From: Vicinamibacterales bacterium
GTDB lineage: Bacteria > Acidobacteriota > Vicinamibacteria > Vicinamibacterales > UBA8438
NCBI GenBank assembly: GCA_965197395.1
Contig: OZ240205.1
Coordinates: 1,787,107 to 1,851,106 of the forward strand
Length of the DNA: 64,000 nucleotides
Direction of reading: 5' to 3'
Part shown: one piece after another, positions 1-64,000 of the stretch
How positions within the stretch are numbered: position 1 is the first letter of the stretch
Layout of the letters: each line of letters opens with the position of its first letter
Program-made: the position numbers and the translations under genes
Notes under the pieces: model-generated
What the model was told of the DNA's origin: nothing
What the model saw: the letters and a program-made list of their open reading frames with translations, nothing else
Database searches by the model: none

Positions 1-135
1 CCAGTCGCGGCGCAATCGACGTGCCGCCGTGCGATTCTTCCGCAAGTTGTTGAAGCGCCAAGGCCGCGTGCCACGCCAGTGCTCCGCTCGCGCGCGTTCG
101 CTGACTGGGATGCTGCGACGTGTCCATGCTGAACC
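1..135 (+). pseudogene. IS6-family transposase remnant, internally deleted and frame-broken
   Basis: One frame reads RRNRRAAVRFFRKLLKRQGRVPRQ, matching the RR-x3-AA-x-RFFRK-x-LK...PR block of IS6/IS26-type transposases. It then jumps to a C-terminal-like FADWDAATC followed by a stop. Far too short for a transposase, and no IR was seen. Confidence 0.35.
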
Positions 136-236
136 GACCGCGGCATCGTCGCTCAGGATGAAGTTCGAGTCGACGGCGTTAAGTTGACAAAGCCTTTATC
201 GGTGAGTGCCGCGAACGAACGACGGCGTGTGGTCCA

Positions 237-659
237 CTAGCTCACCAAGCTGACCAGATCGGATCCCGGCTCACCGTGGGTCAGGCGCTTCCGCCGAGCC
301 GCCGCGAGTTCGCGTAGGCGTGCGAAGACATCCTTGATTTCGTCCACATCCCGCCGGAGCCCGTCAACGGTGGAGGCGGTCTCTCTGACCTGCTCGACCT
401 CCTGACGAAGCGCCCTGACGTCAGCCATGATGTCTCTGGCCAATTCGACGAGTTGCTCCTGCGCGTGGAGGACGGGAAGCTGGGGTCGCTGAGCGCATTC
501 AACGATGTCGGCCTCATCCTGACCGTCGTCGTTCCCTCGTTGCTCAACGGTGCCCAGCCACGCTTCCACGTCCGCGAGGAGCGGAGAGCGGCAGCCTCCT
601 GTCTCCGCCGAGTGCGGCTGTTCAGCGTGCTCGACCTCAGCAACGACCGCGTTCGACAT
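237..659 (-). CDS. hypothetical acidic coiled-coil protein
   Basis: 140-aa ORF with heptad-like charged C-terminal half (LRQEVEQVRETASTVDGLRRDVDEIKDVFARLRELAAARRK). No recognisable family. Confidence 0.3.
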   Translation of the reverse strand: MSNAVVAEVEHAEQPHSAETGGCRSPLLADVEAWLGTVEQRGNDDGQDEADIVECAQRPQLPVLHAQEQLVELARDIMADVRALRQEVEQVRETASTVDGLRRDVDEIKDVFARLRELAAARRKRLTHGEPGSDLVSLVS

Positions 660-974
660 TCCTTGCCTCCGTCAGGTGGCTAGACGACCTCGCCGCGACA
701 CCAGGTCTCAGGCCGCGCACCGGCTCGGGAACCGGACCACCCCTGGATTGCAAGGTCACTGCCAAAGATTCGACATAGCTGCTGGACCCCGTTGGAACGT
801 GAGTTGTCATGTACGCCGGTGAGCCTGCCTCGGAAAGGCATCGCAGGTGTTGTGCTACTTCGGGACACCTGGCGCCGAATCCGTGAGACGCGGGACACAT
901 CTCTCGGCGTGGTCCATCGCTCGATGGCGTCCCCGTATAATCGGAGCTGTTCTGCGCGACTGACCGGACAGCAC

Positions 975-1133
975 ATGGCCCTGACGCCCAACGTTCAACT
1001 TGGCGTCTACGAGGTGTCGTCCCTCCTCGGTCAAGGGGCATGGGTGAGGTGTGGCCTGCCCATGACACCCCGCTCAATCGCGACGTCGCGCTGATAGTGA
1101 ATCCGGGGAATGCGGCCGGGGCATTCAGGTAGG
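975..1133 (+). pseudogene. Ser/Thr protein kinase N-terminal fragment (frameshifted, truncated)
   Basis: LGVYEVSSLLGQG in one frame continues in another frame as GMGEVWPAHDTPLNRDVALIV. This is the G-loop plus VAxK strand of a Hanks kinase. A stop follows shortly after and no catalytic loop is present. Confidence 0.4.
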
Positions 1134-1228
1134 TCAGACCAAGAACTGTGAGTCGGTCGATCCTACTACGCGAGAAAACACGCGCCGAATGCGCTGTGGC
1201 GCGACGAAACCGCAAAGCAGCGGTCTAC

Positions 1229-1257
1229 TTGACAGCGAGGATGAACGTAACTACTCT
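1229..1257 (+). promoter_or_regulatory. sigma-70-like promoter candidate upstream of the ArsR-family gene
   Basis: TTGACA (1229-1234), 17-nt spacer, TACTCT (1252-1257), 60 nt upstream of the GTG start at 1317. Lies in a locally AT-richer patch. Confidence 0.35.
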
Positions 1258-1316
1258 TTGAAAAGTATCGAATTGACTGAGACGGGGCCAACGTTGGCCA
1301 TTGCGGCAGCAGACCC

Positions 1317-1622
1317 GTGGCGCCTTTCAACACCAAGCGGCTTGCCAAGATCATGAAGGCGTTGGCCAGCGAGCATCGCCTGGCTCTCTATCTGGGTATT
1401 GCGGAGAACTCAGCATCCGGTTTCGAGGCCCCGACCTGCCGTGTCAGCCAGATCGTGAAGGCGTTCAGGCTCACCCCGCCCACCATCTGCCATCACCTGA
1501 AAGAACTCGCCAATGCCGATCTCATCGTCACGGAGAGGCAGGGGAAATACTTGGTGGCGAAGGTCAACAAGGACGCCCTCGCTGAAGTGGAAGAGGTGCT
1601 TGCGCTCGTCAAGAGCGGCTGA
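1317..1622 (+). CDS. ArsR/SmtB-family transcriptional regulator
   Basis: 101 aa. KALASEHRLALYL ... VSQIVKAFRLTPPTICHHLKELANADLIVTERQGKYLVAKV is the ArsR winged-HTH signature. Confidence 0.85.
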   Translation: MAPFNTKRLAKIMKALASEHRLALYLGIAENSASGFEAPTCRVSQIVKAFRLTPPTICHHLKELANADLIVTERQGKYLVAKVNKDALAEVEEVLALVKSG

Positions 1623-1632
1623 GCGTTTTTTT
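1603..1632 (+). terminator. Rho-independent terminator candidate
   Basis: CGCTC ... GAGCG stem spanning the stop codon, followed by a T7 run (1626-1632). Confidence 0.4.
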
Positions 1633-1944
1633 GGACCAATCGATTAGACATTTTTCAAATCGTGAAACTGATCGCAACGAGGGTTTGACATGACACTCCA
1701 GACGTTTCGGAATCTGACCGCGACCATTCCCGAACTGACGCTGCGCAGGGCGCTCACACTTGCGTTGTCGGTCGAGCGGCCCACATCACCCGAGGGCTAT
1801 GCACGCTTCTACGGACGTGTGTTGGCGGTACTCGGCGTCACCCGGGGCCCCGATGGCGATCCGGCAGCGCACCATGTCCCGGCGTGTATCACCGCAGGAC
1901 GGACTCAGGAGGGGGAAGGGATGACATCGAAGGCCGTCGCGGTG

Positions 1945-2483
1945 GTCTGCTGACCCTGAGGGACCTCACCGCGGCCGAGAAGGCTGCCTACGATGCCCCG
2001 TTCCCGGACGAGACCTACTGCGCTGGGCCGCGCCAGATGCCACAGAACGTCGCTGACCAGCTTGCTGAGAATCATGTTGCCTGGACAAGTGACCTCGAGC
2101 ACTGGGAACACCCCGTTCCCACGCTGTTCAGCGACAAGGACCCGTTCCTTGCCGGGCAGGGCCTCGACAAGGAACTCCAGGAGCGGTTCCCCGGCGCTCG
2201 AGGCCAGCCCCACAGCACGATCGCCAACGCCTCTCACTTCCTGCAGGAAGACCAGACGGCCGAGCTGTGCGAGCGCATCACCGCCTGGTTCGCCCTCACA
2301 GGGTTCACCGACGAGGCATTGGCCTACGCACGAACCGGTCTTGGACCTGCCCGACCTGTATCTGACGAGGAAGAGCCGGACCAGTGGGGTGAAGCTCTCT
2401 CCGCTGACGGAATAAAGCCGGCCGCGCCCCAGTCTATCTCTGTGCGGCCATTGGCTGGAGGCAGTCGCCAGCGACCGAACTGA
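1945..2483 (+). pseudogene. haloalkane dehalogenase (alpha/beta hydrolase), C-terminal half only
   Basis: LTAAEKAAYDAPFPDETYCAGPRQMPQNV ... ANASHFLQEDQTAELCERITAWF matches the cap domain and catalytic-His region of DhlA-type dehalogenases. The N-terminal nucleophile half is absent. Confidence 0.6.
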
Positions 2484-2491
2484 GCACAAAA

Positions 2492-3202
2492 ATGCGCGTG
2501 ATGCCGATCCTGATTACCGCCGTGGGGCTGGCCGCTTCCCCAGTTGGGGCCGGTGCCGAGCGAGTGCATGCCCAGGACCCTGAAGGCGAGAGCGCCATCC
2601 AAGGGGTGTGGGTGCTGAACGACGAACTTAGCGACGAACCACGGCCGGCGCTTGGAAGCAATAGTGAACGGGGTCAGGGGAGACGAGGACCGGCGGCGCG
2701 CGGCGGCCGCGGCCCGGGCGGGGGCGGTGTTGGCGGAGTCGGCGGCGGCCGGGGTGGTGGCCGCAGAGGCGGTGACCGCGGGGGTCGAGGCCGAGGCGGA
2801 AACCGACCTGACCCAGAGGACATGGCCGAGATGCGGGAGGCCATGCAGTCGGCGATGAAGGACCTGATGACGGCTGCACGGCGATTGACGATCGTGGAAA
2901 CGGAACGTGAAGTGCTCCTGACCTACGACGATGGACGTGTCGTTCGGCTCATCCCTGATGACCGTGAGCACGCCGGGATCGCTGGGCATTCCATGCAGGT
3001 GATACGCCGAACGAAGTGGAACGGCGAGACCCTGGTGACGCGGATCGAGCTGCAGTCACGTATGACGCTCCAGATCGAGCGCACGTATAACGTGCGTCTC
3101 GAGGGGCAGCAGTTGGTCATCGTGTCGACGTTCGACGGCGAACGGTTTCGGACCGACGAGGATCGTGAGCTCCGGCACATCTACGACCGTGAAGCGCGCT
3201 AG
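2492..3202 (+). CDS. secreted hypothetical protein with an RGG-rich low-complexity linker
   Basis: Signal-peptide-like N-terminus (MRVMPILITAVGLAASPVGAGA), a Gly/Arg tract, then a structured C-terminal domain. Confidence 0.6.
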   Translation: MRVMPILITAVGLAASPVGAGAERVHAQDPEGESAIQGVWVLNDELSDEPRPALGSNSERGQGRRGPAARGGRGPGGGGVGGVGGGRGGGRRGGDRGGRGRGGNRPDPEDMAEMREAMQSAMKDLMTAARRLTIVETEREVLLTYDDGRVVRLIPDDREHAGIAGHSMQVIRRTKWNGETLVTRIELQSRMTLQIERTYNVRLEGQQLVIVSTFDGERFRTDEDRELRHIYDREAR

Positions 3203-3263
3203 GCGATACTGCCGGCGGGACGACCCGCCGGCTGTCTCGGGTCTGTCACGATAGGATGAAGCT

Positions 3264-4802
3264 ATGTCTGTTCATGTCCAGCCTGGTACCCTCGCCTGCG
3301 TCATCGCTGTGGCGCTGGGCGTGCAGAATCTCGTGCACGCGCAGCGGCCCATCCGCAACTTCGAGTACGACGCGCCGTCGGTGGGCGACGTCATGCCCGA
3401 CACGGTGGTCTACGACCGCGACGGCATCGGGCGCCGGCTGCGGAACCTCGTGGTCGGACACCCCACGGTCCTCATCCTCGGCTGTCTTACCTGACCCCCC
3501 TTCCTCAACAACGTCTCCCGGGTGGAGACGATCGCACGCGACTACGCCCCAAGGGGTGTTCGGTTCTATTACCTCTACAAGCAGCTCGCGCATCCCGAGC
3601 TCAGCAACTACGTCGACCCCTTCACGCTCGACGAGCGCCTGATGCACGTCAGACAGGCAGAGGTGCAGCTCGGCTCTCGTATTCCGTGGATCGCCGATGC
3701 GATGACGAACGACCTCAAGCACGCACTAGGCGACATGCCGAACGCGGAGTTCATCATCGACCCCGACGGGGTAGTCGTCGGGCGCCGGGCGTGGAGTAAC
3801 CCGCTGGCCCTGCGCGCGGACCTCGAGCGGCTGATCGGTCCCGTAGAGACCCCAACCCTCGTGGCCGATCTCGATCTCGTGACAACGCCGCCGGTCGTCA
3901 CCGTCGCGAGAGGGATCGTCCCGCGCGTGGTGCCACCAGGGCGGATGACGACGCTGCAGATCGAGCCGCGACTCGACGAGTCCGAACTCCCGTTCTACAC
4001 GAAACTGCGGGCTGAGGTGGACCAGACATTCTTAGAGACGGGTGCGGGTACGCTGTACCTCGGCTTTCACATCGACCCGCTCTATCGGATGCATTGGAAC
4101 AACGACGCGCCGCCGCTCGAATACGCGATCACGGCTCCGCCGGGGGTTCGCGTCACCCCGGCTTACGGCCGGTTCGCCGACGTCGAGGAAGCGGCGGACG
4201 CCGATCCGCGCGAGTTTCTCGTCGAGATCACCGCCGAGGACCGTAGCGCGCCCTTGGACCTGTCGGTCACCTATTACGCCTGTGACGACGCACTGACCTT
4301 TTGCGTCCCGGTTACCCAGGGCTACACCGTGCGGCTGGCGCCCGACCCGGACGCGGGCCGCGTTCGCCGCGCGGGAATGCGCGGACTCGGGCGCAGGGGA
4401 GGTGGCCGTCGCGGCTTCGGCGGTTCTCCGCTCGAGCGCATTCGGGTCTGGGACCAGAACGGGGACGGCATCATCACACGGGACGAAGCCCCCGAGGCGC
4501 TGACGGGCCGCTTCGACCAGATGGACACCAATGCCGACGGGCTGCTCGAAGAGGACGAGCTGCAAAACGAGCTGCGAAACATGCGGGCGGTGATGCGCGG
4601 CGGCGGGGGGCCGCTCGGTGGCGGCGATCCGGTTGTCCGGCTGCTTCAGTTCGATCTCGACGGAGACGGCCGGGTGACCCGTGGGGAGGTCCCGGATCGG
4701 ATGGGTCGGATCCTAGACCGGTTCGACACGAACGGCGACGACGTCCTCGACGAGCGCGAGCTCCAGGTCATGGCCGATCAAGTACGGCGGCGGCCGCGCT
4801 GA
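3264..4802 (+). CDS. probable selenoprotein: secreted deiodinase-like thioredoxin-fold domain (TGA 3492-3494 read as Sec), DsbD_N-like domain and four EF-hands
   Basis: ORFs 3264..3494 and 3522..4802 share one frame and are separated only by the TGA. The junction GCLT-TGA-PPF...FYYLYKQLAHPE mirrors the deiodinase active site FGSCT-Sec-PPF...IYIEEAHP. A signal peptide lies at the N-terminus. The motif YYACDDALTFCVP resembles DsbD_N. Four D-x-[DN]-x-D-G loops are present (DQNGDG, DTNADG, DLDGDG, DTNGDD). Confidence 0.6.
3512..3530 (+). promoter_or_regulatory. bacterial SECIS-like hairpin
   Basis: Perfect 7-bp stem CGTCTCC/GGAGACG with apical loop CGGGT (contains GGU). It starts 17 nt after the in-frame TGA. 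Confidence 0.5.
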
Positions 4803-4908
4803 GCCGCGACTCTCGTGATTCAACACGGTGACGCAGTATGTGGTCGGCGAGTAACGTTCCGGGCTGCCCGGCGCCATGATGGGCAACTTCTACAACCATG
4901 ACTATTTC

Positions 4909-5125
4909 GGTTCCTCTCAGGGATCGTGCAGCTTTGGCCGGTTCCATGGCTAATAAGTCAAGCATTGTCATCGACTTACGTGGCTGGAGAACACCGTCTG
5001 TATCTGGAGAGGAACTGCAGGCTCTCGGAAAGTCCGGCCCACGGTACACGGCGGAAATCGCGAGGGGCCTGCCAGTGCCAAGGGGCTGAACAGTCAGCGA
5101 GGGTTCGGCCCAGCGGTAAAACGTC
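4909..5125 (+). mobile_element. truncated copy (first ~217 bp) of the 474-bp MITE-2 element
   Basis: Starts with the same terminus GGTTCCTCTCAGGGATCG as the full copies at 11323 and 42853 (reverse). It is collinear with them up to ...CAGCGGTAAAACGTC and then diverges. Confidence 0.7.
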
Positions 5126-5144
5126 AGACGCGCGGCTACGTGGT

Positions 5145-5219
5145 GATTCTCCTCGAGATGTCTACGACACCCGGATCATTCCGCTGGATGGCCGGCCGCG
5201 TGCGGTCATGACGACGTGA
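5145..5219 (+). pseudogene. short fragment of the expanded secreted family
   Basis: Reads DSPRDVYDTRIIPLDGRPRAVMTT-stop. (V/T)xxxRIIPLDGRPH is a family motif seen in the intact paralogues. Confidence 0.4.
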
Positions 5220-5267
5220 CCGTCCTCAGCGAAGGGCGGATGGGACAGGTCTAGCCGGCCTGCGCTC

Positions 5268-6041
5268 ATGCCCGACCGACTTCAGCTCGCAAGGAATTGG
5301 CTCCCACGATACACGGGGATGCCCCTTGACCGGTTCGGCGATCACATCCTGCTGACTAACTTCCGCTATCACGTGGACACGTTCACAGAGACGTTCGGCT
5401 GTGAACGGTTTGGCGAAGACAAGCCGATGCAGGCGGCGACGAACGACCTGGGGCTCACGATCATCAATTTCGGGATTGGGTCCGCAAACGCGGCAACGAT
5501 CATGGACCTGCTGAGCGCCTGCCAACCCAAGGGTGTCCTGTTCCTCGGGAAGTGCGGCGGGCTCAAGAGATCCACCGAGATCGGCCATTTCATCCTGCCG
5601 ATCGCGGCCATTCGTGGTGAGGGGACGAGCGACGATTATTTCCCGCCCGAAGTGCCGGCGCTGCCCTCGTTCAAACTCCACAAGTTCGTTTCCCAGAAGG
5701 TCGCCGAGCACGGATATGACTATCGTACCGGTGTCGTGTACACAACGAATCGACGCGTCTGGGAGCACGACAACGACTTCGTAGCTCGGCTCAAAGCGAT
5801 GACCTGTATCGCCATCGACATGGAGACCGCCACGATCTTTATCGTCGGACATCGGAACGAGATCGCTCGTGGCGCACTCCTGTTGGTTTCAGACTTGCCG
5901 ACGACGCCGGAGGGGGTCACGACTGAGGAGTCGGACAAGCGGTTTATCCAGGAATGGTCTCAGATCCACCTTCAGATGGGAATCGAGGCGATGACCGAGA
6001 TCGATGAACGCGGCGAGAAGATTAAGCACTTCAAGTACTGA
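5268..6041 (+). CDS. amn: AMP nucleosidase (short form, PNP/UDP phosphorylase fold)
   Basis: 257 aa. FGIGSANAATIMDLL, FLGKCGGL, IAIDMETATIF and the C-terminal KIKHFKY are typical of AMP nucleosidase catalytic domains. Confidence 0.75.
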   Translation: MPDRLQLARNWLPRYTGMPLDRFGDHILLTNFRYHVDTFTETFGCERFGEDKPMQAATNDLGLTIINFGIGSANAATIMDLLSACQPKGVLFLGKCGGLKRSTEIGHFILPIAAIRGEGTSDDYFPPEVPALPSFKLHKFVSQKVAEHGYDYRTGVVYTTNRRVWEHDNDFVARLKAMTCIAIDMETATIFIVGHRNEIARGALLLVSDLPTTPEGVTTEESDKRFIQEWSQIHLQMGIEAMTEIDERGEKIKHFKY

Positions 6042-6360
6042 GCCGTCCGACACAGCGCCCCAAAGCGGCCACCTGTTCTGGATCGCTGTGTTGCTGACCC
6101 TCTGGGTGTTTCCCCCGGTGGTCAACATCGGCTTCACACGGAGTTGGGGGACGAAGCCCCGAACGGTGATCGCAGCTCTGGCCGCGGTGGCCATCGTCAC
6201 TGGGCTCGCGCTGTACGGAAACTGGTGGGCGCCGCCGCTGGAAGTGTTGCTGCTGGTCTGGATGATCTATACGTTCGGCCATCTGGGCCGGCTGAGGGGG
6301 CCCCGGCCGCTGTCCCTCCAGTCCGCTCGTTGCACACCGCCTGCCTCTCCGAGGCCGTGA
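6004..6360 (+). CDS. small membrane protein, start uncertain
   Basis: Three hydrophobic segments (FWIAVLLTLWVFPPVV, VIAALAAVAIVTGLALYG, LEVLLLVWMIYTF). The listed start overlaps amn, so the real start is probably downstream. Confidence 0.25.
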   Translation: MNAARRLSTSSTEPSDTAPQSGHLFWIAVLLTLWVFPPVVNIGFTRSWGTKPRTVIAALAAVAIVTGLALYGNWWAPPLEVLLLVWMIYTFGHLGRLRGPRPLSLQSARCTPPASPRP

Positions 6361-6706
6361 TCCGCCCCGGGCGGTGGCATAATACGCCCCAGTTGCTACC
6401 CCACCGGAGGGACCCTGCGCTGATCTGTGTCGGCGTGCGGTCCGACTCGTTCACGCGACGCAGCAAACGGGGTCTCATGCGGACAGGACGCGCGAAGACG
6501 GTGTCTCGATCCCATACGGCATTGAAGCCCACCAAGACCACGACGCGCCGGCCGGGGCAACGCCTCGAAAACTTCGAGCATGCGGACGTGGTCGCACACG
6601 CTCGGCAGGCACGGCGCAACCGGCGTCCGATCTGGACCAACCCGTTCACGAGGGAACGCGCCGCGCTGTGGCGGAAATCCTGGCGAGGACCACGCGTGGC
6701 CGAGTG

Positions 6707-7015
6707 ATGCAGCTTGATGAACGTGTCGTCGGCGATGTGACCGTGTTGGCGCCGTCCGGCCGGATGACGCGGGACGAGAACTTTGGCGCGGTGAAGCGTC
6801 GCGTCGAGGCGCTGGTCGACGCGGGTCAGCGCAAGCTGGTGCTGGACTTGGGGGCGGTGTCGTATATGGACAGCACGTGTCTCGGCGAGATCGTCAGCGG
6901 GTTCGTGACCATGCGGAAGCAGGGGGGCACCCTGCATCTGGCGAACCTCACGGAGCGGGTCGCGCGGCTGATGACGATTGCCCAGTTGACGAAGGTGTTC
7001 CGGCTATTCGGCTGA
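6707..7015 (+). CDS. STAS-domain anti-sigma-factor antagonist; its stop codon is supplied by the IS3 element
   Basis: VVGDVTVLAPSGRM..., KLVLDLGAVSYMDSTCLGEIV and LANLTERVARLMTIAQLTKVF form the SpoIIAA/RsbV-like pattern. The TGA at 7013-7015 is the first three bases of the IS inverted repeat. Confidence 0.75.
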   Translation: MQLDERVVGDVTVLAPSGRMTRDENFGAVKRRVEALVDAGQRKLVLDLGAVSYMDSTCLGEIVSGFVTMRKQGGTLHLANLTERVARLMTIAQLTKVFRLFG

Positions 7016-7054
7016 ATCGCCCCGGGTTTCCCGGAGGCTCCATATCTTGGGAGG

Positions 7055-8292
<1,238 letters not shown>

Positions 8293-8456
8293 TGAGCTCT
8301 CCGGAGAACCCGGGGCGATTCAGGAGGCGGTCTTGAGCCTGGCGCCGGGACAGCGTGACAGCTAACGCGGATCGTCGCGGACGCAGGTCGGCCCAATCAG
8401 CCCAGCGGCAGCCGGTAGGGTGACCGCTAGAAGCGCCACATGAGGGGAGTTTCAAC

Positions 8457-9176
8457 TTAGCGTGACCCTTGCGCTGCCGCCTGCTCTTCTGCCCGCGTTC
8501 CGCCCAGCATGACCGCCATGCTGTAGTTCCCTTCGTGACAGGCGTACTCGAAGATCGGCTCCGGGTTCAGCACCATCGGCACCGACGCGGTCCACGGGCG
8601 TGTCCACATCTCGGGATCGAGCACCGTGAACTCGTAGACCAGCGTCTCGGCGTCCACGCGGGTGAGGCGCTCGACCAGCTGCATGCTTTCGGTCGTGCCA
8701 CGCCACCGCCGCTTGGCGGCGAAGTTGCGGGTCTCGATTACGAGGGTGTCGCCCTCCCAATGCCCGCGAGAGTCCCCCGACCATTGGCGGATGTCTTGAT
8801 CAAGCCCGGGACCCGCGCCGAGCGGGACGATGCGAGCCGTATGCACCATCTCGGTCACCAGCACGACGTGGTCTGGCGTCTGGGGCGCCCTGCTCCCACA
8901 GGCGAGCATCGCGGTCCACGGCTTCTTGGTCGAGATTCGCCGCGTCCTCCTCCGTCAAGAACTCCTGGTCGCCCAGATCCTCCGGTCGTTGCATGGGCGT
9001 AATGGTGCGGAGTCCCAGACACCCTGCAGGTCCGGCTGACCCCACGACGTCCGAGGAGCGGTCTGGGCCGCACCGGGAATGGCCGACAGCGCCACGACCG
9101 CGATCAATGCACACACCGTCGCGAGACATCGATGGCTCATGTGACCCTCCTCTCGCTCTCTCAGCTCTCGGTCCAC
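8457..9176 (-). pseudogene. degraded member of the expanded secreted family (frameshifts plus internal deletion)
   Basis: N-terminus (signal peptide, TSWGQPDLQGVWD), middle (TITPMQRPEDLGDQEFLTEEDAA) and C-terminus (EMVHTARIVPL ... WEGDTLVIETRNF ... FEYACHEGNY) lie in three different frames. The DPPDGRIPP / ERC segment is missing. Confidence 0.7.
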
Positions 9177-9389
9177 GCACGCTCATGATGGACCCCCAGG
9201 CAAACTACCTGCAAGGATTACCCACTCCTCGTACTTCTCAGCACTCCGTAAGCCCGACTTGGGGCGAGTGCCCGAACCGGTGGAGAGTTCTCGATGTTCT
9301 GTAGAATGAGCCGACAGTCGACGTCACCATGCCTGAACGGGTGAGCCGCGCCATCGCCGGAGCCGTCGCGACGCTCGTCATCGCCTGCA

Positions 9390-9917
9390 GACAATGCGGT
9401 TCGGGATCTGCTGGACCTGGAGGTCGACGTGACCGAGCTGCTGCCGGCCGACGGCGCGAGCTACGGGTTCGACAACGTCGCCGGTGTGCTCGGTGTCTCC
9501 CCGACGCTACTCGAACGGTACTTGGGCGCGGCGCGAAAGATTAGTCGGATTGCGGTGGGCAGACCGGTGCCGTCGGCCGCCACGGAAACGTTTCGTGTGA
9601 CCAATGATCTCTCGCAAGATGATTGGGTCGCGGGCATGCCGTTCGGCACGAGGGGTGGGGCAACCTTTCGGTACAACTTTCCACAGGACGGGGAGTACGT
9701 CGTGAGGGTGTCGCTGGCGCGGGGTACCGGTGGTCAGCTCGCCACATTCGATGTTCCGCATGCTCTCGAAGTCAGTCTCGATAACGACATCGTTCTGGTC
9801 GCCGGCGGGGCTGAAGTGGATGGTCACTCGGATGCCGGCTTTACACCGCTCATGTTTGCGGCGCGGCTCGGGCATATCGACACGGTGGACGCGTTGCTGG
9901 ATGCAGGGGCAGATATT
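9390..9917 (+). pseudogene. chimeric remnant: DUF1587-like N-terminal segment joined to an ankyrin repeat, then cut by the ISL3 element
   Basis: DNAVRDLLDLEVDVTELLPADGASYGFDNVAGVLGVSPTLLERYLGAARKISRIAVG is the DUF1587/PSD-type block. It is followed by GFTPLMFAARLGHIDTVDALLDAGADI (ankyrin). The frame continues after the IS at 12212 (HQTLPDGTGPL...). Confidence 0.5.
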
Positions 9918-9986
9918 GGCTATATCCGAATTTCCCAACTAACGAAATGCGCTGATGATGCTGGTGCATAGGCATTCTGACGTCGC

Positions 9987-11264
9987 TCACAGGGTACGCA
10001 AGTGGCTGGGAATGTGCGCAGGAATATCGAGGTCACCGACGGTCAGGTAGATCATGTCGGCGAAGTCGTCCAGGTGGCGATAACCGGACGCCCGGTTCTT
10101 GACGATCTTGATAATGCGATTCAAGCCCTCGCCGACGGCATTCGTCAGCGGCCTGTCGATGAAGGCCATGATGTGCGTGAGGTGCGTCCGCAGTGTCCCG
10201 ACAAACGTGCGCAACGTCGGGATGCGGCTGCGCAACGCGGCGGTCATCCAGCGTCTGAGGAACTTCGTCGCCGAGGCCCGATAGCGGTAGTTCCAGAAGT
10301 GCTCAAACTCGTCCTTGAGCACCCAGGCGCGATGAATGCGCCGATTGGAGTTCCGCAAGCGATTGAGGAACCGGGTATGGCCCTTGGTCCGGTGTCTGGA
10401 GTGCCTGCTGAGCAGCCACCGCAGCCCCTTGATCGCCTTGCGCCCCGGCGTGTCGAGAGCCCGCCACTGTTCCTTGCGGACTTCGTCCACGGCCTGGTTT
10501 AGCGCTTTGACGAGATGGAAGCGGTCGAGGACGAGCGTGACCTCGGGACAGTGATCGGTGATCGCCCCGATATAGGCGGGGCTCATGTCGCAACTGGCCC
10601 AGGCGACCCGCGTTTTCTGCCCCGGGCTCAGCCAGTCGTTGAAGAAGCGATCGATGGTGTCGCGGCCCTTGCCCGGGCCGACCCACAGGACGCGCGCGCG
10701 GTCCAGGTCGTAGACGAGGGTGGCGAACTTGCGGCCCTTGCAGTAGGAGATCTCGTCGACGCCGAGCGTGGTCAGGCCTCGGATTTTGTGCCCGTGGCGC
10801 ACCCGCGTGATGACTCGGTGCAGCAGGTTGGACAGGGTCGAGGTCGGGAGCCGCAGGATCTCGGCCGCCGCCTGCTGCGTCATGATCTGGCACAGGGCGC
10901 AGAGGCGCCACTCCAGGCGGTAGGTGACGCGGGCATAGGCCGGCGCCCAGGGGATCTCCTCCTGCACGCGCCCATGGGTGGGGCACTGGATCTCTTTCGG
11001 GGCATACCAGAGCACGATGCGCAGGCCCATGACCGCCACATCCTCCCACCGCCGTCGCTCGCTTGTCTGGTGCACGATTCGGCCGCGCCGCCCACACGCC
11101 GGGCAGCGGCAGCCGTTCTTGTACGGCTTGACCGCCAGATGGAGCTCCGTGTCGCGATGCATGAACCGAACATGCGTGACCTTCAGACTCTTGAGACGTA
11201 GGATCGTGCGCAGCAACTTCAGGTTGCTCACGGGCTTCTCCTCCTTCCTGTCGACGGCAATCAA
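9987..11264 (-). CDS. ISL3-family transposase
   Basis: 425 aa. N-terminal zinc ribbon (CRCPACGRRG ... CPTHG), then LGVDEISYCKGRKFATLVYD, ASCDMSPAY, LDRFHLVKA and GLNRIIKIVKNRASGYR. Confidence 0.9.
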   Translation of the reverse strand: MIAVDRKEEKPVSNLKLLRTILRLKSLKVTHVRFMHRDTELHLAVKPYKNGCRCPACGRRGRIVHQTSERRRWEDVAVMGLRIVLWYAPKEIQCPTHGRVQEEIPWAPAYARVTYRLEWRLCALCQIMTQQAAAEILRLPTSTLSNLLHRVITRVRHGHKIRGLTTLGVDEISYCKGRKFATLVYDLDRARVLWVGPGKGRDTIDRFFNDWLSPGQKTRVAWASCDMSPAYIGAITDHCPEVTLVLDRFHLVKALNQAVDEVRKEQWRALDTPGRKAIKGLRWLLSRHSRHRTKGHTRFLNRLRNSNRRIHRAWVLKDEFEHFWNYRYRASATKFLRRWMTAALRSRIPTLRTFVGTLRTHLTHIMAFIDRPLTNAVGEGLNRIIKIVKNRASGYRHLDDFADMIYLTVGDLDIPAHIPSHLRTL

Positions 11265-11322
11265 CAGAGGGAATGAAGCCCGTGTTTACATGCAGCAATC
11301 AAGTCATTGCATCAGCTAAACG

Positions 11323-12171
11323 GGTTCCTCTCAGGGATCGGTGCAGCTTTGGCCGGTTCCATGGCTAATAAGTCAAGCATTGTCATCGACTTACGTGGCT
11401 GGAGAACACCGTCTGTATCTGGAGAGGAACTGCAGGCTCTCGGAAAGTCCGGCCCACGGTACACGGCGGAAATCGCGAGGGGCCTGCCAGTGCCAAGGGG
11501 CTGAACAGTCAGCGAGGGTTCGGCCCAGCGGTAAAACGTCGGCGAAAGTCCAGGCCGCGTTCCACGAGTGTTCATGGTTCGTCGCCCTGTAAATGCCAGC
11601 GCCTCAGCACCTTGAGGTGGGACCGGCTGCCGTCGAGCAGGCCCCCCACCAAAAGCGGGGCCCGCGCAGGCGGCCGTCGACTGAGCGATAGACGACTTCA
11701 CCGCTGATTCGCGGGCACGAACACATCCGCAGCCTCTTTCCACGGCGTGGCTGACCTGCTGGGGGCTGAATCGGGGTCTATCCGGGTTTCCCAACGCCAT
11801 TTTGGGGCCTTTCGGGGTTTTTCGTGGGTGATTTGATTGGAAAGGCCCTGTGGGAGCTCGTGGAAAACGCACAGCGTTTTCCAAGGCACGGTGGGCGCGT
11901 TCTGTGCGTCCACGGCGCCGTCAGCTTCCACAGGGCCCGTCCGTGCGCGACAAGATGGCTCCCAGGGAGGGGGCCCATGCGTGATGTCGAACTGGACCGC
12001 TGCGTCCTCGGACTGCAGTCGACCGGCGAACAACTATGTTCGCGTCAACACCGTCGACCTGTACACGCCGAACGCTCGATTTACCCCGGAAAGACTGGGA
12101 TATCAGGTGCTTACGCTATTTGGGAAACTCGGATATAGCCCTGAATCGTGCACACATTTGTGTGAGGAACC
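11323..12171 (+). mobile_element. MITE-2 (474 bp when the nested MITE-1 is removed), inserted in the IS 58 nt upstream of the transposase start
   Basis: Termini GGTTCCTCTCAGG / GGTTCCTCACACA (inverted). Exact 8-bp duplication GCTAAACG at 11315-11322 and 12172-12179. Confidence 0.75.
11774..12140 (+). mobile_element. MITE-1, a non-autonomous derivative carrying both ISL3 ends, nested in MITE-2
   Basis: Ends are GGGTCTATCCGGGTTTCCCAA and GGCTATATCCGAGTTTCCCAA (reverse complement). Exact 8-bp duplication CTGAATCG at 11766-11773 and 12141-12148. Confidence 0.75.
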
Positions 12172-12488
12172 GCTAAACGTCTTTGGCAAACCCGGATAGA
12201 CCCCAGATATTCACCAGACGCTTCCGGATGGTACCGGTCCGTTGCGGCGTTTTCCCGAGCTAGAGGTGGCACTGCTCGAGCTGGGCGCCACCTCACCCCT
12301 ATTGGCTGCCCATGGTAGCCCGTGTAGATCTGATAGCGATGGTCTTCAACCGTCGTGCGAACGCGGATGCTGGTGGGTCCGGTGACTTCCACCCGTAACT
12401 CGGCGCCGTTCTGCAAGACGAACGCGTCACTGGCATTCAGCAGGTTGGTGACGTGCCGACGTCCGAACAGTCGTTGTCCAATCAGCAG

Positions 12489-13097
12489 CTAAACAGTGCC
12501 GTTTCCCTCTACCTCTTTCAACAAGCGCTCAATTGACGCTCGCTCTGGCACCAGGTTCTTGCGCACATGTCGACAATTGATATGAACGATGACAACCAAC
12601 AGTGCAACGCAGGCGGCAATGTAAGCGGTTCGAAACCTTTCTAAGAAACCTTCGAACCCGACAACGACGACGGTGAGCGGTATCATTATGGGCAGGCCGT
12701 ACCACCACAGCACTCTCGTCAGTAACCCGATCTGATGGTCGACGGCGTCTCGAGATTTCTCCAGTGACCCGCGTATCGAATCGCTCTCTAGCGGTGCTGT
12801 TGCGCGGGACTTGATACGCTCGCGCACAAAGACCCCGCTGACAAGCCAGCACGCGACACCCAACGCGATCCAATCCCATCGTATGGTCCCGGGCAAATCG
12901 AAGGCGCCCTCGTAAAGGCAGCCCAGGCCAACCAGCACACCAACAGTTAACTCGGCCCAGTCGCGATGCCGCGCCTGGCGTGCAAGACTCGTATTCTGTC
13001 CTTTGACTAGCCTGTGTAGGCTCGCTTCATCGATGCTAAAGCGATGCGTGCCCTCATCCCTCTTCCACAGCATTTGGGCGAACTCTAAGTCCATCAC
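12489..13097 (-). CDS. membrane protein, possible anti-sigma partner of the upstream ECF sigma
   Basis: 202 aa with about four TM segments. A 4-nt overlap with the sigma gene stop suggests co-translation. No recognisable anti-sigma motif. Confidence 0.5.
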   Translation of the reverse strand: MMDLEFAQMLWKRDEGTHRFSIDEASLHRLVKGQNTSLARQARHRDWAELTVGVLVGLGCLYEGAFDLPGTIRWDWIALGVACWLVSGVFVRERIKSRATAPLESDSIRGSLEKSRDAVDHQIGLLTRVLWWYGLPIMIPLTVVVVGFEGFLERFRTAYIAACVALLVVIVHINCRHVRKNLVPERASIERLLKEVEGNGTV

Positions 13098-13588
13098 TCG
13101 TCCTCCAGCAGTGTCTTGAGTCGGAACTTCATGCGGTTGATCTTCACACCGACGGAACTCTTGGAGATTCCTAAGATGGTCGCCATGTCCTCATAGCTAT
13201 TGCCATCCAAGTAGAGTAAGGCCAGCGAGCGATCGACCAACTGCATGGTTCTGATCTGCGCATACAGCCAATCCAGCTGTTGGTCCCGCTCCGGATCAAA
13301 GCGCACCCAACCATCCCATGACTCTAATGGCTTGGTTCTTGGTTGCCGATCCGTGCGCCGCCGATGGCTGATGGCTGTGTTCAGTGCTACTCGGTAGATC
13401 CATGTTGATTCTGCCGAGCGCTGGTCAAACTTCTCGATAGAGCGCCACAACGCGAGAGCAATCTCTTGAAACAGATCTTCCTGAGCGTCGAGATGCGGTG
13501 CGTAAATCATAACGACGCGGTAGATGAGCGCTCTGTATTGTTTGAGCCACCGCTCAAACTGCGCGTCGTATGTATTCAAGGGCCGCAT
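13094..13588 (-). CDS. ECF-type RNA polymerase sigma factor
   Basis: Region 2 (DLFQEIALALWRSIEKFDQRSAESTWIYRVALNTAISHRRR) and region 4 HTH (SYEDMATILGISKSSVGVKINRMKFRL). Confidence 0.8.
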   Translation of the reverse strand: MRPLNTYDAQFERWLKQYRALIYRVVMIYAPHLDAQEDLFQEIALALWRSIEKFDQRSAESTWIYRVALNTAISHRRRTDRQPRTKPLESWDGWVRFDPERDQQLDWLYAQIRTMQLVDRSLALLYLDGNSYEDMATILGISKSSVGVKINRMKFRLKTLLEDE

Positions 13589-14592
13589 TCCCCATTTCGT
13601 TCTGGAACGTTAGTCGCCAGGGTGGGGGTTTTCTTACATCAATGAGCCCCCCCCTTTTGACACACCGACGGCCGCAGCCAACGTCAGTTGCACGTCGAAC
13701 GCGGACGGAGCTCACGAGGCTCGCGAGGCCGCAAGGTCGTGCGACAAAGAATTGCTGCTGGCGGACGGCTGTTCGTATGTGACGATCCGCCGCCGGGTCG
13801 ACTGCGCGATGCTGACCTGGGCGCCGCCCTTTATGCCAGATTGGTGGTTACAGAACGGAGTACAGTTCCCCCCCGGACTCTAAACCCAACCGCTACTGAA
13901 GGCGGGGGGACGTCGGGCGCTTCCTGGCCGGCTACGTACGCGGGGCGCCCCGCCGGCGTTCCGGTGGCCACCGGCTGGGCCACGGAGCGACCCGCGAGCG
14001 AAACCAGGGCGCAGCCGACCCCGAGAGCGACCATGGCCGGGGTAGAGCGACGGGCAGACATGAGTCATCGAAATATAGTCGTGCGTCCAGCAAAGGCTGG
14101 CGCGTTCAGCGGGAGACAGTCCCGCCGGAGCAAGAGCCAGGAGCTCCGTAGCCTGGATGGCAGGGAGGAGGGAAACCGAGGCTCTGAAGCCCATCGACGA
14201 CCCACCCATGGGGTGGCAGCGAGTCATCGGGCCGTAACGAATGTGAACGCAGAGGTGGCCCCGAAAGTCATGGCCCCGGAGGCCGAGCCCCCGACTATTG
14301 GGCGAAGGCAGCATCACGTGTCGCACACTGGCTGACGCGGCACGTGGCTCCGGCGGGGTGGGAGCGACGGCACGATGACAAGGACGCGTCGAGCAACTGG
14401 AGAAGCCCTCCTCGTCCTGTCGCGAAATCGGCAGAGCTAGGTAGGTCGTATAACCGGCAGCCCGGGAAGTCGACCGAAGACGAGAGGGTGGCGGAGGGGC
14501 TTGTAGTAGCACAGAAGCGGGGTAATGCCCGTGGAGCGAAGGAGCCCTGCTGTCTCGGCAGCACCTCCGGCAACATGGAAGGCAGGGGCGAG

Positions 14593-15903
14593 ATGACGAA
14601 GGCGCCCATCACGCTGCAAGACCTGAGACGGAGGATATACGTCAAGGCGAAGGCTGAACCGTCTTGGCGGTTCTGGGGCCTGTACGCCCACGTCTGCAAA
14701 ACCGACACGCTCCACGCGGCCTACTCACTGGCCAAAGCGAACAAGGGGGCCCCTGGCAGTGACGGGGTCACCTTCGCGGCCATCGAGGCGGACGGGGTGG
14801 CAGGGTTTGTTGAGCAGTTGCGGGCCGAACTGGTTACCCGCACGTATCGTCCCATGCGCAATCGACGGAAGGCGATACCGAAGGACGGCGGCAAGAAGGT
14901 CCGCGTGCTGTCGATACCGGCCATCCGCGACCGCGTGGTCCAGGGAGCCCTCAAGCTCATCCTGGAACCTATCTTCGAGGCAGATTTCCAACCGGGTTCG
15001 TTCGGCTATCGGCCCCAGCGGACGGCGCATGCAGCGGTGCAGCGAGTCGCCCAAGGCATCGTGCAATACAAGACCCGCGTCATCGACGTGGACCTTGCCG
15101 CCTACTTCGACAATGTGCGGCACCACCTGCTCTTGGCGAAGGTGGCTCGACGGGTCAACGACGCGGACGTGCTGGGCTTGGTGAAGCTGATGCTGAAGGC
15201 GTCGGGCAAGAAGGGCGTTCCCCAAGGCGGGGTGATTTCACCCTTGCTCAGCAACCTCTACCTCAACGAGGTGGACCGGATGCTCGAGCGCGCCAAGGAG
15301 GTCACGCGGAACGGGAAGTACACATACCTCGAGTATGCGCGCTTCGCCGATGATCTCGTGATCTTGGTGGATGCCTACCGCCGGCATGACTGGTTGCTCA
15401 CGGCCGTGGACCGACGCCTCCGGGAGGAATTCGCCAACCTCCAGGTCACGATCAACGAGGAGAAGAGTCAGACCATCGACTTGGCCCGTGGGGACAGCTT
15501 CGGATTCCTCGGCTTCGCGTTCCGTCGGGTTCGCAGCCGTACTGGCACGTGGCGAGCGCATTACACGCCGCGGGTGAAAGCCCGTACAGCGCTCCTGCGT
15601 AAGCTGAAGGACATCTTCCGACGCCATCGGTCCCAGCCCATCGACCGTGTGGTGACTCTCATCAACCCGGTTCTACGGGGATGGGTCACCTACTTCGCCG
15701 TCGGGCACTCGAGCCGGTGCTTCTCGTTTGTGAAAAGCTGGGTGGAGAAGAAGGTTCGGCGTCATTTGATGCGTGCCCGGAACCGCCAGGGTTTTGGGTG
15801 GCACCGGTGGAGTCGGCGGTGGGTGTATGACGTGCTCGGTCTGTTCAACGCGTACCGAGTCCGTCGTGTGGTCCCCCCGCTGACAGCGGGTGCCACTCGA
15901 TAG
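14593..15903 (+). CDS. group II intron reverse transcriptase/maturase
   Basis: MTKAPITLQDLRRRIY ... APGSDGVTF ... RKAIPKDGGKKVRVLSIPAIRDRVVQ ... ARFADDLVILV (YADD variant) ... RGWVTYF (domain X). No endonuclease domain. Start chosen at ATG 14593. Confidence 0.9.
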   Translation: MTKAPITLQDLRRRIYVKAKAEPSWRFWGLYAHVCKTDTLHAAYSLAKANKGAPGSDGVTFAAIEADGVAGFVEQLRAELVTRTYRPMRNRRKAIPKDGGKKVRVLSIPAIRDRVVQGALKLILEPIFEADFQPGSFGYRPQRTAHAAVQRVAQGIVQYKTRVIDVDLAAYFDNVRHHLLLAKVARRVNDADVLGLVKLMLKASGKKGVPQGGVISPLLSNLYLNEVDRMLERAKEVTRNGKYTYLEYARFADDLVILVDAYRRHDWLLTAVDRRLREEFANLQVTINEEKSQTIDLARGDSFGFLGFAFRRVRSRTGTWRAHYTPRVKARTALLRKLKDIFRRHRSQPIDRVVTLINPVLRGWVTYFAVGHSSRCFSFVKSWVEKKVRRHLMRARNRQGFGWHRWSRRWVYDVLGLFNAYRVRRVVPPLTAGATR

Positions 15904-15936
15904 GTCCCATAGCCCTTGACGGGAAGCCGGCAGGTA

Positions 15937-15967
15937 AGCGGAGTGCGGGAAATCCGCACGCTCCGTT
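15937..15967 (+). ncRNA. group II intron domain V
   Basis: AGCGGAGTGCGG-GAAA-TCCGCA-CG-CTCCGTT. It shows the AGC triad paired with GUU, a GNRA-type loop, and a 2-nt bulge on the 3' strand. Confidence 0.6.
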
Positions 15968-16185
15968 TGACGAGGCGGGGCCTGGAAACGGAGCCACGGA
16001 TGACCCTATGCGGGCACGAAGGGGGAAACCCCGGACACAGCCAAGGGGAGTCCTACGGGCCACCGCGCCAGGCCTCGACCCTACCAAAGGCGGTCGGGGA
16101 CGGATTTCTTCCCAACCCGCGTGACGCCACCACCCGTCGTCTGGCACTATAAGGGGTCGTTCCTCGTACTTCTGGGAGAACACGG

Positions 16186-17181
16186 ATGATCAAGAACAGC
16201 CTGGCGGTGGTGTTTGCCTTGACCCTCGTCCTGACGCTCGTCCCGCAGGCGGCGGTGGCGCAGTCTGGCGTTGCCGGGATGCCGATGCGGACGCCGGACG
16301 GCCAGCCTGACGTCTCCGGCATGTTCACCTTCCGGACGATCACGCCGTTCCAGCGTCCCGAGCAGTTCGCCGGGCGCGAAACGCTCAGTGCCGAGGAAGC
16401 CGCGGCGTTCGAGGCGTCAGAGCGTACCCGCCAGAATCGTGACCTCTTTGACCCGGAGAAAGGCTCGGGTGGCTACCGTCCCCGCGCCGACGGCGGGGTG
16501 CTGTCATACAACGAGTTCTGGTACGAGCGCGGAATCGAGCTGACGAGGGACAAGCGGACCGCCCTCGTCATCGACCCGCCGGACGGCCGGCTGCCGCCAC
16601 GCACCGACGCGGCCATCAAGGCTGCCGCGGTCCGGCGCGACTATGTTGAGGAGCACCGCTACGATTCGTACGAGAACCGCAGCTCTGGCGACCGCTGCCT
16701 CATGGGTTTCAACGCTGGCCCGCCGATGCGGTCGAGCGCCTACAACAACAACGTGATGGTGTTCCAGACACCAGGGTATGTGACGATTCTCAACGAGATG
16801 GTGCACAACGCCCGGATCATTCCGATCGACGACAACCCGGATCTCGCGTTCGATCAACGCAGCGGCGTGTCCCGGGCCCACTGGGAGGGTGAGACGCTGG
16901 TCATCGAAACCGACCAGTTCAGCGGCGGGAGTAGCGGCCTGACCTCGACGAGCATGCATCTGGTCGAGCGCCTCACTCGACTCGACCCCGACACTGTCGC
17001 GTACGAGTACACGGTCACCGACCCAACGGTCTACACCGCACCGTATACGGTGATGATGCCGTTCCGTCGAACCGACGGACCGCTCTTCGAGTACGCCTGC
17101 CACGAAGGCAACATCGGCCTGCATGGCATCCTTGCCGGCGCACGGCAGCTCGAGGCCGACGGACGGAAGCTCCGTCCCTGA
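16186..17181 (+). CDS. secreted protein of the expanded uncharacterised family (short form)
   Basis: Signal peptide, DGQPDVSGMFTF, TALVIDPPDGRLPP, DRCLMGFNAGPPM, EMVHNARIIPID, WEGETLVIETDQF, FEYACHEGNIG. Confidence 0.8.
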   Translation: MIKNSLAVVFALTLVLTLVPQAAVAQSGVAGMPMRTPDGQPDVSGMFTFRTITPFQRPEQFAGRETLSAEEAAAFEASERTRQNRDLFDPEKGSGGYRPRADGGVLSYNEFWYERGIELTRDKRTALVIDPPDGRLPPRTDAAIKAAAVRRDYVEEHRYDSYENRSSGDRCLMGFNAGPPMRSSAYNNNVMVFQTPGYVTILNEMVHNARIIPIDDNPDLAFDQRSGVSRAHWEGETLVIETDQFSGGSSGLTSTSMHLVERLTRLDPDTVAYEYTVTDPTVYTAPYTVMMPFRRTDGPLFEYACHEGNIGLHGILAGARQLEADGRKLRP

Positions 17182-17298
17182 GGCACATCGCGCGCTCACT
17201 GGCGCGTTCAGCCGCGCGGGGTAGTCGAAGGCGAGAGCAGTAGACTCGCCGAAGGTTGACCGATTGGCCCGTGCGCCAACTGAGCAACCGACACGTCA

Positions 17299-17895
17299 AT
17301 GGTGACGGAGGTCGATGTCTTCTTCAGGGATCTCGATGGCGTGTTTTACAAACTCGTCGAGCGGGCACCGCCGCACGGGGATCCGGACGCGGCGATGCAC
17401 ATCACCGCGATGCCGTATGTTGCGCTGAACGTGACAGATTTCGAACGCTCCTACGCGTTCTACCGCATGCTCGGTTACACAGAGACTGTCCGGTTGCCGG
17501 AAACAGGAACGCTCGAGGAAGCCCGGGCGTACGGCCTCGACCGGCCATTCCGGATTCGGGGCGCGGACATGGCGCTGCCGCGGGGGGACCGGCACGGCAT
17601 CCGCCTCGTGCAATGGCTCGAGCCGGACGACGACGACCCACCCTATCCGCCCCCGATCAGCCACATCGGTATCGATCGGCTGGCAGTGTCCGTACTCGAC
17701 CTCGACAGGGCCGTGGAGATGCTGGCATCTCGGGGCGAAGCGTTTCTCTCCGAGATCGCTCCCTGTTGCTCTGGCACCGGCCTGGATGAGATGGGGATCA
17801 TCAATCTCACTGATCCGGACGGCATCTTCATCGAGTTGGTCGGGCCCATTCAGCGTCGAGAACCTCCGACGCCGCCTGAGTGGTGTCGGCAGTAA
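17299..17895 (+). CDS. VOC-family (glyoxalase/bleomycin-resistance/dioxygenase fold) protein
   Basis: YVALNVTDFERSYAFYRMLGY ... HIGIDRLAVSVLDLDRAVEMLASRG ... LTDPDGIFIELV. The true start is probably an internal Met (~17392). Confidence 0.65.
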   Translation: MVTEVDVFFRDLDGVFYKLVERAPPHGDPDAAMHITAMPYVALNVTDFERSYAFYRMLGYTETVRLPETGTLEEARAYGLDRPFRIRGADMALPRGDRHGIRLVQWLEPDDDDPPYPPPISHIGIDRLAVSVLDLDRAVEMLASRGEAFLSEIAPCCSGTGLDEMGIINLTDPDGIFIELVGPIQRREPPTPPEWCRQ

Positions 17896-17985
17896 TGACG
17901 TCCGGGTAGGTCGATGCACGCCGCCGACCCATCAGCGGCACGCGGAGTCGCTCAACGCGGAGTGTCGAGGGTCGGCCGGGAGCAG

Positions 17986-18297
17986 CTACTTCGCGGCCTT
18001 TCGCTTCGCAGCCCAATACGCCTTCATCCGCTTGGCCACGGCTTTCCTGCCCGCCGCCGACATCGTGCGACGCTTCTTCTTTGGCTTGGCCGCTGCCTTC
18101 TTGTTGGCCCAATGCGCCTTCAGCTTCTTGGCCAGGGCCTTGCGCGCCGCAGCAGACATCTTTCTGCGACGCTTGCGCTTCTTGGCTGTGGTCTTCCCGC
18201 CGATGATGCTGGCGGCTCGTTGGAGGGCATCGATATCGGCCTGCAGTTGTCCGATGGCGGCTTGCTTGGAGGCGATGGCTTTGGTGAGGTCGGTCAT
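17986..18297 (-). CDS. small highly basic Lys/Ala-rich protein with duplicated motif
   Basis: 103 aa. N-terminal coiled coil, then two copies of K-R-R-x-MSAA-x-RKA-x-AK-x-x-KA-x-WA-x-K. Confidence 0.55.
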   Translation of the reverse strand: MTDLTKAIASKQAAIGQLQADIDALQRAASIIGGKTTAKKRKRRRKMSAAARKALAKKLKAHWANKKAAAKPKKKRRTMSAAGRKAVAKRMKAYWAAKRKAAK

Positions 18298-18425
18298 GAG
18301 TTGAGCCTATCGACGGACCCGACGAGGTGTCAACCGACATGGTCAGGCAAGGAACGGTCGACGGCTGTTGACAAGCCTGTCCCGAGCGCCCACGATTCGT
18401 TCCATCGCGTGAGAGGACAGAGACG

Positions 18426-19610
18426 ATGATGAACCGCCGCCAGTTCGTCTACGCCGCGGCCGCCGGTGCCGCCATGTTGGCCCGCACGCCGAGGGTATTC
18501 GGGGCAACGCACGATCTGATCGTGAAGGGCGGGCGCGTGATCGATCCGTCGCTGCGAATCAACGCGATCGGTGACGTGGCAATCGCCGCCGGCCGCATCG
18601 CGGCGGTCGAGACCGACATTGCGGACGATGCCACCGAGACGTTCGATGCGCGTGGCAGGCTCGTCGTCCCGGGGTTGCTCGACATCCACACGCACTACGC
18701 ACGGGATCGCGAAGGATCAACCATCGGTTTGGAGGGCGGCGTCACCGGATGGATCGATTCCGGATCGGATGGGGCGGACGGCATCGACGAGCTGGTGGCC
18801 AATGCGCGATCGGCACCGCAGCCGGGACGCGTGCTCATCAACATCGGTCGTGCCGGTATCTTGCCCGACGGCGACACGATGGACCTCGCGCTTGCCGACG
18901 TCGATGCGGCGAAGGGCGCGATTGCGCGCCACCGTGACGTCGTCATCGGCGTCAAGGCGCGGCTGTCGAGAAATGTCGCTGCCGACGATGTCGAGGTGCT
19001 GCGTCGCGCACAGGAAGTCGCCTCGTCCTTCGACCTGCCAGTGATGATCCACATGGGACAAACGGTCTCGCCGCTGCCCAGGCTGCTCGATCTTCTCAAG
19101 CGCGGCGATATCGTCACCCACATGTTCGCGCCGCCGCCCAATAGCATCATCGACGACACGGGCCACATCCTGCCGGCAGTGCTGGCCGCCCGGCGACGCG
19201 GCGTGTGGTTCGATGTCGCCAACGGACGGACCGGCCATCTGCGGTGGGACACGTTCGACGGCATCATGCAGGCGGGTTTTTGGCCCGATACGATTTCCAC
19301 GGATGGGAGCACGACGAGCCGGTCGGCGGAGAGCGTCATCGATTTCCCCAACGTCATGTCCAAGTTCCTGAACTTCGGCATGACGCTCGACCAGGTGGTG
19401 GCGCGCGCGACCGTCAATGCCTCGCGCGTGTTCCCGCTGTTCGCCGACCGCGGCACGCTCAACGTGGGCGCGCCGGCCGACGTTGCCGTGCTCGAGCTGC
19501 GGGACGGCACCTTCGAGTTCGTCGATAACTACGGGAACACGCGCACCGGCCGTCAGAGGCTCTTCCCGAGCGGCACCGTGCTCGGCGGCGCGGTCGTTGC
19601 GCGCGTCTAG
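18426..19610 (+). CDS. amidohydrolase-family metallohydrolase with Tat-type signal
   Basis: MMNRRQFVYAAAAGAAMLA (twin-arginine-like), VVPGLLDIHTHY (HxH metal site), dihydroorotase/deacetylase-like length. Confidence 0.8.
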   Translation: MMNRRQFVYAAAAGAAMLARTPRVFGATHDLIVKGGRVIDPSLRINAIGDVAIAAGRIAAVETDIADDATETFDARGRLVVPGLLDIHTHYARDREGSTIGLEGGVTGWIDSGSDGADGIDELVANARSAPQPGRVLINIGRAGILPDGDTMDLALADVDAAKGAIARHRDVVIGVKARLSRNVAADDVEVLRRAQEVASSFDLPVMIHMGQTVSPLPRLLDLLKRGDIVTHMFAPPPNSIIDDTGHILPAVLAARRRGVWFDVANGRTGHLRWDTFDGIMQAGFWPDTISTDGSTTSRSAESVIDFPNVMSKFLNFGMTLDQVVARATVNASRVFPLFADRGTLNVGAPADVAVLELRDGTFEFVDNYGNTRTGRQRLFPSGTVLGGAVVARV

Positions 19611-19681
19611 CGGCAGTTGTAGGACGCCGGTGGTATAAGTAACAGCGGACCAGGGCGCCACGGGGCGGTTCTGGCCGGGCT

Positions 19682-20029
19682 GTGCGGCTTTTCTTTTCTG
19701 AAGGCGAGGTTGATGACACGCTGGAGCGTTGCGACCACCTCCGCGTCGGCGCCGCGCACTACCCACCGACGCACTCCCGGGAGTTCCCGGAGCTGGGCGT
19801 CACGCTCAGCGTCTACGAGGGCGTCGTCGATGTCGCCGTCCCGGTCACGCCAAACGCCGAGTTGTTCAACTGGACCAACCCCGAAAAGCCGGATCAACTC
19901 AAGGTGCCGGTGTCGGTGCTGTTCCAGGCGTGCAGCGAGACAATCTGCTACGTGCCGCGGACGGAGGCGCTGTCGCTGACGGTGCCGATCGAGCCGCTGC
20001 TCACCTCGGGAGCGCCGAGAGCCAGGTAG
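19682..20029 (+). CDS. DsbD_N-like domain protein (possibly N-terminally truncated)
   Basis: VSVLFQACSETICYVPRTEALSLTVPI resembles the C-terminal Cys pair of DsbD N-terminal-like domains. No signal peptide is visible and the start is doubtful. Confidence 0.35.
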   Translation: MRLFFSEGEVDDTLERCDHLRVGAAHYPPTHSREFPELGVTLSVYEGVVDVAVPVTPNAELFNWTNPEKPDQLKVPVSVLFQACSETICYVPRTEALSLTVPIEPLLTSGAPRAR

Positions 20030-20075
20030 CAATCACCGGAACCGGCCACGGACCGGAGGGGGCCGTGGCGGTCTG

Positions 20076-21506
20076 TTGTCGTCACCGCAGTCGACTTCCA
20101 GCAAAGCCGTGAGAAACGAGCGTACGGTCTGGTGGCTGCGGTCGATGGCGGTCGTCGCCGTTCTCGCATCCAGCCTCCCCGACGCGCGGGCGGACGACCT
20201 CGATCAGCCAGATGGGCACGAGCCGCTCGACCAGCAGAACGAAATCGACGAAGAGCCCTTTGAGCAAGAGTACCCCCTCGTCGATTGGGGTACGCTGATC
20301 GACTTCCGGTTCGCGGCGACGGACGACGCCGTCAGCGTTCTCGACGGCGGGCTCGGCAAGACACGGTACGGCGCAGGCGCCGGGTCCGATCCGGCCGTGC
20401 CGCGCGGTGCGGATCTGTTCCGCCTGTCCCAACTGTCGTTCTGGATGGACGCGCACGCGAGTGAGACGCTGGGGCTCTTCGCACACGCGAACGTCGATGC
20501 CGAGCCGGACAAGAAGCAGCACCGCGGGCGCGTCGATCTCATCGAGGGCTTCGTCTTTTACCGCCCTCGGCTCACCGAGCGGTTTCACCTCGACGTGCGA
20601 GGCGGGGTCCTCATCCCGCCGGTCTCGCTCGAGCACCCCGGCGACGCCTGGACCACCATCTATACGATTACGCCCTCCGCGGTGAATAGCTGGGTGGGTG
20701 AAGAGGTGCGGGTCACCGGGGGTGAGCTCAACCTGCTTTGGACCGGTCTATCGCACGAGCTCGCCGTGACGGGCGCCGGTTTCGGCGGGAACGATCCCAC
20801 CGGGAGCCTGCTGGCGTTTCGCGGGTGGTCGCTTCAGGATCGGGTGAGCGGGCTTTCGGATCGGCTGCCCCTGGCACCGATTCCCTCTATCGGGCCGGGC
20901 GGCCCGTTCGCGCGCACGCAGCCGCTCTGGGTGAGCCCCTTCCGCGAGATCGATGGGCGGCTCGGCTATTACGGCGCCGCGAAGTGGGAGACCTTCGACC
21001 GGCTCATCGTGAGCGCGATGCACTTCGATAACCGATCCGACCAGGTCCAATTCGACGGCGATCAGTATGCCTGGAACACCGTCTTCGACGACGTCGGGCT
21101 GTGGTTCGCGATCCCCGGCGGTCTCGAGTTCGCCACGCAATACCTCACGGGACGGAGTCGCATGGGACGAACCCCAGGAGGTGACGATGCGGTCGCCATC
21201 GACTTCGAGGCCGCGTACGGACTGGCGAGCTATCTGCGGGGACGCCATCAGCTGAGCGTCCGATACGACACGTTCGACATTCGGGACCGAGACGTGGCGT
21301 TCGGCGCCCTCGATGACAATAATGAACGTGGCGACGCCTGGACGGTGTCGTATTGGCTCAGAACGGGGGAGCGGCATCGGCTCGCCGTCGAGTGGATGCG
21401 TGTGGATTCTGAGCGAGCAGCACGCGTGAGCCTCGGGTTGCCCCCGCAGGCCGTGGAGGATCTGTTGCAAGTGAGCTTTCGCCTCAGCCTCGGCTCTATC
21501 CTCTAA
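20076..21506 (+). CDS. putative outer-membrane beta-barrel protein
   Basis: Signal peptide (MAVVAVLASSLPDARA), then alternating hydrophobic/aromatic beta-strand pattern to the C-terminus. No named family recognised. Confidence 0.5.
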   Translation: MSSPQSTSSKAVRNERTVWWLRSMAVVAVLASSLPDARADDLDQPDGHEPLDQQNEIDEEPFEQEYPLVDWGTLIDFRFAATDDAVSVLDGGLGKTRYGAGAGSDPAVPRGADLFRLSQLSFWMDAHASETLGLFAHANVDAEPDKKQHRGRVDLIEGFVFYRPRLTERFHLDVRGGVLIPPVSLEHPGDAWTTIYTITPSAVNSWVGEEVRVTGGELNLLWTGLSHELAVTGAGFGGNDPTGSLLAFRGWSLQDRVSGLSDRLPLAPIPSIGPGGPFARTQPLWVSPFREIDGRLGYYGAAKWETFDRLIVSAMHFDNRSDQVQFDGDQYAWNTVFDDVGLWFAIPGGLEFATQYLTGRSRMGRTPGGDDAVAIDFEAAYGLASYLRGRHQLSVRYDTFDIRDRDVAFGALDDNNERGDAWTVSYWLRTGERHRLAVEWMRVDSERAARVSLGLPPQAVEDLLQVSFRLSLGSIL

Positions 21507-21516
21507 GAGGATCCGA

Positions 21517-22209
21517 GTGACAGCCTTGCCCCGCATCCCGCTTCCCATCGTTTCTCTCCTCGTCTTCGGCGCCGCTACCATCCTGGGGGCCGAGGGCGGA
21601 GCTGTCACCGGTACCGTGGAGATCCTGGACACGGGCGGTGTGAAACGGACGGTCGTGCGCGAGGTCTTCGTCTATCTCGACGGGAGCGCGGTGGCGGCGC
21701 CCACCGCGTCGCAGCCCCAGCGGTCGCGAGAGCTGAGCAGTCAGGACAAGACCTTCGTACCTCATGTACAAGTCGTCCTCGTCGGGGAGGAAGTCACCTT
21801 TCCCAATGTCGATGACATCATGCACAACGTCTTTTCCATCACGCGGGGGAACCGCTTCGATCTGGGCCTGTATAAGTCGGGCGCCGGGAAGACCCACGTT
21901 TTCGAAACGCCGGGGCTCGTCAGGGTCTACTGCAACATCCACCCGCAAATGAGCGCCTTCGTGCATGTCCGCGACAACCCGTACTTCGCGTGGGCCGAGC
22001 CCGACGGGCGCTTTCGTATCGATGACGTGCCGCCGGGCGACTACACCATCACCGTCTGGAGTGAGCAGGGTGGCACCGAGCAACCGATCTCGGTCGGGGC
22101 GCAGGGTCTCAGCGGAGTGCAGCTCGCCGTCGACGTGAGCCGCTACGAACGCAAACCCCACCTCAACAAGTTCGGGAAGCCCTACAAGAGGAAGCGTGGC
22201 CGGTACTAG
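21517..22209 (+). CDS. secreted cupredoxin-like (type-1 copper ligand set) protein with C-terminal CarboxypepD_reg-like domain
   Basis: Signal peptide, VTFPNVDDIMHNVFS (His ligand), VYCNIHPQM (Cys-x2-His-x2-Met), then DGRFRIDDVPPGDYTITVW. Confidence 0.7.
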   Translation: MTALPRIPLPIVSLLVFGAATILGAEGGAVTGTVEILDTGGVKRTVVREVFVYLDGSAVAAPTASQPQRSRELSSQDKTFVPHVQVVLVGEEVTFPNVDDIMHNVFSITRGNRFDLGLYKSGAGKTHVFETPGLVRVYCNIHPQMSAFVHVRDNPYFAWAEPDGRFRIDDVPPGDYTITVWSEQGGTEQPISVGAQGLSGVQLAVDVSRYERKPHLNKFGKPYKRKRGRY

Positions 22210-24910
22210 CAGCCCACCACGGGCTGCTTGGTCCTGGTCGCGGCTCAGCCTGCAGGCCAAGATCTTCTCGTTCTTCACTGTGATCGTCGTCGGCCTGGTC
22301 GGGCTGCTCCTGCTCTTCTCCTATCAGCAGGCCAATCAGCTGGCGGAGACCACGCTCGACGCGGCGCTGAGCTCCACGCGAATCCTCTACGAGAACTTCC
22401 AGGGCGAGCGGTTGGAAAAGCTCTCGCTGGTGAACTCCGTTGTCGCCGAGAGCCCGATCTTCAGAGCGATCGTGGCCGACGAAGAAGCGGCATACGACGG
22501 CGTGACCCTGCTCGACGCGGCCCAGGAGATGGTGCAAGGGGTCGGGAGCGATTTCATCATCGTCACGGACTACGAAGGACTCGTGCTGGCCCGCACCGAT
22601 ATGCCGGGGCGTGGCGGCGAGTCTCTCGACCACCGGTCCCTCATCGCGTCTGCCCTCGAAGGTGAGAGCGTCGCCGGTGTATGGCGCGAGGGCGAGCGCC
22701 TCTATCACGCGGTCTCCATTCCGATGATCATCGGGCCGACCATCCTGGGTACGGTGACGAGCGGTTATGCCATCGATGATCTGCTAGCGGAGGAGATCAA
22801 GCGCATCGCGGATTCCGAGATCGTGTTCTTCGCCGGCACCGGTGACGACGTATCGCTGGCCGGCACGACGTTGGGCGCCGACACCGAAGACTTCCGGGGC
22901 TGGTTTGCGGCGAGCGAGATGGTCGACGAGGCGTCCGATCTGCGTCCCTCCTTGGGACGCGAGACGTATCACGCGATTCTGCTGCCCCTCGAGACCCATG
23001 GGGGAGACAACGTCGGATTCTTCACGGCGTTGCGCTCCCGCGATCGAGAGCTTGCCGGGTTTCGCGCCTTCCAGCAGAGCGTGCTCCTGATCGGTGGGGC
23101 AGGGCTCCTGCTTGCCATCGGTGCGAGCCTGCTCGTGTCGCGAGGGATTACGGGGCCCATCAAGCGCCTGGTGACCGTGACGGACCGGATCCGGGAGGGA
23201 GACTACGACAGCCGCGTTGCGGCGGAGAGCGACGACGAAATCGGGTCGCTCGCCCATTCGTTCGGCTCCCTGCTTGACGAGCTGCGAGAGAAGCAGCTCA
23301 TGGAGAAGTACATCTCGCAGTCGGCCGCCGAGATGCTGCAGCGCAGCGGAGACAACCGTGGGCATGTCGTCGAGCGCAGGACCGTGACGGTGCTCATGTC
23401 AGACCTGCGGTCGTTCACCGCGTTGGGGGACGGGGCCACGCCAGACGAGATCGTGACGGGGATCAACCAGGCGCTGAGCCGCGAAGCCGAGCTGGTGGAG
23501 CGGTTCGGAGGGCAGGTCGACAGGTTTGTCGCCGATCGCATGATGGCGGTGTTTCGCGGTGGGGATATGGTGTGGTCTGCCCTCGGCTGCGCCCACGCCA
23601 TTCAGCAAGAGCTCGATGACGCGGGCCCGGCCGCTCGCTCGCTCCGTCCGAGCATCGGCATTTCCCAGGGAGACGCCGTGTTCGGCAATGTCGGCAGCTC
23701 GGATCGGCTCGACTACACGTTGCTAGGAGCGACCGTGCACATCGCGGGACGCCTCTGCGACGAGGCGCTCGCCGGCGACGTCCTGTTGTCGGATGAGGCC
23801 TTCCAGAGTGTCGAGGATCGCGTCGCGGCCGAACCGCTTCAGCCCCTCAAGATTCATGGCCTGGACCAATCGCTGCCGGTGTTCCTGCTCTCGGCCGGAT
23901 CTCTGAGGCAGCGACCTGCCACCGAAGCGCGCATGGGCTCGGGCACCCTGCGAGCTCCGGCGAGCGAGGTCACGGGAGCCGTGCCCGCCGTGCCCGCCGT
24001 GTCCGACCAGCCAGCCGAGCCTGTCCCGTTGTCGGCCATCAAGCCGGGCTTCGTGATTCGCAACCGGTTCAAGATCACGCGAGTGCTCGGGAGCGGCGGG
24101 ATGGGGATGGTCTTTCAGGCCCACGACCGCGAGCTCGATGAGCCCGTCGCCCTGAAGGTGCTGCGCGCCGAGATCTTGGCGGTCCCCGACATGTTGGAGA
24201 GGTTCAAGCGCGAGATCAAGCTGGCCCGCCGCATCGCCCACCGAAACGTGGTGCGGACCTTCGACTTTGGTGAGGAGAACGGGCTCAACTTCATCACCAT
24301 GGAGTACGTGCAGGGCATCACGCTGAAGCAGCTGATCCAAAGCAAGGGAGCGTTACCCGTCGCCGTGGGCCTGCGTATCGGCAAGCAGACCTGCGCCGGT
24401 CTGATCGCCGCGCACGAGCAGGGCATCGTTCATCGCGACGTCAAGCCGGAGAACATCATTCTGACGCCGACCAGTGAAGCGAAGATCATGGACTTCGGCA
24501 TCGCCCGTCCCTACGGGATGGGAGGCACCGAGGTGAACAGCGTCACCACGACCGGTATCAGTCTGGGCACACCGGATTACATGTCACCCGAGCAGGCCCA
24601 AGGCAAACAGGACCTCGATCACCGCAGCGATATCTACTCGGTAGGCGTCGTCTTGTACGAGCTCTTCACCGGTGTTCTGCCCTTCACCGGAGACACGCCG
24701 GTTGCGGTCGCCCTGAAGCACATACGCGACACCGCGGTGCCGCCCCGTGACGTGAGACCCGAGCTTCCGCCCGAGCTCGAGCCAATCATCGTCACGTGCC
24801 TCAACAAGTCACCCGCAAAGCGATTCCCCGATATGGCGAGCGTGCTCACTCAACTCGCCCACGTTGGCTCCGACCCCGAGGCGGGCCGAGCAGAACATCC
24901 CGTCGCGTGA
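22196..24910 (+). CDS. membrane sensor: periplasmic Cache-like domain, HAMP, class III nucleotidyl cyclase homology domain, Ser/Thr kinase
   Basis: Two TM segments flank a ~270-aa periplasmic region. HAMP (ITGPIKRLVTVTDRIREGDYD...). Cyclase domain (VTVLMSDLRSFT ... VDRFVADRMMAVF ... DYTLLGATVHIAGRL). Pro/Ala linker. Hanks kinase (VALKVL, HRDVKPENIIL, DFGIAR, GTPDYMSPEQ). Confidence 0.85.
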   Translation: MAGTSSPPRAAWSWSRLSLQAKIFSFFTVIVVGLVGLLLLFSYQQANQLAETTLDAALSSTRILYENFQGERLEKLSLVNSVVAESPIFRAIVADEEAAYDGVTLLDAAQEMVQGVGSDFIIVTDYEGLVLARTDMPGRGGESLDHRSLIASALEGESVAGVWREGERLYHAVSIPMIIGPTILGTVTSGYAIDDLLAEEIKRIADSEIVFFAGTGDDVSLAGTTLGADTEDFRGWFAASEMVDEASDLRPSLGRETYHAILLPLETHGGDNVGFFTALRSRDRELAGFRAFQQSVLLIGGAGLLLAIGASLLVSRGITGPIKRLVTVTDRIREGDYDSRVAAESDDEIGSLAHSFGSLLDELREKQLMEKYISQSAAEMLQRSGDNRGHVVERRTVTVLMSDLRSFTALGDGATPDEIVTGINQALSREAELVERFGGQVDRFVADRMMAVFRGGDMVWSALGCAHAIQQELDDAGPAARSLRPSIGISQGDAVFGNVGSSDRLDYTLLGATVHIAGRLCDEALAGDVLLSDEAFQSVEDRVAAEPLQPLKIHGLDQSLPVFLLSAGSLRQRPATEARMGSGTLRAPASEVTGAVPAVPAVSDQPAEPVPLSAIKPGFVIRNRFKITRVLGSGGMGMVFQAHDRELDEPVALKVLRAEILAVPDMLERFKREIKLARRIAHRNVVRTFDFGEENGLNFITMEYVQGITLKQLIQSKGALPVAVGLRIGKQTCAGLIAAHEQGIVHRDVKPENIILTPTSEAKIMDFGIARPYGMGGTEVNSVTTTGISLGTPDYMSPEQAQGKQDLDHRSDIYSVGVVLYELFTGVLPFTGDTPVAVALKHIRDTAVPPRDVRPELPPELEPIIVTCLNKSPAKRFPDMASVLTQLAHVGSDPEAGRAEHPVA

Positions 24911-25019
24911 GGTCACCGGCACCACGGTCAACGCCCCGTTGATGCGGCGTGCACCGGCCGCCTTGCCAGCCGGGCGCCGCGCTCCAGAAACTCTGTCAAG
25001 GAATCTGCGAGACACGACA

Positions 25020-25409
25020 CTAGAACCCCACCGAGAGCAAGACGCCTCGACGCTCGTGCGAGAGCAACGGCGACACCGCCAGGCGACGAGTCGGACGTGG
25101 CCCGTCGTAAATGGTCTTGCGGCTCGAGATCATCGCGTCCACGGCGACGCCGACCCCCAGACCCATGATGCCTTGCCCGAGCGCTGCGACCGGAATGAAA
25201 CGGCCGGCGCCCGAGGCCGAGGCCCCGACGACCCCGATGAGCGCTCCGACGATGAAGCCCCGTCTCGCGCCGTCGGCCAGGGAGTCCGGACGCCGCTGTC
25301 GGATGAAGGCCACGTCAGCATCCGTCAGGTCGTGCCGGATCCCGTCGGCCAGCAGAGCCAGCGTCGACGGCGACAGAGCCGCGATCTTCCCCTTCATCAG
25401 CGAGGGCAC
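25020..25409 (-). CDS. small glycine-zipper membrane protein (may be the 3' part of a frameshifted gene starting at 25614)
   Basis: GFIVGALIGVVGASASGAG and GLGVGVAVDA glycine zippers. The overlapping ORF 25315..25614 supplies a signal/TM-like N-terminus in another frame. Confidence 0.3.
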   Translation of the reverse strand: MPSLMKGKIAALSPSTLALLADGIRHDLTDADVAFIRQRRPDSLADGARRGFIVGALIGVVGASASGAGRFIPVAALGQGIMGLGVGVAVDAMISSRKTIYDGPRPTRRLAVSPLLSHERRGVLLSVGF

Positions 25410-25899
25410 CGACGACCTGCGGCGAGCGCATGCCGGACGGCTGCGATCCTACGCTCACGCCAGTCAGGACACCTGCGATCAACATCAACAGAAACGGCGA
25501 CTGGCCCCAGCACACACCGGTTCCGCATTCAGGCGCGTAGCGTGCCACGAGCAACCCCGCAATGAGGCCAACGAAGACACACACAACGGCGATCCGCCTG
25601 AGCGTCATGATCATGCTCCCTCGAGAACCACGTGTCGTTGTGCCACATCCCTGAGGTCTTCAGGAGAATGTGACTCCCACAAGATGCCCACAAGACACGC
25701 ACGTCGCACGGGGAGTGCCAACCGCCGGCTATCACGCACGTCCTTGTCGCGCAGTTACTTAGGTCGTTTCGTGGAGGGTGGAATACGGCGCGCGCGAGCC
25801 AGGTCGGTCACCAGATATGCTTCGATGTACATCGAGTGTCCGTGTGAGAATGGCCCTTGCACGAGCGTCGGGTCGCTGGGCGCGAGGGTCGGTGCCGGG

Positions 25900-27447
25900 T
25901 CACGGCCGCTGTTCGGTCTCGGCCGCGAGCCGTTCGAGCAGGGCAGCGTCGATCGAGCGCTTGACCGTTCGCCGGTCGAGATCCAGACGTCTGGCCGTTT
26001 CCTGATAGCTCCCGGTTCTTGCGTAGACGAACGTGCAGTATCGCCGGACGAGCTCCTTGGCCGTGACGCCGCCATCGCGCAACGCCTCGCTGAGCTCGGC
26101 GCGGGCACCCGTCGTTGGAGCGGCGAGTGGGTGATACCGCTTGCGCACGAGCACGTTGCGCACGCATTGTTCGAGCTCTCTCACGTTGCCGCGCCACGCA
26201 TAGTCGGGGCCCAGATCCCGGTCCACGCAGGCCAGCACCTCTTCTGCGAGATCAGCGGCCTCGTCCGTACCAACCACCCGCTCGCTGACGAACAACGCCA
26301 GGTTGCGGAGCTCGTCGGGCGAGTCACGCAGCTGTTCGCGGAGCGATGGGGTCACGATCAGGTCCGAGCAGAGCCGGTAGTAGAGATCTTCCCGGAAGCG
26401 ACCGGCCCGCATTTCGGCCTCGAGGTCGCGGTTGGTCGAGGCGATCAGCTTGCCCTGAAATCCGCGAGAGGTCGTCTCGCCGATGCGCTGCAACTCGCGT
26501 GTCTGTAACACGCGCAGCAGCTTGACCTGAATCGAGGCGTCGAGCTCGCCGATCTCGTCGAGCAGCACGGTGCCGAGCGGCGGACACGATTCCAACCAGC
26601 CGACGCGGTCCTCCAGGGCCCCCGTGAAGGCGCCCTTCCGGTGCCCGAACAGCTCCGATTCGATGAGCGTCGGCGACAGCGCCGACAGATTGAGCGCATG
26701 GAAGGACCCTTCGAGGGTGGCCACGAAGGTCTCCCTGTTGGGGTCAAACGGGATGTATCTCGAGAGCGCGATGGCTCGGGCGACCAGCTCCTTGCCCGTA
26801 CCCGAGGGGCCGGTCACCAGTGTGGTGACGTCGTGCATGCGGCGGAACAGCGAGCGCTGGTAGCGGCGCATGTCGTGCGTGAAGATCGATTGCCACACGG
26901 CAGCGCGCAGATTGGCCGCGGGCCGCGACCCGCCGACGATGTGCCGGAAGATGAGGTCGAACGCGCGACGGAGCTGATAGAAGAAGGCGAACAGATGGGG
27001 TGGGTCGACGGTGCCGGGGAACCGCACGCCGTCGAGCATCAGGAAATGCCGAACGTCATCGCAAAAGCGCTGGTAGAGCTTCAGCCGACGCCGCCCGCGG
27101 GCCGGATCGATGTGGACCTGGTGGAATTTTTCGGCGTAGCGCACGTAGAGCGCGTAGGCGACGATGTAGGCGTAGAGCGCGAGCTCCTTGGGGGTTGCGG
27201 ATCCAGGTTGGAGCAATCGCTCTCGGGTGTCCCGCGCTACCCGCTCCGCAATGGCACCGACCTGCTCGAGGGCCGTGGTCCCGGCTTGGGGTTCCGCCCG
27301 CAGGCTCCAGACCGATCCCTGTGGAACGAAGTCCGGACCGAGAATCGCCCGTTGTCGCTCGATGAACTCGGCGTCGAACGGATTGCAGTACGTCAGCCGC
27401 GCCAGCGACTCGATCGCCTGTCGATCCTGTGACTGGAAGAGTGGCAT
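25900..27447 (-). CDS. sigma-54-dependent transcriptional activator (bEBP) with non-receiver N-terminal domain
   Basis: Walker [31 protein letters not shown] (GAFTGA loop), [18 protein letters not shown]-terminal [23 protein letters not shown]. Confidence 0.9.
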
Positions 27448-27626
27448 GGTGGTGGTCGCATCATCCGAGCCACGTGGCGTCGGTGATGGACATTGAATGT
27501 ACGCCGGTGGTCATTCCACGTCAACGACTCGAGCGCAGTCTCCGGATCCACGACGCCGAACGCCCACGTTCTTCAGGGGATCGTCGTAAGATCGCCACGG
27601 GCCGCCTTCCGGGAGTTACTCCAAGA

Positions 27627-28577
27627 ATGACCAAGCGACACGCACTCGCCGTTGCCACGCTCGCCGCCGTGGGTATTACCGTTGCCGTGGCCGGCGGGGA
27701 GCAGAATCGGGGTGACCCGTTCGCGGGCGTCGAACTGATCACGGTGCCGGTCGCGGGCCAGGTCCACATGGTGCAGCGCCCGGGCGGCGGCGGCAATGTC
27801 GGGGTCTTCGCGGGTCCCGACGGCGTGCTGCTCGTCGACTCCCTGTTCGCGCCGCTGGCCGATCGGCTGGTGGCGGCCGTCGGGCGCGTGTCGTCCGGTG
27901 ACATCCGCTTCCTGGTCAACACCCACGTGCATCCCGATCACATCGGCGGCAACGAGCATCTCGCCAGCCGGGGCGTCGTCATCTTTGCGCACGACAACGT
28001 CAGGGTGCGCGCACTCGAACGACTCCGATTCCCCCGCGGCGGAGGGCGCTTCGCGCCGCAGCCCCCCGCGGGCGCGCGGCCGGTCGTGACGTACAGCGAT
28101 GCCGTGCGCTTTCACTTCAACGGCGAGGAGGTGGGCGCCTTTCTGGCGCCACCGGCGCACACCGATGGTGACACCTTCGTCTACTTTCCCGACTCGGACG
28201 TGCTGCACCTGGGCGATGTCTTCCGCACGACGAGCTATCCGATCATCGATGTCTACAACGGCGGCACGCTGGCGGGCACGACCGCGGCGCTGGAGATGGC
28301 GATCGCCATGGCAGGACCGGAGACCAAGGTGATTCCGGGCCACGGCCTCGAAGTGGTGGGGCGTGACGCCATGGTCGGGTTTCTCGACATGATCATCGAC
28401 GTCCGCGACCAGGTGCGGACCCTAATCGCCGAGGGTCACACACTGGCGGAGGTCATGGCTGCGGCGCCCACCGCCGCCTACGACGCCCAGTGGGGACAGG
28501 AGGCGTCGTGGACCGCGAACGACTTCGTGCCGATCGTGTATCACGAGCTCGGCGGCGGGGCGCTCTTCGTCCGTTGA
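27627..28577 (+). CDS. MBL-fold metallohydrolase, secreted
   Basis: Signal peptide MTKRHALAVATLAAVGITVAVAGG. NTHVHPDHIGG (HxHxDH motif). Start chosen at ATG 27627. Confidence 0.85.
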   Translation: MTKRHALAVATLAAVGITVAVAGGEQNRGDPFAGVELITVPVAGQVHMVQRPGGGGNVGVFAGPDGVLLVDSLFAPLADRLVAAVGRVSSGDIRFLVNTHVHPDHIGGNEHLASRGVVIFAHDNVRVRALERLRFPRGGGRFAPQPPAGARPVVTYSDAVRFHFNGEEVGAFLAPPAHTDGDTFVYFPDSDVLHLGDVFRTTSYPIIDVYNGGTLAGTTAALEMAIAMAGPETKVIPGHGLEVVGRDAMVGFLDMIIDVRDQVRTLIAEGHTLAEVMAAAPTAAYDAQWGQEASWTANDFVPIVYHELGGGALFVR

Positions 28578-28648
28578 GTGCGCATGGCCGAGGTGTCCGA
28601 GACCGGCTGCCTCGGCGTCGGCGTCCCCGGTGTAGCGGGAGGAGGACC

Positions 28649-29713
28649 ATGACCAGTCGCTTCGCGTGCCTCACGGCGAGTGTCGGAGTCGTCGCATCGT
28701 TTGCCTGCGGCGCGTCCACGCCCTCGGCCGACTCTCGGGCGACCGTAGCCGCAGCTTCGGCGTCGGCCTCGGTGTCGTCATCTTCAGAGGACGGGACGCA
28801 GGCATCGGGCCCCCGTCAGCAGTTCCCCGGTGCGTGGTCGCTGTCTCGCATCGAGCGACGCAACGCCGAGGGCGAGCTGTTGTCGCCAGCGATCGAGGAT
28901 CGTCTCGGATACCTGATCTACGACGCGGCGGGGTACATGGGCGTGACCCTCATGCGCCCCGACCGGGTACCGTACTCGGAGGACGGGCCGACGGCTGACG
29001 AGGCGCTTGCGCAGCTGGGCAGCTACACGTCGTATTTCGGGCGGTTCACCGTGCACGAGGACGAGGGGTTCGTCACCCATCACCTCGAGGGTAGCCTCGA
29101 TCCGAGCGGCGCGGGTTCGGACTACCAGCGCTTCTACACCTTCACCGACGACAGCTTGACCCTGCAGCCGCCCCCAGCAGACGACGGGTCGAAGGCGTTC
29201 CTGACCTGGGAGCGTCTGCCCGACCTGATGGCATCGGAGGTGACCGAGACACACCGGCAGCTCTTCGGTGCCTACCGCTTCGAGTCGGTGTCACGTCACA
29301 CCACTGATGGCTATGAAGTGCCTGCCGATCAGTATGAGACTGCGTACATCCTGTACGCGCCGTCGGGACACATGTCGGTGCATCTGATGCGACCGGGCCG
29401 CGTGCCGTACGCCGGCGACCGGCCGACCGCTGACGAGGCGTTGATGGCGACCGAGACCTACGGGAGCTACTTCGGGCCGTTCTCGGTGAACGAGATGGTC
29501 GGGTGCATCACCTGTCCGGGACCACGCGATCAGGGGTATCTCGTCCATCACCGTGTCGGGAGCGAGAACCCTGGAGACAGCGGGACGGACGCCCGGCGCT
29601 ACTACGAGCTGACTGACACGCACCTCACGCTGCGACCTCCGGTGCGCACCGACGACGAGGGGCGCGAGGTCGTCTCCGCGCTCCGCTGGGCGCGGCTGTC
29701 TGAGGGACACTAG
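28649..29713 (+). CDS. lipoprotein-like protein with two lipocalin-like domains
   Basis: MTSRFACLTASVGVVASFACGAS, with an RBS GGGAGGAGG upstream. Two repeats of RLGYLIYDAAGYMGV...MRP.RVPY....PTADEAL....YxSYFGxF. Confidence 0.7.
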   Translation: MTSRFACLTASVGVVASFACGASTPSADSRATVAAASASASVSSSSEDGTQASGPRQQFPGAWSLSRIERRNAEGELLSPAIEDRLGYLIYDAAGYMGVTLMRPDRVPYSEDGPTADEALAQLGSYTSYFGRFTVHEDEGFVTHHLEGSLDPSGAGSDYQRFYTFTDDSLTLQPPPADDGSKAFLTWERLPDLMASEVTETHRQLFGAYRFESVSRHTTDGYEVPADQYETAYILYAPSGHMSVHLMRPGRVPYAGDRPTADEALMATETYGSYFGPFSVNEMVGCITCPGPRDQGYLVHHRVGSENPGDSGTDARRYYELTDTHLTLRPPVRTDDEGREVVSALRWARLSEGH

Positions 29714-29718
29714 CCACC

Positions 29719-31536
29719 ATGAGCTATACGATACGCACCCACTCCCCTGCGGCCGTGCGTGCACCCGTGGTCGCCGTGGCGGTGATGATGCTCGCGTCGG
29801 GCGGGGCGCGCGTTGAAGCACAGCCTGCCGCTGACTTCACACCGGTAACCGACGCCATGCTTCAGCAGCCGGCGCCCGACGACTGGTTGATGTGGCGTCG
29901 CACGCTCGACAGCTGGGGCTACAGCCCGCTCGACGCGATCAACAAGGACAACGTGGGTGCGCTGCGCATGGTCTGGACCCGGGCGCTCACGGACGGATTC
30001 CAGTCGGGCACACCGCTGGCCTACGACGGCGTGATGTACATGCCGAATCCGAACGACGTCATTCAGGCGCTCGATGCGGTGACCGGCGACCTCATCTGGG
30101 AGCATCGACGCGATGTGCCTGAGGACGTCACCGAATATGTGTTTGGCGCGCTCGCCACCAACAACCGGAACATCGCGATCTACGACGACCTCATTCTCGA
30201 CACGAGTGTGGACGATCATGTCTTCGCGCTCTCCGCGATGACCGGCCGGATGGTGTGGGAGACCGAGGTCCTCGACTACACCGTGAACCCGGCAACGCAG
30301 GGCTCCGGCCCGATCGTCGCGAACGGCAAGTTGATCACGGGACGCAGCTGTTCCCCGAAGGGTGGACCGGAGGCATGTGTCGTCACCGCCCATGACGCGA
30401 TAACGGGTGCCGAAATCTGGCGGCGGCGCCTGATTCCCGGGCCCGGCGAGCCTGGAGACGAAACCTGGGGCGACGTGCCGTTCGAGGAGCGGTTCCACGT
30501 CGGGGCGTGGATGGTGCCGAGTTATGACCCGGCACTGAATCTCGTCTACGTCGGGACATCCGTGACGGCGCCAGCCCCGAAGTTCATGCTCGGAGGCACC
30601 GACAACAACCACCTCTATCACAACTCCACGCTCGCGCTCGACGCCGACACGGGGGAGATCGTCTGCTATTACCAGCACCTGAACGACCATTGGGACCTCG
30701 ATCACCCATTCGAGCGATTGCTGGTCGACACGGCGGTGGCGCCCGACCCGTCGGCGGTGAGCTGGATCAACCCGCGGTTGCGGACCGGAGAAATGCGGCA
30801 GGTCGTCACCGGCATCCCGGGGAAAACCGGTGTCGTCTACACCCTGGACCGCGCCACGGGCGAGTTCTTGTGGGCGACGCCGACCGTCACGCAGAATGTC
30901 ATCAGTAGCATCGACGGCGCGACCGGGGATGTGGCGGAAAACTCGGAGGTCGTCTTCACCGCGCTGGGGCAGGAAGTGTTCGCCTGTCCGACTTGGAACG
31001 GAGGGAAGGATTGGGAGGCGGGCGCCTATAGCCCGCTGACGAACACGATGTATATGCCGCTGCGGAATACGTGCGCGCGCATGATGGCGACCAACACCTT
31101 TCCGGAGAACGCCGAGGTCGCACGAAACGAGAGCCGCTCTGAGAACTACGCGATCGTCTACCGCCACCAACTGACGCCCGGCACCGAGTACGCAGGCACC
31201 GTCCGAGCGATTTCCGCTGAAACCGGCGAAACGGCATGGCTCTACGAGCAACGAGCGGCGACGATGTCACTCGTCGCGACCGGTGGCGGGCTCGTGTTCG
31301 GTGGCGACGTCAACGGGCGGTTCCGGGCGCTGGATCACGAGACGGGGGAGATACTCTGGGAGATCAACCTCGGATCGTCGGTCACCGGATTTCCGATCAC
31401 CTACGCCGTCGATGGCCGTCAGTACGTGGCGGTCAGCACCGGTTCCGGGGGCACGTCGGCGCATTTCACCGGCTTGACCCCCGAGCTCCGGCCGAGCTCG
31501 GGGAACAACCTCTTCGTGTTCGCCTTACCGGACTAG
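29719..31536 (+). CDS. PQQ-dependent dehydrogenase (8-bladed propeller, methanol/ethanol family; no Cys-Cys pair)
   Basis: DDWLMWRRTLDSWGYSPLDAINKDNV, GTPLAYDGVMY, YYQHLNDHWDLDHPF, FPITYAVDGRQYVAV. Confidence 0.9.
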   Translation: MSYTIRTHSPAAVRAPVVAVAVMMLASGGARVEAQPAADFTPVTDAMLQQPAPDDWLMWRRTLDSWGYSPLDAINKDNVGALRMVWTRALTDGFQSGTPLAYDGVMYMPNPNDVIQALDAVTGDLIWEHRRDVPEDVTEYVFGALATNNRNIAIYDDLILDTSVDDHVFALSAMTGRMVWETEVLDYTVNPATQGSGPIVANGKLITGRSCSPKGGPEACVVTAHDAITGAEIWRRRLIPGPGEPGDETWGDVPFEERFHVGAWMVPSYDPALNLVYVGTSVTAPAPKFMLGGTDNNHLYHNSTLALDADTGEIVCYYQHLNDHWDLDHPFERLLVDTAVAPDPSAVSWINPRLRTGEMRQVVTGIPGKTGVVYTLDRATGEFLWATPTVTQNVISSIDGATGDVAENSEVVFTALGQEVFACPTWNGGKDWEAGAYSPLTNTMYMPLRNTCARMMATNTFPENAEVARNESRSENYAIVYRHQLTPGTEYAGTVRAISAETGETAWLYEQRAATMSLVATGGGLVFGGDVNGRFRALDHETGEILWEINLGSSVTGFPITYAVDGRQYVAVSTGSGGTSAHFTGLTPELRPSSGNNLFVFALPD

Positions 31537-31882
31537 CCCGGTGGTCGCCGATCTCGATCAGCTCCATCACCTGGAAGCCATCCGCGCGCAGCTTCATCCC
31601 CGGGTCCCACTGCTTGAGGCGCAGCATGAGGGAGCCGCCCTCTTCCTCGATGGAGATGAGCTCGATCATGTTCGTCGCGCCGTCGGCGGTCGACCGCACG
31701 AGCGCGGCGATGGAGCCCGCCTCCGGAATGGCCCAGCGCTCCTCGAGCGTCCCGTTGCCGGTGTTGCCCTTGTAATGCCCGGTCATCCAGGCGAGGTCGG
31801 AAACTTTGGCGGCCGGTCCCGCAGCGAACGCCGGGGCAGACGCAAAGAGGACGAGAGCAAATCCGAGTAGCATGCGCCGCAT
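31466..31882 (-). CDS. small secreted protein (DUF6265-like pattern)
   Basis: Signal peptide MRRMLLGFALVLFASAPAFA, then LAWMTGHYKG...LEERW. The 3' end overlaps the convergent PQQ gene by ~70 nt, so the true stop or extent is uncertain. Confidence 0.45.
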   Translation of the reverse strand: MRRMLLGFALVLFASAPAFAAGPAAKVSDLAWMTGHYKGNTGNGTLEERWAIPEAGSIAALVRSTADGATNMIELISIEEEGGSLMLRLKQWDPGMKLRADGFQVMELIEIGDHRASPVRRTRRGCSPSSAGARGSSR

Positions 31883-31975
31883 GGCGTTCTCCCTTCGAAG
31901 TCGTGAGCGGACGGTGCACCGTCCGCGTGGTCGGCCTCATTATAGTCGTGATTCCCCACTCCGTTCATTGCTACC

Positions 31976-32392
31976 ATGAGCCCAATGGCCCTTGACGAGC
32001 ACGCCCTTTTCACCAAGAAACCGGAAACCCGACCGGCGCGGTACCAGTGTCCGCGGTGCCGGCGGACCGGCGACTACCGAGTCCGGTGGGTCCGACACGC
32101 GAAGAAAGATCGGTTGCCGGCCGGGGCCGACCGGGAAGACCGGGAAAAGTTCGACAAGCTGCGCGACTACCTGCTCCGTCTGGACGACGACGTCACGTGC
32201 AAGACCTGCGGCAAGCGGTTCGAGATCCCGTCGCAGCACTCCCTGCTCTTCGTGGATCAGCTCGCCGGTCTGCCCAACGAAGATGACCTCGAGCGTGAAA
32301 TCATCGCCGCGTCGGGAGAAGACGAGCCAGCCCCCGAGCGCAAGCCGGCGTTGCCGGCCCGGTTCACACGCAAGATGGGCGGATGGAAGTAA
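31976..32392 (+). CDS. zinc-ribbon hypothetical protein
   Basis: CPRCRRTG ... CKTCGKRF forms a four-Cys ribbon. 138 aa with an acidic tail. Confidence 0.5.
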   Translation: MSPMALDEHALFTKKPETRPARYQCPRCRRTGDYRVRWVRHAKKDRLPAGADREDREKFDKLRDYLLRLDDDVTCKTCGKRFEIPSQHSLLFVDQLAGLPNEDDLEREIIAASGEDEPAPERKPALPARFTRKMGGWK

Positions 32393-32402
32393 GGACGACA
32401 TC

Positions 32403-32672
32403 ATGAAGCGCATACACACACTCATCGCTGCAGTTCTCGCCGGTCCCCTCGTCGCGACGACCGTGATGGCGCAGGGACTGCCTACGGTCGCGGCCTCGGA
32501 GGTCGGCCTGTCCGACGAGCGTCTGGGGCGACTCGCGGAGGTCGTGCAGGGCTACGTGGACCCCAAGGAGCATCTGCTCGGAATCTTGCTGACCCAGATG
32601 TTCCCGTCCGGGTCGGACATCCAAGAGCGATTCCGGATCATGGCGTACCAATCGATTGTGGACAGCGAGTGA
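32403..32672 (+). pseudogene. serine hydrolase (beta-lactamase-family) remnant with the core deleted
   Basis: Signal peptide plus GLSDERLGRLAEVVQGYV (typical N-terminus) joined directly to a C-terminal-like FRIMAYQSIVD. The SxxK catalytic region is absent. Confidence 0.4.
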
Positions 32673-33591
32673 GAGCATGCTCCGAGCGTTCTCACGGATG
32701 GCCATCACTGTCGCGTTTCTGGGACTCACCGTAGGGTCGATCGGGGGCGCGCAGGTGCGGGGCGAGGCCGAAGTCCGAGACGCGACAGCCGAGCGCGCGG
32801 CTCGGGCAGCGCTCCACGCGTTCATGACCGAGTGGAACACGGCAGATGACGCGAGGTTGCGCGGGGTGCTGCATTTCCCGTTCGTCTCGGTGGGGGGCGG
32901 CGGGGCGCTGGTCATCGACAGTCGCCCAGCGGACTTCTCGCAGGGGTTCGACCAGCTGCGGGCCCGCGAAGGGTGGACCCGTAGCTCCTTCGACGACGAT
33001 TCGTACACCGCCGTCAAGTCCTCGCCGGACAAGGTGCATGCCGAGATCGACTTCAGCCGCTACGGGGCCGACGGCACGCCGTATCTGAGCTCGCGGGTGT
33101 TCTACATCCTGACCAGGCAGGACGACCACTGGGGGATCCAGCTTCGCACCCGCGCAGCCTCCCCTGCCGACCTCGGCGCCGACGAGCGAGCGGAGATCGT
33201 GAGCGGGGCCCGCCAGGCTGTGCTGGATTTCTTTACCGCGTTCAACAGCGGCGATGTGGCCGGGACGGTCACGACGCTCAATCACCCGCATCTCTTCATG
33301 ACGGCGGGTGGCGGGTTCTCGGTGGCCCAGGACGCCGCCGACGGACCGCGTCCCGACTTCGATCAGATGCGGCAGCGTGAGAACTGGCACATGAGCACCA
33401 TCGACGCGCTCGAGGCCAGCGTTGTCACACGGGACAAGGTGCACTTCGAGCTGACGTTCACACGCTGGCATCCGGACGGCACGCGCTACTGGACGGTTCC
33501 TGCCCTCTGGATTGTGACCCGCGCGGGGGGCCACTGGGGGATCCAGGTGCGCTCGCTCATGCCGCCGACGCTGGATGCGCGGGGCGACTGA
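32656..33591 (+). CDS. secreted protein with two NTF2/SnoaL-like repeats
   Basis: Signal peptide and two similar halves (AALHAFMTEWNTAD...HFPF... / AVLDFFTAFNSGD...NHPH...) ending in GHWGIQ. Confidence 0.55.
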   Translation: MWTASESMLRAFSRMAITVAFLGLTVGSIGGAQVRGEAEVRDATAERAARAALHAFMTEWNTADDARLRGVLHFPFVSVGGGGALVIDSRPADFSQGFDQLRAREGWTRSSFDDDSYTAVKSSPDKVHAEIDFSRYGADGTPYLSSRVFYILTRQDDHWGIQLRTRAASPADLGADERAEIVSGARQAVLDFFTAFNSGDVAGTVTTLNHPHLFMTAGGGFSVAQDAADGPRPDFDQMRQRENWHMSTIDALEASVVTRDKVHFELTFTRWHPDGTRYWTVPALWIVTRAGGHWGIQVRSLMPPTLDARGD

Positions 33592-33609
33592 CCTCGCGCG
33601 GTCGCCGAC

Positions 33610-34851
33610 TCACTCAACCGGTTCGATTCGTAGGAGCGCGGCCGCTCCGAGAGCCGGGTCGCTGCCGGCGAAACTGCCCCCCGTGAGCACGTAGAGCAGT
33701 CCATCAGGCCCTTGTTCGACGTCGCGAATCCGTTGTCGGAGGTCGACGAGCAAGGACTCCCGCCGCCGCTCTCCCCCCCCCTCGTTGAATTTGATCCGCT
33801 CCAGATGACCGGTGCGCTCGACACGCGCGGTCATGAGCGACCCTGCGAAGAGATCCCCACGCCAGGCGGGAAAGCGATCGCCGCTGTAGAACACCAGGCC
33901 TGAAGGCGCGATCGAGGGAATCCAGACGATCTCGGGCTGTTCCAGGTCCTCACGCCACGGTCGCTCCGTGACCCGTGGCCCCGAGTACTCGCGTGAGTAC
34001 GAGACGAGGGGCCAGCCGTAGTTGCGCCCGGGCAAGATGATGTTGACTTCGTCGCCACCCTGCGGCGCATGCTCGCTGGCCCAGACCGCCCCCGTGTCCG
34101 GATGGATGGCCAGACCCATCTGGTTGCGATGTCCCAGCGAGTAGATCTCCGGCTTGTGCTCGGCCAGCCCGACAAACGGGTTGTCGTCCGGTGCCGACCC
34201 GTCGTCGCGCAACCGCAGCACTTTTCCCACATGATTGGTCGGGTCCTGGGCGTGTGGCCGCCGTCCACCGAACGCGCCCCCCACCGTCATGAACAACGTG
34301 CCGTCCGGCGCGAACCGCAACCGCGAGGCGCCCGCGGCGCCGCCGCCCGCGTCGGCTACGAAGACGTCGCGGACGTCGGTCAACGCGTGTCCGTCCAACC
34401 GCCCCCTGGCCAGCGCCACGGTCGAGCCTGCATCTGTCGGCTTGGAGTACGTCAGGTACACCCAGCCGTTCTGCGCGAACGCCGGATGCACCGCGACGTC
34501 CATCAGGCCGGAGAGCGCCGCTCTGAACACATCGGGGACGCCCGCAACCGGCGTCGGATCCAGCGCACCATCTCGAATCAGCCTGAGGGTCCCCAACCGC
34601 TCCGTCACGAGCATGCTGCCGTCCGGCAGAAACGCGAGGCCCCATGGATACGTCAGGCCGTCCGCGACGATCGATACGCGGATCGCCTGTGCCTCGGCGG
34701 TGTCGTAGACCACCGGCGGGTCAGGCAGGGCGACAGCGGGGATGCCCCGCGCCGCGAACGGCTCCGCTTGAGGCTGCTGTGCGTCGAGCACCGGTGACGG
34801 TAGCGCCATCAGGGCTGTCACCGTGAGGATGAGGACGATTGTTCGCAGCAT
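33610..34851 (-). CDS. PQQ-dependent sugar dehydrogenase (soluble glucose/sorbosone dehydrogenase type)
   Basis: Signal peptide, LTYPWGLAFLPDGSMLVTERLGTLRLI, RLRFAPDGTLFMTVG, HRNQMGLAIHPDTGAVW, EHAPQGGDEVN. Confidence 0.85.
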   Translation of the reverse strand: MLRTIVLILTVTALMALPSPVLDAQQPQAEPFAARGIPAVALPDPPVVYDTAEAQAIRVSIVADGLTYPWGLAFLPDGSMLVTERLGTLRLIRDGALDPTPVAGVPDVFRAALSGLMDVAVHPAFAQNGWVYLTYSKPTDAGSTVALARGRLDGHALTDVRDVFVADAGGGAAGASRLRFAPDGTLFMTVGGAFGGRRPHAQDPTNHVGKVLRLRDDGSAPDDNPFVGLAEHKPEIYSLGHRNQMGLAIHPDTGAVWASEHAPQGGDEVNIILPGRNYGWPLVSYSREYSGPRVTERPWREDLEQPEIVWIPSIAPSGLVFYSGDRFPAWRGDLFAGSLMTARVERTGHLERIKFNEGGGERRRESLLVDLRQRIRDVEQGPDGLLYVLTGGSFAGSDPALGAAALLRIEPVE

Positions 34852-35002
34852 AGTCAGGCCTCCAGGGAACGGACGCCTCGCGACCGCGTCACGAAAGACG
34901 ATACCAAATGGGGTGGGGCCACGCCCGATTGGCCACGCCGGTCGTGGCGTCGCAAAGCCGCGCCTCGTGGTACAGTCAACATGACAACACGAGGTTCAGA
35001 CT

Positions 35003-36010
35003 ATGACCATCCGACCCTTCGCGTCTCTCGCTAGCGGCGTCGCGCTCGTGCTGCTCGTCCCGGCGGCGGCCGCCGCCCAATCCGGCAGCGGCTCGTCGCC
35101 CCTCAAGACCGCAGACGGGCACCCCGATCTGAGCGGGGTCTGGGATTTCCGGACCGTCACGCCGCTGGAGCGCCCGGAGGAGTTCGCCGACAAGGAGTTC
35201 CTGACAGAGGAAGAAGTTGCCGAGTACGCCGCCGAACGCGTGCGAGCCAGCAATGCCGACCTGGATCGGGAGCAGAAGAAGCAGGTGACGACGGCCCGTG
35301 GCCAGGTAAACGGCACCACGGAGACTCGGGACCTCGCGCTCGCGTACAACGACTTCTGGTGGGACCGCGGGACGGCCGTCGTCGAGACCCGTCGGACCTC
35401 GCTCGTCGTCGATCCCCCGAACGGTCGGATTCCCGCGCTGACCGACGCGGGCTCCGCGCGGGCCGCCGAGCTAGTCCGGATCAATCAACGGCCGACCGAG
35501 GGTCCGGAGGACCGTCCATTGGGCGAGCGGTGCATCACCGGCTTCAATTCAGGACCGCCCATGATCCCGGCCGCCTACAACATGAACGTGCAGATCTTTC
35601 AGACCGCCGACCACGTCGTCTTGTTCAACGAGATGGTGCACAACGCACGGATCATCCCGCTCGATGGCAGCGCCCACGGCGCGATTCCACAATGGACCGG
35701 TGTGTCACGCGGACGCTGGGAGGGAGACACCCTCGTCGTCGAGACCAAGAACTTCCTGCGGGAGACCAGCTTCCGGAATTCGACCAAGAACCTCCATCTG
35801 ATCGAGCGCATACAGCGAACCAGCGATGACGACCTGCTTTACAGCTTCACGGTGACCGACCCGACGACCTGGACCGAGCCGTGGACGGTGGAGCTTCCGA
35901 TGCGTCTGAGCGACCTGCCGATCTACGAGTACGCCTGCCATGAGGGGAACTACGGCATGGAAGGCACGCTGAGCGGCGCCCGTGTCATCGAGCGGAGGTC
36001 GGGCGAGTAG
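35003..36010 (+). CDS. secreted protein of the expanded uncharacterised family (short form)
   Basis: Signal peptide, DGHPDLSGVWDF, TSLVVDPPNGRIPAL, ERCITGFNSGPPM, EMVHNARIIPLDG, WEGDTLVVETKNF, YEYACHEGNYG. Confidence 0.8.
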   Translation: MTIRPFASLASGVALVLLVPAAAAAQSGSGSSPLKTADGHPDLSGVWDFRTVTPLERPEEFADKEFLTEEEVAEYAAERVRASNADLDREQKKQVTTARGQVNGTTETRDLALAYNDFWWDRGTAVVETRRTSLVVDPPNGRIPALTDAGSARAAELVRINQRPTEGPEDRPLGERCITGFNSGPPMIPAAYNMNVQIFQTADHVVLFNEMVHNARIIPLDGSAHGAIPQWTGVSRGRWEGDTLVVETKNFLRETSFRNSTKNLHLIERIQRTSDDDLLYSFTVTDPTTWTEPWTVELPMRLSDLPIYEYACHEGNYGMEGTLSGARVIERRSGE

Positions 36011-36057
36011 TCGGTCTCGCGTTGCGGTCCCGTTGCCGCGTCCTTGGTGGGTGCGGC

Positions 36058-38217
36058 TCACTCCGGCTTCGCAAAGACCCACAGTGCGGTGCCCCGGTCT
36101 GGAGGACTCTCGATCTCTGGCGCGAGCACCGAATACGCGCGGGTGAGATACCCGCCGCTCCCCGTGATGACGGCGACGTATTGCCGCCCGTCGACCGCAT
36201 AGGTGATCGGCGGGCCGTTCGGCACGTCGCTCAGCCGGGTGTGCCAGAGTCGATCGCCGGAGTCCGCGTCGTAGGCGCTAATCCGCCGGTCCAGCGACCC
36301 GGCGAATACCAGGCCGCCGGCGGTCACGAGGGCCCCGGTTGTCTGCGGCGCGCGTTGTCGCGCGATCCACACGGTCTCTTTCGTCTCCAGATTGATGGCT
36401 TCCAGTCGGCCATAGCTCCCGTCGCTCTCCGGGCGTGGTCGGACCGTCCAGCGCACGCCGGTGGTCAAGCTGCCACGCTCGCCTTCGGCCACCGGGACGA
36501 GGTCCATGCACGCCTCCACGATCGGCACGTAGACGATCTGCGTCCTCGGGTCGAACGCCGTCGGCGACCAGCTCCGACCGCCGCCCACATGCGGACAGAG
36601 CGATTTCGTCTCGCCATCGCCGGGAATGAGGCTCGGGTCCTGGGTTTTGCGACCGGTGACCGGGTCGATGAACGTGATCCCCGTCTGCAACCCGAGATCC
36701 AGTGATGACACGTACTTGCCGGTCCGCGCCTCGACGATGTCGAAGATGGCTTGCTTCCCGGCGGTCACGACCACGCGCGTCGGGACGCCGTTGACTGGGA
36801 GCTCGATGACCTGCCGCTCGAACGCCCAATCCAGATCCCATTGTCCGTTCGCCTGGTGCTGAAAATGCCAGGCGAGTCCACCGGTATCGGGATTCAGCGC
36901 TAGCGTGGTGTCCAGGTAGAGGGCATCGTTCGTGACGCCGTCCTGGGCGACCAGATCGCGTAACGGCCCGGTGTCGTAAGTGTTGCCCGTGCCAAAGAAC
37001 GCGAGGTTGGTCGTCGGGTCGTAGCTCCCCGGGATCCAGACCGAGGCACCGCTGCGGTGCTCGAGGGCCAAGCCGTTCCAGCTGTTGCCGCCCGGCTCAT
37101 CTGGACGTGCAATGGTGGCGAACCTCCACGCTTCTACCCCGGTCTCGGCGTCGAGGGCCACGATGTCGTTGCCCCCGCCACCCTGGCCCTGCGTGCCCAT
37201 CAGGACCTTACCGTTGGCCACGAGCGTGCCGCCTGTCAGGCGCATGCGGGACTCCGGATCCCCGACCTGCTGGTCCCACACGACGTCGCCGGTCTTGACG
37301 TCGAGCGCCACGACATGCAGGTCCGAGGTAGGCACGTACAGTCGCTCACCGTAAATCGACATGCCGCGCTTGAGGCTCGGCGACACCGTCCCCGGGAGCC
37401 GCCGGGCATACTCCCAGAGCATGTCTCCACTGGCGGCGTCGAGCGCCTGGACCTTGTCTCCGTAGCCGTGCACGAACAGGACGCCGTCGTGCACGATCGG
37501 CGTCGACTCGTTGGGGCCCATCGGCAGCGCCCACGACCATGCCAGACGCAGATCGGCGACTGTGTCGGTGGTGATGTCCGCGAGCGGACTGAATCCGGAC
37601 GCATCGTAGCTACGCCGCCACAGCAGCCAGTCGTCGGCGGGGGCGTTCTCGAGCATCGCGTCGGTCACCGGTCGAATACGGTCGAGCGGGTTGCGCCGGG
37701 CGGGCCATGGTGGGAGCGCGACGCCCGGCGCGAGCGCGCCCTGCGCCTGCCAGCCAGGCGCTATCCCGTCGAGCAGGTCGAGGTCGGCAGTCAGCGGCGT
37801 GGGGCCGGCTTCCACCCCATTCTCCTGCAACATCAGCGCGAGGAGCTCCGCGTATATCTCGTCCCCGAGCGCGCCCGGCCGGTCCTCCGGCATCGTCGTG
37901 CTCGTGACGGTGAAGAGTGCCTCGAGCGACCGCGGGCTCCACTTCACCCGGAAGGTGTTGCCCTTGAGCGGCGGGGCGAAGGGGCCGTCATCCAAGTTCT
38001 CGCCGTGGCATGACGCGCAGTGCTGCGTGTAGGCAGCGAATCCCGCATCTGCTTGCTCGGTGGTGTAGGTGGCGGGCTCGCGCTGGATCCGCCCCTGGGC
38101 CGCCTGCGCAACCGCGCCGTGGCTCACCATCGCTGCCGTGCCAAGCCAGAGGCCGATGACGCGCAGGCCGGGATTCGTCGCGCGACACATTCGGGTTCGT
38201 GGAGAAACGGCTGTCAT
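36058..38217 (-). CDS. PQQ-dependent dehydrogenase with N-terminal c-type cytochrome domain (quinohaemoprotein)
   Basis: CASCHGENL haem motif near the N-terminus, then DDWLLWRRSYDASGFSPL, WHFQHQANGQWDLDWAF, PPITYAVDGRQYVAV. Confidence 0.9.
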   Translation of the reverse strand: MTAVSPRTRMCRATNPGLRVIGLWLGTAAMVSHGAVAQAAQGRIQREPATYTTEQADAGFAAYTQHCASCHGENLDDGPFAPPLKGNTFRVKWSPRSLEALFTVTSTTMPEDRPGALGDEIYAELLALMLQENGVEAGPTPLTADLDLLDGIAPGWQAQGALAPGVALPPWPARRNPLDRIRPVTDAMLENAPADDWLLWRRSYDASGFSPLADITTDTVADLRLAWSWALPMGPNESTPIVHDGVLFVHGYGDKVQALDAASGDMLWEYARRLPGTVSPSLKRGMSIYGERLYVPTSDLHVVALDVKTGDVVWDQQVGDPESRMRLTGGTLVANGKVLMGTQGQGGGGNDIVALDAETGVEAWRFATIARPDEPGGNSWNGLALEHRSGASVWIPGSYDPTTNLAFFGTGNTYDTGPLRDLVAQDGVTNDALYLDTTLALNPDTGGLAWHFQHQANGQWDLDWAFERQVIELPVNGVPTRVVVTAGKQAIFDIVEARTGKYVSSLDLGLQTGITFIDPVTGRKTQDPSLIPGDGETKSLCPHVGGGRSWSPTAFDPRTQIVYVPIVEACMDLVPVAEGERGSLTTGVRWTVRPRPESDGSYGRLEAINLETKETVWIARQRAPQTTGALVTAGGLVFAGSLDRRISAYDADSGDRLWHTRLSDVPNGPPITYAVDGRQYVAVITGSGGYLTRAYSVLAPEIESPPDRGTALWVFAKPE

Positions 38218-38410
38218 GATGGCCTCGTTTCAGGTGTCACGGGCGCATTATGTCGCGAATCACCGCCCCCGGCGAAGAGGATGTCGTACGTCCTTGACTT
38301 TGCCGAGACCCGGGTGTAGCACTCACTCATGCGAATCCGGTTCGACGGGTCTGACCGTCGCAGGCGGGCCGCACGGTGGCGACGAATGGTCAAGAAAGTA
38401 GGGTCCTGAG

Positions 38411-39647
38411 ATGCGCCGAGTGCTCGAGCTGACCGGGGTCATGGCAGTGGTTTTGGCCGTCACCGTGCTGCTAAATATGACGCTGGTACCGGTCCCGATC
38501 GCCGGCCAAGAGGAGGCGGCCCCGGCTGCCCCGACCCTCCTGGGGCGAGCCGGATCTGCAGGGCATCTGGACGACCGACTATGAGATCCCGCTCCAGCGA
38601 CCCGCGCGGTTCGCCGGCCAGGAGTTCTTCACCGACGAGGAACGGGCCGAGCTGGATAGGGAACGGGCCCGCATCATTGGCTCCGACCAGCGGCGCTCGG
38701 ATCGGGGAAGTGAACAGGACGTCGGCGGCGCCTACAGCGCGGCGATCTTTCTGAGCCACAAACATATGGGCCGGCGGACGTCGTTGATTGTGGACCCGCC
38801 CGATGGCAGAATCCCTCCCCTCACGCCGGAGGCGCAGTCGCGGCGGGACGCCATCCGCGAGTATCAGCTCGCGCTCATCCGGCCCACCGACGTCTGCCGG
38901 AACAACCTGCCCGCCTGCGCCGGCGGACAGTACGGGCCGCCGTCACCGAGGAGAGCCGAGCCGCCGCCGTACTATCCGGCGACCGGGGCGGCAGCGGGTG
39001 GGTCCTTCAATCGCTCGGACGGACCGGAGGACCGCGGATTGGGGGAGCGGTGCATGTCGGCGCGCCTGCCGGACTTTGGCGGCGCGGCGGGGTATTTCCT
39101 GCGGATCGTGCAGTCGCCGGGGACGGTCTCGATTTTCTATGACACGGGGCAGGGGCAAGGGTGGCAGCGGGTCATCCCGGTGACCGACCGGCCGCATCTG
39201 CCCGCACGCGTGCGGCAGTGGTGGGGAGACTCGCGCGGTCGGTGGGAGGGGAAAACGCTGGTCGTTGACACGACGAACTTCAGCCCGAAGACGGACTATC
39301 AAGGGTCGCGCGAGAACCTGCATCTGGTCGAACGATGGACGCGGCTCGACGCGGCGAGGATCGAGTACGTCGCCACGATGGAGGACCCGACGACGTGGAC
39401 GAGTCCGTGGACCGTGGCGGTCGAGCTCAGCCAGCAAAGCAACGAAGCGAATCGCTTCTATACGGAGCCCCGGTGCCACGAAGGCAACTACGGCCTGCCG
39501 GGGTTGCTCGCGGGCGAACGTGCGATGGAGCGCGCGTTCGCGGAAGGCAATGGCCCCGATCCGGCGACCCTGTGCACCGCCGGCTGCGGAGGATTTGCCG
39601 GAGGATTCGCCGACAGCGGGGCGGAAACGAATCCGCTGGGACGATGA
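38411..39647 (+). pseudogene. long-form member of the expanded family with a +1 frameshift near 38537-38540
   Basis: ATG 38411 gives a signal peptide. The frame breaks at ...CCGACCCTCCTGGGGCGA..., where the paralogue at 41307 has ...CCGACCGCGTGGGGCGA... (4 nt versus 3). Downstream, WGEPDLQGIW...CHEGNYG is intact to 39647. Confidence 0.65.
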
Positions 39648-39714
39648 CAAGCTGTGGCCACGGGCTACCAGCATGCAGCCGTGGCGAGTCGAGGGGTTCA
39701 CGTGTGTCGCTTTC

Positions 39715-39763
39715 GTAGCGCAGGCCTTCAGGCCTGCGAGGCAAGGCTGAAGCCTTGCCCCAC
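39715..39763. repeat. REP doublet (two adjacent hairpins, GTAG head)
   Basis: GTAG-CGCAGGCC-TTCA-GGCCTGCG-A-GGCAAGGC-TGAA-GCCTTGCC-CCAC. Related copies at 45379 and 60745. Confidence 0.7.
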
Positions 39764-39802
39764 GAAGTACTACACACGTGAGCTCACGGAGAGGATCTGA
39801 TC

Positions 39803-40768
39803 ATGCGAAACCGGTTCAGAAGCTCAAGGATTGGCGCGGCACTTGTCGTCGCGGCTGTGGGCGCCGTCATCGCCGTGTCGATGACGCGCACCGCTGGCCA
39901 GGCGCCGTCGCCAGGACGCACCGTGGACGGCAAGCCCGACTTCAGCGGGATTTGGCAGGCCAACAACGAGGCCAACTGGGATCTCGAGGCGCACGCCGCG
40001 CGTCCGGGCGCGGTGACGCAACCGGGCGCATATCCCTTTCCTTTCGCGGAGGTGCCGGCGGCGCCGGTGCTCGCGCTCGGCGCGGCCGGCGGCGTGCCCG
40101 GGTCCCTCGGTGTCGTCGAGGGCAATGGTACGATTCCGTACACCCCGGAAGCCGCGGCAATCAAACAGGAGAACGCGGCAAACTGGATCGACCGCGACCC
40201 GGAGCTCAAATGCTATCTGCCGGGCATCCCGCGCGCGATGTACATGCCCTATCCCTTTCAGATCGTCCAGAGCACGAACAAGATCCAGATGGCCTATGCG
40301 TTCACGAGCACGGCCCGTACGATCCACCTCGATCAGGTCGAGGGGCCGCCCGACGACACGTTCATGGGGCATTCGGTCGGCCGCTGGGAGGGGGACACGC
40401 TGGTCGTCGACGTGACCGATTTCAACGGCAAGAACTGGTTCGACCGAGCGGGGAACTTCCACAGCACGGCCTTGCGTCTGGAGGAGCGGTTCACACCGAT
40501 CTCGCCTGACGCAATCCGCTACGAGGTGACGATAGAGGATCCGAACACCTTTACACGGCCCTGGCGGATTTCGATGCCGCTGTATCGGCGTTTGGAGCCG
40601 AACATGCAGCTCCTCGAGTACCGCTGTATCGAGTTCGTCGAAGAGTTCCTCTACGGACACGTCCGCAAGGAGCAGCTCGTCCAACGGTGGGAGGGGGAGA
40701 CGATCATCGTGGACATCACGCGGAAGGTGCCGCCAGGGGACGCCTTCTACGAGTGGTATCGGAAGTAG
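39803..40768 (+). CDS. divergent member of the expanded secreted family
   Basis: Signal peptide, DGKPDFSGIWQA, WEGDTLVVDVTDFNG, DPNTFTRPWRISMPL. It lacks the CHEGNY motif (LEYRCIEFVEE). Confidence 0.7.
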   Translation: MRNRFRSSRIGAALVVAAVGAVIAVSMTRTAGQAPSPGRTVDGKPDFSGIWQANNEANWDLEAHAARPGAVTQPGAYPFPFAEVPAAPVLALGAAGGVPGSLGVVEGNGTIPYTPEAAAIKQENAANWIDRDPELKCYLPGIPRAMYMPYPFQIVQSTNKIQMAYAFTSTARTIHLDQVEGPPDDTFMGHSVGRWEGDTLVVDVTDFNGKNWFDRAGNFHSTALRLEERFTPISPDAIRYEVTIEDPNTFTRPWRISMPLYRRLEPNMQLLEYRCIEFVEEFLYGHVRKEQLVQRWEGETIIVDITRKVPPGDAFYEWYRK

Positions 40769-40795
40769 GGTGGTGGCAACAGGGAGGGTGAAGCC

Positions 40796-41236
40796 ATGCG
40801 AGTACAGCTAGCCGTCGCTATCGTGGGTCTGGGTCTGGTGCTGGCGGTGACCGCGGTGTCGGTCTCGGCGCACCATGCGTTCGCGGCAGAGTTCGACTCG
40901 GAGAAGCCGGTGAATTTCGAGGGGACGGTCACGAAAATGGAATGGGTCAATCCACACGTCTGGATCCATATGGAGGTGAAGAAGCCGGACGGCACGATGG
41001 AGAGCTGGGCGTTCGAGGGTGGGACCCCGAACGTGCTGTTCAGGCGTGGGTTTACAAAGCGGTCGCTGCTGCCGGGCACCGAGATCGTCGTCGACGGGTA
41101 TCAGGCAAAGGACGGCACGAACCGGGCGAACGGCCGGGACGTCACGTTCACCGATGGCACGAAGTTGTTCCTTGGGTCGTCTGGCACGGGCGCACCGTAT
41201 GAGCTGAGACCCGAGAACACCCAGAACGTCCGATAG
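40796..41236 (+). CDS. DUF6152-family secreted protein
   Basis: Signal peptide ending SAHHAFAAEFD, then PVNFEGTVTKMEWVNPHVWIHMEV ... WAFEGGTPNVLFRRGF, the pattern I associate with DUF6152. Confidence 0.7.
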   Translation: MRVQLAVAIVGLGLVLAVTAVSVSAHHAFAAEFDSEKPVNFEGTVTKMEWVNPHVWIHMEVKKPDGTMESWAFEGGTPNVLFRRGFTKRSLLPGTEIVVDGYQAKDGTNRANGRDVTFTDGTKLFLGSSGTGAPYELRPENTQNVR

Positions 41237-42332
41237 CGGGAATCAGGCCGTTATGCTGCACAAGAAGCGCCTACGGGGGTTTGGGGGCGAAGCCCCGTCT
41301 AGTTATATGACGAGACGAGTACTCGAGTTGATCGTAATGGCGGCGGTGCTTGTCGCCGTCACCGTGCTTCTAAACATGACGCTGGTGCCGGTCGCGGGTC
41401 AGTCCTCGACGGCTCAGGACCAGCCGGAGGCGGCCCCAGCGACCCCGACCGCGTGGGGCGAACCGGACCTGCAGGGCATCTGGACGACCGACTATGCGAT
41501 CCCGTTGCAACGACCCGCGCGGTTCGCCGACCGGGCGTTCTTCACCGACGAGGAGCGGGCGGAGCTGGATGAGGAACGCACGGCCATCATCGGTCGCGAC
41601 CCGCGTTCGCAGGCGGGCAGCGAACAGGACGTCGGCGGCGCCTACAACCGCGCGATCTTCCTGACGCACAAGCATACGGGCCGACGGACGTCGCTGATTG
41701 TGGACCCGCCGGATGGCCGCATCCCTCCCTTCACGCCGGAGGCCGAGCAGCGACGGGCCGCCTTCCGCGAGTACCAACTTGCGCTCCTCCAGGCGACGGA
41801 CACCTGCAAGAACGCGCTGGTGGGTTGTGCGGGCGGACAATACGGGCCACCCTCACCTCGTCGCGCGGAGCCGCCGCCTCACTATCCGGCGAGCTCCTTC
41901 AATCGCTCGAACGGTCCGGAAGACCGCGGGTTGGGGGAACGGTGCATGTCGGCCCGGCTGCCCGACTTCGGGGGGGCGGCGGGGTATTTCCTACGGATTG
42001 TGCAGTCGCCGGGCACGGTGTCGATCTTCTATGACACCGGCCAGGGGCAGGGGTGGCAGCGGGTCATCCCGGTGACCGATCGACCGCATCTGCCCTCGCG
42101 CGTACGGCAGTGGTGGGGGGACTCTCGGGGTCGGTGCGAGGGCGACACGCTGGTCGTCGACACCACGAACTTCAGCGCGAAGACGGACTACCAGGGGTCG
42201 CGGGAGAACTTGCATCTGGTCGAACGTTGGACCCGGCTCGATGCGGCGACGATCGAATATGTCGCCACGATGGAGGACGCGACGACGTGGACGCGCCCGT
42301 GGACGGTGGCGGTCGAGCTCAGCCAGCAAAGT

Positions 42333-43140
42333 GGGTCTATCCGGGTTTCCCAACGCTATTTTGGGGCCTTTCGGGGTTTGGTTCCTCACACAAATGTGTG
42401 CACGATTCAGCCCCCAGCAGGTCAGCCACGCCGTGGAAAGAGGCTGCGGATGTGTTCGTGCCCGCGAATCAGCGGTGAAGTCGTCTATCGCTCAGTCGAC
42501 GGCCGCCTGCGCGGGCCCCGCTTTTGGTGGGGGGCCTGCTCGACGGCAGCCGGTCCCACCTCAAGGTGCTGAGGCGCTGGCATTTACAGGGCGACGAACC
42601 ATGAACACTCGTGGAACGCGGCCTGGACTTTCGCCGACGTTTTACCGCTGGGCCGAACCCTCGCTGACTGTTCAGCCCCTTGGCACTGGCAGGCCCCTCG
42701 CGATTTCCGCCGTGTACCGTGGGCCGGACTTTCCGAGAGCCTGCAGTTCCTCTCCAGATACAGACGGTGTTCTCCAGCCACGTAAGTCGATGACAATGCT
42801 TGACTTATTAGCCATGGAACCGGCCAAAGCTGCACCGATCCCTGAGAGGAACCCGGGGTTTTTCGTGGATGATTTGATGGGAAAGGCCCTGTGGAAGCTC
42901 GTGGAAAACGCGCAGCGTTTTCCGAGGTGCGGTGGGCGCGTTCTGTGCGTCCACGGCGCCGGCAGCTTCCACAGGGCCCATCCGTATGCGACAAGATCGC
43001 CGCGTCCTCGGACTGCAGTCGACCCGTGAATGACTATGTTCACATCGAAGCGGCCGACCTGTGCAGGCCGAACGCTCGATTTACCCCGGAAAGACAGGGA
43101 TATCAGGTACTTACGCCCTTTGGGAAACTCGGATATAGCC
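42333..43140 (+). mobile_element. MITE-1 copy (ISL3-derived) with MITE-2 nested inside
   Basis: Same two termini as at 11774..12140. Exact 8-bp duplication AGCAAAGT at 42325-42332 and 43141-43148. Confidence 0.8.
42380..42853 (-). mobile_element. MITE-2, full 474-bp copy
   Basis: Termini GGTTCCTC... at both ends (inverted). Exact 8-bp duplication CGGGGTTT at 42372-42379 and 42854-42861. The uninterrupted MITE-1 at 11774 has a single CGGGGTTT at this point. Confidence 0.8.
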
Positions 43141-43366
43141 AGCAAAGTAACGAAGCAAATCGTTTCTATACGGAGCCCCGATGCCACGAAGGGAACTACG
43201 GGTTACCGGGGTTGCTCGCGGGCGAACGGGCGATGGAGCGCGCGTTTGCCGAAGGCCTTGGTCCGGATCCGGCGACCCTCTGCACCGCCGGATGCGGATC
43301 CGGATTTGACGGGGAGAATCGCGATCCGCTCCGTTGATGCCACAGCGGCTCTAGCCCACGCGTAGG

Positions 43367-45007
43367 GTGCCGACTTCGCCTGACACCCAGGTCGGGCCTC
43401 ACTTGGCGCGTCCGCCCTTCGCCGGACGGTCGGTTTCCCTCTCGCCGTCCAGCAGTTTCGGCGCGGCGCTCGTCTTCGTACTCGGTCTCGCGACGTTCGG
43501 TCTTCTCGACAGCGTCCGCCACAATCCCACGCTTCAATGGTCGCTACTCGGCGCTGCGTCTGCGCTGTTCGTCTGGAACGTCATCCTGTTCGCATCAGCG
43601 CTGCACAACGGCCGCAGACGAACGCTGGAGATCGCCCCCCGGAAACAGCACTACATCCAGGCATGCGCGCAGGTTGCAGTCCTGCTGTACTGGGGCTGGC
43701 ATTGGAACCCTGTGTACGACTCGGCCGTTCTCATCGCCGCCCAGGTGGTCTTCGCCTACGCGTTCGACATGCAGCTCGGCTGGTCTCGGCGCGGCGCCTA
43801 CCGGTTCGGCTTCGGTCCGCTTCCCGTCATCTTCAGTATCAACCTGTTCCTCTGGTTTGCAGATGACTGGTACTACTTTCAGTTCCTGCTGGTGGCGCTC
43901 GGCTTCGCCGCGAAAGAACTGCTCCAGTGGGACAGGGAGGGACGGCGCGTCCACATCTTCAACCCCGCATCGTTTCCACTCGCGGTCTTTGCGCTGGCCT
44001 TGATCTTCACCGGTCGGAGCGACATCACTTGGGGCCAGGACATCGCGATCACCCAGTTCTACCCACCGCAGATGTATCTGATGCTGTTTCTGGTCGCGCT
44101 GCCTGGCCAGTTCCTCTTTGGCGTCACGTCGATGACGCTGTCCGCCGTCGTCGCGACCTACGCGTTCGGGTTGATCTACTTTGCCGCGACCGGCGTGTAC
44201 TTTTTCTACGATTCCTACATCCCCATTGCCGTGTTCCTGGGCATGCACCTCTTGTTCACCGATCCGTCGACCTCGCCTCGCACCGAGCTGGGGCGCATCA
44301 TCTTCGGCGTGCTCTATGGGATGAGTACCGTGGCCTTGTACGTAATCCTCGGGCGGGCCGGACTCCCGACCTTCTACGACAAGCTCCTGCAGGTGCCGCT
44401 GCTGAACCTGTCGGTCACGCTCATCGATCGCGCGGCACGCTCGAAGACGCTCCAGACGATCGACCCCGGAGCGCTCGGCCGCGCGTTTGCGCCACGCCAG
44501 CGCCATCTGGCGTATATGTCGGTGTGGATGGTCGTGTTTGCGCTCATGACCGCGACCGGCGGCCTCAGCGACCGGCATCCCGGCCAGTGGCTCCCCTTCT
44601 GGCAGCAAGCCTGCGCAGATGACCGACCAAACGCCTGTGCCTACCTCGCTGCGCGGGAGTCGAGTCTCTGCGCGGCCGGGTCGGGTTGGGCGTGCAACGA
44701 AGCGGGGATTCCGCACGACCCGTCCCCGCCGTTCCGGGAAGATCGGCCCTGGCTCGAACCGGCCCAGGCGGCGGCTTCGTTCGAGCGCGGGTGCGAGCTC
44801 GGGTTCGAGCCGGCCTGTGGGAACCTCGACGTGATGGTCCGTGGCGCCGGCACATTCGCGCACGCGCAGCCGACCCTGGAGGACTATCCAATTCTGTTGA
44901 GGGGCAGCAAAGCCGTGATCACCGACCGCGCGCCCGCGGCCCTCAATGCGCGCGCGTGCGACCAGGGCTGGCCCGATACGTGCGACCGGTCGGTCACCAC
45001 CCCTTGA
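43367..45007 (+). CDS. polytopic membrane protein with Cys-rich C-terminal domain
   Basis: About ten hydrophobic segments over ~400 aa, then a soluble tail with paired cysteines (ACADDRPNACAYLAARESSLCAAGSGWACNEAG ... GCELGFEPACGNL, Sel1-like feel). Confidence 0.65.
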   Translation: MPTSPDTQVGPHLARPPFAGRSVSLSPSSSFGAALVFVLGLATFGLLDSVRHNPTLQWSLLGAASALFVWNVILFASALHNGRRRTLEIAPRKQHYIQACAQVAVLLYWGWHWNPVYDSAVLIAAQVVFAYAFDMQLGWSRRGAYRFGFGPLPVIFSINLFLWFADDWYYFQFLLVALGFAAKELLQWDREGRRVHIFNPASFPLAVFALALIFTGRSDITWGQDIAITQFYPPQMYLMLFLVALPGQFLFGVTSMTLSAVVATYAFGLIYFAATGVYFFYDSYIPIAVFLGMHLLFTDPSTSPRTELGRIIFGVLYGMSTVALYVILGRAGLPTFYDKLLQVPLLNLSVTLIDRAARSKTLQTIDPGALGRAFAPRQRHLAYMSVWMVVFALMTATGGLSDRHPGQWLPFWQQACADDRPNACAYLAARESSLCAAGSGWACNEAGIPHDPSPPFREDRPWLEPAQAAASFERGCELGFEPACGNLDVMVRGAGTFAHAQPTLEDYPILLRGSKAVITDRAPAALNARACDQGWPDTCDRSVTTP

Positions 45008-45082
45008 CATTGCCGCGATCGAAGCGTAGCTAGTGAACTGCGGCGCGCGGTTCGGCGCGCGCGGGAGGATGGGGAGGATGCC

Positions 45083-45353
45083 TTGGATCCAGTAGTGCCC
45101 GTGACCTTAGGCGAAGCGATTGGAACCGAACCGGCCTGGCTGCAGGCCTGGGCGTTCGCGCTCGGCTTCCGGGCTGGGACAGCAACCGCCGCCACGCTCG
45201 ACAGCTTCACCGACGTGCGCGACCTCCAGCGGGCGCTGAAAGCGCAAGGCATGGAGCTACAGACAGAGGCGGACGAGAACACCACGGGCCCCGCCCAGCT
45301 TTACGGCGCTCGACCCGGACGGCAACCCGATTCTCTTCGATCAGCACGTGTAG
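45083..45353 (+). pseudogene. VOC/glyoxalase-fold remnant with frameshift
   Basis: DSFTDVRDLQRALKAQGMELQTEADENTTGP in one frame, and FTALDPDGNPILFDQHV-stop in another. Confidence 0.4.
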
Positions 45354-45378
45354 GCTCGACGCACCGTCTGTGGCATCC

Positions 45379-45427
45379 GTAGCGCAGGCCTTCAGGCCTG
45401 CGAGGCACGGCTGAAGCCGTGCCCTAC
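45379..45427. repeat. REP doublet
   Basis: GTAG-CGCAGGCC-TTCA-GGCCTGCG-A-GGCACGGC-TGAA-GCCGTGCC-CTAC. The second stem differs from copy 1 by a compensated pair. Confidence 0.7.
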
Positions 45428-45469
45428 ATCACCACGCCACCGCTCTCCGTACGCACGCCTGTTCCGAAG

Positions 45470-45489
45470 CGCGGGCCTTCAGGCCTGCG
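45470..45489. repeat. single REP hairpin
   Basis: CGCGGGCC-TTCA-GGCCTGCG (one mismatch), 40 nt from the doublet. Confidence 0.5.
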
Positions 45490-45501
45490 ACCCGCATGCG
45501 A

Positions 45502-46518
45502 CTACTGCTGGGTCGCCGCCGCCCGTTCATCTTCGCGCGCACCACGCAGAATATTCAGCAACCCGTAGTTCCCCTCGTGACACGCGTACTCGAAGATCGG
45601 TACCTCCGACTTGCGCATCGGAATGGCGGCCGTGAACGGTCGTGTGAACGTCGTCGGGTCCTCGACCGTGAACTCGTAGCGAAGCACACCGGCATTGACG
45701 CGCGTCAGCCGCTCCGTTAGACGAAGGTGCTCGCCTGTGCCCATGGCCACCATCGCATTGGGCGTGAAGCTCGACGTCTGGCCGTTGAAGTTCGTGCTCT
45801 CGATGACGAGCGTGTCGCCGTCCCAATGCCCGCGGGCGTCACCATTCCACTGCACCACGTCGTCCGGCAGGTGCGGGCGCCCGTCAAGGGGAATGATGCG
45901 CGGGTCGTGCACCATCTCGTTGAGAATGACCACGTGGTCGGGCGTCTGGAACAGCTGCACGTTCTGGTTGTAGCCGCCGGGTGTCAAGGGCGGTCCGTGT
46001 GCGAACCCCAGAAGGCATCGCTCGGCGAGACCGCGATCCTCCGGCGCATCCACGCCGCTCCCGCCCGCGCGATACCGAACGGGGCCGACTCCCGGGACAT
46101 CCTCCGATAGGGACCCGACCTGGTGGACCGCCCCCGCGACCAGCGGTGGGATCTTCCCATCCGGCGGATCCACGATCAGCGACGTGCGCCGGTCGTCGAC
46201 CAGACCGGGCGTATCCACCCAGAACACGTTGTAGCCGCCCGGGTCACCCTCCGGCGGTGGCCGGTCGACCAGGAACTCGTTCGCACGCGCCTTCTGCGCC
46301 GCCGCTTCCTCCGCCGTCAGCTCGGTCTGCCCCTCGAGCTCGTCCGGTCGCTCCAGCGGCGTCGTCGTACGGAAGTCCCACACGCCGCCCAGGTCGGGCG
46401 CACCCCACGACGTCCGGGGCGTCTGGCCCGCGTCCGTGGATTGCGCCTCGGCGAGGGGTGATGACACCGCCACGACGGCGGTGACCGCCAGCGCGGTAGC
46501 GAGATGTCGATGCTTCAT
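45502..46518 (-). CDS. secreted protein of the expanded family (short form), tandem copy 2
   Basis: Start chosen at MKHRHLATALAVTAVV (ATG 46516-46518). TSWGAPDLGGVWDF, TSLIVDPPDGKIPPL, ERCLLGFAHGPPL, EMVHDPRIIPLDGRPH, WDGDTLVIESTNF, FEYACHEGNYG. Confidence 0.85.
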   Translation of the reverse strand: MKHRHLATALAVTAVVAVSSPLAEAQSTDAGQTPRTSWGAPDLGGVWDFRTTTPLERPDELEGQTELTAEEAAAQKARANEFLVDRPPPEGDPGGYNVFWVDTPGLVDDRRTSLIVDPPDGKIPPLVAGAVHQVGSLSEDVPGVGPVRYRAGGSGVDAPEDRGLAERCLLGFAHGPPLTPGGYNQNVQLFQTPDHVVILNEMVHDPRIIPLDGRPHLPDDVVQWNGDARGHWDGDTLVIESTNFNGQTSSFTPNAMVAMGTGEHLRLTERLTRVNAGVLRYEFTVEDPTTFTRPFTAAIPMRKSEVPIFEYACHEGNYGLLNILRGAREDERAAATQQ

Positions 46519-46534
46519 GTGAAAGCCTCTTCTT

Positions 46535-47554
46535 CTACTGCTGGGCCGCGGCCTGCTCATCCTCCCGCGCACCGCGCAGGATGTTGAGCAAGCCGTAGTT
46601 CCCCTCGTGACACGCGTACTCGAAGATCGGGGCGTCTGATTTGCGCAGTGGAATCGCGGCCGTGAACGGCCGGGTGAACGTGGTCGGGTCGTGGACCGTG
46701 AACTCGTAGCGCAGCACGTCGGCGTTGACCCGCGTCAGACGCTCGATCAAGCGGAGGTTGTCACCGATGCCCAGCGCCGTCAGGCCGTTGATGAAGCTTG
46801 CCGTCTTGTCGGTGAAGTTCGTGCTCTCGATGACGAGGGTGTCGCCGTCCCAGTGCCCCCGCGCGTCGCCGTTCCACTGCCGCAGGTCGTCCGACAGGTG
46901 CGGGCGTCCGTCCAGCGGGATGATGCGTGGATCGTGCACCATCTCGTTGAGAACCACCACGTGGTCGGCGGTCTGAAACACCTGGACGTTCTGGTTATAG
47001 CCGCCGGGAGTCAACGGCGGCCCGTTCGCGAACCCCAACAGACATCGTTCGGCAAGGCCGCGATCCTCGTGGCCGTCGACGCCGCTCCCGCCCACCCGAT
47101 AGCGAAGAGGCCGGGGTGCCGGCAAATCCTCGGAGAGCGAGCCGACCTGGCTCACCGCGTTCGGCGTGAGCGGCGGGAGCTTCCCGTCCGGCGGGTCCAC
47201 GATCAACGACGTCCGGCGGTCGTCGATCAGCCCCTGAGTATCGAACCAAAACGCGTTGTATCCACCCGGGTCACCCTCCGGCGGGGGGCTGTCGAGGGCG
47301 GCGGCCAGGAACTCGGCGGCGCGCGCCTTCTGCGCCGCCGCTTCCTCCGCCGTCAGCTCGGTTTTCCCGGCCAGCTCGTCCGGACGCTCCAGCGGGACCG
47401 TCGTGCGGAAATCCCACACACCGCCCAGGTCCGGCGCACCCCACGACGTCCGGGGCGTCTGGCCCGCGTCCGTGGATTGCGCCTCGGCGAGGGGTGATGA
47501 CACCGCCACGACGGCGGTGACGGCCAGCGCGGTAGCGAGATGTCGATAGCTCAT
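46535..47554 (-). CDS. secreted protein of the expanded family (short form), tandem copy 1
   Basis: This is the C-terminal 339 codons of the 891-aa ORF. Start chosen at MSYRHLATALAVTAVV (ATG 47552-47554). Same motif set as 45502..46518. Confidence 0.85.
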   Translation of the reverse strand: MSYRHLATALAVTAVVAVSSPLAEAQSTDAGQTPRTSWGAPDLGGVWDFRTTVPLERPDELAGKTELTAEEAAAQKARAAEFLAAALDSPPPEGDPGGYNAFWFDTQGLIDDRRTSLIVDPPDGKLPPLTPNAVSQVGSLSEDLPAPRPLRYRVGGSGVDGHEDRGLAERCLLGFANGPPLTPGGYNQNVQVFQTADHVVVLNEMVHDPRIIPLDGRPHLSDDLRQWNGDARGHWDGDTLVIESTNFTDKTASFINGLTALGIGDNLRLIERLTRVNADVLRYEFTVHDPTTFTRPFTAAIPLRKSDAPIFEYACHEGNYGLLNILRGAREDEQAAAQQ

Positions 47555-47647
47555 GTGACGCTCCTCCTCAGACTGTCCGCTAAGCATATGATGGACCCGC
47601 AGAGTGGCGGCGTGCAACACGCACGTGGAAAAGAGGGGGCCCTGTTC

Positions 47648-49279
47648 ATGCAGCGACTGGCGATGGTCGTGACGGTGCTGGCGCTCGTGCTCGTTCGACC
47701 GGTGGCCGGCCAGGCGCCCTCGTTTTCTCCCGTGACTTGGGAGCGTCTCGTGAACGCCGCCGCCGAGCCCCACAACTGGCTCATGTACTCGGGGACCTTC
47801 GACAGCCAGCGCTACAGCGGGCTCGACCAGGTCCATAGCCGCAACGTGGGCCAGCTCGAGCTCAGGTGGGCCCATCAGCTGTCGGCGATCGATCGGGCCG
47901 AGACGACGCCGCTCGTCGTGGACGGCGTCATGTTCGTGACCGAGGCCCCGAGCAACGTCGTCGCGCTCGACGCGGCGACCGGGCGGGCGTACTGGCGCTA
48001 CGAGCACGAGCTGCCGGACGACCTCCGGATCTGCTGCGGCCGTAATAATCGGGGCGTCGCGATCCTCGACGAAACGCTCTATATGAGCACGCTGGACGCG
48101 CACCTGGTGGCGATCGACGCGCGGACCGGCAACCTCGTCTGGAACCGAGAAGTCGCTGACCATCGGGGCGGCTACAGCAAGACCGCGGCGCCGCTCATCG
48201 TCAAGGATCGGGTCGTCACCGGCATCGCGGGCGGTGAGTTTGGCATCCGCGGCTTCCTCGACTCGTATCAGGCGGAGACCGGCGACCGCGTGTGGCGGAC
48301 CTACACCATTCCGGGGCCCGATCATCCCGACAACCGCAGCTGGTCGGGTGACTCGTGGCGTACCGGCGGCTCGCCGACCTGGATCACCGGCTCGTACGAC
48401 CCGGATCTCGATCTCGTCTACTGGGGGACGGGGAACCCCGGCCCCGACTACAACGGTGACGTCCGGCTGGGCGATAACCTGTATGCCGATTCGGCACTGG
48501 CGCTCGACGGCGAGACGGGTGAGATGGAGTGGTATTTCCAGTTCACGCCGCATGACGTACATGACTGGGACGCGATCCAGGTGCCGATCCTCGCGGACCT
48601 CGACGTTGCGGGGGAACGGCGCAAGGTGATGATGTGGGCGAACCGCAACGCGTTCTACTACACGATCGATCGCGAAACCGGCGAGTATCTGGTCGGCAAA
48701 CCGTTCGCGCGCCAGACCTGGGCCCAGGGGCTCGACGCCGATGGCCGACCGATCCGCGTGCCCGGCATGTTTCCGAGCGTTGACGGGATCGTGGTCTCGC
48801 CGCCCGCGGCCGGCGCCACCAACTGGATGTCGCCGGCCTATAGCCCGCGGACGGGGTTGTTCTACGTGATGGCGTACGACGGCGAGGCGGAATTCTTCAT
48901 CCGCGATGATGATTACGTCGAAGGCGACCGCTTCATCGGCGGCGGCCAGACGCGACCATTGCCGAGTGACGAGTACACCAGCGCGGTGCGGGCCATCGAT
49001 CCGCGGACCGGTGATCGGCGCTGGGAATACCAAGTCCAGCCGCAGACGTGGGCTGGGCTGTTGACGACCGCCGGTGACCTCGTCTTCGGCGGCAGCGTCG
49101 ACGGCTACTTCTACGCGCTCGACGCCGTCAGCGGCCGCGAGCTGTGGCACATCTCCGTCGGAGCCCAGGTGCGCGCGGGCCCGATGACCTACGCGGTCGA
49201 TGGCGAGCAATACGTCACGATCGCGGCCGGCAACGTCATCTACACCTTCGGTCTCCCGTCTGATAGCGGCGCGCGGTAG
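47648..49279 (+). CDS. PQQ-dependent alcohol/methanol dehydrogenase family protein (Cys-Cys pair, D-W-D)
   Basis: Signal peptide MQRLAMVVTVLALVLV, NWLMYSGTFDSQRYSGLDQ, DDLRICCGRNNRGVA, WYFQFTPHDVHDWDAIQ, GPMTYAVDGEQYV. Confidence 0.9.
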   Translation: MQRLAMVVTVLALVLVRPVAGQAPSFSPVTWERLVNAAAEPHNWLMYSGTFDSQRYSGLDQVHSRNVGQLELRWAHQLSAIDRAETTPLVVDGVMFVTEAPSNVVALDAATGRAYWRYEHELPDDLRICCGRNNRGVAILDETLYMSTLDAHLVAIDARTGNLVWNREVADHRGGYSKTAAPLIVKDRVVTGIAGGEFGIRGFLDSYQAETGDRVWRTYTIPGPDHPDNRSWSGDSWRTGGSPTWITGSYDPDLDLVYWGTGNPGPDYNGDVRLGDNLYADSALALDGETGEMEWYFQFTPHDVHDWDAIQVPILADLDVAGERRKVMMWANRNAFYYTIDRETGEYLVGKPFARQTWAQGLDADGRPIRVPGMFPSVDGIVVSPPAAGATNWMSPAYSPRTGLFYVMAYDGEAEFFIRDDDYVEGDRFIGGGQTRPLPSDEYTSAVRAIDPRTGDRRWEYQVQPQTWAGLLTTAGDLVFGGSVDGYFYALDAVSGRELWHISVGAQVRAGPMTYAVDGEQYVTIAAGNVIYTFGLPSDSGAR

Positions 49280-49492
49280 CGGCCGTCGCGGCCATCGAGC
49301 GGCTGCCGGGTGTCACGGCCGCCGCCACGGTCGACCGGCTTCCCGTGTTCGGGGGAGACCGGACGACGATGGTGACGATCCAGGGCCAGCCGATCCCCAC
49401 GCCGGACGACCAGCCGTGGGCGGTGACAACGGAACCCGGATCGCCCCGTGTCCGTCATCAATGTAGGCCAACGGCGTGCCGGGACGGGGACT

Positions 49493-51967
49493 ATGGCTGT
49501 TCAGCAAACTTTCGACGACGTGCGGCGCGACGTGCGGGACGGGTTCCGTACGTTGATAAAGCGGCCAGCGTTCACGGCGGTGGCGGTCTTGTCGCTGGCG
49601 CTCGGCATCGGTGCCAACACGGCCATCTTCAGCCTCGTCAACGCCATCATCCTCCGCGAGTCGCCGGTGGACCGCCCCGAAGAGGTGGTCAACCTCTACC
49701 TCCACCAGGCGTCGTTCGCCTACAGCACGTTCTCGTACCCCGACTACGAGGACGTGCGCGACGGTACGACCGAGGTCTTCAGCCAGGTCGGTGGCTCGCA
49801 ATTCGTGCCGGCGCAGATCGACCAGAACGAAACCGTCGCGGGGGTGATGGCCGAGGCGGTGACCGGGAACTACTTCCCGATGCTCGGCATCGACGCCGCC
49901 GTCGGACGGACGCTCATTCCAAGCGACGACGTTGCCCGCGGCGGCCACCCGGTCGTGATGCTCGACCACAGCTACTGGCAGAGCGCGTTCGGCGGCGACC
50001 CGGACGTCGTCGGCACCGAGATGCGCATCGCCGGGCGGACGTACACGGTCATCGGCGTGGGCCCGTCGAGCTTTGCGGGCACCATGAGCGGCATGACCCC
50101 CGCGTTCTATGCGCCGTACATGATGGTTGAGGAGCTCATCGGGTCGGGCATGTTCGACGAGCGTGGCAACCACTCCATGTTTCCGAAGGCGCGCCTGCGG
50201 CCGGGCGTGACGCTGCCCCAGGCGGAGGCGGCGGTGGCGGCGGTCGCCACGCAGCTCTCCGAGGATCGCATCGACAACTGGGACCCGGCGGGGCAGTTCG
50301 TGCTCCTCCGTCTCAGCGACGTCCTGATGTTTCCACCCATCGATGTGTTCATCCGGGGCGCCGCGTGGCTGCTGATGGTGGTCGTCGGGCTGGTGCTGCT
50401 CCTGGCGTGCACCAATCTGGCCAGCTTCCTGCTGGCACGTGCGCTCGACCGGCGCAAGGACATCGCCGTCCGCCTCGCGCTCGGTGCCACTCGGGCATCG
50501 CTTGTCCGCCGGCTGTTGACGGAAACGACACTGCTGAGTCTGGTTGCGGGCGGCGTTGGCATCGTGATCGCCGTCGGTCTCCTCAACCTCCTGATGAACG
50601 CCGACTTCCCGCTGCCCCTGGGGATGCAGCTCACGTTCGATCTGGGTCTCGATAGGACCGTGCTGGCGTTCACGCTGGGCGTGTCGGTCGTGGCGGGCGC
50701 CCTGCTCGGCCTGGTACCGGCGCTGCAGAGCACGCGCCCCGATGTCGCCTCGACCCTGAAGAGCGAGACGACGGGTGGCGGGCAGCCGGGGCAGCTCCGA
50801 TGGCGCAACGCGCTCGTCGTGACGCAATTGACGGTATCGCTGGTGCTCCTGGTGGGCGCCGGCTTGTTCCTCCGGAGCTTCCAGCAGGCGCAGCTGGTCG
50901 ACCCCGGCTTCGGTCGCGAGCCGTCTGCCCTCATGACGTTCATGGTGCCGGCCACGAGGTTCACGCCGGACGAGGGACGGGTCTACACTCGTCGGCTGTT
51001 CGATCGGTTTCGGGAGCTGCCGGGCATTGAGGCGATTGGCCTCATCGACAACCTGCACCTGACGACGACCAGCACGCAGTCGAGCGACTTCAACGTCGAC
51101 GGCCACGAGCCGCCGTCGGATCACGGGGCGTTCATCGCCGATCGGGCCGAGGTCGACGTCGGCTTCTTTGACGCCGCCGGAATCCAGATCCTCCGCGGCC
51201 GCGGCTTCAATGACGCCGACCTGCCCGACAGCCAGCCGGTCGCGATCATCAGCGACGCAATGGCACAGCGCTTTTGGAAAGACGGCGACGCGGTCGGGAG
51301 GCAGTTCCGCCGGCGCGGCGACCAGCCTCCGGTTCTGGTCGTCGGCGTGGCGAGCGACGCCAAGGTGCGGACGCTCGGCGAGGCCCCGCGCAACATGATC
51401 TATCTCCCGTATTCGCAGGTCTTCTCGCGTTTCCTGACCGTCGTCGCGCGGACGTCGGCCGACCCGGAACAGACGACGCTCGCGCTGGTGGCCGCCGGTC
51501 GCGAGGTCGATCCCGATATCCGCATCTGGGAAGCAAAGACGATGGACCAGCATCTGGCGCTGATGCGGCTGCCGCAGCGGCTGTCCGCCTTTGTCCTCTC
51601 CGCCTTTGGGGTGCTGGCGCTCGCGCTGGCCGCCATCGGGCTCTACGGTGTGGTCAGCTACGCCGTTGCCCAGCGCACGCGCGAGGTGGGGATCCGGATG
51701 GCGCTCGGTGCCGGCAACGGCGCCGTGGTGCGCTTGATGGCATCGACCGGACTGCGCCTCGTCGCGGTCGGCAGCGCGATCGGTTTGCTTGCGGCGTTTG
51801 TCGTGACGCGCTTGCTGAGTGGCCTCTTGTTCGCCGTCGACACGGTGGACCCGGTGACGTTCATCGGCGTGCCCGTCGTCCTGGGCGCCACGGCGCTCGT
51901 CGCCGCGCTGCTGCCAGCGCTTCGAGCGAGCCGGATCAACCCCGTGACAGCCCTGCGCACCGAGTGA
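49493..51967 (+). CDS. ADOP-family duplicated ABC permease (MacB-like/FtsX x2)
   Basis: DVRDGFRTLIKRPAFTAVAVLSLALGIGANTAIFSLVNAIIL at the N-terminus. Two FtsX-like 4-TM modules. C-terminus ...RASRINPVTALRTE. Confidence 0.9.
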   Translation: MAVQQTFDDVRRDVRDGFRTLIKRPAFTAVAVLSLALGIGANTAIFSLVNAIILRESPVDRPEEVVNLYLHQASFAYSTFSYPDYEDVRDGTTEVFSQVGGSQFVPAQIDQNETVAGVMAEAVTGNYFPMLGIDAAVGRTLIPSDDVARGGHPVVMLDHSYWQSAFGGDPDVVGTEMRIAGRTYTVIGVGPSSFAGTMSGMTPAFYAPYMMVEELIGSGMFDERGNHSMFPKARLRPGVTLPQAEAAVAAVATQLSEDRIDNWDPAGQFVLLRLSDVLMFPPIDVFIRGAAWLLMVVVGLVLLLACTNLASFLLARALDRRKDIAVRLALGATRASLVRRLLTETTLLSLVAGGVGIVIAVGLLNLLMNADFPLPLGMQLTFDLGLDRTVLAFTLGVSVVAGALLGLVPALQSTRPDVASTLKSETTGGGQPGQLRWRNALVVTQLTVSLVLLVGAGLFLRSFQQAQLVDPGFGREPSALMTFMVPATRFTPDEGRVYTRRLFDRFRELPGIEAIGLIDNLHLTTTSTQSSDFNVDGHEPPSDHGAFIADRAEVDVGFFDAAGIQILRGRGFNDADLPDSQPVAIISDAMAQRFWKDGDAVGRQFRRRGDQPPVLVVGVASDAKVRTLGEAPRNMIYLPYSQVFSRFLTVVARTSADPEQTTLALVAAGREVDPDIRIWEAKTMDQHLALMRLPQRLSAFVLSAFGVLALALAAIGLYGVVSYAVAQRTREVGIRMALGAGNGAVVRLMASTGLRLVAVGSAIGLLAAFVVTRLLSGLLFAVDTVDPVTFIGVPVVLGATALVAALLPALRASRINPVTALRTE

Positions 51968-52695
51968 CAGGGGAGCCGACCCCGCGCCGCCGCTTCGCGA
52001 CCACGCACTGGAGCGTGGTGCGCGCTGCCGGTGGCACGCCCTCTGCGGGTTCGGCGCGCGCCCTGGCCACGCTGTGCGCCGAGTATTGGTATCCGCTCTA
52101 TGCCTACGTGCGCCGGCGCGGTCACGACGCCGACGATGCGCGCGATCTGACGCAGTCGTTCTTCGCCAAGTTGCTCGAGGGCCGGGACCTGGCGGCGGCG
52201 GATCCGGCGCGCGGTCGGTTCAGGACCTTTCTCCTCAGCTCGATGAAGAACTTCCTGGCAGGGGAATGGCGCCGAGAAACGACGCTCAAACGGGGCGGCG
52301 GGGCGGAGACGCTGTCGATCGATATCGACGGTGCGGAGGCACGCTACGGCCTCGAGGCGACCCATCAGCTGAGTCCCGAAGCGATCTACGAGCGCCGATG
52401 GGCGCTGGGCCTGCTGGACCGAGCGGTGTCCGACCTCCGGTTGCACTACGTGCAGTCCGGCAAAGGCGACCTCTTCGACGCGCTTCAGGGCTATGTCGGC
52501 GCCGGGGACGACGCCCTGCCGTATAGAGAGCTGGCCGAGCGCCTGGGTCAGAGCCCGGGTGCGCTCCGCACGGCGGTCTCCCGACTGCGGCGTCGCTGGC
52601 GTGATCGGCTACGCGAGCTGATTGCGGAGACCGTCGCGGACGCCGACGACGTCGATGACGAGCTCCGGAGCCTGCTCGAGACGCTGGCGCCGTGA
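51964..52695 (+). CDS. ECF sigma factor of the Ser/Thr-kinase-associated type
   Basis: GTG 51964 overlaps the permease stop (GTGA). FATTHWSVVRAA ... LCAEYWYPLYAYVRRRGHDADDARDLTQSFFAKLLE ... YRELAERLGQSPGALRTAVSRLRRRWR. Confidence 0.8.
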   Translation: MTGEPTPRRRFATTHWSVVRAAGGTPSAGSARALATLCAEYWYPLYAYVRRRGHDADDARDLTQSFFAKLLEGRDLAAADPARGRFRTFLLSSMKNFLAGEWRRETTLKRGGGAETLSIDIDGAEARYGLEATHQLSPEAIYERRWALGLLDRAVSDLRLHYVQSGKGDLFDALQGYVGAGDDALPYRELAERLGQSPGALRTAVSRLRRRWRDRLRELIAETVADADDVDDELRSLLETLAP

Positions 52696-52812
52696 GCGCG
52701 AGCTACCTCGCGATCACGCCGCTGACGCGGACATCGTCGCCGGGTGTGTAACACTTCCATCGTGTTCGCGTAGAACCAGGTGACGGGCGGGCGTGCCGCC
52801 CCGCGAGCGACG

Positions 52813-54354
52813 ATGACCGAGCCCCGAATTTGCCCGACGTGTAAGGCCGAGATTCCCGCCGACGCCCCACCGGGCGTCTGCCCCTTCTGCGCGCTCCGCG
52901 CGGGGTATCGGCGGGAAGCGACGACCCTGCCCGGGTCCGGCGCCTCCGAGGCGCCGCCGCTGTCACCCGAGGAGCTGAGCCGGCGGTTGCCGGAGCTCGA
53001 GGAGTTCAGCCTGATTGGTCCGGGCGGCATGGGTACCGTCTACCGCGCCCGCCACCGGGAGCTCGAGCGGCCGGTCGCCGTGAAGGTGATCCACGCGCAC
53101 CTCCTCGAGCGCGAGGGGTTTCGAGACCGATTCGCTCGCGAAGCGCGTACGCTGGCACGGCTGGACCATCCGAACATCGTCAAGGTCTACGACTTTGGGC
53201 AGCGCGAGCGTCTCTACTATTTGATCATGGAGCTGGTCGATGGCGTCACGCTGCGTCAAGCCATCGACGAGGGCGCCATCGAGCCGAAGGAGGCGCTGTC
53301 GCTAGTGCCTCGGATCTGCGAGGCGCTGCAATACGCGCACGACCAGGGAATCGTGCACCGCGACATCAAGCCCGACAACATCCTGCTCGATCGACAGGGC
53401 GCGCTGAAGATCGCCGACTTCGGGCTGGCGAAGCTCGTCGGGACGGCAACAGAACCCCGCCTCACCCGCACGGAACAGGTGATGGGCACGCCCCACTACA
53501 TGGCGCCCGAACAGATCGAGACGCCTGCTCACGTCGACCATCGGGCGGACATCTACGCCCTCGGCGTCGTGTTCTACGAGATGTTGACAGGCGAGCTGCC
53601 CGTCGGGCGGTTTCCGCGACCCTCGAAGCGCGTGGGTATCGATGTGCGCCTCGATCGGGTCGTGCTGCGCACGCTGGAGAAGCAGCCAAGTCTACGGTAT
53701 CAGCGTGCTCGCGACTTGAAGACAGAGGTCGAAGCGCTGTCCGATCCGGACCACACGCCAACGGCACACGCGCGCCGCTCGCCCGGTGAGCGCGACGGCG
53801 CGTCGGATGACGACCTGTGGGGGTCGGCGTATCTCGGCTCGATCGGGGACGAGAGTGAGTGGGATTCAGAGATGCTCTGGAGCCGGCGGTCTCGCGGCTA
53901 CGAGTATCGGTCGGAGAAGACGCTCTGGGGACTGCCCCTCATCCATGTCCTCTTCAGCGCCGACCGGATGGGGGTCGCGCGCGGCGTCGTTGCGATCGGC
54001 GAACGGGCCGTCGGGTTGGTGGCCGTTGGAGGCATGGCGGTCGGTGGTATCACGTTGGGTGGTATCAGCCTCGGCCTCTTCAGCCTCGGGGGTATCGCGC
54101 TCGGCCTTCTGGTCGGCCTCGGTGGTTTGGCGTTCGGCGGTATCGCCGCCGGCGGCGTAGCGATGGGGTTGGCCGCGACCGGCGCGGAGGCCCGGAGCTT
54201 CCTCGATCTCTCGGCAGAGAATGTCGAGCAGGTCGGGTTCGTCGCGTGGGCAGTGGGTACGGCTGCGTCCTTCGTGGCCGTCGCCGCGGTGCTGATGTGG
54301 CTCACCGCGACCGGCGGCCGGGCTCGCGGCAAGACTAGTCGGAAGGCAGGCTGA
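52813..54354 (+). CDS. Ser/Thr protein kinase with N-terminal zinc ribbon and Gly-rich polytopic C-terminus
   Basis: [55 protein letters not shown]. The tail is made of GG-x3-GG repeats ([22 protein letters not shown]...). Confidence 0.85.
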
Positions 54355-56383
54355 ACGCGAGCAGCTCTCCGGAATAGACGCCGCCGCTGATGGCAACGAC
54401 GATGTACTGCTTGCCGTCCAGCATGTAGGTCATCGGCGACCCGCTCTGCGGCGCCGGCATATACACCGCGCCGACCTCGACCCCAGACGCCTTGTCATAG
54501 GCGCGCAGCATCGCGCCACGCCCATCGGGCGTCGTGTTGTAGTCCGCCTCACCAGCGATCAGGAGCGTCGAGGTCACCAGGGTCCCGACGCTGCCCGGCC
54601 GGCCGGTGCGTGGGAGATCACGGTCACGGAGCGCCGGGTGATTCTTGACCCGGTCAGGCGTCGCGCCGTGCGCGATCTGCCAGAGGATCTCACCCCGGTC
54701 CATGTCGATGGCGCTGATCCGTCCGTAGGGGGGTTTCAGGAGCGGCAGCCCCTGGACGCTCAGGTTGACGAGTCTTCGGTCCCCGCGCGGCGCGGAGCCC
54801 GCACTCGCCCCCGTCCGACCGCCGCCGGCCGCTGAACCGGCACCGCCGGTGCGGCGCGGGCCGGTGATCGCGTTGCCCTGGATGTACTCCATGTCCGACT
54901 GGCCGGGGTCAGGTGGGACGATGCCGAGACCCCCGAGCGAGCTGTTGGATGACACATAGAGGATGTGGGTCTCCGGGTCGTACGACCCCCCTGGCCAGTT
55001 CGTGCCGCCGCCCGCCGCTGGCGCCATGAGTATCCCGAGCGGGCCGTCCAGTTGGCTGACCACCGGTGGGGTGAAGATCGGCCCGATCGTGTAATGCGAC
55101 GCGAGCTCCACGGCTTGGGCGCGGAGCTCTGGCGTGAAGTCGATCAGGTCGTCGATCGTCACACCCTGACGGTCGTAGGCGGGCGGCCGGGTGGGGAACG
55201 GCTGCGTCGGGGAATACCATTCGCCCGGCACGTCACCCGCGGGCACCGGTCGCTCTTCGATGGGCCAGATCGGCTCGCCGGTCTCCCGGTTGAAGACGTA
55301 GAGGAACGCCTGTTTGGTCGGTTGCGCCACGGCTTTCACCGTTCGGCCGTTCAGCGTGATGTCGATGAGGATCGGTGCACAGGGAATGTCGTGGTCCCAG
55401 ATGCCGTGGTGAACGAGCTGGAAGTGCCAGCGCCGTTCGCCCGTCTGGAGGTCGACCGCGACCAGGCTTTCGCCGAACAGGTTGTTGCCTGGCCGATTGG
55501 CGCCGAAGTAGTCGCCCGTTGGCGCCTCGACCGGCAAATAGACGAGTCCAAGCTCCTCGTCGACCGAGATCTGCGCCCAGACCCCCGCGTTGCCGGTGTA
55601 CTCGGCGGAATCGCTCAACCAGGTGTCGCGGCCGTACTCGCCCGGCAGCGGGATGGTGTGAAAAATCCACAGACGCTCCCCGGTTCGCACGTCGTAGCCG
55701 CGGACATACCCCTTCACGTTGCGCCGGCTGCGCGGATTGCCGCCCGTGCGATGGGCCGCGCCGACGATCACCACGTCGTTCGCCACGATGGGTGTCGCGT
55801 GCAGCCCGACCTCGCCGGTGATCGGATCGATCTGCTGGTCGTATTCGCGCTTCAGGTCGACGAGACCGTCCTCGCCGAACTCGGGAACAGGACGGCCCGT
55901 CCGTGTGTCGAGCGCGATCAAGCGGTAGCCTGGTGTGACGTAGAGGATGCGCGCGTCCGCGCCGTCGCCCCGCCCGTCCCAGTAGGCGAGCCCCCGACCC
56001 GACAGCCGCCGCGGCGCGGCCTCGCCACGCGCGCCCTCGTCGAGGCTGTAGACCCACGTCAACTCACCCGTGGCCGCGTCGAGGGCCACGACCGCACGCC
56101 GCGATCCGGCCGTCGAATACATGACGCCGTTCACCATCAGCGGTGTGGATTCGAATCGGAACTCAGGACGCGGACCCAGATTGTCGGTCTTGAATCGCCA
56201 CGCGACCTCCAGGTCGCCGAAGTTGTCCGAGGTGATCTGATCGAGCGGGGCGTAACGCGTGTGGCCGAGATCGCCGCCGTAGGTTGGCCACTCGCCGTTC
56301 GCGGCACCGGTTTGCGCGGTGACCACTCCCGCGCTCAGGAGGCAGGCGGTCACGATACCCGTCGCCGCCAGGGTGTGCGTCAT
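54335..56383 (-). CDS. PQQ-dependent dehydrogenase, glucose/quinate/shikimate-dehydrogenase-like, soluble (signal peptide only)
   Basis: Start chosen at [24 protein letters not shown] (ATG 56381-56383). [51 protein letters not shown]. Confidence 0.85.
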
Positions 56384-56708
56384 TGTCGTGGTCGTGCGTC
56401 GGTCACCGGGCCAACGGTGGATCGAGCAGTGCGGGATCCACCAGGCAGCACCACCGGCAGCAGCGCCTGCCCCGCAGAGGCCGCCTGTCCGACCTCGGCT
56501 CGCGGCTCGCGCCCGAGCGCTGCCACTGGCCAGAGCGAGACCGGGGCCGCCAAGCCCAGCACGATCCAGACCTTCGCTGCGCACGGACTGCGTTTCCGTC
56601 TCATAGCGCTCTCGACTGGTCTCTTCAGAGTCACGTGATTTCCGGAATATAGGCGAATGCCGGGCCCCATTCAACCAGCCCGCACGAACCGGCGGATGGG
56701 CCGTCGTG

Positions 56709-58418
56709 TCAATCGCGAAGCGCGAACGCCACGAGCGAGTGCCCGGAGATGGTGGCGACATACTGCTTCCCCGCCACCTCATAGGCCATCGGACCGTTGA
56801 CGATCTGCCCGCCCAGATTCGCCTTCCAGAGCAGTTCGCCGGTCCGGGCGTCCAGCGCCTGGAAGTAGCCCTCCCGCGAGCCGGTGAACAGCAGGTCCGA
56901 CGCCGTCGTCAGGATGCCGCTCGAGCTGACGTCGGTCGTCTCGAACACCCACTTGCGCTCACCCGTCACGGCGTCCAGGGCGACGACCGCGCCGTGACCA
57001 GCGGCGTCGGTCCACGTGTTCAGGGGACCGCGGCTGAGGCCGGGCACCGTCGGCGCGCCCGGCACCGGCGCATGGCCCGTCGGGGCGCCCCCGATGAACG
57101 CCCGGCCCGGTGAGTACTCCTGCGCCGCTTCGTTGAAGACCGAGCCGTAGTCTTCCCACGCCGAGACGTAGAAGAGCTCCGTGCGCGGGCTATACGACGG
57201 CGAGTACCAATTCGTCCCGCCCTGGACGCCAGGGAAGGTGGGCTCGCCGGGTGGCTGCGGCGTTTCGACCGGTCGCCCGCTGTCGTCCAGGCTTTCGGCC
57301 CAGTTGACCGTCACGAAGGGGCGCCCGGTGAGGAACCGGCCGGTGGCCCGGTCGAGGATGTAGTAGAAGCCGTTCCGGTTGCCCCAGACCATCAGCTTGA
57401 ACTGCACGCCGTTCCGCTCGATATCGATCAGCACCGGGATCTGCACCGCGTCATAGTCGTACGGGTCGTCCGGCGTGAACTGGAAATGCCACCGCAGCTC
57501 GCCGGTGTCGGCATCGAGCGCCACGACCGAGTCGGTGTACAGGTTGTCGCCGGGACGCTGACTCGCGTTGAAGTCGGGACCCGGGTTGCCGATGCCCCAG
57601 TACGTCAGGTTGAGCACGGGGTCGTAGGACCCGGTGATCCAGACCGCGCCGCCGCCATGCCTCCACGCCTCGGGGTCGCAGTAGGCGGTGGCCGGGGTCG
57701 GGCAGGGCTCCCACGTCTCGTGACCGGGCTCTCCCGGCCCAGGAATCGTGTAGAACCGCCATGCCTCCTCGCCGGTCTCGGTATCGTACGCGGCGATGAA
57801 CCCGCGGATGCCGTAGTCCCCACCGCTGGTGCCGACGATCACCTTGTCCTTGACCGCCAGCGGCGCGTGGGTGAGCGCGTAGGCGGACGCCTTGTCGGCG
57901 ACCTCGACGTTCCAGAGCTCACCACCGGTCACGGCGTCGATCGCCACGAGATGCGCGTCGAGCGTGGCCAAAAACACCGTATCGCCCATGACAGCGACGC
58001 CGCGGTTGTTCGACCCGCAGCAGGCCCTGTGGTCGGACGGCGTCGGGTAGCGGTAAATCCAGAAGACCCGGCCGGTCCGCGCATCGAGCGCCACGACGTC
58101 GTTGGGCCGCTGGGTGACGTACATGATGCCGTCCACCACGAGCGGTGTCGCCTGCCACGGTCCAAAGACCCGGGCCTGGTAGACCCACTGCTGCTCGAGG
58201 GTGGCGACATTGTCGGGCGACACCTGGTCGAGCTCGCTGAAGCGCTGGCTCCCATAGCCGCCGGAATAGGTCAGCCAGTTCTGCGGCTCGTCGGCCGCCT
58301 GGCGTAGCCGCTCGTCGGAGACCTGCGCGGTCGGGTTCTCGGCCGACACGAGCACGAGCAGAATCAGGATCGAGAGGAGGCGCCGCCCGGTCGCACCGGG
58401 TGCCATGGTCGACGTCAC
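56709..58418 (-). CDS. PQQ-dependent alcohol/methanol dehydrogenase family protein (Cys-Cys pair, D-Y-D)
   Basis: NWLTYSGGYGSQRFSELDQ, SDHRACCGSNNRGVA, WHFQFTPDDPYDYDAVQ, GPMAYEVAGKQYV. Confidence 0.9.
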   Translation of the reverse strand: MTSTMAPGATGRRLLSILILLVLVSAENPTAQVSDERLRQAADEPQNWLTYSGGYGSQRFSELDQVSPDNVATLEQQWVYQARVFGPWQATPLVVDGIMYVTQRPNDVVALDARTGRVFWIYRYPTPSDHRACCGSNNRGVAVMGDTVFLATLDAHLVAIDAVTGGELWNVEVADKASAYALTHAPLAVKDKVIVGTSGGDYGIRGFIAAYDTETGEEAWRFYTIPGPGEPGHETWEPCPTPATAYCDPEAWRHGGGAVWITGSYDPVLNLTYWGIGNPGPDFNASQRPGDNLYTDSVVALDADTGELRWHFQFTPDDPYDYDAVQIPVLIDIERNGVQFKLMVWGNRNGFYYILDRATGRFLTGRPFVTVNWAESLDDSGRPVETPQPPGEPTFPGVQGGTNWYSPSYSPRTELFYVSAWEDYGSVFNEAAQEYSPGRAFIGGAPTGHAPVPGAPTVPGLSRGPLNTWTDAAGHGAVVALDAVTGERKWVFETTDVSSSGILTTASDLLFTGSREGYFQALDARTGELLWKANLGGQIVNGPMAYEVAGKQYVATISGHSLVAFALRD

Positions 58419-58422
58419 CCTG

Positions 58423-59199
58423 TCATCCTTTCAGGGACACGAGATAGGCCAGCAGATCCGCCAGCTCCTCCGGCGTGAGCCGATCGGCATACGAAGGCAT
58501 CGGCGACTCCGTGAGTACGGTGTACTCGCGCAGATCCGCTTTGTCGAACGATAGCAGGCGCTCCCGTTCGTCGATGAGCTGCACCGTGTAGGTGTCCTCG
58601 TTCAGCCGACGGCCGGTGAGACGCTCGCCGTCCTTTGTCACGACGACCACGGGACGGTTGATGGGCCACATCGACCCGGTCGGGTCGAGGAGCGATCGCT
58701 GGAGGCCGCTCGGCGGACGTCTGGCGCCGATGGCGGTCAGCTCCGGTGCGAGGCGGGGCCCGCGTCCGTTCACGCGGTGGCACCGCGCGCACTCGCCCTT
58801 GCCCCCGAACAGCGCACGGCCCCGCGCCGCGTCGCCGAGCGCGACGGTGTCCGCTTCGAAGGTCATGTTGCGCAGGTAGGCGACGATGCCAGTGGTCTCG
58901 GCCGGGTCGAGCTCGAACGGCGGCATGCCGGTATCGGGGATCCCGTTCCGGATGACGCCGCGGAGCTCGCGATCCGTGCCGCCGCGTCGCAGCTGGCCCC
59001 CACGCAGGTCGACGCCCGCAACGCCGTCGCCGCTGTCTCCGTGGCAGGTGACACACTGCGCTCGATAGATGCCCAGGCCGTATTCGATATCGGCCTGCTC
59101 GTATTGACCTGCATGCTGCTGCGCGGTGACGCCGACGCGACCGCCGAGCGCGATCAGTCCAATCACGGTCAGTACGTGCGCGAGACTTCGAGTGGTCAT
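58423..59199 (-). CDS. di-haem c-type cytochrome
   Basis: Start chosen at MTTRSLAHVLTVIGLIALG (ATG 59197-59199). CVTCHGDSGDG and CARCHRVNGRG haem motifs. A 4-nt gap to the PQQ gene downstream. Confidence 0.8.
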   Translation of the reverse strand: MTTRSLAHVLTVIGLIALGGRVGVTAQQHAGQYEQADIEYGLGIYRAQCVTCHGDSGDGVAGVDLRGGQLRRGGTDRELRGVIRNGIPDTGMPPFELDPAETTGIVAYLRNMTFEADTVALGDAARGRALFGGKGECARCHRVNGRGPRLAPELTAIGARRPPSGLQRSLLDPTGSMWPINRPVVVVTKDGERLTGRRLNEDTYTVQLIDERERLLSFDKADLREYTVLTESPMPSYADRLTPEELADLLAYLVSLKG

Positions 59200-59248
59200 G
59201 TGACCTCGCCCTGCCCGGATCATGTCGCAGCGTGCGTGATGATTCCTC

Positions 59249-59665
59249 TCACCGTGCGGGATCGAACGGGATCTCGTCCAACGCCACTGCATCCTCTGCC
59301 AACGGCGCATCGCCCGCGGACCGCTTGTTGCCGCGCAGGATGTAGGCCAGGAGGTCGGTCGTTTGCTGCGCCGAAAGCGACCCTGGGGCGTCCTGTGGCA
59401 TCTCCACCTGGATCAGCTCGAACAGCTCGCCGAGCGAGCGCCCGGTCCAGCGCGCCCGGAACGTGTGGTCGGCCAGAAGCGCTGCCATGTCTGGGGTCAT
59501 CTGGGTCAACGCCCCATGGCAGACGACGCACTGCTCGTCGTAGAGCGCGTTGCCGCGGTCGGCCTGGACATTCGTGTAGAGGCCGTCGGCGGGTTGCACC
59601 CGCGCCGCGGTGGCGCCGACGACCGCGAGGATCAGGCCGACGAGCGCCGCACGGCGGCTGTCCAT
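59249..59665 (-). CDS. mono-haem c-type cytochrome
   Basis: Signal peptide, then YDEQCVVCHG. Confidence 0.75.
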   Translation of the reverse strand: MDSRRAALVGLILAVVGATAARVQPADGLYTNVQADRGNALYDEQCVVCHGALTQMTPDMAALLADHTFRARWTGRSLGELFELIQVEMPQDAPGSLSAQQTTDLLAYILRGNKRSAGDAPLAEDAVALDEIPFDPAR

Positions 59666-59678
59666 GCTCCGACTGCGA

Positions 59679-60722
59679 TCACTGCCCGACGATCAGGGTG
59701 GCGTTGCGCTTTGGCACTTGGCCGCCGGTCTTGATCTCGGCCACCATCTTCACCGCTGCGATGTCGATCACGCCGACGCTGTTCGACCCGGACAACGAGA
59801 TGTAGGCGAACTTGCTGTCGGGTGTAATCGTGACCCAGTTCGGAGAGTGTCCCACCTTGACGCTGCCGACCAGGTCGAGGTCCGGCAGCGTGTAGACGTA
59901 CACCATGCTGTCCAGGCTGCTGTTCGCAACCAGATACTCGTTGTCGGGGGTCACGCCGATGCCGTGCGCGGTGTTGCCGCCGTGTCCCGGTGTCTGCTGA
60001 CCACGCGGGACGCCGGGGTATTCGATGCGGGTGACTTCCTTGCGCGTGTCGAAGTCCAGCACGCCAAAGCCGTTGAAGTTCGAAAGCTGCGCGTAGATCC
60101 GTCTCGTCGATCCGTCAGCGTTCGTGTCGAACGCCATTGGACGGATCCCGAGGTCCCAATAGGTCGTCCAGACGGGCATGTCCGTCTTCGTGTCGACGAC
60201 GGTGATGTTGCGCGCGCCCACCATGCCAGCGATGGCGTACTTGCCGTCCGGCGTGACATAGGTGTTGTGCACGCCGCCATGCACGGAGATGGTGGCGGTG
60301 ATCTCGTTCGTGGCGGTATCGATCACCTCGAGTGCCCCTGGGGACTGCGCGATGGCGACATACACCTTGCGACCGTCCGGCGTGGCGGCGATGTTGTTGG
60401 GTCGTCCGCTGAGCGGGATCTTCTTCGTGACCTTCAGCATGGCGACGTCGACGACATCGACGGTGTCGTCAGACTCGTTGGCGACGTAGATCCATCGCCC
60501 ATCGGGTGACGGCGCGGCGCCGTGTGCCCGCTCGATGCCGGTGATCTCGCCGACGACGGTGTTCGTGGCCGGGTCGATGATGTGGACGTTGTCGCCGGCG
60601 CTGTTTGTCTGCACGATGCGAACGGTTTGTGCAGCCGCCGGCGTCGTCAGTAGCGTCAACGGAACCACAAGCAGGATCGCCAGTACGGGCAGAATCCCTC
60701 CGAACCTGAGTGACGTGCGCAT
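59679..60722 (-). CDS. YVTN-type beta-propeller repeat protein, secreted
   Basis: Signal peptide and repeated units (...DGRWIYVANESDDTVDVVD..., ...DGRKVYVAIAQSPGALEVID..., ...DGKYAIAGMVGARNITVVD...). Confidence 0.8.
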   Translation of the reverse strand: MRTSLRFGGILPVLAILLVVPLTLLTTPAAAQTVRIVQTNSAGDNVHIIDPATNTVVGEITGIERAHGAAPSPDGRWIYVANESDDTVDVVDVAMLKVTKKIPLSGRPNNIAATPDGRKVYVAIAQSPGALEVIDTATNEITATISVHGGVHNTYVTPDGKYAIAGMVGARNITVVDTKTDMPVWTTYWDLGIRPMAFDTNADGSTRRIYAQLSNFNGFGVLDFDTRKEVTRIEYPGVPRGQQTPGHGGNTAHGIGVTPDNEYLVANSSLDSMVYVYTLPDLDLVGSVKVGHSPNWVTITPDSKFAYISLSGSNSVGVIDIAAVKMVAEIKTGGQVPKRNATLIVGQ

Positions 60723-60744
60723 CAGTTATCGCTCCTTGGTCTTC

Positions 60745-60793
60745 GTCACGCAGGCCTTTGGGCCTGCGTGGCAGGGCTGAAGCCCTGCCCTAC
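60745..60793. repeat. REP doublet (variant)
   Basis: CGCAGGCC-TTTG-GGCCTGCG-TG-GCAGGGC-TGAA-GCCCTGC-CCTAC. Lies intercistronic between two minus-strand genes. Confidence 0.65.
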
Positions 60794-60802
60794 GTCAGTT
60801 CC

Positions 60803-61195
60803 TCATTCACCCTGCACCCATGCCGCGAGTGTCTGAAACCACGGATCGTCTTGCGACGTGAACTGCCGTCCACCGTTGTGGAACTCGTCACCGCCGGCGT
60901 CGGGTTCGAGCGGGTGCATGAGCAGCCGACTGCCCAACGGGTTGCCCGGCGTGACGAGCCGGGACACCGCGTCGAAATTGAGACGTGATTCTTCCTCGGT
61001 CCACGCCGTCGCGCCGTTCGACAGTTCCTGGAGAAATCCGACACGCCCTCCCTCGGAATGACAGACGATGCACCGGGTGAATCCGGCCTTCTTCGCCAGG
61101 AAGATTGGCTGCACCTCGTTCTTGAAGAACTCGAAATCCAGGGCCGCCGGTTGCCCGACGGCCAGCGCAAGCATTATCGCGAAGACAGATATCAT
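60803..61195 (-). CDS. small secreted c-type cytochrome (planctomycete-cytochrome-C-like)
   Basis: MISVFAIMLALAVG..., FFKNEVQPIFLAKKAGFTRCIVCHSEGG. The ATG overlaps the ankyrin gene stop (ATGA). Confidence 0.7.
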   Translation of the reverse strand: MISVFAIMLALAVGQPAALDFEFFKNEVQPIFLAKKAGFTRCIVCHSEGGRVGFLQELSNGATAWTEEESRLNFDAVSRLVTPGNPLGSRLLMHPLEPDAGGDEFHNGGRQFTSQDDPWFQTLAAWVQGE

Positions 61196-62691
61196 CGTGC
61201 TTCCGGCTCCCTCAAGATGTCCGGTGGGCTTGGCATTGCGCCCAACGATCTCAGCAGCGCCGCCGTCGTGTCCGACTTGATGAAGTTGCCACCCGTGTGG
61301 ATGCCCTCGGCGATGACGAGCGGCGTCCAGTCCCGGTAGTTCTTCGCGTTCAGATCGGCGCCGCGGTCCGCCAGAAACTGAACGATCGAATCCGCCCGTT
61401 CCCGCCAGGCGGCGCCGTGCAAGGCCGTATCGCCGCTCTCGTTGACCGCCGTCACGTCGGCGCCGAGCTCCACGCAGAGGTGAATGGCCTCCAGCGCCTC
61501 CTGTTCCTTCGAGCGTGTGATGCCAGGGGCGTGGCCGATGCCCGCGGCCATCATCAGCGGCGTCGTGCCGTTGCTGGTCGCGATCAGTGGATCGGCGCCG
61601 TGGGCGAGCAGCTCGCGCATGACGGCCAGGTCGTTCGCCCGCGCCGCGATCAGGAACGCCGTGGCCCCGGTGATGTTGCCCAGGTGGCCCTTCACGCGGA
61701 TGCCGAACCCCGGTGTTCGCTCCGTCCGACGGTCTGGGTCTGCGCCATGGTCGAGCAGTAGCCTCACGGTGCTGAGTCTGTCGGACTCGCGGAGTCCGCC
61801 GAACGCGCTCCACTCGTTCCCCTCGGCCACACCATTGGACAGGTCGTTCAGCTCGGTGTCCCACTTGCCCGCCGCCCAGTGCAGGGGGGTGAAGCCGGGC
61901 CCGAGGTTCGGGTCGGCCCCGTGGCTCAGGAGAAACGCGGCGTGCGCGGTCTGCCGTCGAATGGTCGCGACGAGCAGCGCCGTCGTGCCGTCCCAAGCGG
62001 CCGCGTTGATGTCCGCGCCGGCCTCCAACAGCGCCTCCGTCGTCTCTCGGTCTCCCTCCCGGGCCGCGAAGAGCAACGCGGTATACCCGGTCGTCGTCCG
62101 CGCATCGACGTCCGCGCCATGCTCGACCAGGGTGCGCACGACGTCGGTGTGTCCTTCCCAGGCCGCCCACATCACAGCGGTCTGGCCATGGGTCGATTCC
62201 CCGACGTTGACGTCGACCGCGCGGGCCAAGAGCGGCGTGACCGCGTCCACCACCCCGCCGCGGGCGCAGGTCATGAGCACCGTCTCGCCCGTCGCCTGTG
62301 CTGCGTTGGGGTCCGCTCCGGCCGACAGCAAGGTGTCGACCATCGCGGCGCTCGCGTTCGTGCAGGCCAGCGCCAGCGGCGTCACGCCGTAGTGGTCGGC
62401 CGCATTCACCTGTGCGCCGGCGCCGAGGAGCAGGTCAACCATCTCCGCGTGATTCCACTGCACCGCCCAGTGCAGCGCCGTAACGCCATCCGGCGGCGTC
62501 GCGTTCACGGGCGCGCCGTCGGCCAGCAGCGTTCGGAGCGCCGCCGCGTCGCGACGCTTGGCGGCGTCCGTCAACGGATAATCGGCGGCGGCCAGGGTCG
62601 CGCTGGCGACGGCGACCAGCAGGGCCACCGTGACCGTCACACGTTGCATGGTGCTGTGCATCTCTAGGCGTCCTTCATTCTGGGCGAGCAC
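61192..62691 (-). CDS. secreted ankyrin-repeat protein (about 12 repeats)
   Basis: Signal peptide, then repeated G-x-TALH-x-A ... LL-x-x-GA-x-VN units throughout. Confidence 0.9.
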   Translation of the reverse strand: MLAQNEGRLEMHSTMQRVTVTVALLVAVASATLAAADYPLTDAAKRRDAAALRTLLADGAPVNATPPDGVTALHWAVQWNHAEMVDLLLGAGAQVNAADHYGVTPLALACTNASAAMVDTLLSAGADPNAAQATGETVLMTCARGGVVDAVTPLLARAVDVNVGESTHGQTAVMWAAWEGHTDVVRTLVEHGADVDARTTTGYTALLFAAREGDRETTEALLEAGADINAAAWDGTTALLVATIRRQTAHAAFLLSHGADPNLGPGFTPLHWAAGKWDTELNDLSNGVAEGNEWSAFGGLRESDRLSTVRLLLDHGADPDRRTERTPGFGIRVKGHLGNITGATAFLIAARANDLAVMRELLAHGADPLIATSNGTTPLMMAAGIGHAPGITRSKEQEALEAIHLCVELGADVTAVNESGDTALHGAAWRERADSIVQFLADRGADLNAKNYRDWTPLVIAEGIHTGGNFIKSDTTAALLRSLGAMPSPPDILREPEAR

Positions 62692-62699
62692 ACCCCGTC

Positions 62700-64000
62700 C
62701 TACACCTCGGAGAGGACCGGCACGTCGCCGGTGCTATCGCCGAGCGACTCGGCCGAGATCCCCATCCGCTCAAGGATCGTCACATGCATGTTCGCGAGCG
62801 GCGTGCCCTCCGCCAGACGCACGTGCCGCCCGCCCTTGATCGTGCCGCCGCCGCCGCCCGCCAGGACGATGGGCAGGTCCAGGGGGTCGTGCGCGTTGCT
62901 GTTGCCCATGCCGGCGCCGTAGATGAGCGCCGCGTGATCCAGCAACGACCCGTCGCCATCGGAGGTTGTCCGCAGCCGCTCCAAGAAGCGCCCAAAGATC
63001 CGCATGTGAAACGTGTTGATCTTGGCCAGCTTCTCCAGTGACTCCTCGCGCTGCCGGTGGTGGGATACCGGGTGATGCGGCTCGGCGACCCCGATCTCCG
63101 GATAGGTGCGAACGCTCTTCTCGCGACCCATCAGAAACGTCCCGACGCGGGTCAGGTCGGATTGATACGCGACCAGGAGCAGATCGAACATCAGGTTCGC
63201 GTATTCCTCGAAGTCGCCGGGGATACCCGCCGGCATCGCCACCTCCGGCAGCCCGCGGTCGCTCTGTGTTTCGGCGATCTGGATCCGCCGCTCGATATCG
63301 CGCACCGAGTCGAGATAGCCCGCCAGCTTGGAGCGGTCGCCCCGCCCGAGGCGCCGCTGCAGGTCGGTGATCTCCGCGTTCACCGAGTCGAGGATGCTCT
63401 TGTCCGCTTTGAGCGCCCGGCGCCGCGCCTCGCGTCCGGTGCTCCCGACCGCGCCAAAGAGATGCTCGAACACCGCGCGCGGATTGGTCTCCATCGGCAA
63501 CGGCGTGTTGGCGTCTCGCCACGCCAGTGTCGCGCTGTACGCGCAGCCGTAGCCGTCCTCGCACTGACCAACCAGCTCGTTCGCCTCCAGCGACAGCTCG
63601 AGCGATGCCAGCTGCGTGTCTGCTCTGAGCTCCTGCGCCGCGAGCTGGTCCATCGAGACGCCCACGTCGAGGGTCGTGTTCGCCCCGGACGCCTTCTTCG
63701 CGTGCGCGCCCGTGAGATAGGCTGCCTGGCACCGCGAGTGGTCGCCGTCGCCCTCGTCGAGCCACTGCTTGGCTTCCTCGTTGGCCATTCCGCTCAGGAC
63801 GAGCACCTGGTCCTGAACGGGCGCCAGGGGCGCGAGAATCGGCGTCAGCTCCAGGCTGCCGACCGTCGCCGGCCGCCAGCGGGCCATGCTCATCCCGTTC
63901 GGCACATACACGGCCCCGAGCCGCTTTACCGGCCGGGCCGCCGTCGCGCGCATGGCTGTCAGCGCGGGCACCATGCCGTCGAGCAACGGCAGCGCGATGG
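62700..64000 (-). CDS. DUF1552-domain protein (5' end outside the window)
   Basis: LGAVYVPNGMSM, VLSGMANEEA, GVAEPHHPVSHH, LPIVLAGGGGG. The frame stays open to the window edge (…IALPLLDGMVPAL). Confidence 0.85.
   Translation of the reverse strand, partial: IALPLLDGMVPALTAMRATAARPVKRLGAVYVPNGMSMARWRPATVGSLELTPILAPLAPVQDQVLVLSGMANEEAKQWLDEGDGDHSRCQAAYLTGAHAKKASGANTTLDVGVSMDQLAAQELRADTQLASLELSLEANELVGQCEDGYGCAYSATLAWRDANTPLPMETNPRAVFEHLFGAVGSTGREARRRALKADKSILDSVNAEITDLQRRLGRGDRSKLAGYLDSVRDIERRIQIAETQSDRGLPEVAMPAGIPGDFEEYANLMFDLLLVAYQSDLTRVGTFLMGREKSVRTYPEIGVAEPHHPVSHHRQREESLEKLAKINTFHMRIFGRFLERLRTTSDGDGSLLDHAALIYGAGMGNSNAHDPLDLPIVLAGGGGGTIKGGRHVRLAEGTPLANMHVTILERMGISAESLGDSTGDVPVLSEV

Follow-up and report, generated by a model that had tools for sequence, protein, structure and literature searches.

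Architecture of the nested insertions

Three insertions of ISL3 type lie one within another at positions 9910-12211 of the window, the 64-kb stretch of DNA analyzed here. An insertion sequence (IS) interrupts ankyrin-repeat coding sequence, a second element (MITE-2) interrupts the IS, and a third (MITE-1) interrupts MITE-2. Each is enclosed by an exact 8-bp direct repeat: CAGATATT (9910-9917 and 12204-12211) flanks the IS at 9918..12203 (2,286 bp), GCTAAACG (11315-11322 and 12172-12179) flanks the second element at 11323..12171, and CTGAATCG (11766-11773 and 12141-12148) flanks the third at 11774..12140 (367 bp). At any one level, two predetermined positions would share an exact 8-mer by chance with a probability of ~1.5e-5. 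All three sets of boundaries were also fixed without the repeats, by an empty site for each level. An earlier note on this DNA had proposed a three-level nest with an exact 8-bp target duplication at each level; all three pairs match exactly, and the empty sites bear the nest out at every level.

The outermost target is a remnant of an ankyrin-repeat gene. Its left part (9795..9917, + strand) was delimited by comparison with two metagenome contigs, L202 and L203, in which the same ankyrin sequence is unbroken and contains a single CAGATATT. Homology to these contigs begins exactly at 9795, and at 9794/9795 the relic is joined in frame to a fragment of a DUF1587/PSD3 gene (about 9340-9794), which is cut short at both ends and whose DUF1587 homologues cease aligning near this junction. 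The ORF at 9429..9917 matches both Pfam Ank (E=8e-7) and PSD3 (E=6.5e-12). The right part (12204..12301, + strand), which includes the right copy of the duplication (12204-12211), is missing 666 bp, in frame, at about 12244 by comparison with L202 and L203, and its homology to them stops at about 12301. The flank alignments to the two contigs overlap by exactly 8 bp, and once the IS is taken out, the closed-up window sequence is identical to L203 across the junction core GGGGCAGATATTCACCAGACGCTTCCGGATGG. Removal of the IS rejoins ...DAGADI in frame with HQTLPDGTGPL..., just as the earlier note had read it. The note had also placed the IS in an ankyrin gene. The insertion site itself does lie within ANK-repeat coding sequence; the gene, however, has been reduced to about 221 bp (9795-9917 and 12204-12301) fused to the DUF1587 fragment.

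The ISL3 insertion sequence and its transposase

The composite IS (9918..12203, - strand) is 2,286 bp as found; subtracting the 849-bp insert and one copy of the duplication leaves 1,429 bp. The restored IS aligns over 1..1429 with seven relatives of 1,428-1,433 bp (L001-L007; 77-89% nucleotide identity), with which it is colinear. Its right terminal inverted repeat (IRR), GGCTATATCCGAATTTCCCAAC... (9918..9942, + strand), matches the IRR of the relatives and that of MITE-1. The terminal 24 bp of the left repeat (IRL), GGGTCTATCCGGGTTTGCCAAAGA (12180..12203, - strand), align with the IRL of the relatives and are cut off from the remaining IS by the 849-bp insert. The two terminal repeats (GGGTCTATCCGGGTTTGCCAAA and GGCTATATCCGAATTTCCCAAC) match at 17 of their first 22 bases, and both ends are conserved in the relatives.

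The IS carries one ORF, a 414-amino acid transposase gene (9987..11231, - strand) that starts with GTG after GGAGGAG. The protein is an ISL3 transposase, with matches to DDE_Tnp_ISL3 (PF01610, E=4.8e-63), HTH_Tnp_ISL3 (E=9.9e-8), and the NCBIfam equivalog NF033550 (281 bits against a cutoff of 180). It retains 246 of the 248 residues that are invariant among the relatives, with the same start and stop, and the gene is apparently intact as judged from its sequence. The earlier note had assigned an ATG start 58 nt from the insert. No ATG occurs there, and 58 nt is instead the distance to the first in-frame TTG (11264); homologues and the GGAGGAG ribosome-binding site point to the GTG at 11231, 91 nt from the insert.

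ISL3 elements, as described in ISfinder, are about 1.2-2.3 kb long with a single transposase ORF. The restored IS has this size and organization, a DDE transposase matching the family model, terminal inverted repeats, and an 8-bp duplication; exact 8-bp duplications also occur at two of its relatives (L002 and L007). The nearest of these come from a Vicinamibacterales metagenome-assembled genome (MAG; L001 and L002, 89% nucleotide and 91-92% amino acid identity), and others from a Binatia MAG, Gammaproteobacteria MAGs, and tubeworm endosymbionts. Like them, the resident IS is about 1.4 kb long and encodes a single DDE transposase with zinc ribbon, HTH, and DDE_Tnp_ISL3 domains, has imperfect ~22-bp terminal inverted repeats starting with GG and an 8-bp duplication, and shares the GTG start and ribosome-binding site. 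Unlike them, it is interrupted 32 bp from the IRL tip by the 849-bp insert. At 89% nucleotide identity to its best relative, it would probably rank as a new IS or variant under ISfinder's usual identity conventions.

MITE-2 and its ISL3 origin

The level-2 insert (11323..12171) is 849 bp, or 474 bp without the inner element. It entered the IS 32 bp inside the transposase-proximal end, at a point just past the terminal inverted repeat (~22 bp) and 91 nt ahead of the GTG. The empty site at this level is provided by the seven related ISs, which come from different taxa; none of the seven carries the insert.

Besides the nested copy, the window contains one other full copy of MITE-2 (42380..42853) and a truncated third (left 218 bp; 4909..5125, + strand; 99.5% identical). 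The left part of the nested copy (11323..11773, 451 bp, + strand), which begins with the left terminal repeat GGTTCCTCTCAGGGATCGGTGCA, is 100% identical to 42855..42403. Its right 23 bp together with the right copy of CTGAATCG (12141..12171, + strand) are 100% identical to 42410..42380. Four intact relatives of 473-474 bp, 84-91% identical, were found in metagenomes, and two of these (L148 and L166) have exact 8-bp duplications.

MITE-2 is an ISL3 derivative. Its right terminal repeat encodes VHTFV-stop, a relic of a transposase C-terminus whose counterpart in the IRRs of L170 and L105, both full-length ISL3 elements, reads VHRFL-stop, and 65 bp at its right end align at 73% identity with the 3' end of the L170 transposase gene. 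The terminal-repeat pattern of MITE-2, GGTTCCTCWCA...GTGCA, occurs in inverted pairs 1,335-1,346 bp apart around ISL3 transposase genes (L083, L105, L109, L152, L170, L176, and L178, with an 8-bp duplication at L105). MITE-2 thus shares its ends and transposase C-terminus relic with ~1,340-bp metagenomic ISL3 elements. It is short, lacks a transposase, has the terminal repeats of an autonomous IS, and is flanked by duplications of family length (GCTAAACG and CGGGGTTT in the window, and those at L148 and L166). No cognate full-length IS is present in the 64-kb window, and MITE-2 probably depends on a transposase of its own subgroup, none being encoded there. An apparent likeness to RNase P RNA in the interior of MITE-2 ('GAAAGTCC') was dropped after a permissive Rfam scan of intact MITE copies gave nothing.

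MITE-1 and the reciprocal nest

MITE-1 (11774..12140, 367 bp, + strand) lies in the opposite orientation to its host IS, with GGGTCTATCCGGGTTTCCCAAC as its IRL-type end and GGCTATATCCGAGTTTCCCAAA as its IRR-type end. Its empty site is the intact MITE-2 at 42380..42853, to which the two halves of the nested MITE-2 match at 100% with an overlap of exactly 8 bp. The ends of MITE-1 are 87% identical to those of the resident IS and 93-96% to those of L001, and retain the distinction between IRL and IRR seen in this IS clade. The interior contains a relic of an ISL3 transposase start, MRDVELDRCVLGLQ, running from 11977 for roughly 28 codons, and 11913-12015 is 76% identical to L202 sequence that runs from upstream of an ISL3 transposase gene into the gene. 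MITE-1 is therefore also an ISL3 derivative. It is short and without a transposase, has IS-clade ends, and is flanked by an 8-bp duplication at both of its loci in the window (CTGAATCG and AGCAAAGT); the two copies are about 90% identical apart from a 41-bp indel. A blastn search against 80 related genome loci found no full-length MITE-1 parent and matched the terminal repeats only.

At the second MITE-1 locus, the nesting is reversed. There, MITE-1 (326 bp when restored, flanked by AGCAAAGT) occupies 42333..43140 (+ strand) and is itself interrupted by the intact MITE-2 (42380..42853, - strand), which is flanked by CGGGGTTT. This MITE-1 copy breaks a gene whose intact paralogue lies at 38766..39647. 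The only Rfam hits in the whole window at gathering thresholds were a group II intron and an ALIL pseudoknot, both outside the nest.

Exact-protein look-ups were made with the transposase (two start choices), the protein P0001, and six junction-spanning ORFs; none was on record, and no further copies of the nest were found.

History of the nest

Three insertions make up this arrangement. The 1,429-bp ISL3 IS with its intact 414-amino acid DDE transposase gene inserted into the ankyrin-repeat coding sequence, duplicating CAGATATT; the 474-bp MITE-2, from a different ISL3 subgroup, entered the IS, duplicating GCTAAACG; and the 367-bp MITE-1, both ends of which match the clade of the resident IS, entered MITE-2, duplicating CTGAATCG.

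Several observations bear on how recent these events may be. The 100% identity between its copies indicates that MITE-2 probably moved very recently. The insertion of MITE-1 into the nested MITE-2 probably postdates the split of the two identical MITE-2 copies, and the cognate ISL3 transposase would therefore have been active recently. The resident intact transposase is the obvious candidate for moving MITE-1, given a match of 26 of 30 bases at each end. Together, the reciprocal nesting and the identical MITE-2 copies point to recent ISL3-type transposition.

The order of events cannot be read from the nesting alone, because an outer element can transpose with a passenger already inside it. 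A composite could accordingly have been made elsewhere and moved as a unit, either the 849-bp MITE-2 with MITE-1 or the 2,286-bp IS with both. Each outer element retains both terminal repeats and its own exact duplication, which makes the composites structurally able to move; the transposase is intact, and the window offers no relative dating of outer and inner insertions. Against this, no second copy of either composite occurs in the window or in the loci compared, the only other full MITE-2 in the window is without MITE-1, and all seven related ISs are without MITE-2. We consider this history unlikely on balance, and it would alter only the history of the structure, not its nature. Because both terminal repeats of the IS are intact, transposition of the whole 2,286-bp composite may still be possible.

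The MITE-2 insertion and transposase expression

The earlier note had suggested that the level-2 insertion uncouples the transposase from its native promoter, a suggestion that found no support. Promoter scans covered the nest and an intact relative; in neither was a sigma-70-like site recognized upstream of or facing the transposase gene, and the scans neither support nor refute the suggestion. The insertion leaves a 5'-UTR block conserved among the relatives (TGATGCAATGACTTGATT...) joined to the gene, since this block is on the transposase side.

It is very improbable that MITE-2 changes transposase expression through some functional module of its own (a promoter or structured RNA, for example). 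The element is large for a MITE (474 bp), and five copies are conserved over their full length (mean column identity 91%), with a near-invariant GC-rich hairpin region at about columns 300-380. The copies share a recent common origin, which explains this conservation. Rfam gave no match to MITE-2 even at E<=5, and RNAalifold on the five copies returned a covariation term of +3.96, which is a penalty, with compensatory changes in 5 of 143 pairs, one of these in the terminal repeats; no promoter-like site faces the transposase gene.

Discussion

Almost no weight can be given to a misjoining of repeats from different places in the genome: the region is repeat-rich and assemblers do break here, since L201, another contig that matches the window at 100% over 11,371 bp, stops at 12218, 7 bp from the IS boundary, but misjoins fall inside shared repeats and would not give three complete elements with exact 8-bp duplications of unique host sequence, removal of each element yields a sequence independently known from elsewhere, and the window is part of a 1.9-Mb contig. 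We are highly confident that three ISL3-family transposable elements are genuinely nested at this locus, in a GC-rich genome (66%) that most likely belongs to a member of the Vicinamibacterales (Acidobacteriota). Real and well resolved as it is, the structure represents ordinary mobile-DNA biology.

Bacterial MITEs are described as arising from ISs by internal deletion, as for Chunjie in Geobacter (in the reference list of PMC10969869). Like such IS-derived MITEs, MITE-1 and MITE-2 are short and noncoding, have IS-type terminal repeats and duplications of the parental length, and lie in or beside genes, with two copies of MITE-1 and three of MITE-2 (one truncated) in the window. They differ in that both belong to the ISL3 family, and with 474 bp MITE-2 falls toward the upper end of the size range. 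Their interiors are mostly not recognizable as parent sequence, save for the short transposase-gene relics. The two MITE surveys consulted, PMC10969869 and PMC11602168, mention neither ISL3 nor nesting. A literature search on ISL3-derived or nested bacterial MITEs found nothing specific.

Cases of one IS within another occur in IS-rich bacterial genomes. Nested insertions have been amply described among plant MITEs and LTR retrotransposons (e.g., PMC6911290). As in other nested transposable elements, each element here keeps its own duplication, and removal of the inner one restores the outer one. The present case differs in having three levels drawn from one IS family in a bacterium, and in having the same two MITEs nested inversely 30 kb away.

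Roughly six ISL3-type insertions are visible in the window, about half of them within another ISL3-type element. The nest also creates new inverted pairs of ends: the MITE-1 IRL (11774) and the IS IRL (12203) enclose 430 bp with a foreign interior, and the IS IRR (9918) and the MITE-1 IRR (12140) enclose 2,223 bp, with the transposase gene among them. Both pairs could be used by the same transposase, and new MITEs might be born in this way. It is a speculative and rather improbable reading that the two nests are more than insertions tolerated in junk DNA, that ISL3-type elements prefer each other as targets and that nests are a birthplace of MITEs; if true, such births would account for the interiors of MITE-1 and MITE-2, most of which show no relationship to a parent IS.

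For annotation, ORFs that cross the junctions are insertion artefacts rather than genes, among them the 180-amino acid "PSD3 + Ank" protein P0001 and a 439-amino acid protein at 41253..42572. The identical MITE-2 copies and the reciprocal nesting mark the 5-16 kb stretch of the window as a sink for mobile DNA. A new biological question would be raised only if mutual targeting or MITE birth in nests holds; what the locus adds is a cleanly bounded ISL3 IS and two ISL3-derived MITE families, with exact ends, duplications, and empty sites, in an Acidobacteriota-type genome.

Architecture of the nested insertion

The level 1 element is the ISL3-family insertion sequence (IS) at 9918..12203 (2,286 bp), which interrupts an ankyrin-repeat coding sequence and is flanked by CAGATATT at 9910-9917 and 12204-12211. 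Within it, the level 2 element at 11323..12171 (849 bp), formed by the 474-bp non-autonomous MITE-2 and its own insert, is flanked by GCTAAACG at 11315-11322 and 12172-12179. The level 3 element, the 367-bp non-autonomous MITE-1, lies inside MITE-2 at 11774..12140 and is flanked by CTGAATCG at 11766-11773 and 12141-12148. All three have imperfect inverted repeats at their ends. The three exact 8-bp direct-repeat pairs are present at precisely the positions claimed in the earlier note (the chance of an exact 8-mer match at one fixed position pair is ~1.5e-5), and every boundary of the three-level nest was also confirmed by repeat-independent evidence, in the form of empty sites or intact relatives. 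The nest is real and fully resolved.

Nesting shows topology and not the order of events. Either composite, of 849 bp or of 2,286 bp, could have transposed as a whole, but neither turned up a second time in the window or the compared loci. Mis-assembly is very unlikely, since whole elements bordered by exact duplications of unique host DNA do not arise from wrong joins, and excision of each element restores independently known sequence. A separate 11.5-kb contig (L201, ENA ERZ25072076 ctg163143_2x_l) corresponds to window 23588..12218, is 100% identical over 11.4 kb, and stops 7 bp short of the IS boundary. The contig may end there because assembly broke off at the repeat, or it may represent a strain variant of low coverage whose IS site differs.

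Target of the level 1 insertion

A protein search with the ankyrin part alone of the disrupted ORF identified three ankyrin proteins that run uninterrupted across the insertion point (...DAGADIHQT...). At the nucleotide level, window 9795-9917 matches L202 1962-2084 (96.7%) and L203 752-874, and window 12204-12244 matches L202 2077-2119 and L203 867-903. In both loci the flank alignments overlap by exactly 8 bp, corresponding to a single CAGATATT, and the window minus the IS and one repeat matches L203 exactly across the junction core, GGGGCAGATATTCACCAGACGCTTCCGGATGG. L202 and L203 are true empty sites of the level 1 insertion.

These empty sites place the insertion in ankyrin sequence, as had been claimed, but what was taken for an ankyrin gene is here only a relic. 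Three rearrangement breakpoints surround the nest: an in-frame DUF1587-ankyrin fusion at 9794/9795, where ankyrin homology begins abruptly at 9795 and the in-frame upstream sequence is a DUF1587/PSD3 gene fragment truncated at both ends; an in-frame deletion at ~12244 of 666 bp found in L202 and L203; and the end of ankyrin homology at ~12301. The protein on record, P0001 (180 aa, "PSD3 + Ank"), is a chimeric fusion ORF running into the IS. In L202, a 5'-truncated ISL3 element adjoins the equivalent of window 12301, which hints that the rearrangement was IS-mediated.

The resident IS and its transposase

The minus-strand ORF at 9987..11264 matches DDE_Tnp_ISL3 (E=4.8e-63), HTH_Tnp_ISL3, and the ISL3 zinc ribbon, and scores 281 bits against the NCBIfam ISL3 equivalog (cutoff 180). 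Translation starts at a GTG at 11231, preceded by GGAGGAG; the resulting VSNLKLL is shared by L001-L006, the closest relatives with full-length matches, and the transposase of the more distant L008 begins MNNAKLL. There is no ATG 58 nt from the insert, as had been proposed; what lies at that distance is a TTG, in frame and upstream of the GTG. The transposase has no frameshift, retains 246 of the 248 positions invariant among seven relatives, and, judged by its sequence, is probably functional.

Removal of 11323..12171 and one GCTAAACG restores an IS of 1,429 bp. Seven relatives, 1,428-1,433 bp long, align with it across positions 1..1429, and all of them lack the 849-bp insert in this alignment; two are flanked by exact 8-bp duplications. 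Identity is 89% to two copies in a Vicinamibacterales MAG and 77-82% to copies in a Binatia MAG, Gammaproteobacteria MAGs, and tubeworm endosymbionts. The resident IS has all the sequence-level features of the ISL3 family.

The MITE-2 insertion point lies 32 bp in from the tip of the IRL, shortly after the end of the ~22-bp terminal repeat, leaving both IS ends intact. The proposal that this insertion uncoupled the transposase from its native promoter finds no support, because the part of the 5'-UTR that relatives conserve, TGATGCAATGACTTGATT...AAACACGGGCTTCATT, sits on the transposase-gene side of the insert, and no sigma-70-like promoter for the transposase was detectable in the window nest or an intact relative. 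The sole promoter-like match in the region, TTGGCA-17-GATATT (12183..12211, + strand), is a consensus match only; it is made up of IRL and target duplication and is directed out of the IS.

Origin of MITE-1 and MITE-2

MITE-2 also exists uninterrupted at 42380..42853. This 474-bp copy matches both parts of the split element (11323-11773 and 12141-12171) at 100%, with CTGAATCG as an overlap of exactly 8 bp between the two alignments. Four more intact copies, 473-474 bp long, come from metagenome contigs (L148, 91%; L159; L194; L166), those of L148 and L166 with exact flanking 8-bp duplications. A third copy in the window is truncated (4909..5125; left 218 bp, 99.5% identical); its breakpoint, 5125/5126, lies a short distance upstream of the PNP_UDP_1 phosphorylase gene at 5268..6041.

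In metagenomes, the MITE-2 terminal-repeat pattern, GGTTCCTCWCA...AT..GTGCA, occurs as inverted pairs 1,335-1,346 bp apart enclosing ISL3 transposase ORFs of 409-442 aa, with an 8-bp duplication in L105. The right repeat of these ~1.34-kb elements encodes the transposase C-terminus VHRFL*, the MITE-2 equivalent being VHTFV*, and the group's left-versus-right repeat differences are kept in MITE-2. The final 65 bp of MITE-2 have 73% identity to the transposase gene 3' end in L170. MITE-1 carries both ISL3 ends, as noted earlier, one IRL-type and one IRR-type, both of the resident IS clade (26/30 bases shared with the resident IS; 93-96% with L001). Its interior (11913-12015) has 76% identity to L202 sequence running into an ISL3 transposase gene that bears a frameshift, including the first codons (MRDVELDRCVLGLQ versus VRDVELYRHVLGLD). 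From these terminal-repeat and transposase-relic matches, MITE-1 and MITE-2 are internal-deletion derivatives of ISL3 elements of two different subgroups, and both have the structure that defines MITEs. Covariation indicative of structured RNA was absent among five MITE-2 copies, and neither element matched an Rfam family.

Neighboring mobile DNA and a dispersed gene family

An ALIL frameshifting pseudoknot (7342..7458; Rfam RF01497, 108 bits) adjoins an rve/HTH_21 integrase-core ORF (7384..8292), together constituting an IS3-family element ~1.6 kb left of the nest. Group II intron domains D1-D4 (14107..14242; RF02003, 114 bits) are followed by an RVT_1/GIIM reverse-transcriptase ORF (~14575..15903), which was called as a gene in L201. 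The intron and the other elements together make 5-16 kb a mobile-DNA cluster. A gene family with a conserved C-terminal 'CHEGNY' motif and no Pfam match has diverged paralogues (63-83% nucleotide identity) at 8470..9152, 16670..17148, 35522..35982, and 45502..47566, the last including tandem copies (45502-46522 and 46535-47558) with 83% identity to each other.

Reciprocal nesting and recent movement

A second MITE-1 copy (42333..43140), flanked by AGCAAAGT, holds an intact MITE-2 flanked by CGGGGTTT, so that the two elements are nested in both orders within ~30 kb. This copy disrupts the C-terminal part of a gene starting at 41253, which has an intact paralogue, placed at 38766..39647 or, as the uninterrupted counterpart of the nest, at 38417..39610; the protein on record, P0125 (439 aa), runs into the MITEs.

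The nesting of insertions as such is well known. Two papers on MITEs (PMC10969869, PMC11602168) make no mention of ISL3-derived or nested bacterial MITEs, a silence that reflects sparse description and not a new mechanism. Mutual targeting among ISL3-type elements, or the birth of MITEs from nests through alternative end pairing, is improbable.

The 100% identity of the MITE-2 copies points to very recent movement of MITE-2. Since MITE-1 is present in just one of two identical MITE-2 copies, its insertion at level 3 would be later still. Such a recent insertion implies that a cognate transposase was recently active, for which the intact transposase of the resident IS is the simplest candidate.

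Follow-up and report, generated by a model that had tools for sequence, protein, structure and literature searches.

A copper protein gene paired with dCache_3-HAMP receptor genes of varying output, and a cyclase-kinase receptor of this type in a Vicinamibacterales bacterium

Examination of a 64,000-nucleotide stretch of DNA from a Vicinamibacterales bacterium (contig OZ240205.1; hereafter the window), together with related loci in other genomes, revealed a conserved unit that comprises a type-1 copper protein and a dCache_3-HAMP membrane sensor, the cytoplasmic output of which differs between lineages. In the window the sensor is a receptor in which a class III cyclase homology domain with an altered active site lies ahead of a PknB-like Ser/Thr kinase, and the pair is preceded by a gene for an outer membrane barrel. 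Paper searches returned no description of this copper protein–receptor pairing.

The three genes, designated A, B and C, are co-directional on the + strand, as are all features described below. The ORF list places them at 20076–21506, 21517–22209 and 22196–24910, with a 10 nt gap between A and B and a 14 nt overlap between B and C, in agreement with the tight cluster and spacing of the original prediction. Both GTG starts are preceded by GAGGA Shine-Dalgarno motifs, that of B being located 5 nt before the GTG, and the overlapping or abutting B and C starts are consistent with translational coupling. Gene A (20076–21506) encodes a signal peptide and an outer membrane porin-like beta-barrel without any match to a Pfam or NCBIfam family. 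Its AlphaFold2 model (pLDDT 85.6) is a 16-strand barrel, which with the signal peptide corresponds to the architecture of a Gram-negative general porin, and the best structural matches in the PDB (Foldseek) are general and specific porins, namely chitoporin, OmpT/OmpU, OprP/OprO and DcaP, with E-values down to 4e-12. Since near-identical proteins are annotated at 453–467 aa, the start of A is uncertain, and the true start may lie at ∼20127–20145.

Gene B (21517–22209) encodes an exported 230-aa amicyanin-like copper protein, in which a signal or anchor at the N-terminus is followed by an amicyanin-like cupredoxin domain, a CarboxypepD_reg-like beta-sandwich and, at the C-terminus, a basic tail that is conserved. 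Searches of Pfam and NCBIfam gave no match to a cupredoxin model, only fn3_3 and CarboxypepD_reg being matched, both in the second domain. The cupredoxin fold is evident from the AlphaFold2 model (pLDDT 87), which matches purple cupredoxin 5fc9, amicyanin, pseudoazurin and plastocyanin, with 5fc9 and amicyanin as the best Foldseek matches (target TM-score ∼0.7, E-values of ∼1e-6 to 1e-7). The sequence also aligns to blue-copper proteins, with ligands matching those of 9cck and pseudoazurin, and the complete type-1 ligand set that had been predicted (21823–21951) was confirmed as H103 (21823–21825), C139 (21931–21933), H142 (21940–21942) and M145 (21949–21951), the ligand loop being of the amicyanin type, C-x2-H-x2-M. 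All four residues are invariant in the 121 closest homologues of B, and likewise in betaproteobacterial homologues; a motif scan across all loci recovered the ligand motif in 160 of 163 B-like genes, and one of the three misses has all four residues on inspection. The C-terminal tail (RKPHLNKFGKPYKRKRGRY; 22150–22206) has the motif HxNKxGxxY with H215, N217, K218, G220, Y223 and Y230 near-invariant. It is encoded at 80 of the 84 loci whose sensor is of the kinase type, versus 4 of the 22 whose sensor has another output.

Gene C (22196–24910) encodes a 904-aa transmembrane receptor. Pfam matches to HAMP, Guanylate_cyc and Pkinase, with transmembrane segments read from the sequence, upheld the predicted order of transmembrane segment, Cache-like domain (here dCache_3-like), transmembrane segment, HAMP, class III cyclase domain, linker and Hanks kinase (here PknB-like), and the same Pfam set was found in ∼58 full-length orthologues. 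The periplasmic sensor domain (aa 46–292; 22331–23071), flanked by TM1 (aa ∼23–43) and TM2 (aa ∼293–315), is matched weakly by Pfam, with dCache_3 (PF14827) at 24.4 bits versus a gathering score of 25.7 and sCache_3_2, also just under its cut-off, at 24.4 bits. Among the 66 sensors encoded beside B genes, 42 have a significant dCache_3 match (best E-value 1.5e-18), as do the sensors P0363, P0364 and L172; the periplasmic domain of C is homologous to that of P0364, a canonical cyclase. HAMP (aa 313–365; 23132–23290; PF00672, 53.8 bits, E-value 2.5e-14) precedes the cyclase domain, which is joined to the kinase by a Pro/Ala-rich linker (aa 571–620; 23906–24055) that is poorly conserved, with a mean identity to orthologues of 34% versus 55–64% for the folded domains of C. 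The kinase domain (aa 621–886; 24056–24853) matches PF00069 at aa 626–877 (E-value 1.6e-48) and Mycobacterium tuberculosis PknB (1mru; E-value 5e-63). It contains VALK, RFKRE, HRDVKPEN, DFG and an activation-loop T-x-T, so that the catalytic Lys and alpha-C Glu, the HRD and DFG motifs and the activation-loop Thr of a Hanks-type kinase are all intact.

The cyclase homology domain (aa 395–570; 23378–23905) was delimited by a PF00211 match at aa 395–555 (33.7 bits versus a cut-off of 21.9) and by residue alignments, and matches Cya2 (2w01) with an E-value of 2.8e-20. HMMER alignments to Cya2, CyaB (3r5g) and bPAC reproduced all of the predicted residue calls: metal-binding D403 and D447 are kept, as is R519, whereas R443 occupies the Lys site and H515 the transition-state Asn site, such that the canonical Lys and Asn are not at the catalytic positions. 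T508 is a class IIIb marker, and further changes comprise SFT for GFT and AD for GD. Among the features of a competent cyclase, therefore, the fold, two Asp, Arg and Thr are present, but Lys and Asn are not. Among orthologues, the Asp pair is kept in 57 of 58 and His at position 515 is fixed in ∼55 of 58, whereas Arg443 is confined to the window and its four closest relatives, with Lys in the remainder; the Lys-to-Arg exchange is a recent change. In outgroup cyclase domains the corresponding positions are near-invariant (GFT Gly in 125, Lys in 144 and GD Gly in 145 of 146), the transition-state Asn is found in 138 of the 149 nearest cyclase domains, and the nearest free cyclase domains, with ∼41% identity, are canonical (D,K,D,T,N,R). 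Sensors with a cyclase domain ahead of the kinase form a single clade in this sampling. Every member has two to four substitutions at near-invariant active-site positions, in patterns that vary by sub-lineage (SFT/R/AD/H in that of the window, and AHA/H, with AHA for GFT, in most orthologues), and the branch containing P0059, P0061 and L053 has lost all catalytic residues, with the domain itself retained. Mean clade identity is 57.5% for the cyclase domain versus 55% for the periplasmic domain, and this equal conservation, with fixation of the Asn-to-His exchange, indicates that the cyclase domain has been remodelled and is not decaying. The label 'degenerate' in the original prediction was accordingly too strong, given that the exchange is family-wide, that the domain is conserved to the same extent as the periplasmic domain, and that Rv1900c is described as an active cyclase with His at the transition-state Asn position (PMC4886424). 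An active cyclase with Ala at this position, Ma1120, has also been described.

The genomic distribution of the pair was examined by a scan that gave at least 593 matching stretches in species-representative genomes, mostly of Acidobacteriota. All 72 informative genome loci, i.e. those with enough sequence downstream of B, have a dCache_3-like sensor gene within 600 nt after the B gene. For nine metagenome loci missed by the sensor HMM, a sensor-type gene is beside B or one gene away in eight (L136 being left out), with the gene immediately after B encoding an HD_5 or HisKA sensor in four of these, and with B and the sensor gene separated by a barrel-like gene in the other four. What the partner sensors have in common is confined to the periplasmic/HAMP part. 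Their output is most commonly a Ser/Thr kinase (57 of 66), the others including canonical cyclases (P0364 and P0366), HisKA/HATPase_c with or without a receiver domain, HD_5 (HD-GYP-like) and, in Caballeronia and Comamonas, GGDEF-EAL. The neighbourhood is not conserved as a set of three genes, the B–sensor pair being kept whereas porin family A adjoins it only in the window, two close relatives and locus L002. Elsewhere, family A is found in unrelated gene contexts, and at least three further barrel families, sequence-unrelated to A, occupy equivalent positions in other lineages, giving four unrelated families, A included, that adjoin B–sensor pairs. A B-like gene on S. meliloti pSymA has no adjacent sensor, its neighbours being SCO and Sox genes. 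Locus L089 is flanked by multihaem cytochrome and thioredoxin-like genes. In some relatives the cluster is broken by insertion elements, and in L081-83 the sensor is annotated as two ORFs.

The reading that is tentatively preferred, and that falls only a little short of an even chance, is that B and C constitute a two-protein envelope sensor, served in this lineage by porin A, with the cyclase domain acting as a transducer. The metalation or oxidation state of B, as co-sensor, would alter its contact with the dCache_3-like domain of C, and the signal would pass through TM2 and HAMP to control how active the PknB-like kinase is; this kinase would autophosphorylate on its activation-loop Thr residues and phosphorylate further targets. 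In the clade of the window, a class IIIb cyclase domain presumably entered the receptor between HAMP and the linker that leads to the kinase, the probable source being a paralogous cupredoxin-associated dCache_3-HAMP cyclase, and its active site was remodelled afterwards; the domain would most likely serve as an obligate-dimer transducer or nucleotide-binding module under HAMP, with little or no cyclase output. Poor conservation of the ∼50-residue linker argues against a rigid conformational relay. A periplasmic copper or redox signal, as put forward in the original prediction, is still the best available reading of these sequences, with B–sensor adjacency being universal among the informative loci and surviving output swaps. 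The lack of conserved adjacency of family A counts against a role for the porin, although the unrelated barrels at equivalent positions in other lineages mean that a three-part logic may still hold.

Cyclase activity in C is nevertheless quite possible, since the domain is under purifying selection, the Asp pair and Arg are kept, and active cyclases with His or Ala at the Asn position have been described. The receptor could then be bifunctional, a single signal giving rise to both cyclic nucleotide and phosphorylation, with Arg443 possibly shifting base preference. Retention of Thr508, near-universal His515, conservation equal to that of the periplasmic domain, and the canonical nature of the cyclase P0364, which is the closest relative and comes from a similar type of locus, would all fit with this. 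Set against it are the loss of the GFT Gly, Lys and GD Gly that outgroups almost invariably retain, the presence of AHA in most orthologues, the variation of the changes between sub-lineages, persistence of the domain in the P0059/P0061/L053 branch without catalytic residues, and the lack of any match to a cyclic-nucleotide-binding domain among the neighbouring genes scanned, such that a bifunctional receptor is considered rather unlikely.

A different objection concerns the copper protein. dCache domains are mostly direct binders of small ligands (Cache survey, PMC4822843), and thus C may not need B in order to sense. B could then be an ordinary periplasmic electron carrier or copper handler, with C sensing a small molecule via its dCache pocket, and the two linked only through a co-regulated copper/redox process that also uses the porin. 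The sensor-less gene beside SCO and Sox genes in S. meliloti, which indicates that the copper protein can work without a sensor, and the cytochrome and thioredoxin-like genes around L089, lend themselves to this explanation. However, adjacency of B and sensor, with start/stop overlap, outlasts repeated replacement of the output and extends across phyla, a pattern expected of an obligate partner and not of an effector, because regulated genes should change with output type; an independent role for B is accordingly judged improbable. Chance juxtaposition of the genes, with the cyclase domain a functionless, decaying fusion remnant, would accommodate the insertion elements, the split sensor of L081-83 and the restriction of porin family A to close relatives, but is disfavoured by the conservation data, as B–C adjacency is without exception in the 72 loci, His515 is fixed, and the cyclase domain is far better conserved than the linker (57.5% versus 34% mean clade identity), and it would seem scarcely credible.

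The preferred two-protein sensor may be an instance of something broader. A possible, if doubtful, extension is that porin, type-1 copper protein and dCache_3-HAMP sensor form a widespread, undescribed trans-envelope module, in which the receptor reads the cupredoxin as the element sensitive to redox state or copper, the porin either brings in the stimulus or holds the cupredoxin in place, and the outputs are domain-swapped. If so, the module would have been joined to nearly all bacterial output chemistries, from Ser/Thr kinase and cyclase to histidine kinase, HD-GYP and GGDEF-EAL, and the cyclase-kinase receptor of the window would represent a natural swapping intermediate, its cyclase fold repurposed to regulate a kinase. 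The pairing is found in hundreds of genomes of soil bacteria, in most cases together with an outer membrane pore gene, and suggests an unstudied form of extracellular copper or redox sensing.

Sensor kinases that signal via a periplasmic partner protein are known from LuxP-LuxQ and TorT-TorS (reviewed in PMC8050422). As in those systems, a small exported protein is encoded beside a membrane sensor whose periplasmic domain is of the tandem-PAS/Cache type, and ligand binding is attributed to the partner rather than to the sensor. Here, however, a type-1 cupredoxin that carries an additional beta-sandwich takes the place of a solute-binding protein, its interaction with C is putative, signalling leads to a Hanks kinase that may or may not be accompanied by a cyclase domain, and an outer membrane barrel gene is usually linked. 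The arrangement also resembles YfiBNR (TpbB), with an outer membrane part, a small periplasmic protein and an inner membrane sensor comprising a PAS-like periplasmic domain, HAMP and a cytoplasmic output domain. Membership of that system was rejected because the components are not homologous, the NCBIfam matches being confined to the HAMP region (YfiN, 25.3 versus 325 bits; YfiR-associated kinase model, 35.7 versus 194). YfiB is an OmpA-like lipoprotein and not a porin, and YfiR is not a metalloprotein. Homologues of B with 30–37% identity and identical copper ligands occur in Proteobacteria under the PGAP names 'methylamine utilization protein' and 'carboxypeptidase regulatory-like domain-containing protein'; despite the former name, no mau genes were found in any locus examined. 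Those of Caballeronia and Comamonas are directly followed by a dCache_3-HAMP sensor, with GGDEF-EAL output, and lack the C-terminal tail of B.

The cyclase domain shares with CyaB (3r5g) and Cya2 (2w01) the fold, class IIIb Thr, metal Asp pair, Arg and a HAMP domain directly upstream, and with Rv1900c the replacement of the transition-state Asn by His (PMC4886424). C differs in that Lys is replaced by Arg, the GFT Gly by Ser and the GD Gly by Ala, and in the kinase fused downstream. The TOMM kinase/cyclase fusion (TIGR03903) likewise unites, in one bacterial protein, a Hanks kinase with a class III cyclase domain; assignment of C to this family was rejected, the match scoring 152.7 versus a cut-off of 705.75 bits and covering only model positions 4–211 of 1267, in the kinase region. 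Proteins of the TOMM family are cytoplasmic and have the kinase before the cyclase. Finally, the animal receptor guanylyl cyclases (e.g. NPR-A, 9bcv) are likewise receptors of single-pass type that combine protein kinase and class III cyclase folds in one chain, one of the two being atypical; in these a pseudokinase is followed by an active cyclase, whereas in C an atypical cyclase domain is followed by an intact kinase, and the two arrangements are of independent origin.

Open reading frame calls place three co-directional genes in a compact cluster, comprising A (20076-21506), which encodes a porin-like barrel, B (21517-22209), which encodes a 230-aa type-1 copper protein (cupredoxin), and C (22196-24910), which encodes a 904-aa receptor. 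The spacing in the original prediction, a 10 nt gap between A and B and a 14 nt overlap of B with C, was borne out. The GTG starts of B and C are each preceded, 3-5 nt 5', by a GAGGA Shine-Dalgarno motif, and G+C content is ∼65% across the whole cluster; the start of A is uncertain, since near-identical proteins have been called at 453-467 aa. No convincing promoters or terminators were found inside the cluster, site counts being close to shuffle expectation. A downstream sigma-54 activator gene (25900-27447, minus strand) was rejected as a member of the system, as it is not conserved beside the pair in relatives. Upstream, 46 nt from porin A, a 115-aa ORF (19682-20029, plus strand) gives a DsbD_N match (E 6e-8) that covers profile positions 47-116 only; it has no signal peptide, lies in an open frame of ∼128 codons, retains a C-x4-C pair with YxP after it, and resembles a truncated thiol-disulfide exchange domain. 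Elsewhere, the window carries a 103-aa Lys/Ala-rich ORF (17986-18297, minus strand), with two copies of a MSAAxRKAxAKxxKAxWAxK-like motif and no Pfam match, and a second Hanks-type kinase domain (53011-53733, plus strand; 224 bits with the family HMM).

A Pfam search of B returned no cupredoxin match, recognising only the second domain (fn3_3 and CarboxypepD_reg). Residues 86-151 nevertheless align to blue-copper PDB chains, namely 5fc9 (E 9e-5), the NirK-type cupredoxin of 9cck and pseudoazurin, and an AlphaFold2 model (41 sequences; pLDDT 87) is grouped by Foldseek with purple cupredoxin, amicyanin, pseudoazurin and plastocyanin. Among the 121 closest homologues the predicted type-1 copper ligands (H103, C139, H142 and M145) never vary, in keeping with the complete ligand set that had been claimed by eye, and a motif scan located them in 160 of 163 B-like genes across all loci; the ligand loop, C-x2-H-x2-M, is amicyanin-type. 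Also conserved is a basic C-terminal tail (22150-22206) with the motif HxNKxGxxY, which occurs where the sensor is of the kinase type (80 of 84 loci) far more often than where the output is another one (4 of 22), a distribution that could reflect either a lineage effect or a subtype-specific contact. A B-like protein with copper ligands but no adjacent sensor is encoded on S. meliloti pSymA (L174, 4713-5432), flanked by genes for a SCO-family protein and a metallophosphoesterase, with soxYZ and a c-type cytochrome nearby.

Within C, Pfam identifies HAMP (aa 313-365; 53.8 bits), Guanylate_cyc (aa 395-555; 33.7 bits against a cut-off of 21.9) and Pkinase (aa 626-877; E 1.6e-48) domains, while the periplasmic region (aa 75-214) matches dCache_3 and sCache_3_2 at 24.4 bits each, slightly below cut-off. 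Alignment of the kinase to M. tuberculosis PknB (1mru; E 5e-63) shows it to be intact, as proposed, in its catalytic Lys, alpha-C Glu, HRD, DFG and activation-loop T-x-T. Catalytic positions of the cyclase domain were mapped by HMMER alignment of residues 364-573 to the solved cyclases Cya2 (2w01; E 2.8e-20), CyaB (3r5g) and bPAC. The metal Asp residues are D403 and D447, the Lys position is occupied by R443, T508 is the class IIIb mark, the transition-state Asn position is H515 and the conserved Arg is R519, reproducing all of the residue calls made by eye.

These substitutions had led to the domain being described as degenerate, and its catalytic positions are indeed altered. Within the family, however, it is as conserved (57.5%) as the periplasmic domain (55%), compared with 34% for the linker. 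Across 58 orthologues (54-95% identity) both metal Asp residues and the Arg are retained, and the Asn position is His in ∼55; the Lys to Arg and GD to AD changes are confined to the window and its four closest relatives, most other orthologues having retained the Lys and exchanged GFT for AHA. Among the 146-149 nearest cyclase domains retrieved from 1.84 billion library representatives, by comparison, the canonical residue is found in 138 of 149 at the Asn position, 144 of 146 at the Lys, 145 of 146 at the Gly of GD and 125 of 146 at the Gly of GFT. Conservation combined with branch-specific changes therefore indicates that the domain has been maintained by selection yet remodelled, differently in each branch. 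In two distant members (P0059 and P0061) and at locus L053 all of the catalytic residues are gone while the domain is still present. It is possible, if somewhat doubtful, that C is a bifunctional cyclase-kinase with an active cyclase; Rv1900c is described as an active cyclase with His at the Asn position (PMC4886424), and Ma1120, according to the published text, has Ala there. The inserted domain is probably instead a HAMP-controlled dimeric or nucleotide-binding module.

The genomic context of B was examined by scanning one genome per species with the B alignment, which gave at least 593 matching stretches; the 80 best loci were analysed. Most of these 80 come from Vicinamibacteria and Thermoanaerobaculia (Acidobacteriota) and a few from Gemmatimonadota, and all 72 with enough sequence have a dCache_3-like sensor within 600 nt after B. 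Of 66 sensors, the window's included, 57 are HAMP-Pkinase proteins of ∼700 aa and only 8 have a cyclase domain; the latter form one clade in a neighbour-joining tree of concatenated B, periplasmic domain and kinase. The nearest free cyclase domains (∼41% identity) are in P0364 and P0366, canonical dCache_3-HAMP cyclases, the former being 32% identical to C over C residues 14-563, and both genes adjoin a B homologue with copper ligands retained. A metagenome scan seeded with the B-like protein beside such cyclases recovered B genes followed by dCache_3-HAMP sensors, 17 of 22 with a HisKA/HATPase_c output, four with receiver domains and three with HD_5. On Caballeronia and Comamonas plasmids a B homologue, annotated by PGAP as 'methylamine utilization protein', directly precedes a dCache_3-HAMP-GGDEF-EAL protein; in Caballeronia a group 1 truncated haemoglobin gene (L172, 4470-4865) separates DUF3034 from the B homologue, on the upstream side of this sensor. 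The commonest upstream neighbours of the pair, OPT oligopeptide transporter (28 of 57) and Peptidase_M28 (10 of 57) genes, divergent on the minus strand in L011-L078, were treated as clade synteny and set aside as a functional clue.

The third gene is less constant. The 16-strand model of A (pLDDT 85.6) has porins as its closest structural matches (chitoporin, OmpT/OmpU, OprP/OprO and DcaP), and no Pfam or NCBIfam model matched the protein. The predicted three-gene neighbourhood holds in close relatives, where A-B-C order is kept and sometimes broken by insertion elements, but not beyond them: even at E ≤ 10 with filters off, an HMM from 121 members of family A hit none of the 80 loci apart from the window and L002, and the family was rejected as an orthologous third partner. 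Its members elsewhere occupy unrelated gene contexts. Other barrel-like genes accompany the pair. Porin_5-like genes are present at 34 of the 80 genome loci, mostly directly after the sensor (gaps of -4 to +33 nt) and before B in L009 and L021; an unnamed family, A4, is divergent and upstream of cyclase-kinase loci (L001-L005, L007 and L008, with a distant copy in L080); Porin_4-like genes, at 15 metagenome loci, either separate B from the sensor or follow the sensor; and DUF3034 is upstream in Caballeronia. A4 and DUF3034 are designated barrel-like solely from signal peptides and C-terminal aromatic residues. Profile comparison detected no homology among the A, A4, Porin_5-like and Porin_4-like families; distant homology of A to the other linked families was dismissed (hhalign probabilities <3%), and only A9, another barrel-like family, and Porin_5-like are related (99%). 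Since the families are unrelated, the three-part arrangement recurs by non-orthologous replacement, which hints that signalling includes a step at the outer membrane.

Porin_5-like genes directly after kinase-type sensors (L011 10800-11894, L022, L027, L060, L064, L070, L075, L076 and others) encode ∼365-400 aa ending in ...VDLVKMF; an acidic QYFEEP past the signal peptide is similar to motifs in A (EEPFEQEYP) and A4 (EEPFEE), with homology undetectable. Among close relatives with insertion elements inside the cluster (L081/L082 3749-4612 and L087 3505-4866), an rve-type insertion has cut A down to a 274-aa remnant, and a DDE_Tnp_1 element separates B from C. ORF calling splits the sensor of L081-83 into a HAMP-cyclase part (588-611 aa) and a Pkinase part (293 aa), owing either to a frameshift or to an error in the long-read assembly.

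The best-supported reading from these comparisons is that B is a cupredoxin co-sensor read by receptor C, with the porin controlling access of the stimulus. The dCache_3 domain would respond to B's metalation or redox state, and HAMP would relay the signal to the output; in the window's clade a cyclase domain was inserted between HAMP and the kinase linker. The main argument is that the partner sensors all share the periplasmic/HAMP module and nothing else, which would make it the part with which B works. That B is a plain electron carrier, merely co-encoded with a ligand-binding sensor, is considered unlikely; the pairing persists across the exchanged outputs. Full-text literature searches found no account of a cupredoxin paired with a sensor, Cache, HAMP or kinase protein, and nothing relevant on MauL or on 'methylamine utilization protein' with GGDEF or DUF3034.

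The cyclase-kinase fusion is a modest curiosity, and the widespread cupredoxin-sensor(-porin) module the more interesting result. The receptor itself is a naturally occurring case in which to ask whether a cyclase fold is able to serve as a kinase regulatory module. If the cupredoxin is the sensing element, it would be a metalloprotein co-sensor through which the copper or redox state of the periplasm feeds into many kinds of signalling chemistry across Acidobacteriota, Gemmatimonadota and Proteobacteria, and proteins named 'methylamine utilization protein' without evidence would gain a function. These phyla are abundant in soil and sediment and, to our knowledge, their signalling there has hardly been studied. 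The logic of partner-assisted sensing is like that of LuxPQ and TorTS, and the tripartite logic like that of YfiBNR, in each case without homology. TIGR03903 matches C over the kinase region only, far under cut-off, and the kinase/cyclase combination of animal receptor guanylyl cyclases is reversed in C.

Follow-up and report, generated by a model that had tools for sequence, protein, structure and literature searches.

Lanthanide use by PQQ-dependent alcohol dehydrogenases has been linked to a D-x-D motif, in which a second Asp stands two residues after the catalytic one. Asp320 of XoxF1 is experimentally essential for La3+, the ExaF substitution D319S has been described as parallel to XoxF1 D320A, and lanthanide function is abolished by such D-to-A/S substitutions in both enzymes; the rule has been validated for XoxF1/2/4/5 and ExaF/PedH only. 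D-x-D is the majority state in the superfamily, being found in 61% of marine PQQ dehydrogenases, and the literature describes up to 70 D-x-D PQQ dehydrogenases in Acidobacteria, putative Ln-SDH and Ln-GDH clades, and XoxF-type systems accompanied by cytochromes and a YncE propeller. Such repertoires have already been reported in Acidobacteria from metagenome surveys (Voutsinos et al., 2024-2026), including a third, all-D-x-D 'putative Ln-SDH' clade composed mostly of Acidobacteria and Gammaproteobacteria (Voutsinos et al., 2025).

Here we describe a 64,000-nucleotide stretch of a Vicinamibacterales genome (the window), in which five eight-bladed propeller dehydrogenases (PQQ1 to PQQ5) and one YliI/sGDH-type enzyme lie within 29 kb. 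A Pfam search recovered the five propeller genes with PF01011 (E-values 3e-57 to 3e-190) at exactly the coordinates of the original prediction, and its sGDH-type call was borne out by PF07995 (GSDH). The features are the following:

29719..31536, plus strand: PQQ1, periplasmic eight-bladed PQQ dehydrogenase (PF01011; PDB 4CVB, 1e-127)
30694..30702, plus strand: PQQ1 D326-L-D328, aligned; D-S/Q-E in the solved Ca relatives
33610..34851, minus strand: six-bladed YliI/Asd (sGDH-family) aldose sugar dehydrogenase with signal peptide (PF07995, 4.7e-117)
36058..38217, minus strand: PQQ2, quinohaemoprotein with N-terminal cytochrome c (about residues 55-127) and SDH-like propeller (PF13442, PF00034, PF01011)
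36829..36837, minus strand: PQQ2 D461-L-D463 (alignments)
38005..38019, minus strand: PQQ2 haem c motif CASCH, residues 67-71 (translation)
47648..49279, plus strand: PQQ3, methanol/ethanol-family PQQ alcohol dehydrogenase (TIGR03075; PedH 6ZCV, 1.2e-117)
48563..48571, plus strand: PQQ3 D306-W-D308, aligned with PedH D323-F-D325
54335..56383, minus strand: PQQ4, soluble glucose/quinate-dehydrogenase-like propeller with signal peptide, lacking an N-terminal membrane domain (PF01011, full length, 3e-190)
55388..55396, minus strand: PQQ4 D330-H-D332 (translation, alignment)
56709..58418, minus strand: PQQ5, methanol/ethanol-family PQQ alcohol dehydrogenase (TIGR03075; PedH, 7.5e-102)
57450..57458, minus strand: PQQ5 D321-Y-D323 (alignments with PedH and the reference set)
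57816..57818, minus strand: PQQ5 Asp201 codon (ungapped alignment; conserved among homologues)
58423..59199, minus strand: cytochrome c with two cytochrome-c domain matches (PF00034 in two stretches, PF13442), 258 aa from an internal ATG
59249..59665, minus strand: monohaem cytochrome c, 138 aa (PF13442), kept in a 96%-identical relative
59679..60722, minus strand: YVTN propeller gene (TIGR03866, 4.9e-30; TIGR02276 repeats), kept in the same relative

All five propellers carry D-x-D at the column of PedH Asp323/Asp325 and XoxF1 Asp318/Asp320. The homology in position of the second Asp to the lanthanide ligand was recovered in every case. Pairwise HMMER alignments show D323-F-D325 of PedH (6ZCV), and in a multiple alignment including XoxF5, MxaF and PedH, for which the verified MxaF numbering (C103/C104/E177/N261/D303/A305/R331) served as anchor, PedH D323/D325 and XoxF5 D318/D320 share the same columns; translation and residue numbering also reproduced the five predicted motif coordinates exactly. 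The rule of Asp versus Ala, Ser or Thr holds as well, MxaF having D-Y-A and the Ca quinohaemoproteins 1KV9, 1YIQ and 1KB0 D-x-T. The original prediction had named four dehydrogenases with the lanthanide signature (PQQ1, PQQ2, PQQ3 and PQQ5), and the motif is indeed present in all four, but they are not equivalent. The full set of four canonical ligands is found in PQQ3 alone: PQQ5 carries Asp201 instead of Glu, PQQ1 lacks Glu and Asn, and PQQ2 lacks Glu and keeps Asn. PQQ4 has neither canonical residue. As judged from the alignments, D-x-D would be diagnostic for lanthanide dependence in two of the five only, PQQ3 and PQQ5. The absent ligands in PQQ1, PQQ2 and PQQ4 favour a different explanation, namely that D-x-D is a state inherited in the lineage and not a determinant of the metal, most or all of these enzymes using Ca2+ (or Mg2+) like the characterised SDH and GDH members. 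In the alcohol dehydrogenase part of the tree, however, the known Ca enzymes go with D-x-T/A and the known lanthanide enzymes with D-x-D, and the loss of lanthanide function in the XoxF1 and ExaF mutants likewise speaks against it; we regard this explanation as rather improbable.

The alcohol dehydrogenases PQQ3 and PQQ5 score 565.5 and 534.8 bits with TIGR03075 (cut-off 480), and the vicinal Cys-Cys predicted for both is present (ICCGRNNRG in PQQ3, ACCGSNNRG in PQQ5). Their best solved match is PedH/ExaF (PDB 6ZCV/6ZCW; 397 bits and 40% identity for PQQ3, 345 bits and 40% for PQQ5), with which both share the fold, the vicinal Cys-Cys, the Asn, the catalytic Asp, the +2 Asp and the Arg, and PQQ3 also the Glu. 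The complete canonical lanthanide site of PQQ3 in the multiple alignment (Glu197, Asn263, Asp306, Asp308, Cys129-Cys130, Arg333) reproduces the entire PedH/XoxF site, which argues against a merely inherited motif. The PQQ5 site comprises Cys133-Cys134, Asp201, Asn278, Asp321, Asp323 and Arg348; here SGGDYG aligns without gaps with GG(A)E(F/Y/L)G of PedH, XoxF, MxaF and the quinohaemoprotein alcohol dehydrogenases, so that Asp differs from PedH and occupies a column in which every aligned reference has Glu. This CC/D/N/DxD/R signature is carried by 120 of 120 close homologues and by 80 of the 84 PQQ5-like ORFs in Vicinamibacterales loci, and we read the PQQ5 family as one in which the predicted Glu metal ligand is swapped for Asp. 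These two enzymes appear to be the best candidates of the cluster for lanthanide dependence, which we consider likely for PQQ3 and only slightly favoured for PQQ5.

The label XoxF is not appropriate for either enzyme. XoxF1-5 and MxaF belong to the same superfamily and use the same metal-ligand columns (XoxF D-x-D against MxaF D-x-A was verified), but identity to PQQ3 and PQQ5 is just 32-37% and the hallmark stretches PHDEWD and GGGT(T/N)WGWY are missing. In a neighbour-joining tree with 50 bootstraps and few references, PQQ3 and PQQ5 group together (86% support) apart from XoxF/MxaF, PedH and the type II quinohaemoproteins, with MxaF and XoxF5 joined at 100%, as are the D-x-T quinohaemoproteins. 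None of the five propellers falls inside the XoxF1-5 or PedH/ExaF clades of this sparsely referenced tree. PQQ3 and PQQ5 instead cluster with relatives bearing an N-terminal cytochrome c; their clade is large, consists mostly of D-x-D enzymes and is separate from both XoxF1-5 and PedH/ExaF. Among the nearest 50%-cluster representatives of PQQ5, many (about 700 aa) show CxxCH before the propeller, and the S. fredii pSfSMH12a quinohaemoprotein, which has an N-terminal cytochrome c, is of a PQQ3-like type (49% identical to PQQ3). After the D-x-D motif, PQQ3 and PQQ5 read D-A-(I/V)-Q, resembling T-A-T-Q of the quinohaemoprotein alcohol dehydrogenases and differing from D-G-V-N of PedH.

PQQ5, which probably starts at the ATG at 58406 (565 aa), is preceded directly by the 58423..59199 cytochrome c, a homologue of which occupies the corresponding place before the PQQ5 homologue in 42 of 79 related loci and whose 258-aa orthologue is found in the 96% relative; this cytochrome is the probable electron acceptor. 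The gene order is YVTN propeller, cytochrome c, cytochrome c, PQQ5, followed after a 325-bp gap by the co-oriented PQQ4, and we interpret PQQ5 as part of a conserved operon, predicted to be co-transcribed with the two c-type cytochromes and the YVTN propeller (TIGR03866 104.7 bits, below the 287 cut-off). The 59249..59665 cytochrome shares 40% identity with residues 35-152 of PQQ2 and is of the same type as the PQQ2 N-terminal domain.

PQQ1 and PQQ2 have other relatives, the sorbose dehydrogenase (SDH)/PsADH/DepA group (PDB 4MH1, 4CVB, 7WMD, 9M2C, 22VI), with which they join at 100% support, PQQ1 as sister and PQQ2 as basal branch. The best PDB matches are 4CVB (1e-127), 9M2C, 7WMD, 4MH1 and 22VI for PQQ1 and 4MH1 (2.8e-81), 22VI and 4CVB for PQQ2, identity to 4CVB being 42% and 33%, respectively. 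Both share with this group the lack of a vicinal Cys-Cys and a Lys at the Arg331 position (Lys369 in PQQ1), and they are best taken as SDH/PsADH-like dehydrogenases of presumably broad specificity. The Cys...Cys pair of the group is kept in PQQ1 (Cys211...Cys220), while the corresponding loop of PQQ2 has no Cys; PQQ2 further differs in its N-terminal cytochrome c and retained Asn ligand. It has CxxCH before the propeller as do other quinohaemoproteins with an N-terminal cytochrome c, its propeller being SDH-like, unlike that of the S. fredii type. The PVA dehydrogenase of Sphingopyxis is a further quinohaemoprotein that has a cytochrome c domain at its N terminus. The Ca-PQQ members of the group, solved or assayed (4CVB, 7WMD, 4MH1, 22VI; the K. 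vulgare ADHs, which are related to PQQ1 and PQQ2 and active with Ca), have D-x-E, and because these Ca relatives already carry a carboxylate (Glu) at +2, D-x-D is less diagnostic here, as the inherited-state explanation would have it. PQQ1 and PQQ2, however, have D-L-D and a loop two residues longer with an acidic residue; such residues are shared by three SDH-like lineages with D-x-D (PEAC, DDTC, GND) and are missing from the D-x-E Ca enzymes (SGF--GC), a gain that tells against that explanation. With this extra residue in the loop of the Glu-ligand region, the site might offer three carboxylates, as in Ln3+ sites. All 120 close homologues of PQQ1 keep W-D-L-D, Cys211, Cys220 and Lys369, and 115 of them an acidic residue at 218; PQQ1 matches the description of the 'putative Ln-SDH' clade (Voutsinos et al., 2025). 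Lanthanide use by PQQ1 and PQQ2 is a plausible but tentative proposal.

The caution of the original prediction that D-x-D is not diagnostic in a glucose-dehydrogenase-like enzyme was well placed, since D466-M-D468 is present in E. coli Gcd, for which binding of Ca, Mg, Zn and Sr has been reported. PQQ4 resembles Gcd and the soluble 'GDH group 1b/2' of Voutsinos et al. in its D-x-D and in the Lys at the Gcd K493 position, but it is only 31% identical to Gcd, has a signal peptide in place of the N-terminal five-helix membrane anchor, carries Thr213 and Ala287 in the columns of Gcd Asn355 and Val422, and scores 380.8 bits with TIGR03074, far below the family cut-off of 832 and over profile positions 149-767 only. 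Its start at 56383 is supported because the orthologue in the 96%-identical relative, which adjoins the PQQ5 orthologue there too, is also 682 aa. In related loci, D-x-D is found in every SDH-like ORF and in 30 of 31 GDH-like ones, irrespective of the remaining ligands, again in line with inheritance. In PQQ4 the motif says little on the metal, and lanthanide use by this enzyme seems doubtful. The 33610..34851 protein (PDB 7CDY, 1.7e-70; E. coli YliI 2G8S, 4.3e-68) aligns with YliI/Asd over residues 56-393, its EHAPQGGDE matching the conserved EHGPRGGDE (EH.P.GGDE), with nothing notably different; neither NERD...D nor NGRD...D, proposed for La-binding six-bladed enzymes, is carried by it, and it is predicted to be a conventional Ca-type aldose dehydrogenase.

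Each of the six proteins has a signal peptide and has kept its PQQ-site residues, so that active periplasmic oxidoreductases are the most likely reading. Their substrates would be alcohols, polyols or sugars, oxidised at a PQQ-metal cofactor with the conserved Asp as base; the metal would polarise the PQQ C5 carbonyl and hydride would pass to PQQ, and electrons would then flow through c-type cytochromes to the respiratory chain. Genes for the supply of PQQ and of any lanthanide would have to lie beyond the window: no pqqB-E (as the original prediction had stated), TonB-dependent receptor, lanmodulin-like or lanthanide uptake genes were found among the approximately 56 ORFs scanned. The missing pqq genes could also mean that these are 'empty' quinoprotein homologues of an organism unable to make PQQ (cf. 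NCBIfam TIGR04528, 'acido-empty-quinoprotein group A'), and PQQ synthesis is indeed missing in many XoxF-bearing Acidobacteria; TIGR04528 scores PQQ3 at 528.7 and PQQ5 at 496.2 bits, but below its cut-off of 650, whereas both exceed that of TIGR03075. Moreover, Arg109, Trp243, Arg/Lys331 and the Cys-Cys or Cys...Cys pair are kept at the PQQ site, a dedicated cytochrome c is conserved beside PQQ5 and another fused to PQQ2, TonB-dependent transporters of the PqqU type can take up PQQ, and 64 kb is a small fraction of a 5-7 Mb genome, which together make 'empty' homologues very improbable. We moderately favour a set of active periplasmic quinoproteins in which PQQ3 and PQQ5 would be the best lanthanide candidates, PQQ1 and PQQ2 plausible ones and PQQ4 little informative.

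The density of these genes was compared with that in 79 loci, each about 20 kb long with a PQQ5 homologue at its centre, taken from the best genomic matches and nearly all labelled as Vicinamibacteria, Vicinamibacterales or Vicinamibacteraceae MAGs (four only as Acidobacteria or Bryobacterales). Several paralogues per genome occur among these matches, at least two PQQ propeller genes in 40 of the 79 loci and at least three in 12, giving a background of about one extra PQQ gene per 30 kb, against which five propeller genes in 28.7 kb (Poisson p ~0.02) are at the upper end but not unique; tblastn with all six proteins found no further copy in the window. With D-x-D the majority state in the superfamily, its presence in five of five is a lineage trait and not a coincidence needing explanation. 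The window belongs to the chromosome of an acidobacterium of soil or marine type, and the host lineage (Vicinamibacteria, Acidobacteriota) has greatly expanded its periplasmic quinoprotein dehydrogenases, and the cluster is a further example of a repertoire already published, not the first of its type.

Aspartate occupies both the position of the catalytic Asp303 of MxaF and that of Ala305, two residues on (+2), in all five propeller dehydrogenases of the cluster. The D-x-D signature formed by these two residues is used to predict lanthanide dependence, and the original prediction had drawn on it for four of the five enzymes. The six PQQ enzymes lie where they had been predicted, and Pfam recognizes five propellers by PF01011 and a six-bladed enzyme by PF07995:

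29719-31536 (+), propeller dehydrogenase PQQ1
33610-34851 (-), six-bladed sGDH/YliI-type enzyme
36058-38217 (-), propeller dehydrogenase PQQ2
47648-49279 (+), propeller dehydrogenase PQQ3
54335-56383 (-), propeller dehydrogenase PQQ4
56709-58418 (-), propeller dehydrogenase PQQ5

All six proteins have signal-peptide-like N-termini, and a tblastn search of the window with all six returned no further copy or fragment. The codon coordinates reported for the D-x-D motifs agree exactly with the translations and with the residue numbers of the alignment. The start of PQQ4 at 56383 is supported by the 682-aa gene call of its orthologue in a 96%-identical relative, in which the orthologue of the upstream cytochrome is called at 258 aa, while a 565-aa cluster member suggests that PQQ5 truly starts at an ATG four codons downstream. 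Scored against TIGR03075, the methanol/ethanol family with a cut-off of 480 bits, PQQ3 (565.5 bits) and PQQ5 (534.8 bits) lie above the threshold and PQQ1 (330 bits) and PQQ2 (368.6 bits) below it; membership of the acido-empty-quinoprotein group A (TIGR04528, cut-off 650 bits) was rejected for PQQ3 and PQQ5, which reach 528.7 and 496.2 bits. PQQ4 scores 380.8 bits against TIGR03074, the family of membrane-bound glucose/quinate/shikimate dehydrogenases, vs. a cut-off of 832.65; its match starts at profile position 149, is preceded by a signal peptide only, and the protein has no N-terminal membrane domain. The six-bladed enzyme contains a full-length PF07995 domain (E 4.7e-117, profile positions 1-324 of 332) and matches YliI (2G8S) at E 4.3e-68. 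Its motif is YliI-like, unlike the NERD...D motifs of the La-binding six-bladed enzymes described by Voutsinos et al. (2024, 2026), and it was therefore not assigned to that class.

For the alignment of the metal sites, the PDB reference sequences were rebuilt from HMMER alignments to PDB chains, with lengths checked against the reported coordinates, and Paracoccus denitrificans MxaF, E. coli Gcd and Sagittula XoxF5, whose score with M. extorquens XoxF1 (6OC5) is 1090 bits, were added. In the L-INS-i alignment, MxaF C103/C104/E177/N261/D303/A305/R331 correspond to PedH C131/C132/E199/N281/D323/D325/R350, and E177, N261, D303 and A305 to E192, N276, D318 and D320 of XoxF5. The expected contrast between calcium and lanthanide enzymes is borne out by the references, with D-Y-A in MxaF and D-x-T in the Ca quinohaemoprotein alcohol dehydrogenases 1KV9, 1YIQ and 1KB0. 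The +2 Asp of each of the five enzymes is homologous to D325 of PedH and to D320 of XoxF1, a residue found by experiment to be essential for La3+.

Residues of the five propeller dehydrogenases at the Glu177, Asn261, catalytic Asp, +2, Cys-Cys and Arg331 positions, in this order
PQQ1: P213; V282; D326; D328; C211...C220; K369
PQQ2: G346; N412; D461; D463; no Cys in this loop; K488
PQQ3: E197; N263; D306; D308; C129-C130; R333
PQQ4: T213; A287; D330; D332; no Cys; K357
PQQ5: D201; N278; D321; D323; C133-C134; R348

The entire PedH/XoxF metal site is thus reproduced in PQQ3. The vicinal cysteines noted earlier in PQQ3 and PQQ5 are present in the alignment, which shows none in PQQ1, PQQ2 or PQQ4; the Glu ligand is absent from PQQ1 and PQQ2, and the Asn also from PQQ1.

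PQQ5 has the same site as PedH and XoxF except for the Glu ligand, which is replaced by Asp201 (codon 57816-57818) in an ungapped stretch reading SGGDYG vs. GGEFG. The Glu is kept in every aligned reference, i.e., MxaF, XoxF5, PedH and the quinohaemoprotein alcohol dehydrogenases. Since the CC/D/N/DxD/R signature is shared by all 120 close homologues of PQQ5 and by 80 of 84 PQQ5-like ORFs from Vicinamibacterales loci, Asp201 is neither an error nor a one-off. The family comprises thousands of sequences, for the most part from Vicinamibacterales, and 150 representatives of related 50%-identity clusters mostly have E-N-D-x-D, with Asp at the Glu position in about a quarter and D-x-T in about ten. 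This ligand variant looks unreported, and the Asp-Asn-Asp-x-Asp set of the PQQ5 family could represent a distinct lanthanide site with another preference of ionic radius.

PQQ1 and PQQ2 require a different comparison, that with the sorbose dehydrogenase/PsADH/DepA group of PQQ dehydrogenases (SDH group; PDB 4CVB, 7WMD, 4MH1, 22VI), to which PQQ1 belongs by its match to 4CVB (1e-127) and by 100% bootstrap, and PQQ2 by its basal position. Both enzymes share with this group a Lys at the Arg331 position and the absence of vicinal cysteines. The solved members, which are without equivalents of Glu177 and Asn261, read D-S/Q-E at the catalytic site, whereas PQQ1 and PQQ2 read D-L-D; the D-x-E of these Ca-PQQ enzymes was not found in either, and D-L-D is present in 120 of 120 PQQ1 homologues. 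4CVB carries Ca-PQQ, its +2 Glu presumably taking part in Ca binding, judging by its position and by the statements on Ca-PQQ, and alcohol dehydrogenases of this group from K. vulgare are active with PQQ and Ca2+. As the calcium enzymes of the SDH group have D-x-E, a +2 carboxylate is compatible with calcium in this group, and the D-x-D of PQQ1 and PQQ2, which by alignment is a Glu-to-Asp exchange and no added ligand, is weaker evidence for lanthanides. One point in the alignment would nevertheless favour a trivalent metal, namely the acidic residues that the D-x-D lineages of this group have at the end of the loop occupying the Glu177 region. The PQQ1 loop (30349-30378, Cys211-Cys220) reads CSPKGGPEAC and is acidic (Glu or Asp) at residue 218 in 115 of 120 homologues, the PQQ2 loop (37156-37188) reads GQGGGGND, its acidic residue being D351, and a second Vicinamibacterales D-x-D lineage of the SDH type has CGRYRDDTC, vs. 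a loop two residues shorter and free of acidic residues in the calcium enzymes of the group (CQFSGF--GC). Ca enzymes have two carboxylates at the site (E177 and D303 in MxaF, D297 and E299 in 4CVB) and Ln enzymes three (Glu, Asp and Asp). The loop residue may be a third ligand in PQQ1 and PQQ2, which would have three carboxylates if it reaches the metal. If so, these would be the first lanthanide-dependent sugar/polyol dehydrogenases with a ligand set unlike that of XoxF. That the cluster contains two uncharacterized metal-site variants, the Asp-Asn-Asp-x-Asp of PQQ5 and an SDH-like D-x-D with an acidic loop residue, is a tentative proposal, and we regard it as rather unlikely. In the case of PQQ4, the original prediction had set D-x-D aside as not diagnostic in a glucose dehydrogenase-like enzyme, an appropriate caution: E. 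coli Gcd itself has D466-M-D468, making the signature weaker evidence here as well.

The phylogenetic placement rests on a neighbour-joining tree of 490 columns and 50 bootstraps with a limited reference set. PQQ3 and PQQ5 pair at 86% within a D-x-D clade that also holds a Sinorhizobium fredii plasmid protein and many representatives of ~700 aa with an N-terminal CxxCH. Separate from this clade are XoxF5 with MxaF (100%), PedH, which groups with other representatives, and the D-x-T quinohaemoproteins (100%). PQQ1 is the sister of 4CVB, 7WMD, 4MH1 and 22VI (100%), with PQQ2 basal to them (100%), and PQQ4 stands apart from the other four, nearest to the E. coli Gcd outgroup in a grouping without bootstrap support. 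None of the five enzymes falls inside the XoxF1-5 or ExaF/PedH clades with these references, and none is thus a XoxF1-5 or PedH/ExaF orthologue; for PQQ3 and PQQ5, a XoxF identity is ruled out by the tree and the motifs together. Among PDB entries, both score highest against PedH (397 and 345 bits, respectively), followed by type II quinohaemoproteins, XoxF and MxaF. The S. fredii protein, encoded on megaplasmid psfSMH12a (3392-5575), is the closest homologue of the two in a cultured organism (45-49% identity). This unannotated quinohaemoprotein, 49% identical to PQQ3, has a CSACH cytochrome c at its N-terminus and a complete CC/E/N/D-W-D/R site, and these features in a cultured host make it a tractable model for the clade.

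As in xox/ped-type clusters, cytochrome c genes adjoin PQQ5: two of them, with a YVTN propeller, lie upstream, and PQQ4 follows downstream of this gene group after 325 bp. The whole arrangement including PQQ4 is retained in the 96% relative, and in 42 of 79 loci the gene immediately preceding the PQQ5 homologue encodes a counterpart of the second cytochrome; the cluster yielded no binding protein of the XoxJ type. With 40% identity, the 138-aa member of the cytochrome pair resembles the domain at the N-terminus of PQQ2, which marks this cytochrome type, free-standing or fused, as a likely electron acceptor. Among ~56 ORFs scanned across the window there is no pqq biosynthesis gene, TonB-dependent receptor or lanmodulin. 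Other genes of the surroundings are the following:

3522-4802 (+), 426-aa protein with four C-terminal EF-hand loops (DQNGDGIITRDE, DTNADGLLEEDE, DLDGDGRVTRGE, DTNGDDVLDERE)
7384-8292 (+), IS3-type integrase, upstream of the cluster
9987-11264 (-), ISL3 transposase, upstream of the cluster
14344-15903 (+), group II intron reverse transcriptase/maturase, upstream of the cluster
25900-27447 (-), sigma-54 activator
27429-28577 (+), metallo-beta-lactamase-fold protein immediately upstream of PQQ1
28490-29713 (+), protein with two Lipocalin_5 domains, adjoining the preceding gene
61192-62733 (-) and 62700-63998 (-), ankyrin-repeat protein and DUF1552 (HXXSHH) protein ahead of the PQQ5 operon

The EF-hand protein was rejected as a lanmodulin, its loops having no Pro at position 2; IS elements and a distance of 25 kb separate it from the cluster. 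The metallo-beta-lactamase-fold protein gave no PqqB match and resembles weakly the "quinoprotein relay system zinc metallohydrolase 2" (78 bits vs. a cut-off of 280). The 96% relative (L084, 1841-7235) keeps the ankyrin/DUF1552 arrangement and has, in addition, a cytochrome-like protein of the PSCyt/PSD multidomain type ahead of the operon.

A family of secreted proteins of ~335 aa, recognizable by the conserved C-terminal motif (F/Y)EYACHEGNYG, is represented by eight paralogues interspersed with the PQQ genes:

8457-9143 (-), CHEGNYG-family protein
16186-17181 (+), CHEGNYG-family protein
35003-36010 (+), CHEGNYG-family protein
38538-39647 (+), CHEGNYG-family protein
39803-40768 (+), CHEGNYG-family protein
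41253-42572 (+), CHEGNYG-family protein
45502-46572 (-), CHEGNYG-family protein
46535-47566 (-), CHEGNYG-family protein

Among the eight are a fragment, a copy that seems frameshifted and two pairs with 84-87% identity, and the ISL3 element seems to split a copy of this family and a DUF1587/ankyrin gene. The proteins match no Pfam or NCBIfam family, and their homologues in the databases, none of them named, number at least 8000. Of the 79 loci that surround PQQ5 homologues, 34 contain members of the family, 83 in total. In the AF2 model, which is of low confidence (pLDDT 62), the C-terminal barrel is weakly calycin-like, and the Foldseek matches are likewise weak and calycin-like (E 1e-3 or worse). 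A possible role is that of a ligand-binding partner to the quinoproteins in the periplasm.

The 79 best genomic matches of PQQ5 (71-80% identity) come nearly all from Vicinamibacteria/Vicinamibacterales/Vicinamibacteraceae MAGs, four being labelled only Acidobacteria or Bryobacterales, and several genomes supply four to seven separate loci each. These loci, 1.57 Mb in total, contain 132 PQQ-propeller ORFs. Five propellers in 28.7 kb have a Poisson p of about 0.02 against the local background; with at least two propeller ORFs in 40 of the loci and at least three in 12, the cluster lies at the dense extreme of a widespread pattern and is no isolated oddity. Ocean D-x-D PQQ dehydrogenases have been classed by Voutsinos et al. 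(2025, ISME J), who described Acidobacteria carrying as many as 70 of them, a sorbose dehydrogenase-related clade in which D-x-D is universal, and D-x-D in all glucose dehydrogenase-like sequences, taking the motif as an assumed indicator of lanthanide binding. Comparable repertoires have been reported for Acidobacteria and Gemmatimonadota of rock and soil, along with reports of XoxF-type systems accompanied by cytochromes and YncE propellers (Voutsinos et al., 2024, 2026). Given these repertoires, the cluster is a new instance of an already described phenomenon.

All metal assignments are predictions, and the lanthanide reading is supported in part across the enzymes for which it was proposed: strongly for PQQ3 with its whole PedH/XoxF site, reasonably for PQQ5, in which the Glu ligand is Asp201, and only tentatively for PQQ1 and PQQ2. 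The window thereby offers a compact test set, comprising the canonical site of PQQ3, the Glu-to-Asp variant of PQQ5, the SDH-like D-x-D of PQQ1 and PQQ2, and the glucose dehydrogenase-like PQQ4, which could calibrate how far the widely used rule that D-x-D means lanthanide extrapolates, an extrapolation that published surveys assume rather than test. Should these predictions prove right, one locus of an acidobacterium would tie the oxidation of alcohols, and also of sugars and polyols, to rare-earth elements, which would support the view that lanthanide use reaches well past the methylotrophs in the carbon turnover of soil and ocean.

Follow-up and report, generated by a model that had tools for sequence, protein, structure and literature searches.

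Two families of non-autonomous transposons, MITE-1 and MITE-2, both bounded by terminal inverted repeats and producing 8-bp target duplications, appear to have been active side by side in a 64-kb stretch of a Vicinamibacterales genome (the window), with MITE-1 moved in trans by the transposase of a resident ISL3-family insertion sequence (IS), a reading to which we assign a probability of roughly 0.9. At one locus (locus 1), MITE-1 lies within MITE-2, which in turn lies within the IS; at the other (locus 2), MITE-2 lies within a MITE-1 that interrupts a gene of a large uncharacterised family. That this reciprocal nesting arose by independent transposition is shown by the perfect duplication around each inserted element and by empty sites from independent sources. 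Five perfect 8-bp duplications stand at element boundaries in the window (AGCAAAGT, CGGGGTTT, GCTAAACG, CTGAATCG and CAGATATT); the chance of such a flanking repeat at a single pre-defined boundary is about 1.5e-5, and the set is far beyond chance.

Two nests in opposite order

The features of both loci are collected in Table 1. A sequence-only reading of this DNA had placed MITE-1 in the family gene at 42333..43140 between copies of AGCAAAGT, with MITE-2 inside it at 42380..42853 between copies of CGGGGTTT; both sets of coordinates are exact, and every boundary at the two loci was checked by script. The whole locus-2 nest measures 808 bp. The left copy of CGGGGTTT forms the last 8 bases of the left MITE-1 segment (42372-42379) and the right copy the start of the right segment (42854-42861). 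With MITE-2 and one CGGGGTTT taken out, a MITE-1 of 326 bp remains, which aligns over its full length with the uninterrupted MITE-1 at 11774..12140. That copy had been proposed as the empty site, and it is one: the alignment is gapless at the MITE-2 junction, with one CGGGGTTT only. The supposed near-identity of the two window copies is contradicted, since they share 90.8% identity and differ by a 41-bp deletion, which lies away from the MITE-2 junction.

Locus 1 is a three-level nest, deeper than the earlier reading had it. Its outermost element came to light in a BLAST search of the window with MITE-1, which matched two ends at 9918-9947 and 12175-12203. They delimit an IS of 2286 bp with its insertions and 1429 bp without them, flanked by CAGATATT at 9910-9917 and 12204-12211; it splits an ankyrin-repeat ORF, and excising it re-establishes the frame of that ORF. 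MITE-2 sits in the leader of the IS, 25-32 nt from its left end, between copies of GCTAAACG (11315-11322 and 12172-12179), and MITE-1 sits in MITE-2 between copies of CTGAATCG (11766-11773 and 12141-12148). The MITE-2/MITE-1 nest, 11323..12171, is 849 bp long, and when MITE-1 and one CTGAATCG are removed from it the remainder is identical to the reverse complement of 42380..42853 at 474/474 positions. Both nesting orders thus hold base for base, as do the relations of empty to filled sites. The window also holds an IS3-family element and a group II intron.

Table 1. Mobile elements, duplications and gene parts at the two nests and at related sites in the window
Feature	Position	Strand	Basis
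Third window copy of MITE-2, truncated; only the first 218 bp are present, at 99.5% identity	4909..5125	+	
Full ISL3-family IS, host of the locus-1 nest	9918..12203	-	
ISL3 transposase gene (414 aa), starting at GTG behind a GGAGGAG ribosome-binding site	9987..11231	-	
MITE-2 at locus 1, pieces 11323-11773 and 12149-12171	11323..12171	+	
MITE-1 (367-bp variant) within MITE-2, 23 bp from the MITE-2 end	11774..12140	+	
Paralogue of the disrupted gene, internal empty site AGCAAAGC	38411..39647	+	
Disrupted family gene, 5' part, codons 1-360	41253..42332	+	
Left copy of the MITE-1 target duplication AGCAAAGT, locus 2	42325..42332	.	boundary check by script
MITE-1 (326-bp variant), left segment, left terminal repeat GGGTCTATCCGGGTTTCCCAA	42333..42379	+	
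MITE-2, 474 bp, non-coding, flanked by CGGGGTTT	42380..42853	-	
MITE-1, right segment, right terminal repeat TTGGGAAACTCGGATATAGCC at its end	42854..43140	+	
Right copy of the MITE-1 target duplication AGCAAAGT	43141..43148	.	
Disrupted family gene, 3' part, 62 codons and stop	43149..43337	+	

The interrupted gene and its relatives

Precise excision at locus 2 gives an open frame of 422 codons that reads ...VELSQQS|NEANRFYTEPRCHEGNYG... across the junction, and over this stretch the restored protein is identical to the product of the paralogue ORF 38766..39647. The earlier claim that excision restores a junction identical to the paralogue therefore stands for the junction itself, but the paralogue at 38411..39647 is not intact, being frameshifted near 38500-38545. 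The restored gene also aligns at the DNA level, with no gaps, to this paralogue and to two intact homologues on contig L004, which comes from another organism. It is there that the best intact relative of the restored protein is found, at 85% identity and within a conserved gene order (413aa / 321aa / DUF6152 / 411aa / 476aa). The orthologous gene on L004 is intact and runs gapless across the MITE-1 insertion site, providing a syntenic empty site. The restored protein has a 100% match only in the truncated ORF of the window. When four neighbouring proteins and the interrupted product (P0001) were looked up by exact sequence, no second assembly of the region was on record, and thus no strain-level empty or intermediate allele was obtained.

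As it now stands, the ORF continues into the MITE up to 42572 and would yield a 439-aa chimeric product, which should be masked in annotation. The gene ends in the MITE without its last 62 codons, including a conserved CHEGNYG motif that is now severed from the remainder, and it is therefore most likely inactive. The insertion accounts for the pseudogene status of one copy of the family, whose homologues number in the thousands, none of them carrying a family name, and for which searches of Pfam, NCBIfam and PDB gave nothing. Elsewhere in the window are several other copies of this family, decayed or duplicated.

An ISL3 element shares its ends with MITE-1

The IS encodes a transposase in an intact reading frame that passes the Pfam thresholds for DDE_Tnp_ISL3 (PF01610; 4.8e-63) and HTH_Tnp_ISL3 (PF13542) and scores 281 bits against the NCBIfam equivalog transpos_ISL3 (NF033550; cut-off 180); a match to Zn_ribbon_ISL3 (PF14690) is weak, at 22.2 bits under a cut-off of 25.5. 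Its terminal repeats, GGCTATATCCGAATTTCCCAA and GGGTCTATCCGGGTTTGCCAA, are about 21 bp long and start with GG, and together with the transposase and the 8-bp duplication CAGATATT they place 9918..12203 in the ISL3 family. The identical transposase protein occurs on at least 12 other contigs, one of which (L096) was retrieved, and relatives with the same architecture are found on, for example, L020, L031 and L076. Scanning metagenomes with the left repeat returned 91 loci, several of them labelled as marine-sediment metagenomes. Among these loci are complete IS elements of 1429-1650 bp as well as MITEs of 219-369 bp, many with perfect and mostly AT-rich 8-bp duplications. ISL3-type insertion sites are locally AT-rich 8-mers in a genome of 66% GC, a preference that explains why the family gene was hit in an unusually AT-rich stretch, cagcaaagtaacgaagcaaatcg. 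Some relatives carry an extra 200 bp in their leaders, which were considered as separate insertions into ISL3 leaders but proved to be a leader module conserved within one sub-lineage.

MITE-1, of 326 or 367 bp, has terminal inverted repeats that match each other at 18/21 bases and share 20/21 bases with the corresponding repeat of the resident IS at each end. Its duplications (AGCAAAGT, CTGAATCG and ATATTTCC) are 8 bp long, as is that of the IS. The interiors are unrelated: the match is confined to about 30 bp at either end and to a 10-bp leader motif, and a tblastn search with the transposase found no match inside MITE-1. The description of MITE-1 as ISL3-derived accordingly holds for its repeats, its duplication length and the family of the transposase, which passes ISL3 thresholds, and fails if taken literally to mean a simple deletion product of the resident IS copy.

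The IS at 9918..12203, which has the same ends as MITE-1, provides it with an autonomous partner, and both elements also occur on L096. Shared ends, a shared duplication length, co-occurrence and identical copies at different sites suggest that MITE-1 uses the ISL3 transposase, a DDE enzyme that would act on it in trans from a resident IS with common terminal repeats. The three identical 367-bp copies, each at a different site, lend this mobilisation indirect support.

The MITE-1 family proper was recovered at 5 metagenome loci, 88-92% identical to the window copies and all uninterrupted, and contig L018 carries relatives of both MITE-1 and MITE-2. The family alignment contains indels throughout. 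It folds as a long hairpin with a covariation term of +0.26, essentially none, and a structured RNA was rejected for this element.

MITE-2 has unrelated ends and may favour ISL3 leaders

MITE-2 is 474-476 bp long and its termini, which read GGTTCCTC...GAGGAACC, are unrelated to the ends of MITE-1 and the IS; they form an imperfect inverted repeat with 17/23 matching bases (GGTTCCTCTCAGGGATCGGTGCA and GGTTCCTCACACAAATGTGTGCA). Six insertions carry distinct 8-bp duplications, five of them perfect and one, on L003, with a single mismatch, and these show no AT preference. The truncated third window copy is followed by the decayed remains of a gene of the same family as the interrupted one. When species-representative genomes were scanned with the left end, three Vicinamibacterales metagenome-assembled genomes (CBDHFM010000030.1, CBDANZ010000003.1 and OZ252227.1) proved to have a single full-length copy each; these copies are 88-96% identical to that of the window and have their own 8-bp duplications, one with a single mismatch.

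Neither a protein nor a structured RNA emerged from MITE-2. Indels of 1-2 bp among the four MITE-2 lineages break every reading frame, including the one long open frame, and no internal ORF of useful size is present. RNA folding was no better than that of shuffled sequences (z about -1.3; individual z-scores -1.25 and -1.40), and Rfam returned no match to MITE-2 or MITE-1 at the gathering threshold or at E<=1.

With ends of its own, MITE-2 must rely on a transposase different from that of the ISL3 element. Both small elements are MITEs by structure, with the exception that an autonomous partner of MITE-2 was found neither in the window and the 97 fetched loci nor in genome, metagenome, viral or plasmid searches, in which the scans required exact matches and could miss a diverged partner. 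The genome-collection scan with the left end returned only the three MITE copies, the metagenome scan with the right end returned nothing, and plasmid BLAST returned nothing. The degenerate pattern of the MITE-2 ends had one hit on a viral contig, a coincidence in AT-rich sequence where the partner end is missing.

The positions of the two nested MITE-2 copies raise the alternative that nesting is directed, with the MITE-2 transposase preferring a leader site just inside the left terminal repeat of ISL3-type elements, and is not the passive use of a safe haven. Both insertions are in ISL3-type leaders, toward the left repeat (positions 25-32 in the IS, 40-47 in MITE-1), and in the same orientation, and both are exactly 7 nt from the motif ATGAYTTGAT, which the 64 kb contain only at these two places; read on the complementary strand, the IS copy of the motif fits the IHF consensus WATCAANNNNTTR. 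Each of the three nested insertions is 23-47 bp away from one end of the element that hosts it. However, there are only two such cases and the motif was defined from them, whereas five other MITE-2 sites (on L096 and L001-L003, and at 4909) are outside ISL3 elements and do not have it. The homologous site in the MITE-1 at 11774 is empty, and the five metagenome relatives of MITE-1 are uninterrupted. We therefore consider directed nesting fairly unlikely. Its stronger form, in which MITE-2 would be a 'transposon hunter' that inserts in a fixed orientation 7 nt from ATGAYTTGAT in ISL3 leaders and maybe damps a competitor, we regard as unlikely. If such targeting were true, it would separate a terminal repeat from the rest of an ISL3-type element and turn reciprocal nesting into an interaction of two transposon families in place of neutral accumulation.

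Separate copies and a compound unit on a related contig

All three elements occur apart from the window nests on L096. On this contig the IS (1429/1429 identical) and MITE-2 (474/474 identical, with the duplication CCGCGACT) are both uninterrupted, and MITE-1 is present as two 367-bp copies (367/367 identical each), one of which has the duplication ATATTTCC. The intact IS and MITE-2 provide empty sites for both insertions at locus 1. The comparison of empty sites with related assemblies that the sequence-only reading had proposed thus came out in its favour, in L004 for the gene and in L096 for the IS and MITE-2.

The other L096 copy of MITE-1, a 239-bp fragment of a threonine-dehydratase gene and the IS stand together within a single outer duplication, TTTTTTGT, with no duplication at the inner junctions, which is the signature of compound transposition. 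This unit bears on a second alternative, in which one or both window nests were built elsewhere and moved whole, for instance the 808-bp MITE-1::MITE-2 nest by means of its MITE-1 ends, so that the order of elements at a locus would not be the order of events there. Each nest has kept its outer terminal repeats intact, and the L096 unit shows the ISL3 transposase system moving compound units. Against this, no second copy of either nest occurs in the window or among the fetched loci, where all other copies are simple, and we think such whole-nest movement improbable. It would still need MITE-1 to predate the entry of MITE-2, leaving the conclusion of overlapping activity unchanged.

A third possibility, that the nests are an artefact of chance repeats, repeat mis-assembly or recombination between copies, draws on the probable origin of the window in a metagenome-assembled genome and on repeats being where assemblies fail most, but it is highly improbable given five perfect duplications exactly at element boundaries, the gapless restoration of the reading frame and of each host element, an independent contig that carries the separate elements at 100% identity, and the inability of recombination or gene conversion to make a new duplication of a local target.

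Timing and order of insertion

Independent transposition into both loci, our preferred reading, also allows some relative dating. MITE-2 is represented by three full copies that are 100% identical (two in the window and one on L096) and by the truncated copy at 99.5%, the 367-bp MITE-1 by three 100%-identical copies and the IS by two; these are minimum figures, the source genome having been scanned within the 64-kb window. The presence of several identical copies of all three elements argues for recent movement, and the nesting orders place MITE-1 activity before one MITE-2 insertion (locus 2) and after another (locus 1).

The sequence-only reading had both MITEs mobile in the same recent period. 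The identical copies and the interleaved nesting bear this out, but the insertion of MITE-1 into the family gene cannot be dated as recent. With its 90.8% identity and its derived 41-bp deletion, the gene-borne MITE-1 belongs to a diverged sub-lineage, as distant from the active 367-bp type as are copies from other samples, and its own insertion may be much older.

We envision the following course of events. At locus 2, the 326-bp MITE-1 would have entered the AT-rich patch AGCAAAGT, cutting off the last 62 codons of the gene, and MITE-2 would later have entered that MITE-1 at CGGGGTTT. At locus 1, the full IS would have inserted into the ankyrin-repeat gene, followed by MITE-2 into the IS leader and then by the 367-bp MITE-1 into MITE-2. 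Nesting of this kind may be tolerated in that insertions into other mobile DNA would cost the host nothing.

Relation to known systems

Reciprocal nesting is in itself an ordinary, textbook kind of event for mobile DNA, and only a MITE-2 site preference for ISL3 leaders, if true, would add something new to it. What the window offers is a clean and internally dated account of transposons at work in the Vicinamibacterales, a little-studied acidobacterial lineage: an ISL3 element that is active, the MITE family that belongs to it and is widespread in marine-sediment metagenomes, and a second MITE family for which no parent was found. Our search of the literature on nested MITEs of bacteria and on IS elements of the Vicinamibacterales found nothing relevant. 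The two MITE families are apparently undescribed in this order, and to our knowledge the same seems to apply to the ISL3 family of IS and MITE.

With its ISL3 transposase, length of 1429 bp, repeats of about 21 bp starting with GG, 8-bp duplication and AT-rich target sites, the resident IS resembles other members of the ISL3 family. MITE-1 likewise resembles MITE derivatives of ISL3 elements in sharing the ends and the duplication length of the IS, but differs in not being a simple deletion form of the resident copy. The compound unit, which lies on the related contig L096 and not in the window, recalls composite transposons in that the left end of MITE-1 and the right end of the IS bracket the 239-bp fragment within one 8-bp duplication; unlike in composite transposons, one arm is a MITE and not a second IS, and the cargo is a gene fragment without evident function.

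Nested insertions of MITEs and IS elements have long been used for relative dating, classically with the MITEs of rice and maize and with nested IS elements in bacteria. The nests described here share with these the insertion of element into element with its own duplication, the restoration of the host by excision and the reading of order from nesting. They differ in that each of two families is found inside the other within a single 64-kb stretch, one of the nests has three levels, and identical un-nested copies serve as empty sites.

A compound ISL3 unit and the sites entered by MITE-2

On L096, a separate contig that holds uninterrupted copies of the ISL3 insertion sequence and both miniature transposons, an ISL3-type MITE-1, a fragment of a host gene and a full ISL3 element share a single outer 8-bp duplication, TTTTTTGT, and the inner junctions between them are without duplications. 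This is a compound unit that transposed whole, with the host gene fragment as cargo (Table).

In one sub-lineage of ISL3 relatives, the stretch from the left repeat to the start of the transposase contains a conserved, highly palindromic module some 200 bp long; we saw it in the first 350 bp past the left repeat at five metagenome loci (L027, L048, L074, L086 and L069). The module starts at approximately the same position at which MITE-2, the unrelated 474-bp miniature transposon, entered the window's ISL3 insertion sequence. The motif ATGAYTTGAT occurs only twice in the window (11298-11307 and 42869-42878), each time exactly 7 nt away from a MITE-2 insertion and with the same orientation with respect to the left repeat of the ISL3-type element, and the complementary strand of the copy in the insertion sequence matches the IHF consensus WATCAANNNNTTR.

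Features located in the window and on L096
Feature	Position	Details
Family-gene remnant	window 5126..5220	about 30 codons, frameshifted; directly after truncated MITE-2; YVVILLEM / YDTRIIPLDGRP
IS3-family element	window 7013..8322	orfA + orfB; 25-bp inverted repeats 7012-7036 and 8299-8323
ALIL frameshifting pseudoknot	window 7342-7458	RF01497; within IS3-family element
Group II intron	window 14107..15903	domains D1-D4 match RF02003, 114 bits
Compound unit	L096 5280..7314	367-bp MITE-1 + 239-bp threonine dehydratase C-terminal domain fragment + full ISL3 element
63-nt repeat, three copies	window 39701-39763, 45365-45427, 60731-60793	two GC-rich hairpins, GCAGGCCTTCAGGCCTGC and GGCAAGGCTGAAGCCTTGCC

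Decay in the interrupted gene family

The family of the gene interrupted by the nested MITEs has at least seven paralogues in the window (35003-36010, 38411-39647, 39803-40768, 41253-43337, 45502-46572, 46532-47600 and 16186-17181), and their cluster also includes a DUF6152 protein and a PQQ/cytochrome c dehydrogenase. Searches of Pfam, NCBIfam and PDB gave no match to the family, which has more than 8,000 database homologues; the window paralogues, which end in a conserved CHEGNYG motif, are probably secreted proteins.

In the disrupted member, Cys replaces the Trp of the conserved GRWEGDTLVV motif (TGG to TGC, at about 42131-42139), a change that the other window paralogues compared do not share and that may reflect decay following inactivation. 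The empty-site paralogue at 38411..39647 carries a frameshift near 38500-38545 that splits off its signal-peptide region, a sign of a pseudogene or else of an error in sequencing. Elsewhere, half of a MITE-2 copy and most of the adjoining family gene were apparently lost by one deletion, leaving the remnant in the Table, and further decayed family-gene pieces (8457-9186, minus strand) adjoin the IS3-family element.

Other mobile and repeated elements

Downstream of the group II intron domains D1-D4 lies a 519-aa reverse transcriptase/maturase (TIGR04416, 2.3e-104). Two of the three copies of the 63-nt repeat are located after family genes, and the repeat resembles a REP-like element or a terminator.
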